Shown here: positions 1-64,000 of the stretch, in pieces
Layout of the letters: every line of letters begins with the position of its first letter
Position numbering within the stretch: the stretch's first letter is position 1
From: Alphaproteobacteria bacterium
Lineage (GTDB): Bacteria; Pseudomonadota; Alphaproteobacteria; Bin95
NCBI GenBank assembly: GCA_965205265.1
Contig: CBDBGH010000003.1
Coordinates: 3,744,001-3,808,000, forward strand
Direction of reading: 5' to 3'
Length of the DNA: 64,000 nucleotides
The notes under the pieces: generated by a model
Database searches by the model: none
What the model saw: the letters and a program-made list of their open reading frames with translations, nothing else
Told to the model about the DNA's origin: nothing
Position numbers and translations under genes: made by a program

Positions 1-7
1 ATTTAGG

Positions 8-349
8 GTGAAGGGTCGCCGTCGCTGGCCGGAAGAGTTGAAGGCGCGGATTGTAGCGGAGACGCTTGAGCCTGGCGCGAGGGTGGCCTCGGTAGCACGG
101 CGTTACGATCTTCGCCCAAGCCATCTGTCGGACTGGCGTCGCAAGGCGCGGGAGGGTCGCCTGGTTTTGCCTGCAGCGGACGAGGCAGTGGAGTTTGCGC
201 CGCTGGTGGTCCGGGCTGAAGGGCACGGCGCCGAGGCGAACGGTGGGTGTCTGGAAGTGGTTCTGGACCGGGTTACGGTCCGTCTGGATGCGGCGGTGCC
301 GGCGGGCCGGCTGGCGGAGATCGTGTCTGCGCTGAATGCGCTGTCATGA
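8..349 (+). CDS. tnpA: IS66 accessory protein TnpA (HTH; true start may lie upstream)
   Basis: RRRWPEELKARIVAETLEPGARVASVARRY motif. Confidence 0.88.
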   Translation: MKGRRRWPEELKARIVAETLEPGARVASVARRYDLRPSHLSDWRRKAREGRLVLPAADEAVEFAPLVVRAEGHGAEANGGCLEVVLDRVTVRLDAAVPAGRLAEIVSALNALS

Positions 350-699
350 TCTTCCCGTCGAACCGGGTGCGGATCGTTGTCGCAACGAAGCCCGTCGACT
401 TCCGCCGCCAGCACGACGGCCTTGTCGCGCATGTGAAGGGCGCGCTGCGGCGGGACCCGTTCACCGGCACGGTATACGTCTTTCGATCGAGGCGAGCTGA
501 CAGGCTGAAGCTGGTCTTCTGGGACGGGACCGGGCTGGTGCTGATCTACAAGCGTCTGGAGGACCAGGGCTTTGTATGGCCGGCGATCCGCGACGGGGTG
601 ATGTCGCTGAGCCATGCGCAGTTCGAGGCCTTGTTCGCGGGCCTGGACTGGCGTCGCGTGCGGGCGCTGTCGGCGCGGCGCCCGGCTGAGGCGGAGTGA
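346..699 (+). CDS. tnpB: IS66 accessory protein TnpB
   Basis: PVDFRR...VYVFRSRRADRLKLVFWDGTG motif; ATGA overlap with tnpA. Confidence 0.92.
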   Translation: MIFPSNRVRIVVATKPVDFRRQHDGLVAHVKGALRRDPFTGTVYVFRSRRADRLKLVFWDGTGLVLIYKRLEDQGFVWPAIRDGVMSLSHAQFEALFAGLDWRRVRALSARRPAEAE

Positions 700-754
700 C
701 TCAGCCGGTGGATCGGGGCGTCCGGCTCCGCGACACTGTGCTACCAAGCGAGCC

Positions 755-2356
755 ATGGCTGCGCTTGCGGAGATCGACCTTGAAACGCTGACACCCGAAC
801 AGCGGGAAGCGGCGGTGCAGGCGATCATGGCGCTGGAGACGCTTCGCACCGAGAACGAGGTGTTGACGGACCGCAATGAGGCGCAGTCCGAGCGCATCCG
901 CCGTCTCGAACACCTGGTGCGCGAGCTGCAGCGCGTTATCTACGGGAAAAGGTCGGAGAAGCTGACGGCGGACGAGCGCCAGCTGGCGTTCGAGGACCTT
1001 GTTGCGGCGGCGGAAGAGATCGAGGAAGCGATCACGCCGGCCGATCCGGCGCCGGCCCAATCGCCGAAGCGTCCTCGCCCGGCGCGCAATCTCGGCCATT
1101 TGCCGGACCACCTGGAGCGGATCGAGCAGGTGATCGAGCCGGAGAGCACGCTCTGCCCCTGCGGCTGCGGGGAAATGGCGAAGATCGGCGAGGATCGCAC
1201 GGAGCGCCTGGACATCGTGCCGGCGCAGTTGCGGGTGATCGTCACGGTGCGCCCGAAATACGCCTGCCGCCGGTGTGAGGAAGGCGTGACCCAGGCGCCG
1301 GCGCCGGCCCGGCTGATCGAAGGGGCGCTGCCGACCGAAGGCGCTATCGCGCATGTGCTGGTCTCGAAATACGCCGATCATTGTCCGTTGCACCGTCAGA
1401 CGCAGATCTATGCCCGCTCAGGCCTCGATCTGGACCGCTCGACGCTGGCCGGCTGGGTCGGCAAGGCCTCGTTCCACCTCAGGCCGGTGGTTGACCGCCT
1501 GGCACGGCACCTGAAACGGTCGTCCAAGCTCTTCATGGATGAGACGCGGGCGCCGGTGCTCGATCCGGGCCGCGGCAGGACGAAGACCGGCTGGTTATGG
1601 GCGCTGGCCCGCGACGACCGTTCCTGGGGCGGGCCCGATCCACCGGGCGTCGTCTACTTCTACGCCCCCGGGCGCGGCGGCGAACATGCGGAGCGCTTCC
1701 TTGATGGCTTCGACGGCATCCTGCAGGTCGATGGCTATGCCGGCTACAGCCGGCTGGCCGGACCGAGCCGCAAGGGCGGCGCGCCGCTGCGGCTGGCCTA
1801 CTGTTGGGCCCATTGTCGGCGCCGGCTTCGCGAAATCCACGACAGCAGCGGCTCGGAAATCGCAGCCGAGGGCTTACGCCGGATCGCCGAACTCTACGCC
1901 ATCGAGGCCGATATACGCGGCAGCCCGCCGGAGCTGCGCCTCGCCGAACGGCAAACGCGCTCCGCGCCCCTGGTCGAGGCCTTCGGCGAATGGCTGACGC
2001 AGCAGCGCGTCCGCGTCTCGCCCAAGTCCCGGCTCGGCGAAAAGCTCGCCTATATCGCCCGTCATTGGGACGGCCTCCGGATCTTCCTCGACGACGGCCG
2101 CGTCGAAATGGATAGCAATGCCGTCGAAAACAGCCTGCGGCCCGTGGTCCTTACACGGAAAAACGCCTTGTTCGCCGGTCACGACGACGGCGCCGCCGCC
2201 TGGGGACGCATAGCATCCCTCATCCAGACGGCGAAGTTGAACGAGGTCGAGCCACACGCCTGGCTCAAGGCCACACTCGAAGCCATCGCAGCCGGTCATC
2301 CCAATGACCGCCTCGATGAACTGCTTCCCTGGAACTTCAAGCCGTCGTCAAGCTGA
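755..2356 (+). CDS. tnpC: IS66 DDE transposase TnpC
   Basis: Leucine zipper, CPCGC zinc finger, MDET, QVDGY, CWAHCRR, DSNAVENSLR, LLPW. Confidence 0.95.
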   Translation: MAALAEIDLETLTPEQREAAVQAIMALETLRTENEVLTDRNEAQSERIRRLEHLVRELQRVIYGKRSEKLTADERQLAFEDLVAAAEEIEEAITPADPAPAQSPKRPRPARNLGHLPDHLERIEQVIEPESTLCPCGCGEMAKIGEDRTERLDIVPAQLRVIVTVRPKYACRRCEEGVTQAPAPARLIEGALPTEGAIAHVLVSKYADHCPLHRQTQIYARSGLDLDRSTLAGWVGKASFHLRPVVDRLARHLKRSSKLFMDETRAPVLDPGRGRTKTGWLWALARDDRSWGGPDPPGVVYFYAPGRGGEHAERFLDGFDGILQVDGYAGYSRLAGPSRKGGAPLRLAYCWAHCRRRLREIHDSSGSEIAAEGLRRIAELYAIEADIRGSPPELRLAERQTRSAPLVEAFGEWLTQQRVRVSPKSRLGEKLAYIARHWDGLRIFLDDGRVEMDSNAVENSLRPVVLTRKNALFAGHDDGAAAWGRIASLIQTAKLNEVEPHAWLKATLEAIAAGHPNDRLDELLPWNFKPSSS

Positions 2357-2615
2357 AAGCCGGCTGCCTCGCCCGCACCGCATACGATCATTTCGGCAGA
2401 GTGCAATCCTTCCCGCTGATTAGGAAACCGTGACCCGTAAATTCCCGCTGAGCGAAGCGAGGATATGGCAGGGCCGACCGGGATTGTAAGTAGGCGCCCG
2501 GCGCGTGTGTCGACAAATCGACAACGCGCTACGCAGAATCAGGACTCTCATTGTGAAGGAGGGAGCATAAGGGCCCAAGTCAAGCGACTTATGTTCCATT
2601 TCAGGAAGGCCTCCA

Positions 2616-4046
2616 CTATGGATTCGGATTAAGGACCGGACGGGATGCGCAAACCGTCAGTGCTCTTGAGCCGCGAGTCATAGCGACATAGAGATTCTTG
2701 GCGTCCAGAGCATCGGCATTGAGAATCACCGCTACTGCTGCCTCCAACCCCTTCAACAGCAACGTGCTGCCCACTGCGCGCTTGGGCAGCGGCCTACCTA
2801 CAAGCCGATTCTGCTCTCGCATCCGAATGGCCGCATCTTGAAACGAAAGTCCCTCCGTTCCTTCGCATAGTTGAAGCGCCCGGATGCACGACCGCAGGAC
2901 AGCAGGTCGGTGTGTGCTGACGCCAGCTTCCCTGCCGATCTCGACCAAGACATCAACTGCGGAGCCATGGGATGGTGATCGAACAAACGACAAAGCGGTC
3001 TGCTCGACCTCTGTTGGCGGATTGCGTGCAGTGCCGCGCGTCAACGACTGCACCCGCTTCAGCAGATCTGCGGCCCCGACATTCCGCATGACGCTTTGCG
3101 CAAAGTTGGCGAGACGCTTTAGTGCGTCGGGCGAAGCGAGATCGAAGTTTTTCGCGAAAGCGACCAGGTCTCCCAGGTCGACGGCCTCGACCGCCACGGC
3201 GCCGGGTGTCTGGCTCGCAAAACGCCGCTGGGCGTCGGGGTTTTTGCTGTCCCCAATGATGAGGACACCTCCCTGACCGCCTGGCGGGTTCATTCTGGCC
3301 GCCTGCAAGCGTCGCTTGTAATCTTCGGCGGTGCCATCGAGACGGACCCAGCTCACGCCGGGCGGCGCATTCCATAGGTCTATGCTTTCGCCATCCAATA
3401 GCTTCGCCCGCGCTTCGAGCAACCAACTTCCCAGCGGCTCCGCGCCAGCGTTAATCCACCGCCAAGGCGTATCCAACTGACCGGCCAGCGGAAAACAGGA
3501 GCAAACATGCTCATCCCACTTTGCTAATTCGTCACCACCGAAGCCGAAGATCGCCTGCATTGGATCGCCGAGTACACAGGTTGGCAGCATCTGCGCCGCA
3601 TACGCCACCACGGCGTGCTGTCGGATCGAGCAATCCTGGTATTCGTCCACAATGAGCCGAGCGTAACTTGCGGTGACAATGTCATTAACGTGGCCCGCCT
3701 TGAGCAGTTTGGCCGCAGCAACGCGAATGTTGGGATAGTCGGTTCGAGGATGCGCAAGTTGCAGCAGATCAGCCTTGTGCGCGCTCCGCGCCGGGAACGT
3801 CCAGATGAGCCGCATGGCCCAGCCGTCAATAGTCGAGAGTCGATACGCCTTTGGAGGAACGCCCGCATGATCGAGCCGCCCTCGCAGAGCAACGACTCCG
3901 GCATTCGTATGCGTCAGCACGAGTATCGGCTTGCGACCGCTGTGACGAGTCAAGGCTTCGGCAATCAACTGGGTTTTCCCGCAGCCTGCGGGTGCTGTCA
4001 CGGTGCCCCGATCGATTGCCAGCAAGTCGATGTCATTAGCAGGCAT
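2616..4046 (-). CDS. gajB: UvrD-like helicase, Gabija GajB-like
   Basis: Walker A APAGCGKT, VDEYQD, LGDPMQAIF, LYVAMTRG; overlaps upstream OLD nuclease. Confidence 0.75.
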   Translation of the reverse strand: MPANDIDLLAIDRGTVTAPAGCGKTQLIAEALTRHSGRKPILVLTHTNAGVVALRGRLDHAGVPPKAYRLSTIDGWAMRLIWTFPARSAHKADLLQLAHPRTDYPNIRVAAAKLLKAGHVNDIVTASYARLIVDEYQDCSIRQHAVVAYAAQMLPTCVLGDPMQAIFGFGGDELAKWDEHVCSCFPLAGQLDTPWRWINAGAEPLGSWLLEARAKLLDGESIDLWNAPPGVSWVRLDGTAEDYKRRLQAARMNPPGGQGGVLIIGDSKNPDAQRRFASQTPGAVAVEAVDLGDLVAFAKNFDLASPDALKRLANFAQSVMRNVGAADLLKRVQSLTRGTARNPPTEVEQTALSFVRSPSHGSAVDVLVEIGREAGVSTHRPAVLRSCIRALQLCEGTEGLSFQDAAIRMREQNRLVGRPLPKRAVGSTLLLKGLEAAVAVILNADALDAKNLYVAMTRGSRALTVCASRPVLNPNP

Positions 4047-5766
4047 CGCCCGCCCACATAAAGATGCTCTCTACCAGTTCCCTTAGACCGGTGTTGGCGT
4101 CCGGGAGGTCGGGTCCGACGATGTCACGGGCAGCATCCTCCATCCATGTAACCGACTTGAACCAGCCGCCCTTCTTCGACCGTGCGGCCTTGCCAAGGAC
4201 AGTGCGGCTTTCTGGCGTTATCCCGTGAAGGAAGTCTTCGAAACGGATGTTTTCTAGATCTTTTGCATTCTGCGAAGCCGACTTTATGTGGTCGTTCACC
4301 AACTCTTCGCCGTGCAATTCGACCGCTCGGTCGAGAAGTTTGCAAACACCATCATCCGTCAGACTCAAGAATAGTTCGTCTTCCAACGCCCGCCCATCGC
4401 GCCATGCGAAAACCGTTCCGCCGCCGGCGATGAAAGCGTCCTCAATTTCTGTGGTCGGTTTCTTGTCGTCGTCCCTGACGACTGCCGCTCGATACCCCAG
4501 AGCATGAAAGGCAGCCGCGCGCCGAAAGGGCCTGTCAGCATCGCCACCACTGCTATCGACCAAGGCAGTCCCATGTGCCGTGATGGCATTGTGGCCATTC
4601 GCCGTCCGGTGCTGATCAAGCCCGCGTATTAGGCCAACTTCGCTGGCACCCTCGCAGACAATGACATTCGGCGCGAGAAAGGCGTCGGGGTACAGGCGGA
4701 TCGTGCTCTGGATGCCATCGGCCTTGCCGACGGCATAAATCCGATGCCTCTCGGCTCCGCCGCGCGTCACAAACAATTGGTCTCCCGACAGCTCGCGCAG
4801 CGCAACCGGCGAATGCGTAGTCATGAAGACCTGTAGTGGCGGCGGCGTCTCTTTCGCGCCCAGAGAACCAAGGAGGCGGATGATTCGGTGCGCCTCCAGT
4901 CCGTGCTCCAACTCGTCGATCAGGATGATGGAGGACCACTCCGCCGCCTTCCGCTGGAGGCCCGCGATGAGCAAACGTGTCGAACCGATACCCAGCCCGC
5001 GCAGCGGCACGCCGCCCTCATCGTGCAGGGAGATGGTCCCTCCGCTGAACGACACGGAGTGGGTATCCAGCATGGCTCTGACGTTCTCGCCGATGGGAAT
5101 GCCAAGCTCCTTCGCGGTGGCCGCGACGATGCCTAGCGTCTCGCCCAACTGACCCTGCGCCTGATCGCCGAAGGCGGACCGGGCGTCGCGGGCGGCCTTG
5201 GCCAGAGCCGCCGACGAATCCGCGCGTTCCTCCGAGACCCGGTTCAGCACGGAACCGCGCCGCCAGCCCAGGTGATAGTCAGCCATTACGCCGATGCGTG
5301 TCGGGGCAAGCCGAACGCGATCGCTCCAGGCTAGATTCCGCGCCACTCCCTGTGCTTCGGCTCGTTGAGACACTAACGTCCATGATGGCTCAAGATCGCT
5401 TGCAACAGTGAGCTTCACCGTTAGTACGGTCTCGGCATCCCGCTCCGGTTCGTCCTCGATATTTTTGGTCTCGGCGTCATACCCCCGGACGTACATGCCG
5501 TAGGAGTCGAGGTTCTTCAGGTCGTCATCGAGTTCGCCGACGGTGATCGCGATAGTGATTGGGGTCTCAACATCGAGCAGGTGGAAGTCAGCATCGGTGA
5601 ACTGGATGCTCCGTCGCGCCCCGAGGCACAAATCCAACGCATCGAGAACGGATGACTTTCCACTGTCACCGGGGCCAACCAAGCAATTGATTCCGGCAGC
5701 CGGATACCAAGTCAGCTCCTTGATACCCCGAAAATTTCTTATTTCTACTGCCCGAACCCTTGCCAC
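4036..5766 (-). CDS. gajA: OLD-family ATP-dependent endonuclease (ABC ATPase + TOPRIM), Gabija GajA-like
   Basis: IRNFRGI, GPGDSGKS, IDELEHGL, TTHSP, TOPRIM VCEGASE and RDDD. Confidence 0.8.
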   Translation of the reverse strand: MARVRAVEIRNFRGIKELTWYPAAGINCLVGPGDSGKSSVLDALDLCLGARRSIQFTDADFHLLDVETPITIAITVGELDDDLKNLDSYGMYVRGYDAETKNIEDEPERDAETVLTVKLTVASDLEPSWTLVSQRAEAQGVARNLAWSDRVRLAPTRIGVMADYHLGWRRGSVLNRVSEERADSSAALAKAARDARSAFGDQAQGQLGETLGIVAATAKELGIPIGENVRAMLDTHSVSFSGGTISLHDEGGVPLRGLGIGSTRLLIAGLQRKAAEWSSIILIDELEHGLEAHRIIRLLGSLGAKETPPPLQVFMTTHSPVALRELSGDQLFVTRGGAERHRIYAVGKADGIQSTIRLYPDAFLAPNVIVCEGASEVGLIRGLDQHRTANGHNAITAHGTALVDSSGGDADRPFRRAAAFHALGYRAAVVRDDDKKPTTEIEDAFIAGGGTVFAWRDGRALEDELFLSLTDDGVCKLLDRAVELHGEELVNDHIKSASQNAKDLENIRFEDFLHGITPESRTVLGKAARSKKGGWFKSVTWMEDAARDIVGPDLPDANTGLRELVESIFMWAGDAC

Positions 5767-5942
5767 ACCGCGTCCCCCCGTGTGGGTTCATCACCCGACT
5801 GGCGACCATAGTCGCCCCGGCAAGTGCGAAACAGCGACAATCGGCGCGACCTGACGGCACCTGGATCGCGCTTCCGGCGGCCTGCCGGAAACCGAACCGT
5901 GGGCTGCGCGGGAGGCCGTGCGCCAAGGCGCGGCCCGATCCC

Positions 5943-9086
<3,144 letters not shown>

Positions 9087-9125
9087 CAAACGACTAGCCT
9101 GCCCGGTGCCAATTCGGGGCGCGAA

Positions 9126-10333
9126 TCATGCCGCGGCCTCAATATGCCGTTCTGCCTCGCCGAGGCGGATTTCGCCGGACATGAGCTTTGGCAGAAGAAG
9201 GTCTCGGCCTTGCGCAAGGGTCTGGTTCTCTATCTTGTTGCTCTCCATGCGGTCGATGATGGGGGCGACAAGTGCCGAAAAGCCGGTTGTCAAGGCACTA
9301 CTGGCAATAGCAACCTCTGTTGCTTCCACGGCCTCGGGACGAACAGCGGGATAGGCAGCCCCATCTGCCAGATGCGCGAGACGTTCGATATTCTCGGGGG
9401 CAGTAGCGGAGAGAAATACAATCTCCGTATTTTGAAGCTCGCGAGGTCTGAGTACGGCAAAACCTGTACTGCCAGTCAGCCCCGGGACTCCAATAAACGC
9501 ATAGGAACCGTTACCGGGTCTGACCAATCCAATGACCGTGTCTCCGGGCCTCAGGATGCGTTTCGCTCGGCTGGGTGCGTCTCGCCAATGGAATCGTTGC
9601 GTTACTTCTACCGACCCCCATTTGGTGTTCGCGAGATCCACATACTCAATTTCGTCAGGAGCATTCTTCTTGGACCACGACTCTGGATTTACCTCGGCGA
9701 GCACCGAAAGGGGCGCCAGTGTCCAGCCAACCGGTTTGCCATCGTCATCCAACGTGTCGGGGAACAGCTCCCAGACTTCTGGCACCAAATATGGAGAGCG
9801 GCCTTCGGCCTTGGCACGGGTCGGACCGAAATCGACGAACCAGTCCTTGAAGATCGCCCGCGCCATCGCCTCCAGCGTCTCGTTCATCCGGCGGTTCAGG
9901 TCGATCTTGTCGTCAAGAGCGCCGAGGGTAGCTGCTATGGCACGCTGTTCTCGAAGGGGAGGAATCTCCAATTCCTGGACATAGACCGCGGCACGCGTCG
10001 TCGACGGAATGGGAGAGCCATCATCGATTTCGCCAAGCCTGTGGTAGATGATCGCGTAATAGAGCCAGCGCATATCGAACTCTACCTTGGGTTTCACAAA
10101 GTAGGCCGTATCGATGACGAAGAAGGGATCGTGACTGAAATGGACGCCGCGATAAGCGCCCTTTCGACCGAGGATTACTCCCGGGCCATCAGCTAGTGCT
10201 GTATCGGTCCAACCGATGGGGCCATTGGAACCAAAAACCCGGAACGGAGCCAAAGCATCCTGATAGCCTCGAACGGCTTTACCGTATTCGAGGCTTATTG
10301 CATCTCCCCATGTGGAATGCCGCCACCCTGTGA

Positions 10334-10337
<4 letters not shown>
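9126..10337 (-). CDS. hsdS: Type I R-M specificity subunit S
   Basis: [29 protein letters not shown] and [13 protein letters not shown] conserved regions; two TRDs. Confidence 0.93.
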
Positions 10338-11875
<1,538 letters not shown>

Positions 11876-12268
11876 ATAGGCCGAACCCCTGATATCCATC
11901 GGAGGAGATACAGTTCGTCCGCTGGGTTTCGCTAATCCCGGAGCCTGCGGAACACAATACCAACCGGAATGGCGTAACCGACGCCGCCGGACAAATCAAT
12001 ACGACGCCTAGTTGACGAAGGGATCCCGGCGGGCGCCCGATGGCGGGCGGTCCTCCCTTACCCCCGTCCCTGTGGACCATGCAGGATAGTTGCTTTTCAG
12101 CAAATCCGGTCGATCCCAACCGGCGGTTTCCCCAGAAAACTCTCCGCAGCGCACCGGAGACCGAATGCGGAAGCCAAGCGAAACTTCTGCCGCCTTCGAA
12201 CTCGAACGCAATGTAAGCCCTGCGTACCAGTCTTTCCCGATCCAGATCGAGACCGCCCTTCCACCACC

Positions 12269-13231
12269 TCAAGCCTTCTCCTCGTCCTTGGGCGGTTTCC
12301 CCTCGATCGGGTGGCCCTTGGCATGGTTGTCGAGCATCTTATTGACGGTCTCGCTGGCCCAGCCCTTCTTGAATTTGTCTCCCGCAGCGATCATGCCGGC
12401 CGTCTCGGCGTGCAGCCGGTCCAGAATCCTGCCCAGGACCTCTTCCGTCAGCGCCCTGCGCCTGGGGCGAGGTCCGCAATAGAGATCGTGCAGCTTCTGG
12501 GCGATTCCCGCCATCTCCTCGATGTCGAAGACGAGGAACTTCACATCGGGCGGTTCGGGAGTCCCTTTCTCCGCCGCTTGCGCCTTCAGCTCTTCGCGGT
12601 CCTCCCGGGCTTTCTCGAGCGCGGCGCGCTGCCACCCGTTCTTGTGGTTCAGGCCGTGCCGGCTGACCATGAAGCAATAGATGCGCGGGCGGCCGGTTAC
12701 CGCCTCCACATGGTTCCGCGCACCCTCCCACTGCGTGTCGATATCGTCTTCCTTCAAATGGCGTATCGAGGTGACCTCGGCCAGAATGACGAAGCCCCCA
12801 TAGTCGGCACGAACATCGGGATTACCCTGCGGGGCGGCATAGTAGGGAAATGCCCTCCCCCTCTCGACATAGGTGCGGCAGGGACAGAGGGTCTTCTTCG
12901 GGCCGTCCAGGACGCTGAGGAACAGGCCCGCGATCAGTTCCAGCCCTACGGCCTTGGCAACCACCCGGAACTCCTTCACCGACTTCGCGTAGTCGGTCTC
13001 CGGCTCGTCCCCGGCGTTCTGCTTTTCCTGTGCGAGAGCCTTCAGATGGCGCAGCGCGGCAGCGGAATCGAAGCCGATGCGCGGATAGATCTCCAGTCTG
13101 TCCACCGTGTAGTTTTCATCCAGGAGGTGCCGCGCCGCCCGGGCCAGCGTTCCGGGCCTGACCCTTTGACCCGGCCTGGGGAACTCGACTTCCGGATCGG
13201 CGCCGACCGTGACGCGCGCCGCGAGGGTCAC
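12269..13231 (-). CDS. Putative PD-(D/E)xK nuclease resembling AlwI/Nt.BstNBI catalytic domain
   Basis: GTG start overlaps upstream TGA; motif PYYAAPQGNPDV-x9-LAEVT. Confidence 0.55.
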   Translation of the reverse strand: MTLAARVTVGADPEVEFPRPGQRVRPGTLARAARHLLDENYTVDRLEIYPRIGFDSAAALRHLKALAQEKQNAGDEPETDYAKSVKEFRVVAKAVGLELIAGLFLSVLDGPKKTLCPCRTYVERGRAFPYYAAPQGNPDVRADYGGFVILAEVTSIRHLKEDDIDTQWEGARNHVEAVTGRPRIYCFMVSRHGLNHKNGWQRAALEKAREDREELKAQAAEKGTPEPPDVKFLVFDIEEMAGIAQKLHDLYCGPRPRRRALTEEVLGRILDRLHAETAGMIAAGDKFKKGWASETVNKMLDNHAKGHPIEGKPPKDEEKA

Positions 13232-14112
13232 GCCCGCCCCTCCCGCCGGGCCCGCCGTTGCCGCCGCCGCTCGCGTCGCGGACGCCGCTTCAGGTCCGGC
13301 GCCGGGTGGAGCCACTGCAGGCTGCCGGGAAAGCCGCGAGGCGCGAGCACGCCGGCGTCGCAGAGCATGAGCACGGTCGAGCGCGCGGCGGGGATCTTGT
13401 CCCTGGCCTCCTTCTTGTTCTCCAGCAGCCACTCCGCCGCCGCATCGGCCATGACGAGGGCTGCGTATTCGATGCCGCCTTCGCCGACATCCAGTCCCTC
13501 CACGGCCGCTTCGCGCACCGCCATGATCTCCTCGGCGAACTCCCAGTAGTCGGGATGCTTTTCCAGATCCGCCATCCAGAAGTGCAGCCGCATGAACTCG
13601 GCCAGGCACAGTCCGCGCCGGAAGCGTGCCGACAGCGGATCGTTCACCCGTTCCGGAGGCTGGTCATCCAGCTCCTCGAAGGTGTTGTACAGTTGCGAGA
13701 CGACAAAGCGCTTGACGTCGTCCCTCCCCCGGACGCCGTAGTTTTCCGACACGGCACGCTGCAGCCACGCCCGGTCCTCTATGCGACGCAACTGCTCCGG
13801 CGTGATCCTCCCGTTCTCGTCGAACAGTTCCAGATGCTGCATCTGGTCGAGGCAGTCCTCTGCCATGGCGCGCACGGTGGCGGCGCGGTCCGGCCTTCCC
13901 GGATTGCCCTCCTCGTCCTCTTTCGGCGCCCCCAGCACCCCCAGACCCTCCAGGTGGCCGTCGCTCAGGGCCTCCTTCCGGATTGCGGCCTCCAGCATGT
14001 CGAGAGCCAGAGGCCCGGTCGCGCCGCTCTCCTCCAGATAACGGGCGGCCGCCGGCAGGAAGAACAGTTCCTGCTGCACGCCGGCCAGGAAGGGCGTCTT
14101 ATCCATTGCCAA
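13228..14112 (-). CDS. Hypothetical protein (helical, acidic)
   Basis: 294-aa ORF overlapping both neighbours. Confidence 0.65.
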   Translation of the reverse strand: MAMDKTPFLAGVQQELFFLPAAARYLEESGATGPLALDMLEAAIRKEALSDGHLEGLGVLGAPKEDEEGNPGRPDRAATVRAMAEDCLDQMQHLELFDENGRITPEQLRRIEDRAWLQRAVSENYGVRGRDDVKRFVVSQLYNTFEELDDQPPERVNDPLSARFRRGLCLAEFMRLHFWMADLEKHPDYWEFAEEIMAVREAAVEGLDVGEGGIEYAALVMADAAAEWLLENKKEARDKIPAARSTVLMLCDAGVLAPRGFPGSLQWLHPAPDLKRRPRRERRRQRRARREGRA

Positions 14113-16087
14113 TCCTCTCGGTCAGCTCGCCGGCCTCTTTCCAGCCCAGGCGAATGCGCAGGCGCCGGGCGATATTGAAGCCGTTTTTCATGCCCTGCTC
14201 GCGCATCAGGCCCAGAATACGGGCCGGAAGCATCTTCCGGGTGCCCCAGGGGCGATCGTAGTTGATGGTGAACCAGGACAGCCATATCCCGCTTATCGCA
14301 GGGCGCAGGCTTTCCGAGGCTTCGGTGTAGCTGGGGTTGCTGTCCGCGCGGAACCGGGGCCGCCGGGCGGCCGGAGCCCGCCTGCGCATGGCCTGGATGG
14401 CCGAATCCACCGATTGCAGGTTCGCGTAACGCAGGAAGGCGTTGACCTCGCCCTCGGGCGGCCAGCCCCGGTCCGGGCCCTGCGACAACCACAACAGCGC
14501 AGTGTGGAGGCCGGGACGGGGCGGGAAAAGCATCCACCCCCATTTGCCGTCCTTTGACCAGGCGCCTTCCATCGCCTGCTTGAAGAGCCGCGCCTTCGCT
14601 GCCGCGACGTCCACGGGGTTCGCCGCCCGGAGATCGAGGCCGGCCGATTCCAACTCGTTCTCAAGTCGCTGTTTCCAGGTGTTCGCGATCTGCTCCTTCC
14701 GGGCTTCCCAGATCTTGTTCCGGTCGCCGCCCGGCGCTTTCGTGAACTTTTTCGTTTGCACGACCGCGATCTCGACGCGGCGGCTGGAGGGCTTTGCGTC
14801 CTCATTCGAAGGCGCGGTCCCGGCCAGGGATTCGAGAGGTCCGGGAGGATTGCGCATGTCCTCGGCAAAGACGGCGACGGCGCTCCTGTAGGCCGTTTTC
14901 TCCCCGTCCATGCAGAGGGTGACCTGCCTGAACCGGCGCGTCAGTTCCCGGATCACCATGAAATGCGCGAGTTCCGAATAGTCGCGGCGCATGAGCAGGC
15001 CGCCGGCGCCGAGATAGGACGTCTCGCCCTGTCTCCTGCCTTCATTGTTGTCTGCCTGGCTCTCCTTCGTCTTCTTCTTCGTCCCGTAGGGGGTGCTGTA
15101 GTGGTAGAGATGATCGAAACGCCGCCCGGCCAGGGGCCGTTCCAGGTCCTCTTCGTCTTCCTGCACGTCCTTCGCGATGTCGGCCACCGGCCTGTCTTTG
15201 CGCCGGAAGACCGCACAGGGATGGGCGGCGAGCAGGAACCAGGTGCGGGGCCTGTGGATGCGCATCACCGTCATCGCCACCGGAAGCAGGTTCTGGCGCT
15301 TCTCATGGGCTGCCGTCGGTGTCCTGAGCGATACGCTCATCGTGTCGAACCTGAGGGTGGCGATCCCGTTGAACGGGCTGTCCTCCGGGCCGGGTTCTTC
15401 CCCGTCGTTCGCGTTCATGAACAGGCGGCGGAGCCGCTTCAGGTAGCCGGGCGCCATCAGGCCGGCATTGCAGAAACTGTGATAGTCCCGGATCTGCCGC
15501 CCCAGGCACGAGAGCAGGCCCTGGTAGAGCTGAAACTCGACGGCGGGGTCTTCGAGAAGCACCATCGAGTTGCGCATGCCCAGGCCGACGCGCACATGCT
15601 TGTAGATCGTCGTCAGGCGGCGGTTCATGGCATCGCGGTCCTCCGGCTTGTCCACCAGATTGAAGGGCTCGCCGAGTTCGACCCCCGACCGGCATTTGCG
15701 GCACCGGAGCCGGTGGAGGTCCTTGCCGCTGTTCAGCCGGTAGTGCTGCCGATGCTCGAAGGCATTGATGCCGTAATTCCCGCAATCCTCGCTGGGGCAG
15801 GCGGCGAACGGGATGCTCTGCCTCTTGAACCAGACATAGGCGGTACGCAGCGACCGGTTCGACAGCAGCCGCGCGGTCAACCTGCAGCTGTTGCACCGGT
15901 AGCGATGGGCGTCCCCGGTGAAAGCGGCGGAAACGATGGTGTAGCGGTCCGCATAGGCATCCATGTCCGGGGCCGGCCCGAAATTGGGGCACATCGGATT
16001 GCGGCAGAAATTGGCGTTGAAGGTGAATCCCGGCTCGACCTGCGGGAACGGGATCGGCTCGAACGCCTCGAGATGAACCTCTTTCAT
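14099..16087 (-). CDS. Large zinc-finger, DDE transposase-like protein (IS1/IS6-like C-terminus)
   Basis: Cys clusters NFCRNPMCPNFG, CNSC, CPSEDC, CRKC; FDT, MDGE, QSVDS..MRRR; C-terminal LPARILGL. Confidence 0.6.
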   Translation of the reverse strand: MKEVHLEAFEPIPFPQVEPGFTFNANFCRNPMCPNFGPAPDMDAYADRYTIVSAAFTGDAHRYRCNSCRLTARLLSNRSLRTAYVWFKRQSIPFAACPSEDCGNYGINAFEHRQHYRLNSGKDLHRLRCRKCRSGVELGEPFNLVDKPEDRDAMNRRLTTIYKHVRVGLGMRNSMVLLEDPAVEFQLYQGLLSCLGRQIRDYHSFCNAGLMAPGYLKRLRRLFMNANDGEEPGPEDSPFNGIATLRFDTMSVSLRTPTAAHEKRQNLLPVAMTVMRIHRPRTWFLLAAHPCAVFRRKDRPVADIAKDVQEDEEDLERPLAGRRFDHLYHYSTPYGTKKKTKESQADNNEGRRQGETSYLGAGGLLMRRDYSELAHFMVIRELTRRFRQVTLCMDGEKTAYRSAVAVFAEDMRNPPGPLESLAGTAPSNEDAKPSSRRVEIAVVQTKKFTKAPGGDRNKIWEARKEQIANTWKQRLENELESAGLDLRAANPVDVAAAKARLFKQAMEGAWSKDGKWGWMLFPPRPGLHTALLWLSQGPDRGWPPEGEVNAFLRYANLQSVDSAIQAMRRRAPAARRPRFRADSNPSYTEASESLRPAISGIWLSWFTINYDRPWGTRKMLPARILGLMREQGMKNGFNIARRLRIRLGWKEAGELTERIGNG

Positions 16088-16339
16088 GCCTCAGACCGTC
16101 TTCACGGCTGGGGCGGCCCAAGGGGCCCCCCGTCCCGGAATAGCACCGGGAAGGAATTTCCTTGTCAAGCGGACCGGTTCATGGGCGCGGGAGGGAATCC
16201 CGGTCAGAGTCCCGGAAACGGGCTCATATCATCCGATTTTGCCAAGAATGACCCATCCGGCAAATCAGTACGGGCTGGAAGCGATTGAAATAAAGGAATT
16301 CACATGAGTTTAGGAATGACACAAAATCTTCATCGGCTA

Positions 16340-16430
16340 TGGCGGAGAGGGTGGGATTCGAACCCACGATACGGGGTTACCGTATACACGCGTTCCAGGC
16401 GTGCGCCTTCAGCCACTCGGCCACCTCCCC
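16340..16430 (-). tRNA. tRNA-Ser(GGA)
   Basis: Minus strand GGGGAGGTGGCCGAGTGG...CACGC-CTGGAAC-GCGTG, long variable arm, GGTTCGAATCC, CCA end. Confidence 0.97.
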
Positions 16431-16526
16431 GGCGGAGCGGAAGATAGGTGCGGGGCGGCGGGCGCGCAAGTTGCCGGCGGCTGTGCCATGATGGCCCGGC
16501 GCACCCGGCGGGAGGAGAGGCGGGCC

Positions 16527-17912
16527 ATGGAAAAGACCTTCCAGTTCTCGAACATGCACCACGAGCTGATGGCCCGCGACGAGGCCTATATCTACGGCTG
16601 GCGCTACGAACCCCGGGTCATCTTCGAGAGCGGCCGGGGGATCGTGCTGAAGGACGTGGACGGCAGGGAGTATTTCGACCTCACCGCCGGCATGATGTGC
16701 ATGGTGCTGGGCCACAGCCACCCGGAGCTGACCGAGGCGATCCGCGAGCAGGCGGACAAACTGGTCCACACCTCCTCCTGGTATTCCAACCCCTGGCTGA
16801 TCGAGTTCGCCGAGCTCATCGCAGGCACGCTGCCGGGCGACCTCAAGGTGGTGAACTTCGCCGTCACGGGCTCCGAGGCCAACGAGATCGCCATGCGCAT
16901 GGCGCTCGGCGTCACCGGGCGCTACGACATCGTGTCGGTGATACGCGGCCTGCATGGCGGCAGCCTGGCGGCCGAGGCCGTGACCAGCGTCGGCGGCGGG
17001 CGCAAGGCGCATCTGGGGCCCCTGATGATGCCCTCGCACCGCAATGCGATCTACGCCCCGCTCTGCTACCGCTGCCCGGTCAACCTCGAATATCCCGGCT
17101 GCAATGTGGCCTGCCTCGACCACAGCGAAGAGCTGATGGAGCACATCACCAGCCGCAACCTCGCGCTCATCATGGCCGAGACGATCCCCGTGGCGGGCGG
17201 CATGGTGGTGCCGCCGCCGGAATGGCTGCCGCGCCTGCGGGCGATGGCCGACCGCTGGGGCGCGCTGCTGATGCTGGACGAGGCGCAGCTGGCGCCCGCC
17301 AAGACCGGCAGCATCTGGGCCTTCGAGCAGTATGACGCGATGCCGGACATCGTCTCCTTCGGCAAGGGCATGACCGCCGGCATGGGCATTGCCGGCACGG
17401 TCACGACGCCGGAGATCGCGGAGGAGGCGCGCGGCAGGGCGGGCCTGCCCTGGGGCGGCACCTATTCCGGCGACCCGCTGCCGGCCGCCGTCGCACTGAA
17501 GCAGCTCCAGATCGTGCTGCGCGACAATCTCGCCGAACAGGCGGCCGCCAAGGGCGCGCGGCTCCGCGCCGGGCTGGAGGCGATCCAGCGGAAATACGAT
17601 GTCGTCGGCGATGTGCGCGGCACGGGCCTCTACTACCTGCTGGATATCGTCGAGACGCCGGAGAGCCGGCGGCCGGACCCGGCGATGGCGGAGCGCATCC
17701 GCTACAACGCGCTGCTGGAGGGGCTGGCCACCATCGCGGTCAAGAACTTCATCCGCGTCTGCCCGGCGCTCATCATCACCGAGGCCGAGATCGACGAGAC
17801 GCTCAGCCGGCTGGAGACCGCCGTGCAGCGCGCCGTGGAGGGCTTCCCGAGGGAGCTCGACTACGCGACCTCAAGCTCGCTCGCCGCCCGCCCCGCCGCC
17901 GCCGCGCAGTAG
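16527..17912 (+). CDS. Class III PLP-dependent aminotransferase
   Basis: DVDGREYFD, TGSEANE, LDEAQ, DIVSFGKG, GDVRGTGL. Confidence 0.92.
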   Translation: MEKTFQFSNMHHELMARDEAYIYGWRYEPRVIFESGRGIVLKDVDGREYFDLTAGMMCMVLGHSHPELTEAIREQADKLVHTSSWYSNPWLIEFAELIAGTLPGDLKVVNFAVTGSEANEIAMRMALGVTGRYDIVSVIRGLHGGSLAAEAVTSVGGGRKAHLGPLMMPSHRNAIYAPLCYRCPVNLEYPGCNVACLDHSEELMEHITSRNLALIMAETIPVAGGMVVPPPEWLPRLRAMADRWGALLMLDEAQLAPAKTGSIWAFEQYDAMPDIVSFGKGMTAGMGIAGTVTTPEIAEEARGRAGLPWGGTYSGDPLPAAVALKQLQIVLRDNLAEQAAAKGARLRAGLEAIQRKYDVVGDVRGTGLYYLLDIVETPESRRPDPAMAERIRYNALLEGLATIAVKNFIRVCPALIITEAEIDETLSRLETAVQRAVEGFPRELDYATSSSLAARPAAAAQ

Positions 17913-17939
17913 CGCCCACCGTCGCCCGGGTTCCCCGCT

Positions 17940-18095
17940 TTGCTCCCCTCCCGCTCGGCGGGAGGGGCTGGGGGAGGGCCTCTCGGCGTGACGGGGCTTC
18001 GCCCGCCGCTTCCGCTGGCGCGCAAGCGGCCCCCCCACCCGACCTTGCAAGCGGGGGAGGAGGTTCCTGGGGCTCTTCTCGCAAGCGGAGAAGAG
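17940..18095. repeat. Alphaproteobacterial REP/RIME-like palindromic element between convergent genes
   Basis: cccctcccgc-tcg-gcgggagggg and ctcttctc..gagaagag hairpins. Confidence 0.6.
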
Positions 18096-18144
18096 GTTTC
18101 CGGCAGCAAGCGGTCCGGGTTCCGCTCGTCGATATGCCGCCCCG

Positions 18145-19659
18145 TCAGAGCGAGCGCCAGTCGTAATTCGCCTCGAAGGCCGCCGCCGCTTTGTAGATCG
18201 TCGGCTCGCCCCACCAGCGCCCGGTAATCATCAGCCCGGCCGGCAGGCCGTCCACCATGCCGCAGGGCACCGACATGGAGGGCTGGCCGGTGTAGTTGTA
18301 GGTCGGGCAGTTGGCCAGCATGTTCCAGGCGTGCGTGCAGTATTCGGTGATCGAGGCGTCCGGGCCCGGCATGGCCTGCGCCACCAGCGGCGTGGTCGGC
18401 ATCAGAAGCAAGTCGTAGCTCTCCATCAGCCGCGCGAAGCCGTCCTTCGCCTTGCGCTGCAGGTTCATGCCCTTGGCGTAGATGCGCCCGCCCAGCGCCT
18501 CCATGTACCAGGCGCCGAGCAGGGTGAAGGCGCGGACGGTCGGCGGCAGCTCGTGCCCGCGCACCATCCAGCGGTTGCTGCGCTCCAGCGCCCCGCCGAC
18601 ATACAGGCCGGGCAGGCCGTAGAACACGCCGCCCTGCAGCATCATCTCCCGCGCCAGCCCCTCCGCGAGCGCCGGGAAATACATCACCGCGGCCTCGCGG
18701 TGCAGCGGGAAGGAGATCGTCTCGACCGCCGCGCCGAGCTCGCTGAACTTGCCGCAGGCCGCGCGGACGACCGCATCTGACTCCGCCTCGGAGCCCGGAT
18801 GGTCGAACCCCTCCTCGATTACGGCGATGCGCAAGCCCGAGACGCCGCCCTCCAGCATTTCGGAATAGGGATGCGTGACCACATCGCGCTGCCGGCCGTC
18901 TATGCCGTCCGCGCCGGCAATGGCCTCCAGCATGAGCGCGTTGTCGGCGACATTGGCCGTCATCGGCCCGACATGGTCGATGCCGGCCTCGATGCCGAGC
19001 ACGCCGGTATAGGGCACGAGGCCGTGCGTCGGCTTCATGCCGTATATGCCGCAGAAGGAGGCCGGCATGCGGATCGAGCCGCCCTGGTCGCCGCCGATGG
19101 CCATATCCACCTCGCCGGCCGCCACCAGCGCGGCGCTGCCGGAGGACGAGCCGCCGGCGCTGTAGCCCATCCGGTGGGGGTTGTGGCAGGGGCCGGTGGC
19201 ATTGCTGTGGCTGCTGCCGGAGAGGCAGTAGTTCTCGCAATGCGCCTTGCCGAGGATGGTGGCGCCCGCGTCCAGCAGGCGCGTCACGATGGTGGCGTCC
19301 ACCTCCGGGACATAGCCCTCAAGGATCGAGGTGCCGTTCATCATCGGCACGCCGGCCAGCATGATGTTGTCCTTGAGCGCGACGGTCTTGCCCTTGAGCG
19401 GGCCGTCGGCCGCGCCCTCGACCCGGCTCTTGTAGTACCAGGCGTTGTATCTGTTCTCCTCGCCCTCCGGCCGGTAGCCGGTGGTGCGTGGATATTTCAC
19501 CGCCGGCAGGTAATCCGGCATTTTCTGCTGCGCGTCGGCCATGGCGGCCAGCGGGGCCAGCAGCTCGCTGTATTCCTGCGCTTCCTCATCGGTGAGCCCG
19601 AAGCCGAGCGAGCGGCCGAGTTCCTGCAGTTCAGACGCTTTGGGACCCTGAATCGTCAT
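18145..19659 (-). CDS. Amidase (amidase-signature family)
   Basis: ALKDN, GGSSSGS, GGDQGGSIRMPAS. Confidence 0.95.
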   Translation of the reverse strand: MTIQGPKASELQELGRSLGFGLTDEEAQEYSELLAPLAAMADAQQKMPDYLPAVKYPRTTGYRPEGEENRYNAWYYKSRVEGAADGPLKGKTVALKDNIMLAGVPMMNGTSILEGYVPEVDATIVTRLLDAGATILGKAHCENYCLSGSSHSNATGPCHNPHRMGYSAGGSSSGSAALVAAGEVDMAIGGDQGGSIRMPASFCGIYGMKPTHGLVPYTGVLGIEAGIDHVGPMTANVADNALMLEAIAGADGIDGRQRDVVTHPYSEMLEGGVSGLRIAVIEEGFDHPGSEAESDAVVRAACGKFSELGAAVETISFPLHREAAVMYFPALAEGLAREMMLQGGVFYGLPGLYVGGALERSNRWMVRGHELPPTVRAFTLLGAWYMEALGGRIYAKGMNLQRKAKDGFARLMESYDLLLMPTTPLVAQAMPGPDASITEYCTHAWNMLANCPTYNYTGQPSMSVPCGMVDGLPAGLMITGRWWGEPTIYKAAAAFEANYDWRSL

Positions 19660-19688
19660 CCGTCCTTCCTCCTCGATCGCGTTTCCCT

Positions 19689-21203
19689 TCAGAGGCTCTT
19701 CCAGTCCTCGGCCTGCTCGAAGGCGTAGGCAGCCCTATAGATGGTGGGCTCGGCGTAGCGCCTGCCGACCAGCATCATGCCGATGGGCAGTCCGTCGCCC
19801 ATGCCGCAGGGCAGCGACATCGCCGGATGGTGGGTGATGTCGAACGGCGCGGTATTGCCGATCATCTCGAGCGCGCGCTGCACATATTCCTCGCGCGAGG
19901 CCTCGGGGCCCGGCAGCGGCGTGGCCTTGAGCGGCACGGTCGGCAGCAGCAGCAGGTCGCACTCGGCCAGCACCTTGTCGTATTCCGCCGCCAGCCGCCG
20001 CGAGAGGTTCACCCCCTTGCCGTAGTAGCGCAGGCCGTAATGGTTGCGGATATAGGTGCCGAGCATGGTGAAGAGTTTGGTGGTCTCGGACATCTGGTCC
20101 GCCCGGTCGCGCCAGCGATGGTGGAAGTCCATCAGGCTCGTCACATAGAGGTCCTGGCGGCTGTGGCCGTAGCCGTCGCCCCACATCATGGTGCCGGTCA
20201 GCCCCTCGACGCCGATGGGGGTCCAGATCGCGGCGCCGATGGCGTGCATCGGCACCGAGACCTCCCGGACCTCGGCGCCCATCTTCGCGAGGATATCCGC
20301 CGCCGCCCGGTTCGCCGCATCGACGTCGGCCTCCGAGTTCGGGTGCCCGAAGCCTTCCTGCAGCACGCCGATCTTCAGGCCGCCGACGCCGCCCTCCAGC
20401 AATTCGGAATAGGGGTGCGTCTCGACATCGTATTGCCTCGGGTCCACGCCGTCGGGGCCGGCGATCGCCTCCAGCATCAGCGCGTTGTCGGCGACATTGC
20501 CGGTCATCGGCCCGGTGTGGTCCACGTAAATTTCAATAGGCATGATGCCGGTATAGGGGACGAGCCCGTGCGTCGGCTTCATGCCGTAAATGCCGCAATA
20601 GGCGGCCGGCATGCGGATCGAGCCGCCCTGGTCGCCGCCGACGGCCATGTCCACCTCGCCGGCCGCCACCAGCGCCGCCGAGCCCGAGGACGACCCGCCC
20701 GCGGAATAGCCCATGCGGTGCGGGTTGTGGACCGCGCCTGTCGCATTGGTGTGGCTGCCGCCGGAGAGGCAGAAATTCTCGCAATGCGCCTTGCCCTCGA
20801 TGGTGGCGCCCGCGTCCAGCAGCCGCTCGACGATGGTCGCGTCCACGTCCGGTACATAGCCTTCCAGCGTGGCCGCGCCGTTCATCATCGGCACGCCGGC
20901 CAGCATCACATTGTCCTTGAGCGCGACGGTCTTGCCCTTGAGCTTGCCTTCCGCCGCGCCCTCGATCCGGGTCTTGTAGTACCAGGCGTTGTATCTGTTC
21001 TCCTCGCCCTCCGGCCGGTAGCCGGGGGTGCGCGGATAGCGCACGGTCGGCAGGTTGTCGGGGAGGCCGTCAACGACGTTGTAGGCCTCGATGCTGCCGG
21101 CGATGAGGCCCAGGAAGGACTGCACATCCTCCTCGCTGAGCGTCAGGCCCATCTCGTCCGCGACATCGCGCAGCTGCTCGGCTGTCGGCATCTGAACTGG
21201 CAT
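19689..21203 (-). CDS. Amidase (amidase-signature family), paralogue
   Basis: ALKDN, GGSSSGS, GGDQGGSIRMPAA. Confidence 0.95.
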   Translation of the reverse strand: MPVQMPTAEQLRDVADEMGLTLSEEDVQSFLGLIAGSIEAYNVVDGLPDNLPTVRYPRTPGYRPEGEENRYNAWYYKTRIEGAAEGKLKGKTVALKDNVMLAGVPMMNGAATLEGYVPDVDATIVERLLDAGATIEGKAHCENFCLSGGSHTNATGAVHNPHRMGYSAGGSSSGSAALVAAGEVDMAVGGDQGGSIRMPAAYCGIYGMKPTHGLVPYTGIMPIEIYVDHTGPMTGNVADNALMLEAIAGPDGVDPRQYDVETHPYSELLEGGVGGLKIGVLQEGFGHPNSEADVDAANRAAADILAKMGAEVREVSVPMHAIGAAIWTPIGVEGLTGTMMWGDGYGHSRQDLYVTSLMDFHHRWRDRADQMSETTKLFTMLGTYIRNHYGLRYYGKGVNLSRRLAAEYDKVLAECDLLLLPTVPLKATPLPGPEASREEYVQRALEMIGNTAPFDITHHPAMSLPCGMGDGLPIGMMLVGRRYAEPTIYRAAYAFEQAEDWKSL

Positions 21204-21220
21204 TTTTTCCTCCCTCGACG

Positions 21221-21937
21221 TCACGCTGCCGGAGTGCTGAAGCCCGTATAGGCGCTCATCATCTCGGCATTGCCCAGGTCGCGGCTGTCGACCTGGCGGG
21301 TGATCTCACCCTTTTGCAGGATTAGCACGCGCTCAGCCAGCGCGGCGATGAAGTCCAGGTTTTGCTCGACGAGCACGATCGTCAGCTTCTGCCGGGCGCG
21401 CAGCTCGCCGATGACGGCGGCGATGTCCTGGATGATGGAGGGCTGGATGCCTTCCGTCGGCTCGTCCAGCAGGATCATGGACGGGCGCGCGCAGAGACAG
21501 CGCGCGAGCGCCAGCAATTGCTGCTCCCCGCCGCTGAGCGCGCCGCCGCGGCGGTCCAGAAGCTCGGTGAGGCGCGGGAAATATCCCAGGATTTCCCCGA
21601 TGCGCGCCTCCGGCTCCTCGCCGCGCGGCACGCCGACATGCATGTTCTCGCGCACGGAGAGGTTGGGAAAGATCTCGCGGCCTTGCGGCACCAGCGCCAT
21701 GCCGAGCCGGGCGCGCCGCCAGGTCGGCAGGCGCTGGATTTCCCGCCCGTCGAAGCGGATGGAGCCGCCGCTCACATTGACGAAGCCCATGAGCGCGCGC
21801 AGCAGGGTGGTCTTGCCCATGCCGTTATGGCCGAGAACGCCGACGAGCTCGCCTTCCTCGACATCGAGCTCGATGCCGTGCAGGACCGGAACCGGGCCGT
21901 AGGTCGCCCGCAGGCCGCGTATCTCAAGCAGCGGCAT
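21221..21937 (-). CDS. Urea/amide ABC transporter ATPase (UrtE/LivF-like)
   Basis: GHNGMGKT, LSGGEQQ, LLDEPTEG. Confidence 0.92.
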   Translation of the reverse strand: MPLLEIRGLRATYGPVPVLHGIELDVEEGELVGVLGHNGMGKTTLLRALMGFVNVSGGSIRFDGREIQRLPTWRRARLGMALVPQGREIFPNLSVRENMHVGVPRGEEPEARIGEILGYFPRLTELLDRRGGALSGGEQQLLALARCLCARPSMILLDEPTEGIQPSIIQDIAAVIGELRARQKLTIVLVEQNLDFIAALAERVLILQKGEITRQVDSRDLGNAEMMSAYTGFSTPAA

Positions 21938-22661
21938 TCGTCTCCTTCCCCAGATAGATCTCCTGCACCTCCGAATGCGCCATGATCTCCTCGACATGGC
22001 CCTCGATGAAGATGCGGCCGCGGTGGAACACGGTGACCGTGCTGGCGATGTCCTTGATGAAGTCCATGTCGTGCTCGACGACGATCAGCGTGTTGTCGCC
22101 GGCGAGGCTGCGCACCACGCCGGCGAGGCGCGCGCGCTCCTCGCCCGCCATGCCCGCCGCCGGCTCGTCGAGCAGCACCAGGCGCGGCCGGCCGGCAAGC
22201 ACCATGGCGAGCTCCACGAGCTGGCGCTGGCCGTGGGCGAGCGTGCCGACCGCCTCGCCCGCGATCTCCGGGATCTGCATGAGTTCGAGCATCTCGCCGG
22301 CGATCTCCGCCGCCCGGTCCGCCCGGTTCCTGCGGCTGGCCGCGAGGCTGACATTCTCCCGGGCCGAGAGGCCCTCGAACAGGTTCGGCACCTGCGTCTT
22401 GATGCCGATGCCGCGGGCGACGATCTCGTGGGTGTGGCGGCCGCCGATCTCCTCGCCGTCGAACAGGATGGAGCCGCTGCTCGGCCGCAACTGCCCGGTG
22501 AGGCACTTGAAGAAGGTGCTCTTGCCCGCGCCATTCGGCCCGATCAGGCAGCGCAGCTCGCCCGGCGCCAGGCTGAAATCGACATTATCCACCGCCACCA
22601 CGCCGCCGAAGCGCATGGTGAGGCTGGACGTGGCCAGGATGGACCCGGATGCGGCGCTCAC
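21924..22661 (-). CDS. Urea/amide ABC transporter ATPase (UrtD/LivG-like)
   Basis: GPNGAGKS, LAHGQRQ, LLDEP, VEHDM. Confidence 0.92.
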   Translation of the reverse strand: MSAASGSILATSSLTMRFGGVVAVDNVDFSLAPGELRCLIGPNGAGKSTFFKCLTGQLRPSSGSILFDGEEIGGRHTHEIVARGIGIKTQVPNLFEGLSARENVSLAASRRNRADRAAEIAGEMLELMQIPEIAGEAVGTLAHGQRQLVELAMVLAGRPRLVLLDEPAAGMAGEERARLAGVVRSLAGDNTLIVVEHDMDFIKDIASTVTVFHRGRIFIEGHVEEIMAHSEVQEIYLGKETNAAA

Positions 22662-23674
22662 GGCGCGCCTCCCCGCGACGGCAGCCGGACGAGCGCCATA
22701 CCCTTGCGCAACCAGTCATGCAGGGTCGGCACGATGCCGCGCGGCATGAGCAGCACCAGCAGCACCAGCACGGTGCCGAGGATCACCAGATTGTTGATGA
22801 ACGCCGTCTCGCCGAGCTTCAGGGAGAGGTATTGGAGGGCCACGACGCCGACGATGGGGCCTATCAGCGTGCCGACGCCGCCCGCCATCACCCAGATCAG
22901 GCATTTGGCCGACATTTCGAGGCTGAAGGCGTTCGGGTCGATGAAGGTCTGGTATGTCGCCCACATGGCGCCCGACGCCCCGCCGAGCGCCCCGCCGATG
23001 GAGAACACCATGAGCTTGTAGCGGCGGATGTCGTAGCCGAGCAGGCCGGTCCGGACCTCGTTTTCGCGGATGGAGATGGCGATCCGGCCGAATTTGGAGC
23101 GGATCAGCACATGGAGCAGCAGATAGACGAAGATCAGCAGCCCCATGAAATACTGGAACATCTCGCCCGGATCCATTTCCCGGTCCGTGAACGGCACCTG
23201 CATGATCGGGATGCTGGGAATGCCGTTGAAGCCGCCGAGCCGCGCCTTGCCGATGGCGTATTCGGGCCCGGCCGTGTGGCTTATCAGCTTCCACATGATG
23301 AGGGCGACGACCAGGGTCACGACGCCGAGATAGACGTCGCTCAACCGCCCGTAGAACATGAAATAGCCGAGCACGGCCGCGAAGGCGAAGCAGAGCGCGA
23401 TGGTCAGCAGGAAGGGGACCGTGGTCTCGCCCATATTGATCGAGATCACCGCGAAGGCGTAGCCGCCGAGCCCGAAAAAGCCCGCCTGGCCGAAGCTGAT
23501 GATGCCGCCGAAGCCCCAGATGTAGGCGAGGCTCAGCGCATAGATCGCCAGCACGACATATTGCGTCATCTGGAGGACCTCGAAGAGGTCGAACCAGGCC
23601 GGGACGAACAGCAGGATCGCGAGGAAAACCGCCGCCACCAGGGCAACGCCGCGCCAGTATCCGGGTGCCGCCAT
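22658..23674 (-). CDS. ABC transporter permease (UrtC/LivM-like)
   Basis: Multi-TM; SFGQAGFFGLGGY, IRENE. Confidence 0.9.
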   Translation of the reverse strand: MAAPGYWRGVALVAAVFLAILLFVPAWFDLFEVLQMTQYVVLAIYALSLAYIWGFGGIISFGQAGFFGLGGYAFAVISINMGETTVPFLLTIALCFAFAAVLGYFMFYGRLSDVYLGVVTLVVALIMWKLISHTAGPEYAIGKARLGGFNGIPSIPIMQVPFTDREMDPGEMFQYFMGLLIFVYLLLHVLIRSKFGRIAISIRENEVRTGLLGYDIRRYKLMVFSIGGALGGASGAMWATYQTFIDPNAFSLEMSAKCLIWVMAGGVGTLIGPIVGVVALQYLSLKLGETAFINNLVILGTVLVLLVLLMPRGIVPTLHDWLRKGMALVRLPSRGGAP

Positions 23675-23686
23675 CGGTTCCCCGCC

Positions 23687-24553
23687 TCAGAGGCTGCGCG
23701 AGAAGATGCGCCCGGTGATGCCCTGCGGCAGCAACCGGAGCAGGATGAGCGCGACGAGCAGCAGCGCGGCGTCGCCGAATACGGGCCCGGACAGGAAGGT
23801 GACGCTCTGGCTGAGCGTGCCGAGCATGGTCGAGGCGCTGAGCGTGCCGGCGACGATGGCCGTGCCGCCCGTGACCACGGTGATGAAGGCCTGCCCGATG
23901 AAATAGATGCCCATGCTGGGCACGACGCCGGCTATCGGGGCCAGCAGGCCGCCCGCCAGCCCGGTCAGCGCCGCGCCGATGCCGAAGGTCGCCATATAGA
24001 CCAGCCTGGAGTTGACGCCGAGCGCCTCGGCCATGTTCGGGTTCTGCATGGTCGAGCGCGCGATCAGCCCGAAGCGGGTGTATCGCAGCACGGCAAAGAT
24101 CGCGGCGAGGATCAGCGCGGCCGCGAAGATCAGCACCAGGGTGTAGCTGGCCATCTTGTAGTCGCCGATGTCGAAGCCGCCGAGCGGCGTCGCCACGCCC
24201 TCCACCGTGTTGCCGAACACGACGGTCACGGCCCCGATGAGCAGCAGGCTCAACCCCCAGGTCGCAAGGATGGAATCCAGTAACCGGTTGTAGAGGAACT
24301 GGATGATGCAGCGCTCGACGACGATGCCGAACACGCCCACGAACAGCGGCGCCAGCACCAGGATCGCAACCCAGAGGTTCACGCCCAGCTTGGTCGTCAG
24401 CACCACGGTGTAGCCGCCCAGCATCAGGAACTCGCCATGCGCGATGTTGATGACCCGCATCATGCCGAAGATGATCGCGAGCCCGGCCGCGATGAGCACC
24501 AGCCCCGCCACGGCGCGCAGGAGCTCTATGAGGACGATAAGGGCGTAATCCAT
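23687..24553 (-). CDS. ABC transporter permease (UrtB/LivH-like)
   Basis: FGMMRVINIAHGEF; multi-TM. Confidence 0.9.
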   Translation of the reverse strand: MDYALIVLIELLRAVAGLVLIAAGLAIIFGMMRVINIAHGEFLMLGGYTVVLTTKLGVNLWVAILVLAPLFVGVFGIVVERCIIQFLYNRLLDSILATWGLSLLLIGAVTVVFGNTVEGVATPLGGFDIGDYKMASYTLVLIFAAALILAAIFAVLRYTRFGLIARSTMQNPNMAEALGVNSRLVYMATFGIGAALTGLAGGLLAPIAGVVPSMGIYFIGQAFITVVTGGTAIVAGTLSASTMLGTLSQSVTFLSGPVFGDAALLLVALILLRLLPQGITGRIFSRSL

Positions 24554-24608
24554 GAAGGAACCCCGCGCCGCCGCCCCGGCCGGGGCGGCGGACAGGCGGC
24601 AAGGTCTT

Positions 24609-25865
24609 CTAATTGAGCGAGATTTCGTAGTGCTTGTTGGCGTTCGGGTCCTTCTCGAGGTCGCAGACGGTCTGCGTGTCCACCGGCTGGACCTGGGAGA
24701 ACTGCTCCTTGATGACGAACTTCTTGTCCTGGAGGTCCGCCACATAGACGTCCCGGATCGCATGGTGGGTCTTGCGGTCGATGGTGACCTTGCCGGACGG
24801 GAACTCGTATTCCTTGCCCGACTCCATCACCTCGATGAGCGCCATGCGGTCGAGGCTGCCCGCGGTCCGCACCGCATCGGCCCAGATCATCATGCCTTCC
24901 CAGGTGAACGCCGAGAGCTCCGTCAGGAAGGGCGTGTCGTCGGGATAGCGTTTCCTGACCGCCTCGACCCAGGCATTGTTCATCGGCGAGTCGATCTGCG
25001 GGTAGTAGCCGTAGCAGGTGATGATGCCGTTGGCGACTTCCGGCTTGATGATCTCGATTTCCGCGCCCGCCGCGCCGAAGGTCGTGGACGCGATCGGGAT
25101 TTCGTTCTTCATGCCGCCCGCGGCCCACTGGTTGTAGAAGCCGAGATGGCCGGTGCCGACCAGCACGGACATGACCATGTCCGGCTTCGCCTCCTGGATC
25201 TTGGAGATCGTCGGGCCGAAATTGGTCACGTCCAGCGGGAAGAAGTCGGTGGACAGCACGGTGCCGCCGTTCTGCTCGACATAGCGTTTCACCCAGGCGG
25301 CGGTGATCTGGCCGTAATTGTAGTCCGCCGCGATGGTATAGACCTTCTTGCCCCACAGATTCATGGTGTGCGGCACAAGCTGCTCGACCGTCTGCGCGGG
25401 CGTGGTGCCGAGCGTGATCTCGTTGCGGTCGCAAACGCCGCCCTCATAGAGCGTGTTGTAGAAGTAGAGCGTCTTGAAGCGGTGGAAGATCGGGCGGATG
25501 GTCTCGCGGCTGGCGCTGGTGATGCCGCCCATGACGACCGCGACCTTGTCCTTCAGCGCAAGCTGCGTCGCATATTGCGAATAGAGCGACATGTTGGACT
25601 GGGGATCGTAAACGACGCCCTTGACCTCGCGCCCGAGCAGCCCGCCCTGCGCGTTGATCTCCTCGATGGCCATCAGCATGATCTGGTTCATCGGGATGCC
25701 GGCGAAATCGATGAAGCCGGAGAGGTCGTGCAGGCCGCCGACAAGGATGGCGTCGTCGGCATCGGCCGAGATGGCCGGGAACACGCTGGAAAACGCGGCG
25801 GCGCCGGCTCCCGCGGCGGCGGTTCTCATGAAATCGCGCCGGGTCGGTTTGTTCAGGCGGGTCAT
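24609..25865 (-). CDS. Urea/short-chain amide ABC substrate-binding protein (UrtA/AmiC-like), Tat signal
   Basis: TRRDFM twin-arginine; EEINAQGGLLGR, TSASRE, YEGG. Confidence 0.9.
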   Translation of the reverse strand: MTRLNKPTRRDFMRTAAAGAGAAAFSSVFPAISADADDAILVGGLHDLSGFIDFAGIPMNQIMLMAIEEINAQGGLLGREVKGVVYDPQSNMSLYSQYATQLALKDKVAVVMGGITSASRETIRPIFHRFKTLYFYNTLYEGGVCDRNEITLGTTPAQTVEQLVPHTMNLWGKKVYTIAADYNYGQITAAWVKRYVEQNGGTVLSTDFFPLDVTNFGPTISKIQEAKPDMVMSVLVGTGHLGFYNQWAAGGMKNEIPIASTTFGAAGAEIEIIKPEVANGIITCYGYYPQIDSPMNNAWVEAVRKRYPDDTPFLTELSAFTWEGMMIWADAVRTAGSLDRMALIEVMESGKEYEFPSGKVTIDRKTHHAIRDVYVADLQDKKFVIKEQFSQVQPVDTQTVCDLEKDPNANKHYEISLN

Positions 25866-26016
25866 CGGCAGCCTCCTGCGTTACATGGTCGAAAATCGCG
25901 CTCCGCTCGGGTTTACGGCAGTGCAGAGCGGCAACCCTGCCAGACCGCACGGGAAAAACAAAGCGAAATCGGGGCCTTCTCCGGGCGGCCGGGCGCGGCG
26001 GTCCGGGCCGCCGGAC

Positions 26017-26799
26017 TCAGCGCGCCCGGCGCTCCTTCGTCACGGTCTCGTAGGCGGCGTTGATGGCGGCGAGCCGGTCGTTGGCAAGCTCCATGAACTC
26101 TTCCGGCAGGCCCTTCGAGGCCAGCTTGTCGGGGTGGTAGGTCAGCACGAGCTTGCGGTGCTGGGCGCGCAGCTCCTCGTCCGAGGCGCCCGGCGCCACG
26201 CCGAGCACGGCATAGGCGTCCGCGGCATCCCTGCCCCCGTCGCTCGCGGCGCCCGCCCCGGATTTCGATCCGGAAGCATGGCGGGCGCGGAGGGAGGCCA
26301 TCTCGTAACCGCCAAGGCCGAAGATCGCGCCGATCTCGGCAATCATCCGCTCTTCCGCCGGGTGCAGCTCCCCGTCCGCCGCAGCGATGGCGTAAAGCGC
26401 ATCCACCACTTCGGCCAGCAGCTCCGGCTTCGCTGCCAGCGCGTCCCGCACCTGCCCGGCATAGGCCTCGAAGCCCTCCGTGCTCTGCCGCGCCTCATTG
26501 TAGAGGTCGGCGATCCGGCTCCGTTCGTCCGGGTCGAAGGGGAAGATGCGCTGAAAGGTGCGGATTTCATCGCGCGTCACCGTGCCGTCGGCCTTGGCGA
26601 CCTTGGCGGAAAGGGCAATGACGCCGAGCGCGAACATCACGCCGGCCTGTTCCTCGTCCGCCCCGTTGCCTTCCAGGGCCGCACGGCTCCGGTTCCGGTC
26701 GATGAGCCCGTGGCCCGCAACCGCGCCGAGCAGCGCGCCCAGCGGCCCGCCGACCGCGAAGCCCAGCACCCCGCCCAGGATCTTGCCGATTATCGCCAT
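26017..26799 (-). CDS. djlA: Co-chaperone DjlA (TM + TerB-like + J domain)
   Basis: GKILGG..GGPLGA, AKVAKADG, YHPDKL. Confidence 0.88.
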   Translation of the reverse strand: MAIIGKILGGVLGFAVGGPLGALLGAVAGHGLIDRNRSRAALEGNGADEEQAGVMFALGVIALSAKVAKADGTVTRDEIRTFQRIFPFDPDERSRIADLYNEARQSTEGFEAYAGQVRDALAAKPELLAEVVDALYAIAAADGELHPAEERMIAEIGAIFGLGGYEMASLRARHASGSKSGAGAASDGGRDAADAYAVLGVAPGASDEELRAQHRKLVLTYHPDKLASKGLPEEFMELANDRLAAINAAYETVTKERRAR

Positions 26800-26943
26800 A
26801 GGCCGCCCCTGCCCGCCCCGGTCCGCGCCAGACTATCCTCCCGCCGGGCGGGAAGACAGGCCGCCGGGCGGGCCGGCTTGGAAAGCGGGCGGCAATCGGC
26901 TTCAATCCCGCCCGCCCTCTTCCGGGCGGAGAGACGCCGCGCC

Positions 26944-28368
26944 ATGCAGCCGCAAAACCTGCTTTTCATCATGTCCGACGAGCATAGCGCCAATGCCATG
27001 GGGGTAGCGGGCCATCCTGTCGTGAACACGCCGAACCTAGACGCGCTGGCGGCGCGGGGCACGCTGTTTTCCGCCGCCTACACGCCCTCGCCGATCTGCG
27101 TGCCGGCCAGGGCCGCCTTCGCCACCGGGCGCCACGTCCACGAGATCGGCGCCTGGGACAACGGCCACCCCTATGACGGCAGCGTGCCCGGCTGGGGCCA
27201 CGCGCTGCAGGCGGCGGGCCGCCCGGTGCTCTCCATCGGCAAGCTGCATTACCGCGACGAGGCGGACCCGACCGGCTTCGACACCCAGATCCGCCCGATG
27301 CATGTCGTGGACGGCAGGGGCGACATATACGGCGCGATCAAGGACCCCATGCCGGTCCGCTTCGGCGGGGCGAAGTTTTCGCGCGAGATCGGCCCCGGCG
27401 AGAGCGGCTACACCCGCTACGACCGCGCGATTGCGGACGAGGCGGGGCGCTGGCTGACGGAGGAAGCCCCGGCCGCGGCCGGCCCGTGGGTGCTGTTCGT
27501 CTCCTTCGTCTGCCCGCATTTCCCGCTGATCGCGCCGGAGCCCTTCTTCGCCCTCTACGACCCGGCCGACATGGCGCTGCCGAAGGACTACCGCCTGCGT
27601 CCCCGCCATCCCTGGATCGAGGCCTATGCCGAGGCCCAGCCCTATGACAGCTTCTTCAACGACGAGGCGCGGCGCGTGGCCATCGCCTCCTATTACGGGC
27701 TCTGCTCCTTCCTCGACGACAATATCGGCCGCGTGCTGGCCGCGCTGGACGAAGCCGGGCTCGCCGGCGCAACGCGCGTGATCTACACCAGCGACCATGG
27801 CGAGAACCTCGGCGCGCGCGGGCTCTGGGGCAAGTCCAACATGTATGAGGAGGCAGTCCGGGTGCCGCTGATCGCCGCCGGGCCGGACGTGCCGGCGGGG
27901 CGGGTCTGCGGCACGCCGGCCTCGCTGCTGGACTGCCACCCGGCGATCCTCGAAGGCGCGGGCCTGGAATCCGACCCCGCGCTGCCCGGCCGCTCGCTCT
28001 GGGCGCTCGGCGAGGAGCCGGAGCGGGCCGTGTTCAGCGAATACCATGCGGCAGGCGCCGCCTCCGGCTGCTTCATGCTGCGGCAGGGCCGGTGGAAGCT
28101 CATCCGCTATACCGGCTTCGAGCCGGAGCTGTTCGACCTCGAGGCCGACCCCGAGGAGCGCCGGAACCTGGCCCCCCGCGAGCCGGAGACGGTCGCCCGC
28201 CTCATGGCGGCGATGCGGAAGGTCTGCGACCCGGACGAGGTCCACCGCCGCGCGCGGGCCAGCCAGGACGCGCTGATCGAGGCCCATGGCGGCCGCATGG
28301 CGGTGATGCGCGCCGGCGCCTTCTCCGGCACCCCCGCCCCCGGCGACAAACCCGTCTTCACCGCCTGA
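26944..28368 (+). CDS. Sulfatase (choline-sulfatase-like)
   Basis: NLLFIMSDEH, CVPAR, GKLH, SDHGE, WGKSNMYEE. Confidence 0.93.
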   Translation: MQPQNLLFIMSDEHSANAMGVAGHPVVNTPNLDALAARGTLFSAAYTPSPICVPARAAFATGRHVHEIGAWDNGHPYDGSVPGWGHALQAAGRPVLSIGKLHYRDEADPTGFDTQIRPMHVVDGRGDIYGAIKDPMPVRFGGAKFSREIGPGESGYTRYDRAIADEAGRWLTEEAPAAAGPWVLFVSFVCPHFPLIAPEPFFALYDPADMALPKDYRLRPRHPWIEAYAEAQPYDSFFNDEARRVAIASYYGLCSFLDDNIGRVLAALDEAGLAGATRVIYTSDHGENLGARGLWGKSNMYEEAVRVPLIAAGPDVPAGRVCGTPASLLDCHPAILEGAGLESDPALPGRSLWALGEEPERAVFSEYHAAGAASGCFMLRQGRWKLIRYTGFEPELFDLEADPEERRNLAPREPETVARLMAAMRKVCDPDEVHRRARASQDALIEAHGGRMAVMRAGAFSGTPAPGDKPVFTA

Positions 28369-28395
28369 GCGGTGCGCACGGTTGCGTTCCCGCGG

Positions 28396-28911
28396 CTACC
28401 GTCGAAACAGCCGTCGGATCGCCGACAACACGGCATAGCCGATCCCGAAACCGCCGAGACCGGTGAAGACGACCTCCAGAAGGCCGCTTGCCCTCGCAGC
28501 CTGCTGCGGGTCGCCGAAAAACAGCATCCACATAATCAGTGCTACCGCTGCGAGGAAGGGAATCGCGCCTGCAGCAAGCGTCCATGCCAAAAGCCTGTAA
28601 CGCCGCTTGCTCGAACGCTCGGCCATATCGAGGCGACGGTCTGCGTGATCGGCTTGCCGCCGGTCCTGCTGGTCCTCCAGTTCCAGGGCGCGCGCCGTCA
28701 GGGCGACCCTTTCCCTGTCCAACGCCAGTGAATCCCGAATGATTCTGTGCTCGGTGTTGTCGGTCCTTGCCGGCGCCGGCGCTGCGACGCTTCGTCCGTG
28801 CGTTCGTTCATCAAGCGCCGTATCTGACTGCGGCGAGTTTGCGCGGCATGGACATACGCCGGCGTTCGATATCCAGTTCGACGGGTGTCGAGCGGACACG
28901 GTAGCCGCCAT
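28396..28911 (-). CDS. Small membrane protein with two C-terminal TM helices (start uncertain, possibly frameshifted)
   Basis: Coiled-coil then two hydrophobic segments. Confidence 0.5.
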   Translation of the reverse strand: MAATVSARHPSNWISNAGVCPCRANSPQSDTALDERTHGRSVAAPAPARTDNTEHRIIRDSLALDRERVALTARALELEDQQDRRQADHADRRLDMAERSSKRRYRLLAWTLAAGAIPFLAAVALIMWMLFFGDPQQAARASGLLEVVFTGLGGFGIGYAVLSAIRRLFRR

Positions 28912-29023
28912 AGGGACTCTTGAGGATTCTGGTAATCGTTCTCGTCAGCCCCGGATCTGTGCGGCGGCGGCGGCGTTCTTCCTCCGCTTCGGACCAGGTC
29001 TCATGGAAGCTGTCTGCGATCAT
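28811..29023 (-). CDS. Hypothetical 70-aa protein
   Basis: ATG ORF just outside the IS1595 end. Confidence 0.4.
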   Translation of the reverse strand: MIADSFHETWSEAEEERRRRRTDPGLTRTITRILKSPYGGYRVRSTPVELDIERRRMSMPRKLAAVRYGA

Positions 29024-29085
29024 GGCGTATCGGGCCTCCGCCCGGGCAGCGTATCGTTAGGGGATTATATACATGCTTGCGCAAA

Positions 29086-29853
29086 CTACCAGCGACCGAA
29101 GGTCCGCCGCGCCTGTCCGTATAGCCGGACTTCGGACGACCACTCGGCAGTCTCCAAGCCGGCCGCGTCCAAGAGCGCAAGGCACGGTTCCCGGTTCATG
29201 TTGAACAGCACCTCGCCGTAATGGCCGGGGCTGGAGTTCCGCATTTCGAGTTCCCCGACATTGCGGCCCTCATGCCGGAAGAGCACCTTCTGTGCGTCGA
29301 ATTCTCCGGGCCGACGAGCCGTCGAGTTCACGACTTCGAAGCCGTCCGCCATCGCCGTGACAACATCGTCGCTCCAATAGACGCAGAAGACGCCGTCCCG
29401 CAGCACCGTCAGATATTGCACCTCCGCGCCGTTGAAGAGCGACTTGCGCAGGAAGGCCCGCAGGAGAGCCTTGCGCTGGAAGCGGTCTTTGAGCTCCCGC
29501 ATGGGCGCTTGCAGGCGGAGTTTGGCCGGTTCCTTGTTGTCCTCATAGTCGCTGTAGCGCGGCGGGAAGGCGTCAATGCAGTGGACCAGGAGCGAGCCGA
29601 CCCCATTGAGCGCCTGGAACCCGTCGTCGTCGAGGAAGCGGTTTCGCCGGTAGAGGAAGACCTGCCACTTGATGCGCCCGGACTTGACCGAGTGCGCGTC
29701 TCCGGCCGGGTCGATGACATCCTTCTTCGCCGCTTGGTCGCGGCGGTAGTCATCCTCAAGCCCGATGGCGAGCGCGAACAGCAGCGCGTCGTCATGGCCG
29801 CGTTGCCGGTATTCGCGGGCTGCCTCGGTCGTGCTTGCGCGGCGAGCGTTCAC
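29086..29853 (-). CDS. Putative type II restriction endonuclease
   Basis: GTG start overlaps MTase stop; KKDVIDPAGDAHSVKSG PD-(D/E)xK-like motif; stop abuts TIR. Confidence 0.65.
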   Translation of the reverse strand: MNARRASTTEAAREYRQRGHDDALLFALAIGLEDDYRRDQAAKKDVIDPAGDAHSVKSGRIKWQVFLYRRNRFLDDDGFQALNGVGSLLVHCIDAFPPRYSDYEDNKEPAKLRLQAPMRELKDRFQRKALLRAFLRKSLFNGAEVQYLTVLRDGVFCVYWSDDVVTAMADGFEVVNSTARRPGEFDAQKVLFRHEGRNVGELEMRNSSPGHYGEVLFNMNREPCLALLDAAGLETAEWSSEVRLYGQARRTFGRW

Positions 29854-30081
29854 CGGGGATGCCGCCAGATAAGCAGTTCGTGCGACTTCTTCACATGCGA
29901 CCCGCCGTTGCGCTCGCGCCGGTTCTCGCCGATGCGCGTATCGCCCTGCCCGAAGGTGTATTGCCATTCCGGCGTCTCGATATTGCAGTCGGAATACCAG
30001 TCGCGGATCGTCGGGCAGTCGTTGTAGGACAGGATGAATCCGGCCCGGTGGCGCAAGAGCAAATCGCGCAACGCCTCATGC
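29850..30081 (-). pseudogene. 3' fragment of split Dam-like (D12 class) N6-adenine methyltransferase
   Basis: HEALRDLL..FILSYND..IRDWY..ELLI; joins in frame with 58996-59783. Confidence 0.9.
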
Positions 30082-30382
30082 GTGAATATCTCAAAAGTAA
30101 AATCCTACAAAATGCTCCGTATAACATATTGATTTATCGTAATAAAATGAACTGGCAGAAACTCGAGAGAAATCTCGTAACCAATCTGAAAGCGGATTCA
30201 TTCCAATCCAGGCGTATCCCCAGCGCAGGCCTGTAGGCACTCGGACGGCAGCCCTTCGGGTCCCGGGGGATGAAAGTTCCCGGCGACCGGCTTCGAAGGC
30301 GGCGAGGATCGGACGCTCCTTTCTGCCCATGCGCCAGTGAACCTTGTCCGTTGCCGTTCAGGAACGAACCGGTTCATCGGCT

Positions 30383-32125
30383 TCATCGCCGGGCATCGAC
30401 ATACTCGACAAGTGCGGATCGGCCGACGATAGCGACGATCCGCACATGCAGTTCGGTCCCTTCCGCGTCGGTCAATTGCAGTTTCTCGCCGGGGGTGAAG
30501 TGAACCGGCTGTTGCCTGCCTTCGTCAATCGCAATGTTCGACGCGTAGAGGTAGGTCCGGTCATGGGCGTCGCGTACGGGATTGAGCCTGCCCTTCAATC
30601 CCGGAACATGGCCGGTGGCCTCCGGAAAGATGACGCTCCCGCCTGCCGGCAAAGCCTCCAGATCGATCGCCAGCGCTCGTTCGCCCGGTATCCAGTCCCG
30701 CTCCGGATGTGCGGCGTATCCTGCTGCGGACGCGAACACGGTCATGGGCAGCCGGGTCGTGTGCAGATCGACTGCCGCTTCGCCTTGTTCGTCCGTGACG
30801 GCCTGCTTCCAGGTGTTGTTCGGAAATAGGAGAAGGAGACCGGCGCCCGGCAAGGGCCGGCCGCCAGACCGCACGGAGATGACGGCGCGAGCGGGGATCC
30901 GCTCCTGTACCGCCGCAGGAATGACAAGCAGCACCTCGGCATCGTCAACGACCGTGTACTCGGGGTACTTCCCGCACAATGCCCAGGTCTCGCGGCGGAT
31001 GATGGGCACGCCGTCGCCGCGGCGCTCCATGTAGTATCGCCTGTCTTCACCGCCCCGGGTTCCTCCGACAGGCATCCGCGCCAATACGGAGGTGAGGGCT
31101 TCATTGCGGGTCGACTGCCGCGACGCCATACTCTCCACCGTCAGGTTGTTCGGCAGGGAACCGGGCGACTGGATTTCCACCCGATCGTCGAACATCGAGA
31201 GACGGATCCTGCTTGCTCTCATGGAGTAGTCGCGATGGACGACGGCGTTGACCAGCGCCTCGAACAGGGCCTTTTCGCTGTACTGGGGAATATCCGAACG
31301 GGCCGGATCCTTTCGCGCCGCGACCCGCATGTTTCTGACAGCGAAGGCAACGGCGCCGGCGATCTGTTCGTTCAGCGGCCCGGCGATCTCCCGGGCATCG
31401 ACTTGACCCGATGCACGGTCTCCGCCGTCGTATCGGGTCGCCGTGATGCAGGCGTGCGGGAGCCATCGTTCCGGACTGGGCGTGCACAACAGCACGCCGG
31501 CGACCGTCGCGCGAAGCGCGCCTGCCTCGTCGTCTGCCAGAAGCGCCAGCTTCCCGAGCGCCGCCTCGGGCTCGGCCGCGCCCTCGGCGCTGAGCAACGG
31601 TTTCCAGAGCGCCTCGGTCAACGTCCGGAAACCGGTTTCCGGCACCGGCTGCTTGTCGAACCACAGGAAACGCGCCTGCGACCGCCGTTGCGTCAGGCGC
31701 AACCGCTCGTCGCTCCCCATGAGCCGCTTCGAGGCGCCCACGCGGACGTAGCATCCGCCGGGGCTCTCATGGACGGAATCGCTCTCCGGGACTTCGGCCA
31801 GCAGCACCAGCCTGCCGTCGGACAATTCCCGGTGATGCGTGCGGATGCGAACGGGCGGCTTGATCGTATCGGTGCTCACCTCCACGAGAAGGGAGTCCAG
31901 ACGGGCGATTTGCGCACGCGACATGCCGATGACGCTGCCGTCGTCGGCAACACCGGCAAGCACCACGCCCCCGGCCGCGTTGGCGAAGGCTGCGATTTCA
32001 TCGGCCCAGTCGCCGCGGGCCGGCCGTCTCGGACGATCCCCGGCGAATTCCACCTGCTTGAATTCCCAGCTGCTGTCTTCGCCCGCCCGCAGCTGGCTTT
32101 CGATGTCCCGGGCGCGGTAGTTCAT
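30383..32125 (-). CDS. AlbA_2 (Schlafen-like) domain + HATPase_c_4 domain protein with beta-rich C-terminal extension
   Basis: GEDSSWEFK, IAAFANAAGG, EALVNAVVHRDY, SPGSLP, RNEAL, MERRGDG. Confidence 0.82.
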   Translation of the reverse strand: MNYRARDIESQLRAGEDSSWEFKQVEFAGDRPRRPARGDWADEIAAFANAAGGVVLAGVADDGSVIGMSRAQIARLDSLLVEVSTDTIKPPVRIRTHHRELSDGRLVLLAEVPESDSVHESPGGCYVRVGASKRLMGSDERLRLTQRRSQARFLWFDKQPVPETGFRTLTEALWKPLLSAEGAAEPEAALGKLALLADDEAGALRATVAGVLLCTPSPERWLPHACITATRYDGGDRASGQVDAREIAGPLNEQIAGAVAFAVRNMRVAARKDPARSDIPQYSEKALFEALVNAVVHRDYSMRASRIRLSMFDDRVEIQSPGSLPNNLTVESMASRQSTRNEALTSVLARMPVGGTRGGEDRRYYMERRGDGVPIIRRETWALCGKYPEYTVVDDAEVLLVIPAAVQERIPARAVISVRSGGRPLPGAGLLLLFPNNTWKQAVTDEQGEAAVDLHTTRLPMTVFASAAGYAAHPERDWIPGERALAIDLEALPAGGSVIFPEATGHVPGLKGRLNPVRDAHDRTYLYASNIAIDEGRQQPVHFTPGEKLQLTDAEGTELHVRIVAIVGRSALVEYVDARR

Positions 32126-32643
32126 GCCCCGGCAATCCCGGCGGCCCTTGTAGCTCGCCGTGTGTGTCGTGGATCGCAGCTGTCCGGCGGTACCGTTTCG
32201 ACCATATGGCGATCGGGCCATTGTCGGATGTCGCGCCGCTCCGGACCCGTGTCGATGCCCTCGCGCAGGCGGGCGCTGGAATAGACGGGGAATGCCCCGG
32301 TTTCTCCAGACGGCTGCTCGCTACCCATCTTTCCGAATAACCGTGCTGGCACCGTCAGCCGACGAAAGCTGCCGTCGTCTTCCCGGTCCGTCATGTCCCC
32401 ATGTCCTCGGCCCTGGCACGTGACGCTGCCGGGTGCAGCGTCCCTGCCGGGCGCTGGCCGTTGCGCTGGCAATTTCCCGACCGCCCCGCACGCCGACGGC
32501 GACCGCTCGCCCGTCACTCCGGTCGGCCGCGACATGCGCCCCGCCGCCAGGAGGGAAAGGCTGGCCGTGAGCGGGGCGGCGGTCGGGTGCCCGGGAGAGG
32601 GCGTTCGTCCGTTTCCCCTCATCGGCACGAAGGAGACGGCACC

Positions 32644-32973
32644 ATGAGCGCAGCGATGGCATTCCCCCGCAACACGGCGGCAACCTTTCTCACCCATTTC
32701 TTCGGACCCGGCCTGGCCGAAGACGACCGCTATGTGGTCGAGCGCTACCGCACGCTCGCGAACGGCGACATTCGGCCCTGCCCGGACGCCGCGCCGAAGG
32801 GCGGCAGGCGCGGCAAGGCCCGGGCGATCACCGCGACCCTGAAGGCGGTCAGGGAGATGCGGCCCGAGCGCAACGAGATCATCATCTGCACCGGCCTCGG
32901 CAGCCGGGGCGGGGTCCAGTACTGGGGTGTCTACGCCATGGGGCTCGGTATCGACCGCCGCCAGAAGGGCTGA
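32644..32973 (+). CDS. Hypothetical protein (leading region)
   Basis: AAGGAG RBS upstream of ATG; 109 aa. Confidence 0.65.
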   Translation: MSAAMAFPRNTAATFLTHFFGPGLAEDDRYVVERYRTLANGDIRPCPDAAPKGGRRGKARAITATLKAVREMRPERNEIIICTGLGSRGGVQYWGVYAMGLGIDRRQKG

Positions 32974-33057
32974 CCGCCCCCTTCCCGGACGTCCGGCCGG
33001 CCCACCGCCGGCGGGGCGTCCGCCTTTCCCCTTGTTCCACGAACCGAGGAGGACGGC

Positions 33058-34308
33058 ATGGCCCATGCCGATCCGGAGATCCGCCGTGCGCGCGTCGCCA
33101 GACGCACCGCCGCGCGCACCGCCCGGGGCCTTTGTCCCCGCTGCGGAGACCGCCCGCCGGCGCCCGAGCGCCGCCTGTGCGCGCCCTGCAACGAGAAACA
33201 GAACGCGGCGGGCCGGGAACGCGACGCCCGCCTGCGGGCCGGCAGGAAACCCCGGCGCGACCCCGAACGGGCAAGGCGCCAGGGGCGCGAGCGCGACCGC
33301 AGGCTCTATGCCGAGAGGAAGGCGACCGGCATCTGCGTCAGGTGCGGCCGGGCCCCGGCACGCCCGGACCGCACGACCTGCGGGCCTTGCGCGGAGAAGC
33401 ATCGCGCGCGCGACCGCGAGCGCGACGCCCGGGCCAGGGCCCGGGGGATACCCTATGGCGGTCGCGACCCGGAAGCCCGGCGCCGGGCCGGACGGGAGCG
33501 CAGCCGCCGGCGCAGCGAGGCCCGCCAGGCCGCCGGGCTCTGTGTGCGCTGCGGCAACGTCCCGCCCGAGGACGGCCGGACCATGTGCGGGCCGTGCCGC
33601 GAGGACAGGCGGCAGGCCAAGAAAGAGCGCCATCACGGTCGCCGCGCCGCCCGCCTCTGCGTCCGGTGCGCGGCGCCCGCGCCGGACGGCAGGGCGTATT
33701 GCCCGTCCTGCGCCGGGATCCGGAGCAGGCGGCGGGACCGGAAGGCGAAGTGGGAAGCCGACCGCCGGCGCTATGCCGAACGGAAGGCCAGGGGCGATTG
33801 CACCAGTTGCGGCAAGCCGGCCCACGGCGCCGCCGAGTGCGCGGCCTGCCGCGACGCCGCCCGCGCCCGCTACGACACCCGCCGGGCCGCCGGGGTCTGC
33901 GTCAAGTGCCGGACCCCCACCTTCGATGGCGCCGTTTACTGCGCGCCCTGCGCCGTCGTCAGGGCCGAGCGCCGCGACCGCGAGGCCGAACACGCCGCCC
34001 GCCGCGACCGCTATGCCGATCGGAGGGCCGGGGGCCGCTGCGTCGCCTGCAACGCGCCCTCGCCGGGCGTGGCGCGTTGCGAGCCCTGTTCGCGCAGGCA
34101 CCGCGAGAGTTCGGGCGCGTTCCGCGGCATCCCGTTCTGGGACCCGCAGTATACGGTGATCGAGATCGCCACCGGGCGCGAGCACGGGCCGTTCGACAGC
34201 GAGGCCGATGTCGCGCTCTGCCTCGTCTTCGAGAAGCTCTTGCGCGACGAGGTCGAGGTGCTGTGCGACGCCAGCCCCATGAGTTCCTACACCGCGCCGG
34301 CCTGGTGA
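33058..34308 (+). CDS. Arg-rich protein with seven tandem CxxC...CxxC zinc-finger repeats
   Basis: GAGGAGG RBS; repeated GxCxxC-x9-11-CxxC units. Confidence 0.8.
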   Translation: MAHADPEIRRARVARRTAARTARGLCPRCGDRPPAPERRLCAPCNEKQNAAGRERDARLRAGRKPRRDPERARRQGRERDRRLYAERKATGICVRCGRAPARPDRTTCGPCAEKHRARDRERDARARARGIPYGGRDPEARRRAGRERSRRRSEARQAAGLCVRCGNVPPEDGRTMCGPCREDRRQAKKERHHGRRAARLCVRCAAPAPDGRAYCPSCAGIRSRRRDRKAKWEADRRRYAERKARGDCTSCGKPAHGAAECAACRDAARARYDTRRAAGVCVKCRTPTFDGAVYCAPCAVVRAERRDREAEHAARRDRYADRRAGGRCVACNAPSPGVARCEPCSRRHRESSGAFRGIPFWDPQYTVIEIATGREHGPFDSEADVALCLVFEKLLRDEVEVLCDASPMSSYTAPAW

Positions 34309-34486
34309 GCCGGCGCGCCTCCGGGTCGGGCGCGGCGGGTGTCTTCCCTGCCGCGCCGCCACCCTGTCTCCGCCGGGGCCGGCGTCCCGGAGTTGAAGGA
34401 GGGCTTTCGCGGGGGCGAGCGCCCGGGAGGGCCGGGGGAGTGGTTTCTCCGGCCGGATGTCCGGGCGCCGTCCAGGGGAGATGCCC

Positions 34487-34630
34487 ATGTCCGAGTTCTT
34501 CCACGACACCGACGCCGATGCGGCAACCGACACCGAACGCGCCGCGCCGGCCTGCGACGAACTGCTGGCCGAGGCCGGTCTCGACAGCCGGGCCATCCGC
34601 GAGGTCCTCGCCGGCCGCGACGCAGAGTGA
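34487..34630 (+). CDS. Small acidic 47-aa protein (not in ORF track)
   Basis: GGGGAG RBS; MSEFFHDTDADAATDTERAAPACDELLAEAGLDSRAIREVLAGRDAE. Confidence 0.5.
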   Translation: MSEFFHDTDADAATDTERAAPACDELLAEAGLDSRAIREVLAGRDAE

Positions 34631-34731
34631 AGGAAAGCGGGGAGAAGATGAGCGGCAGGGGGCCGGGGAGAGGGTTCTCCGGTCCCGGCCGCTCGACCAT
34701 CGTCAGCAACCAGACCTGAAGGAGCATCGCA

Positions 34732-35193
34732 ATGAGCTTCGGAATGAACCGCGTCGAACTGATCGGCCGCCTCGGCGCCGACGTCACCGTCAACCATCTC
34801 GCCTCCGGCGGCCGCGTGGCCAATCTCAGCATCGCCACCGACGAATCCTATCTCGACCGCCAGACCGGCGAGCGGGTCGACCGGACCGAGTGGCACCGGG
34901 TCGTGACCTTCCAGAACGGCCTCATCGACATGCTGGAGCGGCATGCGAAGAAGGGCCGGCTGGTCCACGCCGAGGGCAAGCTCCAGACCCGGCGGTGGAA
35001 GAAGGAGGGCGAGGACTCCGACCGCTTCTCCACCGAGATCCTGATCGTGCCCGGCCACAGGATCCAGTTCCTCGACAAGCCCGCCGGCGCGAACGGGAAC
35101 GGCGCCCAGGCCGGGACCGCCCAGCCGGCGGCGAACGGCGAGGCCATGCCGGCCGACGGCACCGGGGAGGCCGGGGACATCATCCCGTTCTGA
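34732..35193 (+). CDS. ssb: Single-stranded DNA-binding protein
   Basis: NRVELIGRLGAD, TEWHRV, EGKLQTRRW, C-terminal DIIPF. Confidence 0.95.
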   Translation: MSFGMNRVELIGRLGADVTVNHLASGGRVANLSIATDESYLDRQTGERVDRTEWHRVVTFQNGLIDMLERHAKKGRLVHAEGKLQTRRWKKEGEDSDRFSTEILIVPGHRIQFLDKPAGANGNGAQAGTAQPAANGEAMPADGTGEAGDIIPF

Positions 35194-35437
35194 GCCGGTC
35201 ACGCTTCCTATCTCCCAACTCGGGCGGCCGCTGCGCGGTCGCCCCTTTTTTGCTGCCGGTTTCGAGGCTTCTCCCGGTCGGACCATGCGCCCGTGCTTCG
35301 TGCGGAGCGTCCTCCCTCAGCCGGAGGAAATCCGTGAAGCGGCCCGCTCCCGGCCCCGGATCATGCCCCGGAAAGCCCTGCGGGAGCAAGAGGAAGGCAG
35401 GGGCCGGGCAAGCCGGCCCAGGGAGAGGAGGGAGCCG

Positions 35438-35794
35438 ATGGACGCCGTCATCAATCTCAGACACGAGCCGAAGCTGCGCGAGAAGTTCGACCATGCGCAG
35501 GTCGTGAACGGCACCGTGCTGATCGACCGCCGCACGAAGTGGGGCAACCCGTTCAGGATCTCTCCGGCCTGTTCGAGAGAGCAGGCGGTCGCCCGCTACC
35601 GCGCCGACCTCTGGCGGCGCATCCGCGCCGGCGAGATCGAGCTGGAGGCGCTGGCCGCGCTGCATGGCCGCCGCCTCGCATGCTGGTGCGCGCCGCTGCC
35701 CTGTCACGGCCACGGGCTGGCCCGCGCGGCGGCCTGGGCGGCGCAGGTGCTGGCGGAACGCAGCGCCCGCCAGGCGGAGGGGGGCGCATCATGA
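35438..35794 (+). CDS. DUF4326-like protein
   Basis: IDRRTKWGNPF and LACWCAPLPCHG. Confidence 0.85.
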   Translation: MDAVINLRHEPKLREKFDHAQVVNGTVLIDRRTKWGNPFRISPACSREQAVARYRADLWRRIRAGEIELEALAALHGRRLACWCAPLPCHGHGLARAAAWAAQVLAERSARQAEGGAS

Positions 35795-36018
35795 GCAACA
35801 TCGCCTTCCGCCGTATCGCCCCGGACGAATCCCGCATCTACTGCGACGGCGACCATGTCGGCGACATCTACGCGCTCGACGATCCGCTGCGCGAGGGCGC
35901 GCGGTATTTCGTGATCCATCTCGACGAGGATCCGCGCGGCCCCCACCGCGTCCATGACCGCAACCGCATCCGCGAGGCAACCGAGCAGCGGATCCTCTCG
36001 CATCCGTTCCGGAGATGA
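35791..36018 (+). CDS. Hypothetical 75-aa protein
   Basis: ATGA overlap with upstream gene. Confidence 0.6.
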   Translation: MSNIAFRRIAPDESRIYCDGDHVGDIYALDDPLREGARYFVIHLDEDPRGPHRVHDRNRIREATEQRILSHPFRR

Positions 36019-36455
36019 CCGGCCATGGCTGTCAAATTGCGCGCTCCGCTTGCAAGGCAGGCCGACAGGCCCGGGGATGCTCCCGCAGGCCGTGCCGGGC
36101 AGCAGCGCCCATCGGGTCCGTGCAAGGGGAGAGAATTTGCCTGTCTGCGTGCTGTCCCATTGTGCCACACGGGCTCACTGCACCAACCCCGCCTGCGGCG
36201 GGGTCCTCCACTCCGCTCACGCTCCGTTCCGGCCGGGACTCGGAATGAAACGGCGCTGAAGCGCCTAGGCCCGGCGGAATGCGCGACCGTGGCTCCGCGC
36301 TCGCTTCGCTCGCTTGTGCGCCCGCACCACCCGCGCATCCCGCCGGGCCATTCATTCCGGACCCGGTGCTTCCGCTGCGCGCGCGTGACCCAACAGGACA
36401 TCACTTCGGGGCACACCGCCCCGAGCGCTGCAACCCGATCGTCAAGGAGATCGTC

Positions 36456-37388
36456 ATGACCCTCATCGAAAACATCGACACCGTCGAGAGCGACGGACAG
36501 TCCGTCACCGCGACCGTCTGCGACAACGCCGCCCTCTACAGCGCAACACCCGAGCGCGACGAGTTCGACCCCCGCGTCATCTGGGACAAGGACGATGCGC
36601 TGACCGCCGTCGAGGAAGCCTTCCGCATCCTCGGCGAAGGCGTCTGCCCCGACGGCACACAGCTCGCCGACGAGCGCGAACACCTGCTCTGGGGCTTCGT
36701 CAACATGCTTCACGCCCAGACGCAGCGCATCGACCGCAGCGTCGATCGGCTCACCCCCGAACTCCGCGACCTCCAGCGCGACCAGGACGGAACCGAGATC
36801 AGGTCCCGCGAACTCGAACTCGTCACCCACCGCGCGCAGAACCTCGGAGACCGACGCGACGCCTTCGAGACCCTGCGCGATGCGGTGGCCGAACAGTACC
36901 GCGCCGAGACCGGCGACACCTGGCGGCCCCGGCGCGGCAGCCACGTCAGCCAGACCGGCAGGCTGACCAGCGCCGCCATCGACGCCCGCGACTTCATCCG
37001 CGCCCGCAAGGAGGCTGAGACCACGGCGCACCTGCCGCAAGGCACCCTCGTCGCCATCGCAGGCGGCAAGGACATCGCCAACCCCGACGCGGTGATCCGC
37101 ATGCTCGACAGGACCCGCGCTAAGCATGCGGATATGGTGCTCGTCCACGGCGGCGGACCCGGCGTCGAGAGGATCGCCGCGCGCTGGGCCGAACGCAACG
37201 GCGTCCACCAGATCGTCTGCAAGCCCGACTGGGACCGCCACGGACGCGCCGCGCCCTTCCGCCGCAACGACGAATTGCTCAACCTCCTGCCCAGGGGCGT
37301 CATCGCCTTCCCCGGCTCCGGCATCACAGAGAACCTCGTGGACAAGGCAAGGCAGCTCGGTATCCCCGTGATGACGGCCAGTGCATAG
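36456..37388 (+). CDS. DUF2493/YspA SLOG-family protein
   Basis: LVHGGGPG, PDWDRHGRAAPFRRND, AFPGSGIT. Confidence 0.85.
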   Translation: MTLIENIDTVESDGQSVTATVCDNAALYSATPERDEFDPRVIWDKDDALTAVEEAFRILGEGVCPDGTQLADEREHLLWGFVNMLHAQTQRIDRSVDRLTPELRDLQRDQDGTEIRSRELELVTHRAQNLGDRRDAFETLRDAVAEQYRAETGDTWRPRRGSHVSQTGRLTSAAIDARDFIRARKEAETTAHLPQGTLVAIAGGKDIANPDAVIRMLDRTRAKHADMVLVHGGGPGVERIAARWAERNGVHQIVCKPDWDRHGRAAPFRRNDELLNLLPRGVIAFPGSGITENLVDKARQLGIPVMTASA

Positions 37389-38329
37389 GCCGCACCGCAG
37401 CGCGGGCCGCACCGTCGCTCCGGCGGCGGCGCGGTCCGCTTCTTCTTGCGCACACACTTCGCGCGGCAACGCCATCCGCACGGGCGCTTCGCCCTGCCCC
37501 GGACCACGATCGGGGGCCCCGCTCGCGATCGACACCGTGATCGGCATCTCCGGCAGCGCCGTCGGTGCTGGCGACCGCCAGCCCGATCGCCGGCCAAGGC
37601 AGCAGCGCCTTGCGGCTGTCGCCGCCATCGCGCGCTGTCGCCTGCATCGCTCCCCGCACTCCCGCCGATCCTCGTGACGGCGCTCCCGTCGGAACCGCCG
37701 GCACCGCCCCCGGCGCCGCGCTCGACACTTCGTCCCTCCGTGGTGTCGCCACCGCCGCCCGCATCAGGCGCCGCGGAGGCTCCGAGCCGCCGTATTCGCC
37801 GGCGCCGATTCCCCCATCGCTCATACATCGCAAATCGTGCTCAGACGGGCCCGCGCCCGTCTCGGTCCACACACCGGAACGCAGGTCCCCTGCGGGTTGC
37901 GGCATGGGATGACAGGCGCTGCCTGGCACCGCCAGGAGTGGACAGGCGCCGCCAGAATCCTGCCGGCGCAACGCGGATCGAGCGCCACCGATTTGTGTTC
38001 GCCGGATCGTCGTACCGGGGCGCAGTCCAGCGCGCACCTGCCGCCAAAAGCAGTCAGGGTGGTTGCGATTTGCGCCAGGGCGCGTGACCGTGTGTTCGCC
38101 GTGCAGGCTCTCGAAACACGGAAACAACACGCCCCCGGGACCGGCATCCGGGTCGCGGCGGCGCCCTTCAGGGCGTTCGGCAGCGGTGGCCGGCGGGGCG
38201 GATGAAGAAGGGTACGGCGGCCCTGTGGGGCGGACCGGGCCCGGCCGCAAACGGGCCGCCGGCGTGCTGTTTCAGGGCCGGAATTTCATTGCGGCCGGCG
38301 GACAGTTCGATCTGGAAAGGGCAGAAGGG

Positions 38330-38716
38330 ATGGCGGGAAAGGAACGGAAAAATCCCGAGACCGGGAAGAAACCTGCGGAGAACCGGAGCAATGCGCGCCG
38401 GCAGCGCTCGACCCGCTTCTCCGATTCCGAGTGGGACCTGATCCGGCGGGCCGCCGCGCGGCACGGCATGTCCCCCGGCGAACTCGTGCGGTCGAGCGCG
38501 GTCGCCGCTGCCGAAGACCGCCTGGGTGAGCTTCCCCCGGCCACCTTGTCGAAGGGCCACGCCGCGCTCATCGAGGAGATCTACCGCCTCGTCTACGTGA
38601 TGGCGACGCTCGACCGGGAGGAGATGCTCGACGTCGAACGCGAGAAAGAGCTCGACGACCTCGTCGCCGCCGCCCGCAGGAGCATGACGGAGACGATGGG
38701 CGAGGGCCCGGCGTGA
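38330..38716 (+). CDS. RHH relaxosome accessory protein (MobC/MobA-like)
   Basis: RSTRFSDSEWDLIRRAAARHGMSPGELVR. Confidence 0.7.
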   Translation: MAGKERKNPETGKKPAENRSNARRQRSTRFSDSEWDLIRRAAARHGMSPGELVRSSAVAAAEDRLGELPPATLSKGHAALIEEIYRLVYVMATLDREEMLDVEREKELDDLVAAARRSMTETMGEGPA

Positions 38717-38851
38717 AGATCCGGGCGATGGATGTGCGCATTCGATCTGCCGCCCGAGACAAGGACATTGCGAGTCCGCCACGAGATTCCATCGATGTTC
38801 GGGAGCGGACCGCGTCCGGGGAAGTCCGAAAGGAGGTCCCGAAGGCTGCAA

Positions 38852-39332
38852 TCAGAGGCCGAGGTTCATGTCGATGCGTTTCTCTTGGACCGGCGTCTCG
38901 GGCTCCGGCGCCTTGTGCCTTGCCGGAACCGGCTCGATTTCCCGCGCCGGCTGGTGCGGCGCGGACGCCTCCGGGCTCGTCCGTTCCCTGTCGAGCGACG
39001 CCTTCCCGTCCTTTTGCTGCCCGCGTTCGCGCTCCGGGCGGAGGCTCTCGCCGATGCCTTCGAGGGCCGAGATGCGCTCGCCTGTGACCGCTTCCAGCCG
39101 CTCCTTCAGCGCCTGCACGTCGTCCGTGACCAGCTCCGCCCGGGCGCGCGCGGGATATCTCGACATAGAACGCCTTGGCCGTGGTCAGGTTGGGGTGGTT
39201 CGCTTCCATCGCCGCGATCACGTTGTCGACCGTACGGCCCTGAAAGGCATGCACGGTTGCGGCCCGTGCGTGATCCAGATGGCACAACTGCGGATCGCCC
39301 GGCGTCAGGGTGAGCCTGCGCCCCTCCTCCAG
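38852..39332 (-). pseudogene. Duplicated, frameshifted 3' end of the MobF relaxase gene
   Basis: Highly similar to 46416-46898; frameshift near 39150. Confidence 0.88.
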
Positions 39333-39342
39333 TAACGGGCGA

Positions 39343-39475
39343 TAAAACGAGAGGGGAGAGACAACGTCTCTCCCCATATTCGTCTGGCAGCCCTCCATGG
39401 AAAGCTGCCTTACTGTAGTTGCTACTGCAAGCAGTTGCACAGCTTTACGCCGCTGCTCTCCAAAACAGCAGCCAA
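39343..39475 (-). ncRNA. tracrRNA (type II-C)
   Basis: Anti-repeat AGCAACTACAG then TAAGGCAGC..GCTGCC hairpin, 10-bp terminator stem at 39353-39375 and T tract; layout as in Neisseria tracrRNA; 5' end uncertain. Confidence 0.85.
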
Positions 39476-39538
39476 TGCTTGCACCAGTCCCGCGCGCAAG
39501 TCAACATATTCTCGGAATCTTGCTGTCGGGGACTTTTC

Positions 39539-42500
39539 ATGAAGGTCGGATGGGGCATCGATGTCGGCGTCGGCAGTCTCGGCTTCGCAGTCATCGAACT
39601 GGATACGGCGAACCGCCCGGCACGGCTGATCGACGGCGTTGCGCTCTTTTATCCCGCGCCCACAGGCGGGGCGGGGCGGACCCGCCACAAATCCATGCGG
39701 ACGCAATACGGCCGCCGCGCCGACCGGGTAAAGGCGTTGCGCGCGTATCTCGTTCGCCTGCTCAACCTCGGTCCCGGCTTCTCCGACACCCCTGCGGGAC
39801 GCAGTACCGAGCGTGTCCCGCTGCGGGCGAAGGGCCTTGAGAGCCGCTTGAAAGCCGGCGATCTGGCCCGCGCCATCCTGCATATCGCGAAGAACCGGGG
39901 CCAGCGCCTGACACGGGGGCTCAGGGACGACTCCAAGGCCGACGCCAAGCAACAGGAAAAGAGCGCCAGGGAACGCCAGTCCATGGCGCACACGGCCAAC
40001 ACGACAAAAAACGAACTCGCGGCGCTCGGCGAAAGGCTGGGACTCGACGGCCCCGCCCACCCCTCGCAATTGCTAATGCGCAAGGCCGGCAAGAGGAGAA
40101 CGACCCGGCTGAAGAAAGACCGGGAAGGGATGCCGGTCTTCACTCGCCCCATGATGCAGGCGGAACTGGACGCGCTGCTGGAGACTCAACAGCCTTACCA
40201 CGAAGCGCTAACGGACATGGCTTGCGAGCAACTCAGGGAGATGGTGTTCGAGGAAGCGGAGCCGAAAGCGCCGTCCATCGGCAAATGCCGCTACGGCGTC
40301 CGCGGCGCCGATGGTGAAATCGAAACGCGGCTGTCGCGCGGCAGCGACTTGTTTCAACGCAAGCGCATCTACGAGGAAGTGAACAATCTGCGTCTGATAT
40401 CGTCGCGAACGGCGGCGGAACGGCCCTTGGATATGGCGCAGCGCGACCGTCTTGCCTTCCTGTTGCTCGATGGGCAGGACCTGACTGCGGCGGGAGTGCG
40501 CACAGCGCTGGGTTTGAGGCGCGGCGCGCTGGCCGACATGACCAGTCTGGATATCCGGCGCAAAGGCAGGAAAACGGCCGGCGAACTCAAGGGCCATCCG
40601 CTTGCCGCCGCCATGAGCAAGGCGGATGCGCTCGAACAGTGGCGGGGTTTCGATGAGGAGCGGCGTGAAAAGATCGCAAGTCTTGTACGCACGGAAGACG
40701 ACCGGGACATCTTGAACACCAAATTGAAAGAGCTCGACCTGCCGCCGGACGCCATTCAGGTGCTTTCGGATGCACGCCTGCCCGCCGCCCATTCCGCCGC
40801 CGGTGCGACGGCGACCCGGAAGCTGCTGGCTGAACTGGAAGCAGAGGTCATCCCGCACGACAAAGCAGAACAGCGGGCCGGACTCGAATCTCTCGATCAG
40901 GAACCGCCAAGTCTCGATCGGTTGCCCTACTACGGGGAAGTCCTGCAAGGATGGTGCATCGGGGGAAGCGGTGCGCCCGGAGACGCCGACGAAGCCCGTC
41001 TAGGCCGCATTTCGAATCCGGTCGTCCATGTGGCACTCAACCAGCTACGCAAGACCGCCAACGATTATCTGAAGCTCTACGGCAAGCCTGCGCAAATCTG
41101 CATCGAACTGGCCCGCGACCTGAACAGGAGCGCCGAGGAGCGTGACAACGCCGAAAAGGAGAATCTCAAAAACCGTAAGGAGAACGAAGCGCATATCGAG
41201 TCTCTGGGCGCCCATAAGCGCAAGCTCAAACCCGAAGACCTGAAACGAATGAGACTCCATAGAATGCAGGGCGGGGAATGCCTGTACACGGGAGAACCGA
41301 TCTGCATGGAGCACCTTTTCGACGGGTCGGTTGAGATCGACCATATACTGCCTTACGCCACGACCGGAGACGACGGCATCCCCAATCTGGCTTTAGTGTT
41401 CAAGGAAGCCAATCAATTCAAACGCAAGAGGCCTCCTTTCGAGGCATTCAGCGGTGGATACAAGGGCAAGGACTATGAGCATATCCTCAAGCGCGCGAAG
41501 CTCCGCGGCGGGAGCGTGTATTGGCGTTTCAAAGAGGATGCCATGAAGCGTTACGAGGACCGGGAAGAATTCCAACGCAGGTTCCTCAACGATACGCGCT
41601 ACATTGCAAGAATGGCGGCGCGTTATCTGTCTTGCGTATGCAAAGACCCGGATAACGGCGTCGTCAGCCTGAATGGTCGAATCACGTCGGACCTCCGCTA
41701 CTTGTGGGGCCTCCATACCGTAATCCGAGACATAATGGTGGAGGAAGGACGGCTTGATATCGGCGATATTCTGTCCCCCAGAGACGGTGAAACTCTCGAG
41801 GAAAGGCAAGCGCGCCTCAAACGCGCCGACAAGGTACGCTGGGACCATCGGCACCACTTGCTGGACGCGGTCGTTGCCGCCTGCACAACCCGAAGCGATG
41901 TGCAGCGCCTCCAGACGCTGGCGGCGCGTGATACAGGCAACGAGAGCGCCAGAGAAATTCTGGCCCAAATTCGTTACACCGAACCGAACTTTGAGAATAT
42001 TGGCATATGTTGGCAGGATGGGTTTCGGAGGACAGTAAAGGCTTTTCTGGAAGGCTGGAGACCCGCCGAAGCGACGGACAAACCGCCCGCCACCGCCGTG
42101 GTCGTGAAGGCCGATCACGATCCGCGAGGCCAACTGCACGAAGCGACGAACTACGGCCTTATATGCGAAGTCCCGGGCGAGCGGGACAAATATGTCGCCC
42201 GGGACCATGTCTCGATTTCGGAATTGGAGGTGAAACAAATCGAGAAGCTCGGTGTGCCCGAAACCGCAATCCGGGCTGTCGAGCGAGCGAAGGAGCAGGG
42301 CGCGCGCTTCTGGTGGGGCGGACACGACCCCGTGTCTTCCCTGCGCAATAATCTGGCCCCTGATTTGGAGAAGATGCGTGCCAGGCTTCTCGAATTGATG
42401 CAGGAAGCGCCACCCGAGGCTCTGGAAAACGCGCGCACGGCCAGAGGCCAGCAAAAGGCGCGGGCGGAGTGGGCGAAAAAGCGGTACATCGTGGAAACAA

Positions 42501-42991
42501 CCGGACGCCGCCGTTTTACGCGGGTCCAGATTGTCTCCCTGCGCGTTCTCAAAGGCCCGTTGGACCCCGGCAAAAGGCCCAGACAGGCCAACCGAACGAG
42601 AGGGAACGACCGTCTGGTCTATTTCGTGAATGGCGAAGGGGACCGGGATATCGAAGTTGTTTCGACCCTGGACGCCAATACGCCGGGGTTCCAGGAACGA
42701 TGGCGCCGCGAGGGCGGGCGGCGGCTGTTCGTTCTGCGGAGGAACGATCTCGTGGAAATGGCGGTCGACCCGAAGGACCTAGCCTCGCCGCGCCGCCTCT
42801 ACCGCACGGTCTCGTTCTCCGGCTTGGATAATCCCGATCTCGAATTTGTGCCCGTCGAGGAGGCGCGCTCCGGCAGACCGCCGAAGCATGTAAGGATCAG
42901 CAACAAGAAGGGGTTCTCGGAACGCGCGCCGGCAATGGTGCTGTGCGACCCTACGGGCCGCGTGCGCTGGCGAGGCCCCCGCCTCAACTGA
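39539..42991 (+). CDS. cas9: Type II-C Cas9 (1150 aa)
   Basis: RuvC-I GIDVG, Arg-rich bridge helix, NPVV, IELARD, HNH EIDHILP..N, LNDTRY, HRHHLLDA. Confidence 0.96.
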   Translation: MKVGWGIDVGVGSLGFAVIELDTANRPARLIDGVALFYPAPTGGAGRTRHKSMRTQYGRRADRVKALRAYLVRLLNLGPGFSDTPAGRSTERVPLRAKGLESRLKAGDLARAILHIAKNRGQRLTRGLRDDSKADAKQQEKSARERQSMAHTANTTKNELAALGERLGLDGPAHPSQLLMRKAGKRRTTRLKKDREGMPVFTRPMMQAELDALLETQQPYHEALTDMACEQLREMVFEEAEPKAPSIGKCRYGVRGADGEIETRLSRGSDLFQRKRIYEEVNNLRLISSRTAAERPLDMAQRDRLAFLLLDGQDLTAAGVRTALGLRRGALADMTSLDIRRKGRKTAGELKGHPLAAAMSKADALEQWRGFDEERREKIASLVRTEDDRDILNTKLKELDLPPDAIQVLSDARLPAAHSAAGATATRKLLAELEAEVIPHDKAEQRAGLESLDQEPPSLDRLPYYGEVLQGWCIGGSGAPGDADEARLGRISNPVVHVALNQLRKTANDYLKLYGKPAQICIELARDLNRSAEERDNAEKENLKNRKENEAHIESLGAHKRKLKPEDLKRMRLHRMQGGECLYTGEPICMEHLFDGSVEIDHILPYATTGDDGIPNLALVFKEANQFKRKRPPFEAFSGGYKGKDYEHILKRAKLRGGSVYWRFKEDAMKRYEDREEFQRRFLNDTRYIARMAARYLSCVCKDPDNGVVSLNGRITSDLRYLWGLHTVIRDIMVEEGRLDIGDILSPRDGETLEERQARLKRADKVRWDHRHHLLDAVVAACTTRSDVQRLQTLAARDTGNESAREILAQIRYTEPNFENIGICWQDGFRRTVKAFLEGWRPAEATDKPPATAVVVKADHDPRGQLHEATNYGLICEVPGERDKYVARDHVSISELEVKQIEKLGVPETAIRAVERAKEQGARFWWGGHDPVSSLRNNLAPDLEKMRARLLELMQEAPPEALENARTARGQQKARAEWAKKRYIVETTGRRRFTRVQIVSLRVLKGPLDPGKRPRQANRTRGNDRLVYFVNGEGDRDIEVVSTLDANTPGFQERWRREGGRRLFVLRRNDLVEMAVDPKDLASPRRLYRTVSFSGLDNPDLEFVPVEEARSGRPPKHVRISNKKGFSERAPAMVLCDPTGRVRWRGPRLN

Positions 42992-42993
42992 CG

Positions 42994-43920
42994 ATGTGGC
43001 GCGTCGTCGATATCGCCGACGAAAACCGCGTTCTCTCGCTGTCGAGGGGTAGCCTGAAGGTTTCCGGCGACGGCGGCGAATTGGGCCGGGTGCCGCTTTC
43101 GGACATCCAGTGCGTTCTCGTGCACGGCCATAGCGCGATGCTGTCCCTGTCGTTGGGCGCGGCGTTGGCCGAAGCGGGGATTCCCCTTGTACTGTGCGGC
43201 CGCAACCATGCGCCTGTGGCCTTGTCTTTGCCTGTGTCTGGCAATTTCGAGCAGGCAGCGCGGCTGACCGCTCAGGCATCCCTGTCCCTGCCCAGGCGCA
43301 AGCAGCTTTGGCGGCGGCTGGTCATGGCGAAAATCGCCTCGCAGGCGCGGGCGCTGGAGATTGTGGGACAGCCCGACCACATGCGCCTTGCAAGGCTTGC
43401 GAGGTCGGTGCGATCCGGCGACCCGGACAATGTGGAAGCCCGCGCCGCGCGTTTCTACTGGCGGCGGTTGATGGGTAGCGATTTCCGGCGCGACCCCAAT
43501 GGCAACGGTCTCAACGCCCATTTGAACTACGGCTATGCGGTCGTTCGCTCCGCCATGGCCCGCGCCGTGGTCGGAGCGGGCCTGGCGCCCGGGCTGGGTT
43601 TGCATCACCGCAGCCGCCTGAACGCCTTCCAACTGGTGGACGACCTGATGGAGCCGTTCCGACCTCTCGTGGACCACGTAGTCTGGCGCAACCGGGAACA
43701 CTGGACCGGGGAAGTGGACACGGCGGCCAAACGGGAATTGGCGCTGGTCGTCAACGGCGCAATGGCGACGTCGGCGGGAGCGCACACCGTCTCGCGCGTC
43801 ATGTCGATGCTGGCCCACTCCCTGGCGGAGCTTTGCACGGGAGAGGCGGCGGATTTGTCATGGCCGCTCGACTGGGGTCTTGTGGCGCAAACCGAACTCG
43901 ACTTTGCCGACCGCCCGTGA
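42994..43920 (+). CDS. cas1: Type II Cas1
   Basis: MWRVVDI, NVEARAARFYW, LNYGYAVVR, DDLMEPFRP. Confidence 0.95.
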   Translation: MWRVVDIADENRVLSLSRGSLKVSGDGGELGRVPLSDIQCVLVHGHSAMLSLSLGAALAEAGIPLVLCGRNHAPVALSLPVSGNFEQAARLTAQASLSLPRRKQLWRRLVMAKIASQARALEIVGQPDHMRLARLARSVRSGDPDNVEARAARFYWRRLMGSDFRRDPNGNGLNAHLNYGYAVVRSAMARAVVGAGLAPGLGLHHRSRLNAFQLVDDLMEPFRPLVDHVVWRNREHWTGEVDTAAKRELALVVNGAMATSAGAHTVSRVMSMLAHSLAELCTGEAADLSWPLDWGLVAQTELDFADRP

Positions 43921-43966
43921 GCGCAGGCTGGTCCGACAGCGCTTTCGCGGCCGGGCCGGCCTTTGG

Positions 43967-44299
43967 ATGGAGGCCGTTTCCGGTTACAGGGCGATGTGGC
44001 TTGTGGTGTGTTTCGACCTGCCCGTAGGAACGTCGAAAGAGCGGCGCGACGCGACCCGCTTTCGTCACCGCCTGCTGAACGAAGGATTCGCGATGAAGCA
44101 ATGGTCGGTCTATACTCGCTACTTCCTCACACGGGCCCAAGCGGACGCCGCCGCCGTCCGGGTCGGCGGCTTCGTGCCGCCCATGGGGAAGGTCTCGATC
44201 ATTTTCATCACCGACAAGCAATTCGGCATGGTGCGCAATTTCGAGGGCCGGGCTCCCGCCGAAACGGAGAAAAAGCCCGACCAATTGGCCCTGTTCTGA
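43967..44299 (+). CDS. cas2: Cas2
   Basis: SGYRAMWLVVCFDLPV, FRHRLL.EGF..QWSVY, ITDKQF, QLALF. Confidence 0.95.
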   Translation: MEAVSGYRAMWLVVCFDLPVGTSKERRDATRFRHRLLNEGFAMKQWSVYTRYFLTRAQADAAAVRVGGFVPPMGKVSIIFITDKQFGMVRNFEGRAPAETEKKPDQLALF

Positions 44300-44332
44300 T
44301 AGCCCCGGCTGCGAATCCTGTGCCAAGAATCG

Positions 44333-44363
44333 GCCCAACCCGTTGATTTTCAACGGGTTGGGC
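44333..44363. terminator. 13-bp hairpin between cas2 and the array
   Basis: gcccaacccgttg-atttt-caacgggttgggc. Confidence 0.6.
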
Positions 44364-44370
44364 ACGGAGT

Positions 44371-46310
44371 ACTGTAGCCAATGCTGTTTCGGAGAGCAAC
44401 TACAGCCTCACACAGGCTTCCCAGTGCAGTTAGTCCACTGTAGCCAATGCTGTTTCGGAGAGCAACTACAGCAGGGACATTGCCAAGCTGTTCGGCATAG
44501 CGACTGTAGCCAATGCTGTTTCGGAGAGCAACTACAGCCACGGCAATGCGCGTATCCGTGGACGTGCGACTGTAGCCAATGCTGTTTCGGAGAGCAACTA
44601 CAGCTCGTAGTAGTAGCAGTTCATTGACTTTCCTACTGTAGCCAATGCTGTTTCGGAGAGCAACTACAGCGGGGGTGCATTGGGGTCTACCCTCATCTTT
44701 ACTGTAGCCAATGCTGTTTCGGAGAGCAACTACAGCCCCTGGAGAAGGCGACCGGGTCATCTTCACACTGTAGCCAATGCTGTTTCGGAGAGCAACTACA
44801 GCAAAGCCTACGTAAGCGCCGTTGATGACGGCACTGTAGCCAATGCTGTTTCGGAGAGCAACTACAGCTACGGCAATGCGTTTGTCCACGACGATGCGAC
44901 TGTAGCCAATGCTGTTTCGGAGAGCAACTACAGCTAACGCACGCGTCTACGGATGTGCGCGGGTACTGTAGCCAATGCTGTTTCGGAGAGCAACTACAGC
45001 GCGATGAGCCGGGACCTTGCCGCGACCATCACTGTAGCCAATGCTGTTTCGGAGAGCAACTACAGCGCGTACCATGTGTCAGGATATGCCGGTGCGACTG
45101 TAGCCAATGCTGTTTCGGAGAGCAACTACAGCGCTGTTCCTTCCTTCGAGCAGATTGTCGACACTGTAGCCAATGCTGTTTCGGAGAGCAACTACAGCGA
45201 ACTCACTACCAAGCCCGCGGCGTCGATGACTGTAGCCAATGCTGTTTCGGAGAGCAACTACAGCATATACCGGACCGCCACGCTGGTCGAGATAACTGTA
45301 GCCAATGCTGTTTCGGAGAGCAACTACAGCATAGCGGCGTACGAGGTTGCGGGAGGCCTGACTGTAGCCAATGCTGTTTCGGAGAGCAACTACAGCTACG
45401 GTACGGCGCACGTCTACGGCCAGGCGACTGTAGCCAATGCTGTTTCGGAGAGCAACTACAGCCGTCAAAGGTCCCGCGCCCGGAAGCTTCGGACTGTAGC
45501 CAATGCTGTTTCGGAGAGCAACTACAGCCTACCGCCGACATAGGCATCGCCACCGGGAACTGTAGCCAATGCTGTTTCGGAGAGCAACTACAGCACGCCT
45601 ACAGTCGGCGCACCCTCGGCCGGCACTGTAGCCAATGCTGTTTCGGAGAGCAACTACAGCCCGAATGCCGCCGATGTCCGCCGGTGGTGGACTGTAGCCA
45701 ATGCTGTTTCGGAGAGCAACTCCGCCGATGTCCGCCGGTGGTGTAGCCAATGCTGTTTCGGAGGCAACTACAGCATACGAACCACTCGCCGCTCTCGCCG
45801 CAATCGGAGAGCAACTACAGCCATCCTGGCGGATGCACCGCCAACGAGCAATGCGCAACTACAGCTCAGCCATTGCACTGTAGCCAATGCTGTTTCGGAG
45901 AGCAACTACAGCGCGTTGCGCCTCTCGGCCAAGCTCGCCGAGACTGTAGCCAATGCTGTTTCGGAGAGCAACTACAGCATCGGGACTGTCGCGCTATGCG
46001 CTGGAACTGCACTGTAGCCAATGCTGTTTCGGAGAGCAACTACAGCGAGATCCGCTCAAGGGCGCGCTTGTCATGAACTGTAGCCAATGCTGTTTCGGAG
46101 AGCAACTACAGCCTAACCGTATGTCTCAATGCCGCATTCGGTACTGTAGCCAATGCTGTTTCGGAGAGCAACTACAGCATAAGCGCACCCGACGATGTCG
46201 AACGTCTCACTGTAGCCAATGCTGTTTCGGAGAGCAACTACAGCGCGGGCTCTGGTGCGGCGCGGCTTCGCGCGACTGTAGCCAATGCTGTTTCGGAGAG
46301 CAACTACAGC
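44371..46310 (-). CRISPR. CRISPR array: 27 intact 36-bp repeats plus 4 damaged; spacers mostly 30 bp
   Basis: Repeat ACTGTAGCCAATGCTGTTTCGGAGAGCAACTACAGC on + strand, 66-bp period; minus orientation inferred from tracr pairing and similarity to the Neisseria II-C repeat. Confidence 0.98.
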
Positions 46311-46415
46311 TATTACGGCTCGGCGAGCGCGTGCTGGTACTGTTCCAGGAAATGACCTTCATCGTGCTTCGCGCCTCGGGACAAGCGACCGCAAAGGAGC
46401 TGCCGTCCGCACACA

Positions 46416-49367
46416 TTACATCCCGAGGTCCATCTCGATCCGCTTGCCCGTGGCGGGCGGTTCGGGCTCCGGCGCCTTGTCCCTTGCCGGAAACGGCTCG
46501 ATATCCCGCACCGGGGGGTGCGGCGACGACGTCTCGGCACTCACCCGCTCTCTGTCGAGCGACGCCTTCCCGTCCTTTTCCCGCCCGCGTTCGCGTTCCG
46601 GGCGGAGGCTCTCGCCGATGCCTTCGAGGGCCGAGAGGCGCTCGCCGGTGACCGCTTCCAGCCGTTCCTTCAGCGCCTGGGCGTCGTCGGTGACCAGTTC
46701 CGCCCGGTCGCGGGCGCGGGATATCTCGACATAGAACGCCTTGGCGGTGGTCAGGTTGGGGTGGTTCGCCTCCATCGCCGCGATCACGTTGTCGACGGTG
46801 CGGCCCTGGAATGCATGCACGGTCGCGGCCCAGGCATGATCCAGATGGCGCAGCTGGGGATCGCCCGGGGTCAGGGTGAGCCTGCGCCCCTCCTCCAGCA
46901 GGAACGTCACCCGCCCGTTGCGCACGCCGATCACCTCGGCTGTGCCGGAGTTGACCAGTCCCAATCCTCTGTCGTTGCGGGTCCAGCGGATGCGGTCGCC
47001 GGCGCGCAGTTCGACGGTTTCGGCGCGGTAGACCTCGGTCCCGCCCTTGCGTCCGCCGATCTCCGACGGCTTCCAGGCGACCCGGCCGCCGTGGCCGTCG
47101 TCCAGCAGCACCGCGCGGGCCTTGCGATCGACGCCCATGACGCAGCGCTCGTCGCCCTTCTCCACGCCGAGCCGCCTGTAGGGACGGTGGAAGGCGACCA
47201 CGTCGCCGGGGGCATAGTTGGAGGCGAGCGCCTTCTCCGCGTGCGTGTAGTCCTTCGAGACCAGCCGCCGGGTTTGCAGGACCGGCCCCGCGATGCGCCC
47301 CTCGCGGGCGAGGCGTTCGCGGATATGGGCGTTGATGCCCTCGCGCAACTCATGGCTCGGCGCCATCACCCCGGTGCGCTCCCGCTCTTCGGGCGAGAGC
47401 GCGAGCCACCGTGCCGCCACCGCGCCGGCGATGTTGTCGGGCTTCACCTCGGCGACATGGGAGCCGAGCCTGTCGAACGCCGTGGCGATCTCGCCCGCGA
47501 GGCTCGCCTCGACGGCGGCCTTCAGGCCGGGGTCGCGCTGGCGCAGGATCTCGTCCATCACCGCGGTCTTCATGCCCGCCTGCTGCAACTGGGCGAACGG
47601 TTTGCCGGCATCGACGGCGTCGAGCTGCTTCGCATCGCCCACCAGCACCAGCTTCGGGATGCGGATGGCGGCGGCGATCCTGAGCAGGTCGCGGGCCTGG
47701 ACGGTGGAAGCGAGGGAGCCCTCGTCGACCACCAGCACGGTCCTCGCGAAGGCCGCGCGCATGTCCTTCGCGCCCTTCTTCGTCAGCCTGCCCTCGGCGA
47801 CGCCGGCGTTCCTCGCGAGGAACCGCTGGAGGGTCTCGCTCTCGATGCCCGATTCCGCCGCCAGCGTGCGGACCGCCGAGGCCGACGGGGCGAGGCCCGC
47901 CATGCGCCAGCCCTTCTTCTCCGCCAGCGCCCGGGCGCGGTTCAGCATCCGCGTCTTCCCCGTCCCGGCGAACCCCTGCACCCCGACCGTGTGGTCCTTC
48001 TCCGAGAGAATGAGCTTCACCGCCTCCCGCTGCCCGGCCGTGAGCGGTCCCTTCCTGAGATGCCGGTCCACCCTCCAGCCGCGCATCGGCGCACGGCCCC
48101 GGCCCGCGCCGCCGCGCATCAGCGCGATCGTCTCGCGCTCGTCGGCCACCGCCCTGTCGGTGGTGAGGCCGCCGCCTTGCTCAAACGCCGGCGCGTCGTG
48201 CAGCCGGCCCTCGCGCCGGAGCCCGGCGACGGCCCGCTCGATCTCGCCGATGGAGGCCACGCCGGGGTTGTACGCAAGCGCGGCCGCGAGCAGGTCGGTC
48301 CTGGCGAACACCGCATCGCGCTCCGAGAGATGGGCCAGCGCCCAGTCCACCGCTTCCCTCGCAGGGTCCGCCCGCGCCGCGTGCTCGAACAGGTCCGCAT
48401 CTCTCGCCGCGCCGGCTTCCTTCTCCGCACCGCCCAGGCTCCGCGCCGCCGCCTCGGCCACCAGCGCCCCGGCGTCGAAGCCGAGTTCGGCGGCCTGCTT
48501 GGCCCAGGTCTCGCGCAGCGCCTCCCGGTCCACATCGCGCTTCGCCGCCCGCGTCATCAGCGCCGCGCGGCGGGCGGCATGCTGGTTCTCCGCCGTCGAC
48601 CCGAAGCCCCGGCCCGCCATCGCCGCCTCGATCTCGGCCCGGCGCGTCGAGAACGCTTCGATGACCTCGCGGGAAACGCCCGCGATCTCGAAGCGCCCGT
48701 CGGCATGGGTCCGCTCGATGCCGTAGCCGAGCGATGTCAGTTCCCTCGCAAGCTCGCTGCGGTAGAGCGCGCCCAGCAGCATCTTCGAGGCGTACAGGCT
48801 CTCGTTCGCCATGGTGCGCCATTTCCCGTCCGGGCCGAGCAGCATGTTGGCGATCACCGAATGGGTGTGCAGCGCCGGATCGAGGTTCCGGGAAGTCTCG
48901 TGCCTGAACCGGGCGACCACCGTCCTCTGATCGCCGGCCCGGACCATGCGGCCGGTCGACCTGTCCTGCACCCGGGTCTCGGCGGCGTTGCTCTCGAACC
49001 GGTCGAGCGCGCGCCCGACCGCCCGGTCGTGGGCATCCACGATGCGCCCGTCGCCGCCGACCAGAGCCGCGAGGGAGACACTCTTCGGCGCGCTGAAGGT
49101 CAGGTCGCGGCCGGGCCGGTGGACGATCCCGTCCTCGCCCATGCGGCGGCCGAGACGCTTCCCCGAGCCGTCCGGCACCTCACCCTCCAGCACCGCCCTG
49201 AACGCATCGGGATCGACCGGACCGGACAGGCCGAGCGCTTCGGCGCCCCGGCCCGCCCAGGCGCTGGCGGCGCGATGTTCGAGGGAGTCCTTCGCGTAGT
49301 AGCCATCGGCCTCGTAGTAGTGCGCCCCCTGGGACGGGCTCGCGACCGCGCCGATCGAGGCAACCAT
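46416..49367 (-). CDS. MobF (TrwC-like) relaxase-helicase
   Basis: YYEADGYY, DLTFSAPKSVS, HETSR..DPALHTH, GFAGTGKT, VDEGS, ATVHAFQGRT. Confidence 0.95.
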   Translation of the reverse strand: MVASIGAVASPSQGAHYYEADGYYAKDSLEHRAASAWAGRGAEALGLSGPVDPDAFRAVLEGEVPDGSGKRLGRRMGEDGIVHRPGRDLTFSAPKSVSLAALVGGDGRIVDAHDRAVGRALDRFESNAAETRVQDRSTGRMVRAGDQRTVVARFRHETSRNLDPALHTHSVIANMLLGPDGKWRTMANESLYASKMLLGALYRSELARELTSLGYGIERTHADGRFEIAGVSREVIEAFSTRRAEIEAAMAGRGFGSTAENQHAARRAALMTRAAKRDVDREALRETWAKQAAELGFDAGALVAEAAARSLGGAEKEAGAARDADLFEHAARADPAREAVDWALAHLSERDAVFARTDLLAAALAYNPGVASIGEIERAVAGLRREGRLHDAPAFEQGGGLTTDRAVADERETIALMRGGAGRGRAPMRGWRVDRHLRKGPLTAGQREAVKLILSEKDHTVGVQGFAGTGKTRMLNRARALAEKKGWRMAGLAPSASAVRTLAAESGIESETLQRFLARNAGVAEGRLTKKGAKDMRAAFARTVLVVDEGSLASTVQARDLLRIAAAIRIPKLVLVGDAKQLDAVDAGKPFAQLQQAGMKTAVMDEILRQRDPGLKAAVEASLAGEIATAFDRLGSHVAEVKPDNIAGAVAARWLALSPEERERTGVMAPSHELREGINAHIRERLAREGRIAGPVLQTRRLVSKDYTHAEKALASNYAPGDVVAFHRPYRRLGVEKGDERCVMGVDRKARAVLLDDGHGGRVAWKPSEIGGRKGGTEVYRAETVELRAGDRIRWTRNDRGLGLVNSGTAEVIGVRNGRVTFLLEEGRRLTLTPGDPQLRHLDHAWAATVHAFQGRTVDNVIAAMEANHPNLTTAKAFYVEISRARDRAELVTDDAQALKERLEAVTGERLSALEGIGESLRPERERGREKDGKASLDRERVSAETSSPHPPVRDIEPFPARDKAPEPEPPATGKRIEMDLGM

Positions 49368-50098
49368 CAGACCCAGCGCCCGTAGTCGCGCTGGCGACTC
49401 CGGCGCGCATGGCGCGCGGGCTCCGCGTCGGGTTCCGCCCTATTGTCCTTGTCGGAGCCGGGCCCGCTTCGCCTCGTGCCCGCAGGTTCGGCACCCTGAG
49501 AGTCAGGAGGTTCGGGTACGGCCGTGCGATCCGGCGCGGCAGTCGCTGAACACGGTGAAAATCCGGGTCTCGCCGCAACCGGCGTGAACACCGAACTCGT
49601 CGGTGCCGATGCTAACCGGTCCGGCGCATCGCTCCGCGGATCGGGCACCGGCTCGTATGCGGGACGCCGGCCCCGGCGCTCGCACATGGACGGCCAGGCC
49701 AGCACGAGGCACAGCAGCGCGCCGCCGAACCCGGAAAGCGCGCCCAGCATCGCCCCCTTCCAGGCCGCCTCCAGAATGTCCTTCCGCGCCCAGCGCGCCT
49801 CGAAACCATGGGTCAGGCCGAAACGGCTCAGGGACTCGACCGCGCCGTCCGCGTTGCGGTACTCGACCGGCGTATCCCCGTCGAAGCCGACGCCGATCAG
49901 GATGTCGGCGACCGTGATCCTGTATGCCGCATACCAGTCATGCCCGCTGGTGTCGCGCGCGAGCGCGGCCGCGCAGGCGAGGAGCGCCATCGAGACCGCG
50001 CCCAGGGTCCCCGCGACGAACCCCTGCCGCCACAGCCCGGGGTCGATGACGGACCTCCATCCGGTGCGTGAGCGACGATGGGTGCGGCTTCCCGGCAA
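49367..50098 (-). CDS. Membrane protein, possibly N-terminal remnant of a coupling protein (no ATPase domain)
   Basis: Two TM segments, low-complexity tail, stop overlaps relaxase start; start uncertain. Confidence 0.5.
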   Translation of the reverse strand: MPGSRTHRRSRTGWRSVIDPGLWRQGFVAGTLGAVSMALLACAAALARDTSGHDWYAAYRITVADILIGVGFDGDTPVEYRNADGAVESLSRFGLTHGFEARWARKDILEAAWKGAMLGALSGFGGALLCLVLAWPSMCERRGRRPAYEPVPDPRSDAPDRLASAPTSSVFTPVAARPGFSPCSATAAPDRTAVPEPPDSQGAEPAGTRRSGPGSDKDNRAEPDAEPARHARRSRQRDYGRWV

Positions 50099-50487
50099 TA
50101 CGCTCTCCTCGATACGGCATTAGCGGAACCCGTCGGCGCCCCGGGAAGACCAAACGATCGCAGTCGCCCCGGTGAGCCATCGGCATTCCGGCGGCTTCCC
50201 GACAAGAACCTAAGGTGAAATCATGCACACCGCAACATCAATAATGTAGTGAATTCAACAGGTTGAAGACAGGCATGCGCTGACGTGCGCTGATGTGCGC
50301 GTGACTGTGACAGCGGCAGCAGCCCGTTCCGCAAGATCAGCCGGACCGCGGACGAAATCCGCAGCATCGGCGTGTCTCCCAAGCCGGAACCGCAAGTCTT
50401 TGAGTCTTTGACCTGCGCTTCCCGATAGCATAATTTGATTGTCGGGTGGCCCGTTTCTCGGTTCCCGACTGAACAGGAGCCGCCGCC

Positions 50488-50745
50488 ATGGGCAGCAGCA
50501 TCACCGTCCGCGACATCGATCCCGGGGACAAGTCCTGGCTCCGGCGCGAGGCCCGGCAGGTCGGCGTGTCGATGGAAGAGCTGGTCCGTCGCCTGATCCA
50601 CGAGAAGCGCGCGAAGACCGAGCGGCGGCCGAAGCCATCCGAGGCCTTCGCGCGTCATTTCGGGGAAGAGCACGGCGTCGAGCTTCCCGCCCCGGTCCGT
50701 TGCGGCTACAAACCGCTGTCGTTCTCCGGCGAGGGCGAAGAATGA
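50488..50745 (+). CDS. FitA-like RHH antitoxin
   Basis: SITVRDID..LRREA..GVSMEELVRRLI. Confidence 0.85.
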   Translation: MGSSITVRDIDPGDKSWLRREARQVGVSMEELVRRLIHEKRAKTERRPKPSEAFARHFGEEHGVELPAPVRCGYKPLSFSGEGEE

Positions 50746-51191
50746 CCGCCCCGCTCGCGTGGCTGATAGACACGAACGTCGTCTCCGAGATGATGCGCCC
50801 GAGGCCCGAGCCTCGGGTCGCGACCTATCTCGACTCGATTGCAGAGGAAGGTCTCGGGCTCGCGTCAATCACCGTCTGGGAAGTTCTCGATGGCATCGGC
50901 CGACTCGATCCGGGCCGACGCCGGCGCGGTCTCGCCGACCGGTTCCAGGATCTTCTGGACGAGTTGTTCGAGGACCGGATCGTCGAATGGACCCTCGCTG
51001 ATGCGCGGACATGCGCGCGGATCATGGAAGACAAGCGCAGGCGCGGCGAGCCGCTCGACGATCACGTGCCCGACGCCTTACTCGCCGCCGCCGCGGCCAC
51101 GCGCGGGCTTGCCGTGGTCACGCGGAACACCGGCGAGTTCCGCAACACCGGTGTCGAAACCGTCGATCCCTGGGCTGAGGCCCGCACCTGA
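50742..51191 (+). CDS. vapC: PIN-domain toxin (FitB/VapC)
   Basis: LIDTNVVSE, DALLAA, VVTRNTGEF, VDPW. Confidence 0.9.
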   Translation: MTAPLAWLIDTNVVSEMMRPRPEPRVATYLDSIAEEGLGLASITVWEVLDGIGRLDPGRRRRGLADRFQDLLDELFEDRIVEWTLADARTCARIMEDKRRRGEPLDDHVPDALLAAAAATRGLAVVTRNTGEFRNTGVETVDPWAEART

Positions 51192-51317
51192 CATGCCACA
51201 CCCTTGCCCGACCCTGTGGCCCATGCCCAACGGCCTTCGTCCGCAATCAGCGGGCGGGCGGTCTCCGAACCGGCATGCACATTCCGCGCTTCACTTTTGT
51301 CGGTTCGGGTTTCCGCG

Positions 51318-54300
51318 ATGAATCCTCTGGATCGCCTTCTCGAGGCCTACCGGGCCGCCGCCATCAGCGAACGCGACAAGGGCACCGCGTTCGAAAAGCT
51401 GGTCGCGGCCTGGCTGGTCACCGACCCGGTGCAGGCGAGGCGCTTCGAACGGGTGGACTCCTGGTCCGAATGGGCGCGCCGTCGGGAAGAGGACCGCAGC
51501 GACACGGGGATCGATCTGGTCGCGACACGGCATGACGGCGGTCTTGCGGCAATCCAGTGCAAGTTCTTCGCTTCGGACCGGCGGATCCGGAAGGACGACA
51601 TCGACAGCTTCATCTCGGCATCCGCGAAATCCCCGTTCGCGGAGCGGACGATCGTCGAGACCACCGACGTGGCTTGGAGTCCGAACGCCGAGACGATGCT
51701 GCGCGGCCAGACGATCCCGACCACCCGGATCGGGCTGCGCGATCTTCGGGACAGCGAGGTGGACTGGTCGGCGTTTGCGGCGACCGGGGAGATTGCGCGG
51801 CCCGAGCCGAAGGCCTTGCGTCCGGACCAGGTCGAGGCGCTGGAGGCGGTGCGGGACGGGCTGGACGGGGCCGACCGGGGCAAGCTGATCATGGCCTGCG
51901 GTACGGGAAAGACCCTGACCGGGCTGCGGATTGCCGAGGACACAGCGGGCTCCGGCGGCCATGTGCTGCTTCTGGTGCCCTCGCTGGCGCTGATGGCGCA
52001 GACGGTGCGCGAATGGTGCGCCGATGCGGTTCTGCCGTTGACGGCTTTCGCCGTCTGTTCCGATGCTCAAGTGGGCAAGCGGCGGCGCAGCGCGAATGAT
52101 GTTGCCGAGCTTGAAGTGAGCGATCTCGCCCTTCCGGCGACGACGGATGCGGGATTGCTGGCGCGGGCGGCCGCCGCATCGGACGACGGCGCGATGCGGG
52201 TCGTCTTCGCGACCTACCAGTCGATATCGGTCATTGCTGCCGCACAGGCGAAGCACGGTCTTCCGGAGTTCGACCTGATCGTCTGCGACGAGGCCCACCG
52301 CACGACGGGGGTGACGTTTGCCGGCGAGGACGAGTCGAATTTCGTGAAGGTGCATGACAACGAGGTGATCCGGGGCCGCAAGCGGCTCTACATGACGGCG
52401 ACGCCGCGCATCTACGGCGAAAACGCGAAATCGAAGGCGCGCGATGCGGAGGCCGTTCTCGCCTCGATGGACGATCCGGACCTCTACGGGGAGGTGCTGT
52501 TTCATCACGGGTTCGCCCGGGCGGTCGAGAGCGGCATCCTGACCGACTACCGCGTGATCGTTCTGGTCATGGACGAGGGGCAGGTCAGCGCCGCGGTGCA
52601 GAAGCGCCTCGCCGACGAGAACACCGAGCTTGTGCTCGACGATGCGACGAAGATCGTCGGTTGCTGGAAGGCGCTGTCCAAAACGGGGCTCGCGGGAACG
52701 GCCGCGGACGATCCCGAACCGATGCGCCGCGCCCTTGCATTCTGCCGGAGCATCAACAGCTCGAAGCTCGTTCGAAACGAGTTCGAGCAGGTGGTCGTCG
52801 AGTTCCAGGCCGAGATTGGCGACGACGAAGGAAACGGCGTCTTCTGCGAAGTCCGTCATGTGGACGGCACCTACAACGCCCGCGAGCGGGGTCAGCGGCT
52901 CGACTGGCTCAAGGAAGACGCGGGCGCCAATGTCTGCCGGATTCTGAGCAACGCGCGATGCCTCACCGAGGGCGTCGACGTGCCGGCCCTCGACGCGATC
53001 CTGTTCCTGCATCCACGCAACAGCCAGATCGACGTCGTGCAGGCGGTGGGCCGGGTAATGCGTCAGGCGCCTGGCAAACGGATGGGGTACGTCATTCTTC
53101 CGGTCGGCGTACCGCCGGGCGTTCCCGCGGATGTGGCGCTCGGCGACAACGAGAAGTACCGGGTGGTCTGGCAGATTCTGAACGCGCTCCGCGCCCATGA
53201 CGAAGGGCTGGGTGCGGTGATCAACCAGGGCGGTCTCGGACAGGATGTCAGCGGCCGCATCGCGATCGTCGACGGCCGGTCTCCGCGTGCCGGTGCCGAA
53301 CTCGCTGCGGTCACGGCGACGGTAGATGACCTGCCGAGGCGCCCCGCGCCGCCCAGGCCGGGTATAGGACGAGGAGGGTCGGGCGACTCCGAAGGCAGGG
53401 GCGGGCCGCAGGAGCCTCTGCCATTGGTGATTGACGAGTTCTCGCGCGCCGTGATGGCGAAGATCGTCGAGAAGTGCGGTACGCGCGACTACTGGGAAGA
53501 CTGGGCGAAAGATGTCGCCGAGATTGCGGAACGCCACGTCACGCGCATATCCAGCCTTGTGCAGCAACCCGAAAGCGACGCCCGGTCGTTCTTCCAGGAT
53601 TTCCTTCTGGAGCTCCGCGACGATCTCAACGAGTCGATCACGGAACACGACGCCATCGAGATGCTGGCGCAGCATCTGATCACGCGGCCCGTGTTCGACG
53701 CGCTGTTCGAGGGGTCTCCCTTTGTCGACAGGAACCCGGTCTCGGCCGCGATGACGGAGGTCCTGTCCGTGATCGACGAGGTGCAGATCAAGCGCGAAGC
53801 GAAGGCGCTTGAAGGCTTCTACGCCTCGGTGCGCCGGCGGGCGGCGGGGATCACCGATCCGCAGGCGCGGCAGAAGCTGATCGTGGAACTCTACGACAAG
53901 TTCTTCCGAAGCGCGTTTCCGCGCACGACGCAGATGCTCGGCATCGTCTACACGCCGGTCGAGATCGTGGACTTCATCATCCGCTCGGTGAACGAGGCCT
54001 TGCAGGAGGAGTTCGGCCAGACGATCGGCTCCGAAGGCGTCCACATCATCGACCCCTTCGTCGGAACCGGCACCTTCATCACCCGGCTGCTGCAATCGGG
54101 GCTGATCGCGCCCGAAGACCTGGAGCGCAAGTACCGCGGGGAAATCCACGCAAACGACATCGTGCTTCTCGCCTACTACATTGCCGCCATCAACATCGAG
54201 TCCGTTTTCTTCCATTCGGTCGCGAACCGCGACGACTACCTGCCCTATGCCGGCATCTGCCTGACCGATACCTTCGCCCTGCACGAAGGCGACGACGAGC

Positions 54301-56216
54301 TGTCCTTCTACATGAAAGACAACACGGATCGGCGCGAGCGGCAGAAAGCGACCGACATCCGGGTCATTATCGGCAACCCGCCCTATTCGGCAGGGCAGAA
54401 AAGCGAAAACGACAACGCGAAGAATGTCGCGTATGCATGGCTGGACCAGCGAATTCGGGACACCTATGCGGAACGCTCTGCCGCGGGCCTGAAGCAGAAT
54501 CTCTACGACAGCTACATCCGCGCGATCCGCTGGGGCAGCGATCGGCTCGGGAAGGCCGGGGTGATGGCGTACATTACCGGCAGCGCCTGGATCGAGCGCG
54601 CATTTGCCGACGGTCTGCGGAAGTGTCTGGCCCGCGAGTTCGCTCGCGTTCACGTCTTTCACCTTCGTGGCGACATTCGCAAGAACATGCTGTCCGGCGG
54701 ACGCGCGGGTGAGGGTGAAAACGTGTTCGGACAGGGAAGCATGACGGGGGTCGCGATCACGGTCTTCGTCAAGAACCCGGACGCCCCGGAACAGGGCCGC
54801 ATCCTGTTCCATGACATCGGTGACGACCTGGACCGGAAGCAGAAGCTCGAGACCGTCAAGCGGCTCGGTAGCATCCGTGGAATCGAGCAAGCCCGCGGAT
54901 GGCGGCGGATCACGCCCGACGAACATGGCGACTGGCTGGACCAGCGTGACCGCAGCTTCGAGGCGTATCCGAAGATCGGGGACAAGCAGGACAGGAACGG
55001 TCGCGTTCTGTTCGACAGCTACTCCCTTGGCGTGGTTACCAATCGGGACGCCTGGTGCATCAATCCGTCCCCGACCGCACTGGCCGAGAACATCGAGTCG
55101 ACGATCTCGTTCTATAGCGGCGAACTGGGGCGGTTGAGAGCGGCCACCGAGACGGGGAAGCTCACGGGAGAGGCGCTTCCCGGGATTGACAGCTTCGTCA
55201 ATTCAGACCCCACCAGGATCAGCTGGACTCGTTCTCTCAAGCAGGATCTCCGGAAAGGGAAAGAACTCCGACAAGGCGATGGCACGTTTGTCCCCTGCCT
55301 CTACCGCCCCTTCACCAAGCAATGGCAATTCTTCAGCCGCCGGCTGAATGAGATGGTCTATCAGATGCCCCGCATCTTCCCGAATGCCGATCTGCCCAAC
55401 CGGGTCATCGCGGTCACGGGCAAGGGCGGGCGGTCCGGATTTTCGGCGCTGATGATGGATGCGTTGCCGAACCTTCACACAATCGACACCGGCCAGTGTT
55501 TTCCGTTCTGGATCTACGAAAGAAGCGAGGACGCGGAAGCGGACCTTCTCGGGGAGCGAATTGCCGGATACAGGCGGCTCGACGCCATCACCGTCTACGC
55601 GCTCGAATACTTCCGTGACGCCCATCCGTCCGAGTCCGTGAGCCGGGAGGACATCTTCCATTACATCTACGGGCTGCTGCATTCCGAGGACTATCGCCAC
55701 CGTTTTGCCGCCAACCTTGTCAAGGAACTGCCGCGCATCCCCTGCGTGAAGCCGGTGAAGGACTATCGGTCCTTCCGCGATGCGGGGAAGCGCTTGGCGC
55801 ACCTGCATGTCGGTTACGAGACCGTGGATCCCTGGCCGGCCACGATCGACACCGCCGGCGAACTGCTGCTGGCCGATGCCGAGGATGCCTTTCGGGTCAC
55901 GAAAATGCGCCATCCGGGATCGGGCAAGAGCAAGGATCGGTCGACGGTGATCTACAATTCCCGCATCACCATCCGCGACATCCCCGAGGCGGCATGGGAA
56001 TACGTCGTCAACGGCAAGCCCGCGCTCGCCTGGGTCATGGAACGCCAGTGTGTCAGGACCGACAAGGCCAGCGGGGTCGTCAGCGACGCCAACCGCTACG
56101 CGACCGAGACCGTCGGTGATCCGCGATATCCGCTTGACCTCTTGCTGCGGGTCATCACCGTCAGCCTGGAGACCATGAAGATCGTGCGCTCCCTTCCCGA
56201 ACTGGCAATCGAATAA
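51318..56216 (+). CDS. Type ISP restriction-modification enzyme (Mrr nuclease-helicase-N6 MTase-TRD; LlaGI/LlaBIII-like)
   Basis: DTGID..AIQCK, MACGTGKT, DEAHR, VYTPVE, DPFVGTG, GNPPY. Confidence 0.93.
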   Translation: MNPLDRLLEAYRAAAISERDKGTAFEKLVAAWLVTDPVQARRFERVDSWSEWARRREEDRSDTGIDLVATRHDGGLAAIQCKFFASDRRIRKDDIDSFISASAKSPFAERTIVETTDVAWSPNAETMLRGQTIPTTRIGLRDLRDSEVDWSAFAATGEIARPEPKALRPDQVEALEAVRDGLDGADRGKLIMACGTGKTLTGLRIAEDTAGSGGHVLLLVPSLALMAQTVREWCADAVLPLTAFAVCSDAQVGKRRRSANDVAELEVSDLALPATTDAGLLARAAAASDDGAMRVVFATYQSISVIAAAQAKHGLPEFDLIVCDEAHRTTGVTFAGEDESNFVKVHDNEVIRGRKRLYMTATPRIYGENAKSKARDAEAVLASMDDPDLYGEVLFHHGFARAVESGILTDYRVIVLVMDEGQVSAAVQKRLADENTELVLDDATKIVGCWKALSKTGLAGTAADDPEPMRRALAFCRSINSSKLVRNEFEQVVVEFQAEIGDDEGNGVFCEVRHVDGTYNARERGQRLDWLKEDAGANVCRILSNARCLTEGVDVPALDAILFLHPRNSQIDVVQAVGRVMRQAPGKRMGYVILPVGVPPGVPADVALGDNEKYRVVWQILNALRAHDEGLGAVINQGGLGQDVSGRIAIVDGRSPRAGAELAAVTATVDDLPRRPAPPRPGIGRGGSGDSEGRGGPQEPLPLVIDEFSRAVMAKIVEKCGTRDYWEDWAKDVAEIAERHVTRISSLVQQPESDARSFFQDFLLELRDDLNESITEHDAIEMLAQHLITRPVFDALFEGSPFVDRNPVSAAMTEVLSVIDEVQIKREAKALEGFYASVRRRAAGITDPQARQKLIVELYDKFFRSAFPRTTQMLGIVYTPVEIVDFIIRSVNEALQEEFGQTIGSEGVHIIDPFVGTGTFITRLLQSGLIAPEDLERKYRGEIHANDIVLLAYYIAAINIESVFFHSVANRDDYLPYAGICLTDTFALHEGDDELSFYMKDNTDRRERQKATDIRVIIGNPPYSAGQKSENDNAKNVAYAWLDQRIRDTYAERSAAGLKQNLYDSYIRAIRWGSDRLGKAGVMAYITGSAWIERAFADGLRKCLAREFARVHVFHLRGDIRKNMLSGGRAGEGENVFGQGSMTGVAITVFVKNPDAPEQGRILFHDIGDDLDRKQKLETVKRLGSIRGIEQARGWRRITPDEHGDWLDQRDRSFEAYPKIGDKQDRNGRVLFDSYSLGVVTNRDAWCINPSPTALAENIESTISFYSGELGRLRAATETGKLTGEALPGIDSFVNSDPTRISWTRSLKQDLRKGKELRQGDGTFVPCLYRPFTKQWQFFSRRLNEMVYQMPRIFPNADLPNRVIAVTGKGGRSGFSALMMDALPNLHTIDTGQCFPFWIYERSEDAEADLLGERIAGYRRLDAITVYALEYFRDAHPSESVSREDIFHYIYGLLHSEDYRHRFAANLVKELPRIPCVKPVKDYRSFRDAGKRLAHLHVGYETVDPWPATIDTAGELLLADAEDAFRVTKMRHPGSGKSKDRSTVIYNSRITIRDIPEAAWEYVVNGKPALAWVMERQCVRTDKASGVVSDANRYATETVGDPRYPLDLLLRVITVSLETMKIVRSLPELAIE

Positions 56217-56286
56217 ACCGGACAGGGCGGTCGCAGTGAGTGGCCCGGACAACTGCCGCCGGTCCAGATGAGGCGATACCGCCGAG

Positions 56287-57459
56287 CTAAAGGATATCGG
56301 CCGCGATGCTGTCGGCGACCCTTACCGCCGCCTCGTGCATGGAGTCGCGCGCCAGATGGGCGTATTTCGCCGTCGTCTCGACATGCGCGTGGCCGAGCAG
56401 CCGGCCGATCACGGGCAGGCTCTCGCCCAGCGCCAGCGCGCGCGAGGCGAAGGAATGCCGGCAGTCGTGAAGCCGGACATCCTCGAGCCTCGCCCGTTCG
56501 CGCACCAGGCACCACTGACGGTCGATGAAGCCCAGCCGCTCGCCCGGCTTCCGGCCCTGGATCACCCAGGGATTGCCCTCGGCGCGCGGGATGCCCGCGA
56601 GCACCCGAACCGCCTCGGGCGACAGCGGCACTGTGCGCGCACCGGTCTTGGTGTCTTCAAGGTTCAGCTCCATGGCTTCGAGGTCCACGTCCCGCCAGCG
56701 CAGCGTCACGATCTCGTTCTTGCGGCACCCGGTCAGCATCAGCAGCCGGATCGCCGCCGCGGCATGCGCCGAGACGGCGCCGTCGGCCTCCGCCTCGTCG
56801 AGTGCACGCCCGAGCCGGCGGAACTCGGCGGCGGTGAGAAACCGCTCGCGCGCCTGCTGGCGGTATTTCACCGTGCCCCGGCAGGGATTGCTCCCCTCGG
56901 GCGTCAATCCCCAGGATTCGGCCATGTTGAACATGCGCGACAGCAGGTCCAGCGTCCGGTTGGCCTGCACCGGCGTCGCCCGCATCGCATGGTGCAGGTC
57001 GCGCACATGCTCGCGCCGCACGCTGCCGAGCGGCAGCTTCCCGAGCGTCGGCACGATGTGCCCGTTCGCCATGCGCCGGTAGGCCTTCACGGTGTTGGGC
57101 TTGCAATGCTGCTCGGCATATTCCTCGAGATACCGCGCGGCGAGCGCCGCGACCGTCGGCCCGTCCGGGTGCTTCGCCGCCAGCGGCTCCGGCACCGGGT
57201 CCTCGCCCGCCTTGATGCGCGCGATGATCAGCGCCGCGCGGCGGCGAGCCTCCTCGGGCGTGATGACGCCGTGCCGCCCGATGGTCAGCCGCTTCGCCGC
57301 GCCGCGCGCGCGGGTCTGCACGATGTAGTGCTTCGAGCCGGAGGGATACACCCGGACGCCGAAGCCCGGCTGTCCAGAGTCCCAGAACACCGTGTCCCTG
57401 TCGACCTCGAGCGCTTCGACCGTGCGCCGCGATATCGACCGTCTCCCGAGCTTCGCCAT
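56287..57459 (-). CDS. Tyrosine recombinase/integrase 2
   Basis: Arm-binding N-terminus; TGCRK, KTG, HDCRH, LGH, KY. Confidence 0.93.
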   Translation of the reverse strand: MAKLGRRSISRRTVEALEVDRDTVFWDSGQPGFGVRVYPSGSKHYIVQTRARGAAKRLTIGRHGVITPEEARRRAALIIARIKAGEDPVPEPLAAKHPDGPTVAALAARYLEEYAEQHCKPNTVKAYRRMANGHIVPTLGKLPLGSVRREHVRDLHHAMRATPVQANRTLDLLSRMFNMAESWGLTPEGSNPCRGTVKYRQQARERFLTAAEFRRLGRALDEAEADGAVSAHAAAAIRLLMLTGCRKNEIVTLRWRDVDLEAMELNLEDTKTGARTVPLSPEAVRVLAGIPRAEGNPWVIQGRKPGERLGFIDRQWCLVRERARLEDVRLHDCRHSFASRALALGESLPVIGRLLGHAHVETTAKYAHLARDSMHEAAVRVADSIAADIL

Positions 57460-57477
57460 CGCGACCTTCCTCTCGCC

Positions 57478-58653
57478 TCAGGCGGCGTCCGGTTCGAGGA
57501 TGTCGGCGCCGATGCTGCCGCCGACCTTGGCCGCCGACGCCTTCTCGGTGTCGCGCGCCAGATGCGCGTAACGCGCGGTCGTCGCGACCTGCCCGTGGCC
57601 CATCAGCTTGCCGATCATCGAAAGGCTCTCGCCGAGCGCCAGCGCCCGGCTCGCCCAGCTGTGCCGAAGATCGTGGATGCGGACGTCCTTCAGCCCGGCC
57701 TTCGCGCGAAGGCGCTTCCAGACTGCATCCATGTTGACCAGATGGGCGTCCCCCTTCCTGCCCGCGATCACCCATGGGCTGTCGCCGTCGCGAGGAATCC
57801 GGTCGAGCACCGCCTCGACCGCGGGCGTCAGCGGAACGATGCGCGGTCCCGTCTTGGCATCGCGCAATCTCAACCCGCGCGCCGCCCGGTCCACATCGTC
57901 CCACCGGAGCCCCATGATCTCACCCTTGCGGCATCCGGTCAGCATCAGCAGGCGAAGCGCCGCTACCGCTGCCGGCCGCGCCGAGCCGGCCGCCTCCGCC
58001 TCCTTCAGCACCCGGCCCAGTTCCCGGTATTCGTCGGGCGTGAGGAAACGCTCCCGCCTGACCTCCCGGTACCGGCGCACCGCCCGGCACGGGTTCCGTC
58101 CCGGCGGGACCAGCTCCAGCGCCTCGGCCATGTTGTACATCCGCGACAGTATCCTCACCGACAGGTTCGCCGCCTGCGGCGTCCTGCGCAGTCCGTAATG
58201 GAACTTCGCAACGCGCGACCGGTCGACCTCGCCTATGGGCAGGCCGCCGAGTTCCGGCAGGATGAGCCTCTCGATCGCGTAGCGGTAGCTCGCCTGCGTC
58301 TTCTCCCGGAGGTTGACCTTCACATGGCCTTCCATGTAGCGCGCCGCCAGACCCGCCACGGTGAGTTCCGGCGCGGCCGGCGCCGGGAACGGCTCCAGCC
58401 CCCGCCGGATGCGGTCGATGACGCCGGCGGCCCGCTTGCGGGCCTCGTCGGGCGTCAGGTCGCCGTGGCGCCCGAGCGTGACGCGCTTCGGCCCGGTCGG
58501 CCCGCGCGTCTGGACGACGAAGACCTTGCGGCCGGTTGGATGGACCCGGACGCCGAACCCCTTGAGGTCCCGGTCCCAGAACACGGCGTCCTTGCCGGCG
58601 ACCGCGAGGGCGTCGACGGCGCGCTTGGTGAGCTTCGGGGCAGAATCGGGCAT
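57478..58653 (-). CDS. Tyrosine recombinase/integrase 1
   Basis: Arm-binding N-terminus; TGCRK, KTG, HDLRH, MGH, RY. Confidence 0.93.
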   Translation of the reverse strand: MPDSAPKLTKRAVDALAVAGKDAVFWDRDLKGFGVRVHPTGRKVFVVQTRGPTGPKRVTLGRHGDLTPDEARKRAAGVIDRIRRGLEPFPAPAAPELTVAGLAARYMEGHVKVNLREKTQASYRYAIERLILPELGGLPIGEVDRSRVAKFHYGLRRTPQAANLSVRILSRMYNMAEALELVPPGRNPCRAVRRYREVRRERFLTPDEYRELGRVLKEAEAAGSARPAAVAALRLLMLTGCRKGEIMGLRWDDVDRAARGLRLRDAKTGPRIVPLTPAVEAVLDRIPRDGDSPWVIAGRKGDAHLVNMDAVWKRLRAKAGLKDVRIHDLRHSWASRALALGESLSMIGKLMGHGQVATTARYAHLARDTEKASAAKVGGSIGADILEPDAA

Positions 58654-58995
58654 CGTGGTCTCCGGCGGATCGGGGAAGCGTTCGTTCAAGGGGTGACGAT
58701 GATGAGGACGACGAGGCCAACTCCGTGGTTTGCCGGGCTTCGCCCGACTTCGCTCTGTGCCATCGTCCCCTCCATCACCGCGTGACCGAACGCTTTCCCG
58801 CGGCGGGTTTTCGGTCCTGGAAGTGGATGCGGAATTCGTAATCAATCCGCAAGCGACCGGACCCGTATCCCGGCGCATTGGAGTGCATCCCGGGCAGGGA
58901 TGCAAGACCAAAATGGCGGTACAAATAGCTGTTACACAATGATAAATCGTATCTCAGCGCACTCTGGCGCAGGTCTGGCGCAATGGCGCTACATA

Positions 58996-59783
58996 TCATG
59001 CCGGAAGCCGTCATGGTGAATCGGGAAGTTCCGGTGCGGATACATCCCCACGAAAGTCTTGCCCTCTTCGAGGTAGTAGGGCGGGTCGCAGTAGAGGAAG
59101 TCCGCCGCGTGATGCGGTATCGACTCCTCGAAGCCCGCGCACTCCACGGTCAGCCCCGGCGCGCGAAACGCCTCGACCTTCTCCACCGTCTTCCCGTAAC
59201 GATCCGGTGCCAGATACACATCGGACGGCCAGCCGAGGAAATGCGGCCCGTAGGAGGTGTTCGAGTTGAAGTAGTAGTGAGCGGCGAGGTCGTAGCGGTT
59301 CAACGCCTCCCCGCGCTTCCAGTGCGCTTCCAGCCGGGCTTTGACGGCGGCGAAGGTGGGCCGATCCGGCGTGAAGGCCCGGAGCCGCTTCGCCAGTGCG
59401 GCCGGGCGCTGCAACTGCTCTTGCCAGTAGGCGCAGAGAATGTCGAAGACATCGTAGGCCGCGACCGGCAGTTCGAGTTCGCGGGCAAGAGCGATCTCGA
59501 CGGAGCCGCCGCCCATGAAAGGCGACGCGACGCGCTCCACGACATCGGGCATGAGTTCCACGACCATGCCGACGGCGAGGCTCTTGCCGCCCGCGTAGCG
59601 CAGCGGCGAGGCCAGATACCGCTTGTAGTCCAGCTTGCCGGTGCTGCGCAGCCGGTCGAGGAAACGCGCCTTGCGGAGGTGCAGGGGATGGCGGCCGTCC
59701 TCCATCCATCCCTCATTCAGCAGGCGGCGGGCGAGGGCTTCCGCGCTTAGGTCGGTCGGCGGAATGACCGTTTGCAGCGCCAT
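58996..59783 (-). pseudogene. 5' fragment of split Dam-like N6-adenine methyltransferase
   Basis: PLRYAGGKS, SPFMGGGS, YCDPPY; truncated at FRH by the insertion. Confidence 0.92.
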
Positions 59784-59784
59784 G

Positions 59785-60750
59785 TCAGCTTCGAGCGCCG
59801 GAGGACAGGCCGTTGTCCGCAATCAAGTCGCTGTAAAGGAGGCGCTTGCCGACCATGCCAGCGGCGAGCGCCGCCATCATGTCCGCCGTGTCCATGTCGC
59901 GGAGATTGTGGCGCGTCGAGAATTCATCGACATACCGCTGAAGGTGCTTATGCGAAAACTTGTGAAAGGTTCCGGCGTAGGCCCGCTTCAACATCGACCA
60001 GAAGCTTTCCATCCCGTTCGTGTGCGCCTGCCCGCGCACATACTCGGCAACCGAGTGATTGACCGCCTCGTGATCGAATTCGGGCATTCCCTTGTAGGCG
60101 GCCGCTTCGTCCGTATAGAGGGTGGCGCCGGGCTGCACATTGTCCCGGACGAAGCGTTGCAGGTCGTCCGCCTTCGTCGCTTCCATGACGCGGGCCGCGA
60201 CCTTGTTGCTGTCCCGGTCCTTCACACCGGCCACGGCGGCTTTGCCGACCGTGCCCCGGCCCGTCCCGGCAAGCTCCTTCCGCTTCCGGTTGCTCATGTT
60301 CTTCCGTTTGCCTCCAAAGTAGGTTTCGTCCGCCTCGGCAGGGCCGAAGAACCCGCCCGGCTCGCCCATCATGGCTTCCCGGATGCGGTGCGCCATGAAC
60401 CATGCGCTCTTCTGCGTAATGCCAAGGTCGCGGTGCAGCTTCATCGACGACACGCCTTTGAGGCTTGTCACGCTCAAGTAGATGGCGATGACCCACTTGC
60501 GCAGCGGAATCTTCGACCGCTCCATCGCCGTGCCGGTGCGGACCGTGAACCGACGGCGGCAACCGCCGCACCAAAAGGTCAAGCCCTTCTGCGTCGTCTC
60601 GGTGTTACCGCAACGCGGGCAGAAACGGCCGGTGCGGCCCCAGCGCATATCCGCGAACCAGTCATGGGCGCTTTCCTCGGTCGGGAACATCTCCACAACC
60701 TGCAAGAGCGTGATGCCTTCGCGGTGTGCCTTACCCGGTGCTTTCGCCAT
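59785..60750 (-). CDS. IS1595-family transposase
   Basis: CPRCG..CGGC zinc ribbon, EADETYFGG, LYTDE, HTNGMESFWS. Confidence 0.95.
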   Translation of the reverse strand: MAKAPGKAHREGITLLQVVEMFPTEESAHDWFADMRWGRTGRFCPRCGNTETTQKGLTFWCGGCRRRFTVRTGTAMERSKIPLRKWVIAIYLSVTSLKGVSSMKLHRDLGITQKSAWFMAHRIREAMMGEPGGFFGPAEADETYFGGKRKNMSNRKRKELAGTGRGTVGKAAVAGVKDRDSNKVAARVMEATKADDLQRFVRDNVQPGATLYTDEAAAYKGMPEFDHEAVNHSVAEYVRGQAHTNGMESFWSMLKRAYAGTFHKFSHKHLQRYVDEFSTRHNLRDMDTADMMAALAAGMVGKRLLYSDLIADNGLSSGARS

Positions 60751-60964
60751 AGTGGATCCTCCCTGTAAGGATGAATATAGGCGCTCCGGTTTGCGCCGTC
60801 AAGTATATAATCCCCTATCGTTAGACATGGTTGTCGAACAAGTAGCGTAACCGGCCGGAATGTCCAACCTGTCATTCGTCGCCGGCGACAGGACGGGCGG
60901 GGCTTTTCCGACTACTATCTGCAATGGAAATCCGCGGACCCGTTTTTTCAGGCCTGAAAGTCCA

Positions 60965-61735
60965 TTGATCGTCATCGACTCGATCACCCATGTCGAAGCC
61001 GCCCATCGCGGGCGGGTCGTGCTGGCCGGCAGCCATGGCGGGGCCTATTGCGCGGGCGTGGCGGCGAAGGCGGGCCTGCGCGCCGTGATGCTGAACGACG
61101 CCGGCTTCGGCCTCGACCGGGCGGGCGTCGGCGCGCTCGCCCTGCTGGACAGCATCGGCATGGGCGCCGCCGCCATCGACCATATGAGCGCGCGCATCGG
61201 CGACGGCGCGGACATGGCCGGCCGGGGCGTGCTCTCCGCGGTCAACGAGGCCGCCGCCCGCGCCGGCTGCCGCATCGGCATGGGCGCGGCGGAAGCAGGC
61301 GCCCTGCTTGCGGAGGCCCCGGAACCGACGGGCGTCCTGCCGCCTTTGGAAGAAGCGCGAACAACTCTGGCGCCGGGCGTGGTCGGCCTCGACTCGCTCT
61401 CGCTGCTCGAGGCCGCGGACGGCGACAAGGCGGTCGTCTCCGGCAGCCACGGCGCGCTTCTGCGCAGCAACCCCGGCTATGTCATCCACCATGTCGTGCG
61501 CGCCGTGATCTGCCACGACGCCGGCATGGGTTGCGAGGATGCCGGGATCGGCCGGCTGGAGCCCTGCGCGGACATGGGCGTGCCGGCGGCGGCCGTTGCG
61601 GGCGCGACCGCACGCATCGGCGACGCCCGCTCGCTCTGGAACACCGGGCGGCTGTCCGCCGTCAACAGCCTGGCCCGCGCCGCCGGCGCCCGGCCCGGCA
61701 TGACCGTCCCCCAACTCGCGGAGCTTTTCGCATGA
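60965..61735 (+). CDS. Conserved hypothetical protein with internally duplicated domain (start uncertain)
   Basis: Two copies of DS..GSHG..DAG.G..ARIGD..G.LSAVN..G.R.GM. Confidence 0.75.
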   Translation: MIVIDSITHVEAAHRGRVVLAGSHGGAYCAGVAAKAGLRAVMLNDAGFGLDRAGVGALALLDSIGMGAAAIDHMSARIGDGADMAGRGVLSAVNEAAARAGCRIGMGAAEAGALLAEAPEPTGVLPPLEEARTTLAPGVVGLDSLSLLEAADGDKAVVSGSHGALLRSNPGYVIHHVVRAVICHDAGMGCEDAGIGRLEPCADMGVPAAAVAGATARIGDARSLWNTGRLSAVNSLARAAGARPGMTVPQLAELFA

Positions 61736-63465
61736 CCGACCGGCGCAACGACCCGACGCGGCGGATGAATGGCGGCCGCGCCGTCGCCGAAATGTTGAAC
61801 GCCTATGGCGGCGCGCCGATCTGGGGCATGGCGGGCTTCCAGCTCCTGCCCTTCTATGACGGCGTGCGCGCGCTCGGCATGACCCACACGCTCATAAACG
61901 ACGAGCGCTGCGGGGCCTTCGCCGCCGACGCCTGGGCGCGCGTCACCGGGCGGCCGGGCGTGGTCGATGCGACGCTCGGCCCCGGCGCCACCAACCTGCT
62001 GACCGCGCTCGTGGAATCGCTGAATGCGGGCGTGCCGATGATCGCCGTGGTGGGCGACGCCAACCGGGCGCATGCCTGGAAGAACATGACCCAGGAGACC
62101 CGCCAGATCGAGATGCTGGCGCCGGCGGTGAAGGAGGTGATCCGCGTCGAGGTGGGCGAGCGCATCCCCGAGCATGTGCGCCGCGCCTTCGCGGTCGCAA
62201 CGAGCGGCCGTCCCGGCCCCGTCATCCTCGATGTGCCGGAGGACATCGCGCATGGCGAGTTCGAGTTCAGCGAGGAAGCGCTTTACGTGGAGGAGGAATG
62301 CAAGCGCATCCCCTCGCTGCGCTGCCGGCCCGACGCGGCGGCGGTGGAGCGCGCGGCCGCCCTCCTCGACCGGGCCGAACGGCCGCTGCTGCTGGCGGGC
62401 GGCGGCATCCACCTGTCCGAAGCCTGGGAGGCGCTCCGCCGCTTCGCCGAGACGCATGGCGTGCCGGTTGCGCACACCATGTCCGGCAAGGGCGCGCTCG
62501 CCTGCACCCACCCGCTGTCAATGGGCCTGTTCGGGCGCTACGACCGCATCGCCAACGGGCTGATCGAGGAGGCGGACGCGCTCGTCGCGGTCGGCTGCAA
62601 GCTCGGCGAGATCGCAACGAAACGCTACACGCTGCCGCCCGCGCATATCCCGCTCATCCACCTGGAGATCGAGGCGGGCGAGATCGGGCGGGCGGTGCGC
62701 GCGGAAGTCGGGCTCTGGGGCGATGCCCGGGCCGGGCTCGACGACCTGGCGGCCGCCTGCGACGCGCGCATCGACCGCAGCGCCTGGACCGACGAGGCCG
62801 CCCGCCGCCATGCCGCCTGGCGCGAGGAGGCCCGCGCCCGCTACGAGAGCGCCGAGAGGCCGGTCAACATGGCCCGGCTGGTCCACGCGATCCGCAGCGC
62901 GCTGCCCGATGACGGCATTCTGGTGGCCGACGGCGGCTTCGCCGGCCACTGGACGGGCCTGCTCTACGACACGCGGCAGGCGGGGCGCACCTATATCGCC
63001 GACCGGGGCTTCGCCTCCATCGGCTACGGCCTGCCGGGCGGCATGGGCGCGGCGCTGGCCGCCGGCGGCCGCCCTGTGGTGGCGCTCTCCGGCGACGGCG
63101 GCTTCAACATGACGCTCGGCGAGATCGAGACCGCGCGGCGCCTCGGCCTCGGCCTCACGGTCGCTGTGGTGAACAACGCCGCCTCCGGCTATGTGAAGGC
63201 GCTCCAGCACGCCATGTACGGGGGCCGCTACCAGTCCTCGGACCTCTCGGAGACCGACTATGCGGCCGCCGCCCGCGCGCTCGGCTGCCACGGCGTGCGC
63301 GTCGAGGACCCGGCCGACCTCGACGCCGCCTTCGCCGAGGCGATAGCCGAGCGGGACCGCCCGAGCGTCGTCGATGTCGTCGTCACCCGCGACCCCGCGC
63401 AAATGCTCCCCGGCATGGACAACCGCACGGCCCCGAAGATCGAGCGGGGGGACAGGATTGCGTGA
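61732..63465 (+). CDS. Thiamine diphosphate-binding enzyme (acetolactate synthase-like)
   Basis: DERCGAFAAD, GPGATN, GRPGPV, GDGGF..VVNN. Confidence 0.93.
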   Translation: MTDRRNDPTRRMNGGRAVAEMLNAYGGAPIWGMAGFQLLPFYDGVRALGMTHTLINDERCGAFAADAWARVTGRPGVVDATLGPGATNLLTALVESLNAGVPMIAVVGDANRAHAWKNMTQETRQIEMLAPAVKEVIRVEVGERIPEHVRRAFAVATSGRPGPVILDVPEDIAHGEFEFSEEALYVEEECKRIPSLRCRPDAAAVERAAALLDRAERPLLLAGGGIHLSEAWEALRRFAETHGVPVAHTMSGKGALACTHPLSMGLFGRYDRIANGLIEEADALVAVGCKLGEIATKRYTLPPAHIPLIHLEIEAGEIGRAVRAEVGLWGDARAGLDDLAAACDARIDRSAWTDEAARRHAAWREEARARYESAERPVNMARLVHAIRSALPDDGILVADGGFAGHWTGLLYDTRQAGRTYIADRGFASIGYGLPGGMGAALAAGGRPVVALSGDGGFNMTLGEIETARRLGLGLTVAVVNNAASGYVKALQHAMYGGRYQSSDLSETDYAAAARALGCHGVRVEDPADLDAAFAEAIAERDRPSVVDVVVTRDPAQMLPGMDNRTAPKIERGDRIA

Positions 63466-63748
63466 CGGTGACGCCCAACCAACCGATATCCCGCGATCGT
63501 GCATTGTTGTTCCGCATCACGCATGTTCGGAACCTTCCGTGGCTGCTGCGCAATGGCCTTTATGCAGCCTCCGGCCTCCGAGACCCTGATTTCGTGTCAA
63601 TCGGAAATCCGGATCTCATTGAGAAACGTGAACGACGAGTGGTCCCCACTCCGCCCGGTGGCACCCTCGATGACTACGTGCCGTTTTATTTCACCCCCTA
63701 TTCGCCGATGCAGCTAAACATCCTTTCTGGCCGAGGCGATCGTGCATT
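63462..63748 (+). pseudogene. darT: Truncated DarT (DUF4433) DNA ADP-ribosyltransferase
   Basis: FRITHVRNL..GL, IGNPDLI, GGTLDDYVPFYFTPYSPM; similarity ends after about 95 aa. Confidence 0.75.
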
Positions 63749-64000
63749 CATTCTGCCCATGTCGGGCAGGACTGCGTCATCCATTACCCGTGGCATGCCC
63801 ATTTCGGCCGCCGTGTCCGCCTTGAAGTTATCGAACAGCGTGCCGACGGCCTCATGGCCTCTGTCGAGGTAGAGCCCGGGCTGGTCATCAAGATTCCCGC
63901 CTGGTCGCTCGATCCTGCGTCATGCGCCGGCATGGAGATCGGCGCGCCGCGTGTATCCCTGGCCGCTCTTGCCGCGCTTCACGAGGTTCTCGTCGGCCAG

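Follow-up and report, generated by a model that had tools for sequence, protein, structure and literature searches.

The DNA analysed here, referred to as the window, is a stretch of 64,000 nt from an Alphaproteobacteria bacterium (GCA_965205265.1, contig CBDBGH010000003.1, positions 3,744,001-3,808,000 of the forward strand). It contains a transposon of the IS1595 family whose methylase gene is split by a second, much larger mobile element. The parts of the outer transposon, in window coordinates, are as follows:

29052..29059, no strand: left copy of the 8-bp target-site duplication TATCGTTA; the same 8 bp stand at 60816-60823
29060..30081, minus strand: left part of the interrupted transposon, starting with the terminal inverted repeat GGGGATTATATAC; partner gene and C-terminal piece of the methylase
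29086..29853, minus strand: conserved 255-aa methylase partner, a putative restriction endonuclease; its GTG start codon overlaps with the stop of the methylase
29850..30075, minus strand: D12-class N6-adenine DNA methylase, C-terminal 75 codons and stop
58996..59783, minus strand: D12-class methylase, N-terminal 262 codons
59785..60750, minus strand: IS1595-family DDE transposase, 321 aa (Pfam DDE_Tnp_IS1595; NF033547)
60803..60823, no strand: right terminal inverted repeat (to 60815) and right 8-bp duplication (60816-60823)

This transposon, 2,836 bp long and flanked by 8-bp target duplications, carries the methylase and its 255-aa partner as cargo. Four copies are present in the genome: two are intact and 100% identical to each other over all 2,836 bp, and two are occupied by the inserted element at the same point. 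The left part in the window (29060..30081) is 100% identical to C3:2080340-2079318 and 2719101-2718079. An 8-bp target duplication is the rule for the IS1595 family, and such duplications, together with common terminal inverted repeats, were found in all three complete or reconstructable copies. The transposase matches PF12762 (E 7e-38), PF12760 (N-terminal zinc ribbon) and NF033547 (196.8 bits). Members of the IS1595 family with passenger genes were reportedly described by Siguier et al. in 2009. Transposon-like restriction-modification units, as portrayed in excerpts of PMC2853133, also have imperfect terminal inverted repeats and an 8-bp duplication around a methylase and its partner; by contrast, the unit described here has a complete IS1595 transposase inside it and is present in four copies. 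No full-length relative of the methylase-carrying transposon was found in 400 genomes of the class. Additional transposon flanks are seen in the loose ends of run X17.

The assignment of the methylase is supported by PF02086, by PADLOC MTase_II (E 6e-103 over 296 of 309 positions) and by a visible DPPY motif; the gene was found in none of the 36 other family genomes. Its partner has 685 homologues, all without a name, and the match lists of the two proteins apparently have 37 contigs in common. As judged by sequence, the two genes are a conserved pair. Is the partner a nuclease? It has no match in Pfam, NCBIfam, PADLOC or PDB, no nuclease model being among the hits, and a single Atlas language-model lead points to an R.HinP1I cluster. 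Because the methylase stop and the partner start overlap (GTGA, 29853-29850), the partner of the interrupted copy has probably lost its translational coupling.

How well is the insertion delimited? A preliminary description held that an integrative element splits the methylase between TCATGC repeats, and that its precise excision would repair the gene in frame; both statements hold by sequence. The repeats stand at 30076-30081 and 58996-59001. Joining 59783-58996 to 30075-29850 gives an open reading frame of 1,014 nt (337 codons and a stop), which was assembled by script and found, letter for letter, to be identical to P0004, the uninterrupted methylase at G000:C3:2078536-2079546 and 2717297-2718307 in the same genome. 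The reconstructed protein aligns contiguously to its homologues: in 12 of the 12 full-length methylases included, the N half covers residues up to n and the C half those from n+1 on. When compared with its own genome by BLASTN, the window (29059-30081 and 58996-60820) matches the contiguous stretches C3:2077500-2080340 and 2716262-2719101, and at both of these uninterrupted copies the two alignments have exactly 6 bp in common. A 6-bp repeat alone could be due to chance, but since the halves exactly rebuild a paralogue of the same genome, the boundaries are real. Contigs from three runs (independent assemblies) bridge the right junction. No circle junction was seen among the assembled contigs examined, and no excisionase-like gene was recognised in the element. 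The nested mobile element is real, well delimited and of a known kind; where it begins and ends, which genes it holds, how its copies are arranged and which motif it targets are all shown by sequence. Its features are the following:

30076..30081, no strand: left TCATGC copy, integrase-distal junction, the identical part of the crossover core
30082..58995, no strand: integrative mobilizable element, 28,914 bp, missing from two otherwise identical transposon copies
30386..32221, minus strand: AlbA_2 (Schlafen-type) and HATPase_c_4 protein, 612 aa (Pfam)
34732..35193, plus strand: single-stranded DNA-binding protein (TIGR00621, 98.6 bits)
35285..35794, plus strand: DUF4326 protein (Pfam)
36279..37388, plus strand: YAcAr (SLOG-family) domain protein (Pfam)
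38063..38716, plus strand: candidate NikA-like relaxosome accessory protein, a weak match (Pfam E 2e-4, below cut-off)
38571..39440, minus strand: second relaxase gene, 3' fragment; a repeat of 46393-46898 (83-92% identical) lies at 38829-39332
39419..42991, plus strand: cas9 (Pfam, TIGR01865, PADLOC)
42943..43920, plus strand: cas1 (Pfam)
43880..44299, plus strand: cas2 (Pfam)
44371..46310, plus strand: CRISPR array, 29 repeats of 36 nt with 30-nt spacers, irregular at 45693-45877
46416..49367, minus strand: TrwC/MobF relaxase-helicase, 983 aa
50488..50745, plus strand: FitA-like ribbon-helix-helix antitoxin (Pfam E 1.4e-7)
50742..51191, plus strand: PIN-domain (VapC-like) toxin (Pfam PIN E 6.5e-13)
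51204..56216, plus strand: Type ISP single-polypeptide restriction-modification enzyme
56287..57459, minus strand: tyrosine integrase IntB, 390 aa
57478..58653, minus strand: tyrosine integrase IntA, 391 aa
58654..58995, no strand: integrase-proximal attachment-site arm, non-coding, conserved in the related genome G037
58996..59001, no strand: right TCATGC copy, integrase-proximal junction

The two integrases both match the Phage_integrase, Arm-DNA-bind_3 and SAM-like domains of Pfam. They are paralogues of equal length, about 53% identical, with no further gene between or beside them, and the start of IntA lies 342 bp from the right end of the element. Among the element ORFs scanned there is no coupling protein, VirB4 or other type IV secretion system (T4SS) family; the four coupling-protein matches in the genome all lie outside the element. 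No oriT was located. Since a relaxase is present and coupling and mating-pore genes are absent, transfer should depend on another conjugative element. With recombinases at one end, attL and attR matched by an empty attB, and a relaxase of its own unaccompanied by T4SS or coupling genes, the element is an integrative mobilizable element (IME).

The cargo, as far as its domains tell, is defensive or stabilising: CRISPR-Cas9, the Type ISP enzyme, the AlbA_2/HATPase protein and a VapBC-like pair. Cas9, already named in the preliminary description, was confirmed together with Cas1 and Cas2 (Pfam, NCBIfam). The true start of cas9 is probably near 39550, because the TIGR01865 match begins at residue 45. 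The presence of cas9, cas1, cas2 and an array, and the absence of csn2 and cas4, assign the system to type II-C; no gene lies between the end of cas2 (44299) and the start of the array (44371). A candidate tracrRNA anti-repeat at 39454-39470 matches at 16 of 17 positions, and Rfam gives no match. The Type ISP enzyme (PADLOC, 2,092 bits) has Mrr_cat_2, ResIII, ISP_coupler, N6_Mtase and Type_ISP_C in that order (Pfam), so that a single chain holds all five parts, namely an Mrr-type nuclease, an SF2 helicase, a coupler, an N6-methylase and a target-recognition domain.

IMEs as described in excerpts of a review (PMC5704250) share with this element a recombinase at one end, a relaxase of their own, the lack of mating-pore genes, defence cargo that includes restriction-modification, and integration inside genes of other mobile elements. 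Their targets in ICEs include traG and oriT, NBU1 and SGI1 use secondary sites, the examples given of insertion within conserved ICE genes come from Firmicutes, and an IME that has just one tyrosine recombinase usually leaves its target undisrupted. By contrast, here a pair of tyrosine recombinases disrupts the target in Proteobacteria-type MAGs, and the gene that is struck is a transposon-borne methylase (trwC and dnaE2 in relatives). The same excerpts describe MTnPi1-3, IMEs of Prevotella intermedia that likewise have two adjacent tyrosine recombinase genes instead of one. The two MTnPi recombinases are said there to be distantly related, unlike the equal-length paralogues found here.

What does the integrase recognise? 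The element's closest relatives have inserted into a dnaE2-like gene and into TrwC relaxase genes, and each time the target is TTC-NNN-CAY-G (codons Phe-x-His), a rule based on six junction loci in three genomes. In G037, where IntA is 96% identical, the same right end is joined to a dnaE2-like gene and the same left end to the remainder of dnaE2, and a remnant is joined to a trwC gene; the two dnaE2 halves of G037 abut in the homologue of the genome studied here. Outside the window genome, three of the four junction loci are in trwC (L044, L017 and L018), the 83% relatives L017 and L018 at the same codon, and L015 is in dnaE2. Because relatives occupy the same motif in unrelated genes, the integrase recognises a short motif and not methylase genes. 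The motif alone does not explain the choice of site, since the 12-mer CTTCCGSCATGA occurs 20 times in the genome and 16 other occurrences are free, 13 outside the transposon and three in the partner gene. The XerT recombinase of the TnPZ/ICEHptfs elements of Helicobacter pylori has a 7-bp target motif (PMC2731543, PMC4234485). These elements likewise show intermediate specificity, with a short motif in varied genes, but they are self-transmissible and have a single recombinase, unlike the tandem-integrase IME.

The bases between TTC and CAYG differ at the two junctions of a single insertion: CG and AC in the window, CGC and CGG in G037. The 617 bp adjoining the junction cores are 100% identical, and a crossover region that tolerates heterology fits these differences. 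[quoted passage not shown] In these, a few bases beside one end are carried over from the previous site, and the central bases of the target are placed at the integrase-proximal end. The differences between the junctions compared here are of this carry-over type. Ordinary recombination with a non-identical overlap, or heteroduplex segregation, would give the same pattern. SEs, GInts and Tn554 are described there as non-mobilizable, with one ordinary and one large recombinase and with Tfp/Srap or TnpC. By contrast, both recombinases of the present element are of ordinary length (390-391 aa), a relaxase is present, and no Tfp/Srap or TnpC-type accessory gene was recognised in it.

It is likely, taking the explanation as a whole, that an IME inserted at a short core inside an IS1595-borne methylase gene with little effect on methylation. 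In the following scheme, the acting recombinase, how far the crossover region reaches, mobilization in trans and the absence of a phenotype are inferred. IntA and IntB would have inserted the element by site-specific recombination at the core TTC-NNN-CATGA, which lies by chance in the methylase gene of a transposon consisting of transposase, methylase and 255-aa partner. TCATGC would be a portion of a 7-8 bp crossover region common to attP and attB, and not a duplication made by a transposase. The element would be mobilized in trans via another conjugative element. Methylation would persist despite the split copy, supplied by the two intact transposon copies, and precise excision would restore the gene with no switch behaviour expected.

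How did the element reach two copies? The second copy, at C3:5432433-5463552, is identical to the first outside the CRISPR arrays, with no mismatches over window positions 30960-44000 and 47000-60820. A single integration event, copied later by transposition or homologous recombination, is therefore possible. The second occupied copy may have arisen without the integrase, by transposition of the whole transposon or by homologous conversion of an empty copy, a route to which we give slightly less than an even chance and which concerns the number of copies alone. The transposase gene and both inverted repeats of the 31.7-kb interrupted transposon are intact, and identical arms of 1.0 kb and 1.8 kb would serve conversion. 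The IS1595-type mechanism is possibly replicative, according to the excerpts of PMC5704250. Nothing decisive speaks against this route; contig C3 breaks off within the second copy, so that the assembly lacks its left junction as well as the far end of the transposon with its 8-bp duplication.

A broader proposal is tentative and, on balance, rather unlikely. Under it, the element would be one of a family of tandem-integrase IMEs with the conserved Phe-Arg-His codons of MOBF (TrwC) relaxase genes as their canonical site, so that insertion knocks out a rival relaxase; the methylase and dnaE2 would be secondary sites, and composite movement would occur. If this is true, a defence-laden parasite disables the relaxase of rival conjugative elements while its own relaxase allele has a differing site, and nesting in an intact IS1595 transposon gives it another route of movement, as a 31.7-kb composite. 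Composite movement would then account for two copies identical except for their CRISPR arrays, each array having gained new leader-end spacers in place.

Could the methylase gene instead be the dedicated primary attachment site, with the dnaE2 and trwC insertions as exceptions? Both copies here lie in methylase copies although the 16 other 12-mers are free, but these two copies may stem from one event. Moreover, G037 carries the element in dnaE2 and trwC and the methylase was not found there with the query used; together with the preponderance of trwC among the other junction loci and the absence of the methylase from the 36 other family genomes, this makes a dedicated site improbable.

The preliminary description had gone further, proposing that integration removes the sole methylation activity and uncouples the nuclease, so that excision would re-arm restriction on an unmethylated chromosome and either punish loss of the element or act as an epigenetic switch. 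The gene is indeed split and exactly restorable, the two genes form a conserved pair, and the partner in this copy is probably uncoupled. However, two intact, 100% identical copies of methylase and partner remain on the same contig, so that neither the loss of methylation nor re-arming is supported. Should the assembly merge strains, intact copies may be absent from some cells. The element's close relatives are found in genes unrelated to the methylase, and the check proposed there, whether homologous integrases also target methylase genes, gave a negative answer: at none of 39 related integrase loci is there a methylase or partner homologue within 4 kb. The partner matches no nuclease model, and the element brings its own VapBC-like toxin-antitoxin pair, an ordinary means of punishing element loss. 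The proposed disarming is thus very unlikely, and for the cell the insertion probably makes little difference, since identical intact methylase copies are present elsewhere in the genome. Active-lysogeny prophages and elements (such as those of comK, sigK skin and spsM) also sit inside a gene whose frame is restored by precise excision. The genes that they interrupt exist in one copy each, and their excision follows a developmental schedule. Gene-restoring excision is shared with them on sequence grounds, whereas identical intact methylase copies remain here and the cell should still be supplied with the gene product.

That TCATGC is a true target-site duplication and the element a large transposon can scarcely be correct: a short perfect direct repeat does flank the insert, but no DDE transposase is found inside 30082-58995, its ends are not paired by terminal inverted repeats, an 11-12 bp motif is common to five different target loci whereas duplications left by a transposase would be unrelated, and the two junction cores of G037 are not identical to each other.

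The hexamer TCATGC is found at 30076-30081 and at 58996-59001, these two copies lying 28,914 bp apart on either side of a Cas9-bearing element (30082-58995). Outside them lie the two parts of one gene:

right of 58996, minus strand: N-terminal part of a methylase, first 262 residues, D12-class N6-adenine DNA methylase (Pfam PF02086)
left of 30075, minus strand: C-terminal part of the methylase, 75 residues and stop

Joining 59783-58996 to 30075-29850 by script gives 1,014 nt, or 337 codons, with a product identical to P0004, the intact methylase found uninterrupted at C3:2078536-2079546 and C3:2717297-2718307 in the same genome (C3 being the contig that contains the window). When the window was compared with its own genome by BLASTN, 29059-30081 and 58996-60820 were contiguous at C3:2077500-2080340 and 2716262-2719101, and the alignments of the two flanks overlapped by exactly 6 bases at these empty sites. 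The proposal in the preliminary description that the element splits a methylase is therefore borne out. The reconstructed protein also aligns contiguously to methylase homologues: where the N half stops at residue n, the C half takes up at n+1, and this is so in 12 of 12 full-length homologues of other origin. Occupied and empty sites are thus found side by side in one genome. The element is real and its limits are precise; in general type it is a familiar integrative mobilizable element (IME), sitting within a methylase cassette borne by an IS1595-family transposon. A narrow literature search found no report of an IME inside an IS1595-borne methylase, and such a case may still be in print.

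What carries the methylase? The repeated unit is a transposon of 2,836 bp with GGGGATTATATAC at its start and the same motif, reverse-complemented, at its end. In all three copies for which both ends are available it is flanked by an 8-bp direct duplication, different each time; in the window this is TATCGTTA, at 29052-29059 and 60816-60823. The unit consists of three genes on one strand: a transposase with an IS1595 DDE domain and a zinc ribbon, the methylase, whose ATG lies 2 bp past the transposase stop, and the gene of a 255-aa partner, which starts at a GTG that overlaps the stop of the methylase. Passages of PMC2853133 already describe transposon-like restriction-modification units with 8-bp duplications. 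A search of 36 other genomes of the family gave no copy of the methylase, and none of 400 genomes sampled from the class yielded a relative of the unit at full length.

The partner is a putative restriction enzyme. It has 685 homologues, and all the named ones are termed hypothetical. Among the 120 partner homologues listed, 37 are on contigs equal in size to that of a listed methylase homologue, some of just 2-5 kb; therefore, the two genes travel as a pair. No nuclease model in Pfam, NCBIfam, PADLOC or PDB matched the partner, and a sequence search of PDB gave no match below E 0.5. In a protein-language-model search with a homologue, 29 of 30 matches were to unnamed clusters and one to an R.HinP1I cluster, which is a lead only. 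A promoter and terminator scan of 28900-30600 gave one promoter-like site and no terminators, not above shuffles.

The transposon also appears among loose contig ends of the public sequencing runs X16 and X17, where its right end (60815-60822 in the window) exits into at least two flanks outside this assembly, besides the known ones. From these sequences, transposon positions seem to differ between strains or within the population. At the edge of the window, the last 270-280 bases (63723-64000) recur at four other C3 places with 99% identity and are probably the end of another insertion sequence.

Does the insertion act as a switch? The preliminary description envisaged a disarmed restriction-modification system that excision would re-arm on an unmethylated chromosome. 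This fails for the genome as assembled: as two transposon copies remain whole and do not differ from each other, the methylase should, judging from the gene copies, still be made despite the split one. The suggested uncoupling of the partner gene holds in part, since translational coupling has probably been lost in the split copy; the partner is nevertheless supplied from the intact ones. There may be cells in the population with fewer intact methylase copies, which is conceivable because transposon flanks outside this assembly occur in another run. Excision as a functional switch is unsupported, the methylase gene being multi-copy; where other copies exist, a split methylase gene is not in itself a sign of an epigenetic or addiction switch. 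The element carries its own toxin-antitoxin pair, a conventional stabiliser.

Contigs that span the right junction of the element come from three public runs (up to three studies), and contigs with intact-methylase-like sequence meet the same junction point. Four runs were compared as assembled contigs, and assemblies drop rare forms, which makes this comparison uninformative on excision; the circle junction matches no loose contig end among those listed, which is uninformative either way. Metagenome scans with each element end gave no matches for either pattern.

The element encodes the following:

AlbA_2/HATPase_c_4 protein
SSB
DUF4326 protein and YAcAr protein
NikA-like protein (weak match)
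3' fragment of a relaxase gene
cas9, cas1 and cas2
CRISPR array, 29 repeats of 36 nt
TrwC/MobF relaxase, full length
50488-51191, FitA-like antitoxin and PIN-domain toxin, overlapping by a few bases
Type ISP restriction enzyme, 1,670 aa
two adjacent tyrosine integrases, IntB and IntA, 390 and 391 aa, about 53% identical

Spurious ORFs of greater length, on both strands, mask the toxin-antitoxin pair at 50488-51191. The scan of the element's ORFs gave no coupling protein and no mating-pore family. Genome-wide there are nine TrwC matches and four coupling-protein matches, three of the latter adjoining other relaxases; the VirB4 family PF03135 has no match in the genome, from which the absence of a helper does not follow. 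Among 24 small or unassigned ORFs, there was no HTH_17 or Xis-type match that would indicate an excisionase, and no Rfam family reached its gathering score over 28000-62000. The gene set makes the element an IME, one that would need a helper for transfer. Passages in PMC5704250 describe IMEs with restriction-modification cargo, IMEs with tandem tyrosine recombinases and insertion sites within genes of other mobile elements; the present element is like them in its cargo, its recombinases and its site inside another mobile element's gene.

The locus comprises three mobile layers, internally controlled: a CRISPR cassette in an IME in a transposon-borne methylase cassette. Direct repeats of about 0.5 kb, formed by the relaxase 3' end (38829-39332 and 46393-46898, 83-92% alike), bracket the Cas9 cassette, and a related locus at C3:3423125-3428661 has a single relaxase gene in place of the window's fragment, cassette and full gene. 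The stretch 32536-38740 is 80-89% identical to at least six C3 places, near 2.35, 3.19, 3.43, 3.49, 3.55 and 5.36 Mb. Because this stretch recurs and there are nine TrwC relaxase matches, the genome is crowded with related integrative elements.

Which sites do the integrases use? IntA relatives were searched in one genome per species, giving 39 loci. A tandem integrase pair is present at 19 of them (about half), although five of the 19 are partial or frameshifted. The question whether homologous integrases also target methylase genes receives a negative answer here: none of the 39 loci has a methylase or partner homologue within 4 kb. The nearest relative is in G037, an Alphaproteobacteria MAG, with an IntA 96% identical. 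Its right (integrase-proximal) end is the same as the window's and is joined to a dnaE2-like gene after Thr-Phe-Arg-His codons, while its left end, with 617 bp at 100%, is joined to the rest of that gene; the present genome has a homologue of the gene, on which the two halves map to adjacent positions. G037 also has a right-end remnant that runs into a trwC relaxase gene after Cys-Phe-Arg-His. At L017 and L018, both in one Deltaproteobacteria MAG and with IntA 83% identical, each locus is joined to a trwC fragment that stops at this conserved motif. With this query, G037 gave no methylase match.

Integrase-proximal flanks at five different target loci
methylase (window): GGC TTC CGG CAT GA
dnaE2-like gene (G037, L015): ACC TTC CGC CAT GA
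trwC (G037, L044): TGC TTC CGG CAT GA
trwC (L017): ACC TTC TGG CAC GG
trwC (L018): ACC TTC CAC CAC GG

As read from these flanks, the common target feature is TTC-NNN-CAY-G, independent of the kind of gene. The string CTTCCGSCATGA occurs 20 times in the genome (two empty methylase sites, two occupied junctions, three in the partner gene and 13 elsewhere), hence the motif alone cannot explain site choice. The partner gene itself contains another perfect copy of the 14-bp core CTTCCGGCATGAGG (29270-29281, minus strand), which also codes for Phe-Arg-His-Glu; it is unoccupied in all three assembled copies.

It is possible, going by these sequences, that the integrase pair normally targets the Phe-Arg-His codons of competing elements' relaxase genes and that the methylase is a look-alike site. 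Three of the four junction loci outside the present genome are in trwC, their source being only two MAGs. In the present genome, Phe-Arg-His occupies the target place in each of the nine trwC genes; they are CAC-coded or otherwise at least one base off the methylase core, and the element's own relaxase is two bases off. No trwC fragment adjoins the other tandem-integrase pairs of the genome (near 0.44, 3.28 and 5.32 Mb). That the pair may favour the relaxase genes of rival elements is one lead.

The junctions themselves delimit the crossover. In the window the integrase side has TTC-CG-GCATGA and the far side TTC-AC-GCATGA; the corresponding junctions of G037 are TTC-CGC-CATGA and TTC-CGG-CATGT. 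The bases between TTC and CATG thus differ between the two junctions of one insertion, and also between elements whose adjacent 617 bp are identical. Therefore, these bases lie inside the exchanged region, and TCATGC is the part of a 7-8 bp crossover region shared by attP and attB. That TCATGC is a duplication generated by insertion is ruled out by the same junction-core differences. In both the window and G037, the integrase-side junction has the target's version and the far junction another version. Ordinary tyrosine recombination with a non-identical overlap, followed by replication, would leave such junctions. For SE elements and Tn554, passages in PMC10214605 report a carried-over 6-bp fingerprint that gives the same junction pattern. 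Like them, the present element has two tyrosine recombinases; unlike them, it is without their other defining genes as those passages give them. A further lead is this pair of tyrosine recombinases, with TTC-NNN-CAYG as its recognised motif and a tolerance of heterology within the crossover region.

G037 shares with the window only 30077-38740 and 55914-59007. The middle of its element contains insertion sequences and chromosomal-looking genes and has no Cas9 cassette; Cas9 is thus variable cargo. Integrase pairs 83% identical occur in MAGs labelled Acidobacteriota, Deltaproteobacteria and Alphaproteobacteria, and relatives at 62-65% in Nitrospinota and others. Most of the runs that contain small shares of the query bear the label sponge metagenome, which is no basis for a habitat claim. 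Against viral contigs, IntA gave one distant match (30% identity).

A second copy of the element sits in the fourth transposon copy (start C3:5432433), with a right junction identical to the window's. C3 ends within this copy, and its left junction and the matching transposon end are missing from the assembly. There are no mismatches between the two element copies over 30960-44000 and 47000-60820 of the window, that is, outside the CRISPR array, and so the two copies are of very recent date. Two separate integration events are not required to explain them. The second copy could have arisen if the interrupted transposon, with its intact transposase and ends, transposed as a whole. It could also have arisen by integrase re-integration, or by conversion of an empty transposon copy through 1.0-kb and 1.8-kb identical arms.

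The arrays of the two copies differ:

window 44371-46310: 28 spacers, 19 common to both arrays
C3:5446900-5450200: 48 spacers, including a duplicated spacer

At the cas2-proximal end, four spacers are found in the window only and seven in the other copy only, a divergence that points to recent in-place uptake of spacers or to array recombination. As another lead, these two Cas9 loci, identical but for their diverged arrays, would be a natural record of recent spacer uptake. The window array is irregular at 45693-45877, with 13-nt and 101-nt intervals and a degenerate repeat, where the other copy has regular spacers. The spacers matched no phages, and two matches to plasmids are at chance level (E 0.01). 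Among spacers searched against the own genome, the sole near-match is that of spacer 4 (44571-44600), 28/30 bases at C3:3410504-3410531; it was rejected as a self-target, the matched sequence being a spacer of another CRISPR array. This other array has a 36-nt repeat and adjoins Cas4-Cas1 fusion, RAMP and GSU0053/0054 genes. A second spacer matches 22/23 bases in it, and the two CRISPR systems seem to have sampled the same invader.

What the first reader, a model, noticed from the sequence alone, without database searches (positions are those of the whole stretch)
39343..39480. tracrRNA with a split anti-repeat and a structured insert; possible natural sgRNA conformer
On the minus strand the anti-repeat is in two pieces. 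TGCTGTTTTGGAGAGCAGC (39470-39452) pairs with repeat nt 7-25, with both differences G-U compatible. AGCAACTACAG (39423-39413) pairs with nt 2-12. The 28 nt between them can form two hairpins (GCAGCGGC-GTAAA-GCTGTGC and ACTG-CTTG-CAGT), giving a multi-way junction in the crRNA:tracr duplex. Alternatively GCTGTGCAACTG mimics the repeat 5' end and folds back on the proximal anti-repeat, like S. pyogenes tracr-L. I found no target for such a guide in the window.
Basis: partly seen in the sequence, partly recalled or inferred. Interest (0 to 1): 0.72.

Follow-up and report, generated by a model that had tools for sequence, protein, structure and literature searches.

The report
tracrRNA gene split by an insertion
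This is the helper RNA (tracrRNA) gene of a CRISPR-Cas9 system, and a 34-base insertion found only in this lineage cuts its repeat-pairing segment in two; the system still looks active, so this may be a natural case of Cas9 tolerating a branched guide RNA, but the proposed self-guiding fold has no support.

Summary
39343-39472 (minus strand) is the tracrRNA gene of a type II-C CRISPR-Cas9 locus: cas9 39539-42991, cas1, cas2, array 44371-46310. Its anti-repeat lies in two pieces at the stated coordinates.

The four closest Cas9 lineages I could fetch (59-70% identity) all have one contiguous anti-repeat, so the window carries a lineage-specific 34-nt insertion. Promoter spacing, the distal piece (19/19), the nexus hairpin and the terminator are conserved.

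The insertion is real DNA: contigs of runs from three studies are identical to the window. It sits in the only tracrRNA of the genome and has no other copy or recognisable source.

Co-folding with the repeat predicts a four-way junction 6-12 bp from the spacer end. Pairing stays favourable (-16 kcal/mol, against -19 to -30 in relatives).

The insert's hairpins and the sgRNA-like fold-back are no more stable than shuffled sequence. They are not conserved, and the would-be guide has no target.

Two array versions behind identical cas genes carry 4 and 7 private new spacers and no perfect self-match, so the system was active recently.

Most likely this is a tolerated, possibly attenuating, insertion. 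The tracr-L-like reading is unsupported.

The parts
39343..39472 (-). tracrRNA gene (about 130 nt; the 5' end is inferred, the 3' end is the T-run of the terminator)
   Evidence: Homologous to the cas9-upstream RNA genes of 4 related lineages. It folds far better than shuffles over 39343-39480 (z -5.4, 0 of 200). No Rfam family matches it.
39452..39470 (-). distal anti-repeat piece; pairs with repeat nt 7-25 (9-25 in the MFE co-fold)
   Evidence: It is 19/19 identical to the relatives' anti-repeat.
39418..39451 (-). 34-nt lineage-specific insertion: 28 nt at 39424-39451 plus a 6-nt AGCAAC that nearly repeats the AGCAGC before the insert. The boundary is ambiguous by 6 nt.
   Evidence: Absent from L006, L011, L012/L013 and L001. 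No other copy in the genome. No significant similarity to its surroundings or to a repeat-spacer unit.
39412..39423 (-). proximal anti-repeat piece AGCAACTACAGT; pairs with repeat nt 1-12
39386..39409 (-). nexus-like hairpin (10 bp) after the AA linker
   Evidence: the pairs are kept through changes on both sides in relatives.
39353..39375 (-). intrinsic terminator stem-loop, followed by a T-run to 39343
39475..39504 (-). inferred tracrRNA promoter: TTGACT (39504-39499), an 18-nt spacer, AAGCAT (39480-39475)
   Evidence: TTGAC and the spacing to the anti-repeat are invariant in 5 of 5 aligned loci. The site is below the threshold of the consensus scan (0 promoter-like sites).
39539..42991 (+). 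cas9, 1150 aa, intact
   Evidence: RuvC_III, HNH_4, Cas9_a. The closest solved structures are Neisseria-type Cas9 entries such as 6jdq, E 1e-41 to 1e-45.
42943..43920 (+). cas1
   Evidence: Cas_Cas1, E 4.6e-29.
43967..44299 (+). cas2
   Evidence: CRISPR_Cas2, E 3.1e-14. The frame given was the wrong one.
44371..46310 (-). CRISPR array: 36-nt repeats and 30-nt spacers, with the crRNA sense on the minus strand. Repeats are degenerate at about 45700-45870.

Best explanation
This is a genuine type II-C tracrRNA gene that suffered a 34-nt insertion inside its anti-repeat, in this lineage only.

The transcript probably starts at about 39472-39466 from a conserved promoter, so it contains both pieces. 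On meeting a crRNA, the proximal piece pairs with repeat nt 1-8 (up to 12). The distal piece pairs with the rest, up to nt 25. The inserted bases are extruded as a branch of two small hairpins, giving a four-way junction whose position can slide between 6 and 12 bp from the spacer.

[quoted passage not shown] The branch would therefore sit at or just beyond the edge of the protein-bound part and be tolerated, perhaps with some loss of efficiency.

Shown: the insertion, its uniqueness, the conservation of everything around it, the predicted pairing, and recent activity of the locus. Inferred: the transcript ends, tolerance by Cas9, and function.
For: 1. 4 of 4 related lineages have a contiguous anti-repeat followed by the same AAG-nexus-terminator layout. 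This covers all 5 loci that hold upstream DNA: L006 (same genus, Cas9 70% identical), L011 (another family, 70%), L012/L013 (63%) and L001 (59%). The nexus and terminator covary: 5 of 28 pairs changed on both sides.

2. TTGAC and its distance to the anti-repeat are invariant in 5 of 5 loci.

3. The co-fold with the repeat is -92.9 kcal/mol. The net gain is -16.3, against -30.4 (G009), -18.7 (G049) and -19.6 (L012, measured with a degenerate repeat). The three junction registers lie within 2.7 kcal/mol of each other.

4. There is no uninterrupted tracrRNA elsewhere in the genome. The 33-nt core with up to 7 substitutions hits only CRISPR repeats. The 16-nt 3' core with up to 2 substitutions hits only the two insert-bearing copies.

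5. cas9, cas1 and cas2 are intact.

6. Two versions of the locus have flanks with 0 differences over 13,411 and 14,510 nt, yet their arrays carry 4 and 7 private spacers at the cas2-proximal end. Acquisition therefore went on after the insertion.

7. Of 54 distinct spacers, 0 match the own genome perfectly. The one near-match is 29/30, with its mismatch 2 nt from the PAM side. This is what selection by working interference would leave.

8. Papers (passages seen). In NmeCas9 about half of the duplex is clamped by REC1/WED and the other half is reported dispensable (PMC10516666). Truncating the duplex from 24 to 14 nt minimally perturbs three II-C orthologues (bioRxiv 10.64898/2026.08.17.745178). 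Shortened Nme sgRNAs work (PMC8560862). A 79-nt upper-stem extension is dispensable in S. pyogenes tracr-L (10.1101/2020.05.21.102756).
Against: - There are no RNA data: no listed run holding the stretch is on record as RNA. Transcript ends and abundance are unknown.
- The proximal stem is at most 12 bp, shorter than the 14 nt tested.
- The hybridisation gain is the smallest of the four loci measured.
- Spacer acquisition does not prove a working tracrRNA. In Neisseria II-C, loss of tracrRNA raises acquisition (PMC12477760).
- The age of the insertion is unknown, so intact cas genes say little.
- The closest solved Cas9 is distant: only about 240 residues of HNH/RuvC align. Transferring the contact map is therefore an analogy.
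- The two locus versions may be one locus in two subpopulations of the sample rather than two copies in one genome.
Confidence: 0.55

Rival explanations
1. Attenuating insertion. The split anti-repeat and the self-folding of the free tracrRNA lower the loading of Cas9 with the dual RNA. More Cas9 then stays RNA-free. As in Neisseria type II-C systems, this raises spacer acquisition while interference is weakened but not lost.
For: - The hybridisation gain falls to -16.3 kcal/mol, against -30.4 in the same-genus relative.
- In the free tracrRNA both pieces are paired: the MFE is -65.2, against -46.4 when both are forced open.
- Two array versions with 4 and 7 private new spacers lie between flanks without a single difference over 27.9 kb.
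- One new spacer is nearly self-derived.
- PMC12477760 (abstract and passages): loss of tracrRNA or crRNA gives 'super-adaptation' through apoCas9, conserved in several II-C orthologues.
Against: - There is no measure of acquisition rate or of RNA levels.
- G049 and L012 have similar hybridisation gains without an insert.
- Array heterogeneity at the acquisition end is common in active systems (my general knowledge).
- The 5' self-hairpin of the anti-repeat also exists in relatives (columns 38-55).
Confidence: 0.25
2. Dead tracrRNA. The insertion abolishes Cas9 loading, and the locus is a recently inactivated system that still integrates spacers.
For: - The proximal stem is at most 12 bp.
- No second tracrRNA exists.
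- Acquisition without tracrRNA is possible in II-C systems.
- The window's array has a decayed stretch at about 45700-45870.
Against: - 0 of 54 spacers match the own genome perfectly, and the single near-match carries a seed mismatch. Without interference, self-derived spacers should persist (inference).
- All cas genes are intact.
- The predicted duplex is still strongly favourable.
Confidence: 0.1
3. Natural single guide (tracr-L-like). GCUGU...CUUG...ACAGU folds back on the proximal anti-repeat, and the 5' 29 nt act as a guide that directs Cas9 to a DNA site for regulation.
For: - The MFE of the free tracrRNA contains this fold-back. Its 5-bp lower stem is identical to the one the crRNA would form.
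- tracr-L is a precedent in type II-A.
Against: - The fold-back is worth only 3.7 kcal/mol, and 151 of 200 shuffles fold at least as well.
- It is absent from 4 of 4 related lineages.
- The would-be guide is itself sequestered in a 10-bp hairpin.
- The 3' 13-mer of the guide occurs only in the two tracrRNA genes (2 hits, both self). The 12-mer has 3 other hits against 0.63 expected, and none lies near cas9.
- The self-site is followed by a sequence that shares its first 5 nt with the repeat, which is the context that normally protects arrays (read; inference).
- PMC12477760 states that tracr-L homologues were not detected in Neisseria small-RNA data.
Confidence: 0.05

Closest known systems
tracrRNAs of the four related Cas9 loci (L006/G009, L011/G049, L012-L013, L001)
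   Same: They share the position and orientation (divergent from cas9), the TTGAC promoter spacing, the 19-nt distal anti-repeat, the TACAGT-AAG junction, the nexus hairpin and the terminator.
   Different: All four have a contiguous anti-repeat of about 24-28 nt. The window has 34 extra nt inside it. Its proximal piece reads AGCAAC (Watson-Crick with the repeat) where the others read AGCAGC (one G-U).
Canonical type II-C tracrRNA (Neisseria meningitidis, Campylobacter jejuni)
   Same: - A minimal cas9-cas1-cas2 operon.
- A 36-nt repeat, with crRNAs read towards cas2.
- New spacers added at the last repeat. This matches PMC12080349 and the remark on array orientation in PMC3737331.
- The same RNA layout: anti-repeat, then nexus or stem-loop 1, then terminator.
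   Different: - The Cas9 is distant.
- The anti-repeat is interrupted.
- Repeat-internal promoters were not tested here.
S. pyogenes tracr-L natural single guide (Workman et al., 10.1101/2020.05.21.102756)
   Same: Part of the tracrRNA itself can pair with the anti-repeat lower stem, and a large extra element sits at the upper-stem position.
   Different: - tracr-L is a long isoform from its own promoter, with the mimic in a 5' extension.
- It has an 11-nt match plus PAM in the cas9 promoter and is widespread in II-A.
- Here the mimic lies inside an insertion, no target exists, there is no conservation and the stability is at chance level.
Engineered sgRNA scaffolds with truncated or extended repeat:anti-repeat stems
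   Same: The distal duplex is a permissive site. Truncations to 14 nt and shortened Nme sgRNAs work, and the distal half has few protein contacts.
   Different: [quoted passage not shown] Here a natural dual RNA would carry a branch in the middle of the duplex, only 6-12 bp from the spacer.

Membership tests
tracrRNA (type II CRISPR-Cas) | Anti-repeat complementary to the CRISPR repeat | tested here: met
   Two pieces pair with repeat nt 1-12 and 7-25. Chance expectation is 0.00 for each.
tracrRNA (type II CRISPR-Cas) | Encoded next to cas9-cas1-cas2 and an array | tested here: met
   It lies about 66 nt upstream of cas9 and divergent from it. Cas9, Cas1 and Cas2 domains are, and the array.
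tracrRNA (type II CRISPR-Cas) | Nexus/stem-loop and intrinsic terminator downstream of the anti-repeat, conserved among relatives | tested here: met
   Of 28 consensus pairs, 5 are kept through changes on both sides.
tracrRNA (type II CRISPR-Cas) | Single contiguous anti-repeat | tested here: not met
   It is interrupted by 34 nt, whereas 4 of 4 related lineages are contiguous. This is what makes it a variant. It does not remove it from the family, because homology on both sides of the insert is plain.
tracrRNA (type II CRISPR-Cas) | Expressed, bound by Cas9 and needed for interference | not testable with these tools
   No listed run holding the stretch is on record as RNA. All laid runs are contigs.
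tracrRNA (type II CRISPR-Cas) | Match to a curated Rfam tracrRNA model | tested here: not met
   cmscan of 36000-48000 at E up to 10 gave 6 weak matches, none at 39343-39472. As far as I recall, the Rfam tracrRNA model is built on other subtypes, so this says little.
tracr-L-like natural single guide | Intramolecular crRNA mimic that forms the lower stem with the anti-repeat | tested here: inconclusive
   It is present in the MFE of the free RNA. It is worth only 3.7 kcal/mol, and 151 of 200 shuffles fold at least as well.
tracr-L-like natural single guide | Guide segment matching a PAM-flanked site in the cas promoter | tested here: not met
   There is no match of 13 nt or more outside the tracrRNA genes. 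The 11- and 12-mers fall elsewhere in the genome, none near cas9. The PAM is unknown.
tracr-L-like natural single guide | Conserved in related loci | tested here: not met
   0 of 4 related lineages have the insert.
tracr-L-like natural single guide | Separate long isoform from an upstream promoter | not testable with these tools
   There are no RNA data. Only one conserved promoter-like element was seen.

The most novel reading that the evidence does not exclude
The insertion makes this tracrRNA a crRNA-gated switch. Alone, it closes on itself: a 5' hairpin covers the distal piece and an sgRNA-like fold-back covers the proximal piece. With a crRNA, it opens into a four-way junction that Cas9 still accepts. 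By lowering dual-RNA loading it would keep part of the Cas9 RNA-free and so raise spacer acquisition, as shown for Neisseria apoCas9. That would explain the very fresh, divergent acquisition ends of the two array versions. It would be the first natural branched Cas9 guide, and a cis-encoded tuning of the balance between adaptation and interference.
Probability: 0.15. Interest if true: 0.7.

Novelty: new variant of a known kind. Interest (0 to 1): 0.4.

Why it matters
If Cas9 of this locus works with the native tracrRNA, nature has shown that a type II-C repeat:anti-repeat duplex tolerates a 34-nt branch only 6-12 bp from the spacer. That is closer than the sites used for engineered scaffold insertions, so it is a direct lead for guide-RNA design.

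If the insertion weakens loading, it is a natural hypomorph. With it one could test, outside Neisseria, the recent claim that RNA-free Cas9 boosts spacer acquisition.

If it is simply neutral or inactivating, it is a one-lineage accident of modest interest. The case also shows that tracrRNA finders which require one contiguous anti-repeat could mis-score such loci (inference).

Tried and rejected
**Assembly artefact.** Rejected. Contigs of four runs from three studies lie on the region with 0 differences.

**Second, intact tracrRNA elsewhere.** Not found in the genome.

**Origin of the insert**
- No other copy in the genome; only 11-15-nt matches at E 1.5 or weaker.
- No significant local similarity to the flanks, the rest of the tracrRNA or a repeat-spacer unit on either strand. 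Of 500 shuffles, 99 (28-nt query) and 126 (34-nt query) score at least as high.
- MAFFT placed the relatives' anti-repeat against the 3' half of the insert plus the proximal piece. I reject that alignment: by my own count on the aligned letters it gives about 17 of 27 identities, whereas the distal piece is 19/19.
- A tandem-duplication origin and an off-target spacer integration were considered. Neither fits the lengths (a 6-nt near-duplicate rather than 36 nt), and neither is supported.

**PAM and protospacers**
- The 3.3-kb array of the second copy found nothing in 'plasmids' or 'phages'.
- It found no protospacer in the 37 genomes of the family: the only matches were the two own arrays, the G009 array and one 40-nt match to array-flanking sequence in G016.
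- The PAM stays unknown apart from one flank.

**More relatives**
- Genome contigs gave 1 close and 3 distant loci.
- The order search gave 5 of 37 genomes with a match, including the window's own genome; among the others only G009 is close.
- The class sample gave 2 of 401, including the own genome.
- Metagenome contigs gave 3 loci; L014 lacks the upstream end.
- In 'plasmids' the 25 records listed of 43 matching are 28.5% identical, and all 43 are under 60%.
- Viral contigs gave none.
- The order of G049 gave 1 of 7, which is G049 itself.
- The six distant loci L002-L004 and L007-L009 (27-35% identity) were not examined for tracrRNAs.

**RNA evidence.** No RNA holder is listed, and only contigs could be laid.

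**Promoter scan.** 0 sites at the tool's threshold. The promoter is inferred from conservation.

**Print search.** The six phrases 'split', 'interrupted', 'bipartite' and 'discontinuous anti-repeat', 'anti-repeat insertion' and 'insertion in the anti-repeat' occur in 0 papers of the library. A broader search listed nothing on this by title or abstract. Dooley et al. 2021 and Faure et al. 2019 on tracrRNA diversity are recalled only and were not seen. Supplements are closed and may hold tracrRNA catalogues that bear on novelty.

Full report
**What is there**

The finding lies in a complete type II-C CRISPR-Cas locus.
- cas9 (39539-42991, + strand, 1150 aa) has RuvC_III, HNH_4 and Cas9 alpha-helical lobe domains.
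- It is followed by cas1 and cas2 (43967-44299). The frame I first gave for cas2 was wrong.
- The array has 36-nt repeats and 30-nt spacers at 44371-46310.
- The closest solved Cas9 structures are Neisseria-type entries. They are distant: E 1e-41 to 1e-45, with about 240 aligned residues.
- On the minus strand, divergent from cas9, lies an RNA gene that ends in a 10-bp terminator and a T-run. It folds far better than shuffles (z -5.4, 0 of 200).
- No Rfam family matches it.

**The observation**

- In the window, the 19-mer (up to 2 mismatches) and the 11-mer (exact) of the repeat occur only in the array and, once each, in this gene on the opposite strand. Chance expectation is 0.00 for each.
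- The tracrRNA is on the minus strand, so the crRNA sense of the repeat is also the minus strand.
- Contigs of four public runs from three studies lie on the region without a single difference. The insertion is therefore real DNA. One of those runs may be the source of the window.

**Why the anti-repeat is split**

I fetched every related Cas9 locus the collections gave. Four independent lineages have Cas9 59-70% identical together with upstream DNA:
- G009, of the same genus;
- G049, of another family;
- two near-identical metagenome contigs, L012 and L013;
- a MAG, L001.

In all four, the region upstream of cas9 carries the same RNA gene with one contiguous anti-repeat...GCTGTTTTGGAGAGCAGCTACAGTAAG..., followed by a nexus hairpin and a terminator. 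The window reads ...GGAGAGCAGC, then 34 nt, then TACAGTAAG....

Conservation around the insert:
- The distal piece is 19/19 identical to the relatives.
- The proximal piece differs at one base: AGCAAC instead of AGCAGC. That turns a G-U into an A-U opposite the repeat's GTTGCT, a sequence G009 and G049 share.
- The nexus and terminator covary, with 5 of 28 pairs changed on both sides.
- An invariant TTGAC lies at a fixed distance from the start of the anti-repeat in 5 of 5 loci. I infer that the primary transcript starts just before the distal piece. The consensus scan itself reports no promoter.

The split is therefore a lineage-specific insertion into an ancestrally contiguous anti-repeat.

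**Where the insert came from**

This is unknown. It has no other copy in the 5.7-Mb genome. It has no significant similarity to its surroundings or to a repeat-spacer unit (99 and 126 of 500 shuffles score as high). The last 6 nt nearly repeat the 6 nt before the insert, so the event can be read as 28 nt plus a 6-nt near-duplication.

**What it does to the RNA**

- Co-folding the repeat with the tracrRNA gives a four-way junction. Repeat nt 1-8 pair with the proximal piece and nt 9-25 with the distal piece. Two small hairpins form from the insert.
- Forcing 12 bp on the proximal side or 19 bp on the distal side costs only 1.0 and 2.7 kcal/mol. The junction can therefore slide between 6 and 12 bp from the spacer.
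- The net gain on hybridisation is -16.3 kcal/mol, against -30.4 (G009), -18.7 (G049) and -19.6 (L012, with a degenerate repeat).
- The free tracrRNA closes both pieces. A 10-bp 5' hairpin covers the distal piece; a 7-bp version of it exists in the relatives too. A fold-back of the insert covers the proximal piece.

**Is the insert 'structured', and is there a natural sgRNA?**

The evidence says no, or at least not shown.
- The 28-nt and 34-nt inserts and the 33-nt fold-back fold no better than dinucleotide shuffles. Of 200 shuffles, 148, 108 and 151 do at least as well.
- The fold-back adds only 3.7 kcal/mol.
- No relative has the insert, so covariation cannot be tested.
- For a tracr-L-like role (features taken from passages of 10.1101/2020.05.21.102756), the 5' 29 nt would be the guide. 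Its 3' 13-mer occurs only in the two tracrRNA genes themselves.
- The 12-mer has 3 other sites in the genome against 0.63 expected, none near cas9.

**Is the system alive?**

- Window 30960-60820 is present a second time, inverted, at the very end of contig C3.
- The 13,411 nt before the array and the 14,510 nt after it are identical in the two versions. The arrays differ.
- The window has 4 private spacers at the cas2-proximal end and the other version has 7. Both share the core and the distal end, and the window has lost many inner spacers.
- Whether these are two copies in one genome or two subpopulations, spacers were acquired after the common ancestor, and that ancestor already had the insert.
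- The polarity, with new spacers at the last repeat in the crRNA direction, agrees with what is described for type II-C (PMC12080349; PMC3737331).
- Acquisition alone does not prove a working tracrRNA. In Neisseria, loss of tracrRNA or crRNA increases acquisition through RNA-free Cas9 (PMC12477760, abstract and passages).
- More telling is the spacer content. Of 54 distinct spacers none matches the own genome perfectly. The single near-match is the window's 4th spacer (44605-44634), 29/30 to C3:3410504-3410533, with its mismatch 2 nt from the PAM end. That is the pattern expected if interference still removes self-targeting spacers (inference).

**Likely mechanism**

- Shortened Nme sgRNAs work (PMC8560862, passage).
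- Three II-C orthologues tolerate truncation of the duplex from 24 to 14 nt (bioRxiv 10.64898/2026.08.17.745178, passages).
- The branch here starts 6-12 bp from the spacer, at or slightly inside that limit.

My best reading (0.55) is a tolerated branch with a functional dual RNA. The main rival (0.25) is a hypomorph that shifts the balance towards RNA-free Cas9 and acquisition. A dead tracrRNA gets 0.10 and a natural single guide 0.05. No tool here can separate the first two.

**Novelty**

The six phrases for a split or interrupted anti-repeat occur in none of the searched papers. A broader search listed nothing on this by title or abstract. Large tracrRNA surveys that I only recall, and closed supplements, may contain similar cases. 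I rate this a new variant of a known kind. It is a real and unusual feature, confined to one lineage, with no evidence yet that the inserted bases do anything.

Noticed in passing
window 30960-60820 and G000:C3:5432428-5463552: About 30 kb, including tracrRNA, cas genes and array, is present twice. The second copy is inverted and cut off by the end of the contig. The flanks have 0 differences (13,411 + 14,510 nt), but the arrays differ: 27 against 48 spacer intervals. This may be a true inverted duplication or two subpopulations joined by the assembler (the genome's contamination figure is 7.28%).
   Followed up: partly
window 44605-44634 (4th spacer from cas2) and G000:C3:3410504-3410533: A recently acquired spacer matches the own chromosome 29/30. 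The single mismatch is 2 nt from the PAM-proximal end, and the 3' flank of the protospacer is CGCTTCAATG. The site lies in a stretch without long ORFs (L018 5091-5806), about 14 kb from a region (C3:3424-3430 kb) that resembles the flanks of the CRISPR locus.
   Followed up: partly
window 38859-39332 and 46423-46898; 46416-49367 (-): The CRISPR-cas cassette (tracrRNA to array) is bracketed by direct repeats of about 475 bp, 88.7% identical. They are the 3' end of a TrwC-type relaxase gene, which is intact at 46416-49367 and a fragment with UvrD_C_2 at 38568-39440. Related segments (87-93% identical) occur at several other places of the chromosome. The locus therefore looks like cargo of a conjugative element family, perhaps aimed at sister elements.
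   Followed up: partly
window 45700-45870: The window's array has broken repeats and fused spacer remnants where the second copy has intact units (its spacers 23-29). This is either real decay or deletion, or a poor consensus of heterogeneous reads.
   Followed up: no
window 44371-44640 versus copy 2: Private spacers sit at the cas2-proximal end, which is the 3' end in the crRNA direction, and the shared oldest spacers at the far end. This is the type II-C polarity described in PMC12080349.
   Followed up: yes
window 8-2387, 29059-30081 and 58996-60820: Multi-copy elements. The first has at least four further 100% identical copies and many more at about 86% across the chromosome. The other two have two further copies each. 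They are probably insertion sequences.
   Followed up: no
window 30383-32221 (-): A 612-aa protein with Schlafen AlbA_2 and HATPase_c_4 domains lies at the edge of the duplicated segment. The large neighbouring ORFs (32122-35286, 35868-37628) have no Pfam match.
   Followed up: no
window 44336-44366: A perfect 12-bp inverted repeat (CCCAACCCGTTG ... [quoted passage not shown] It may be a terminator or insulator at the acquisition end of the array.
   Followed up: no
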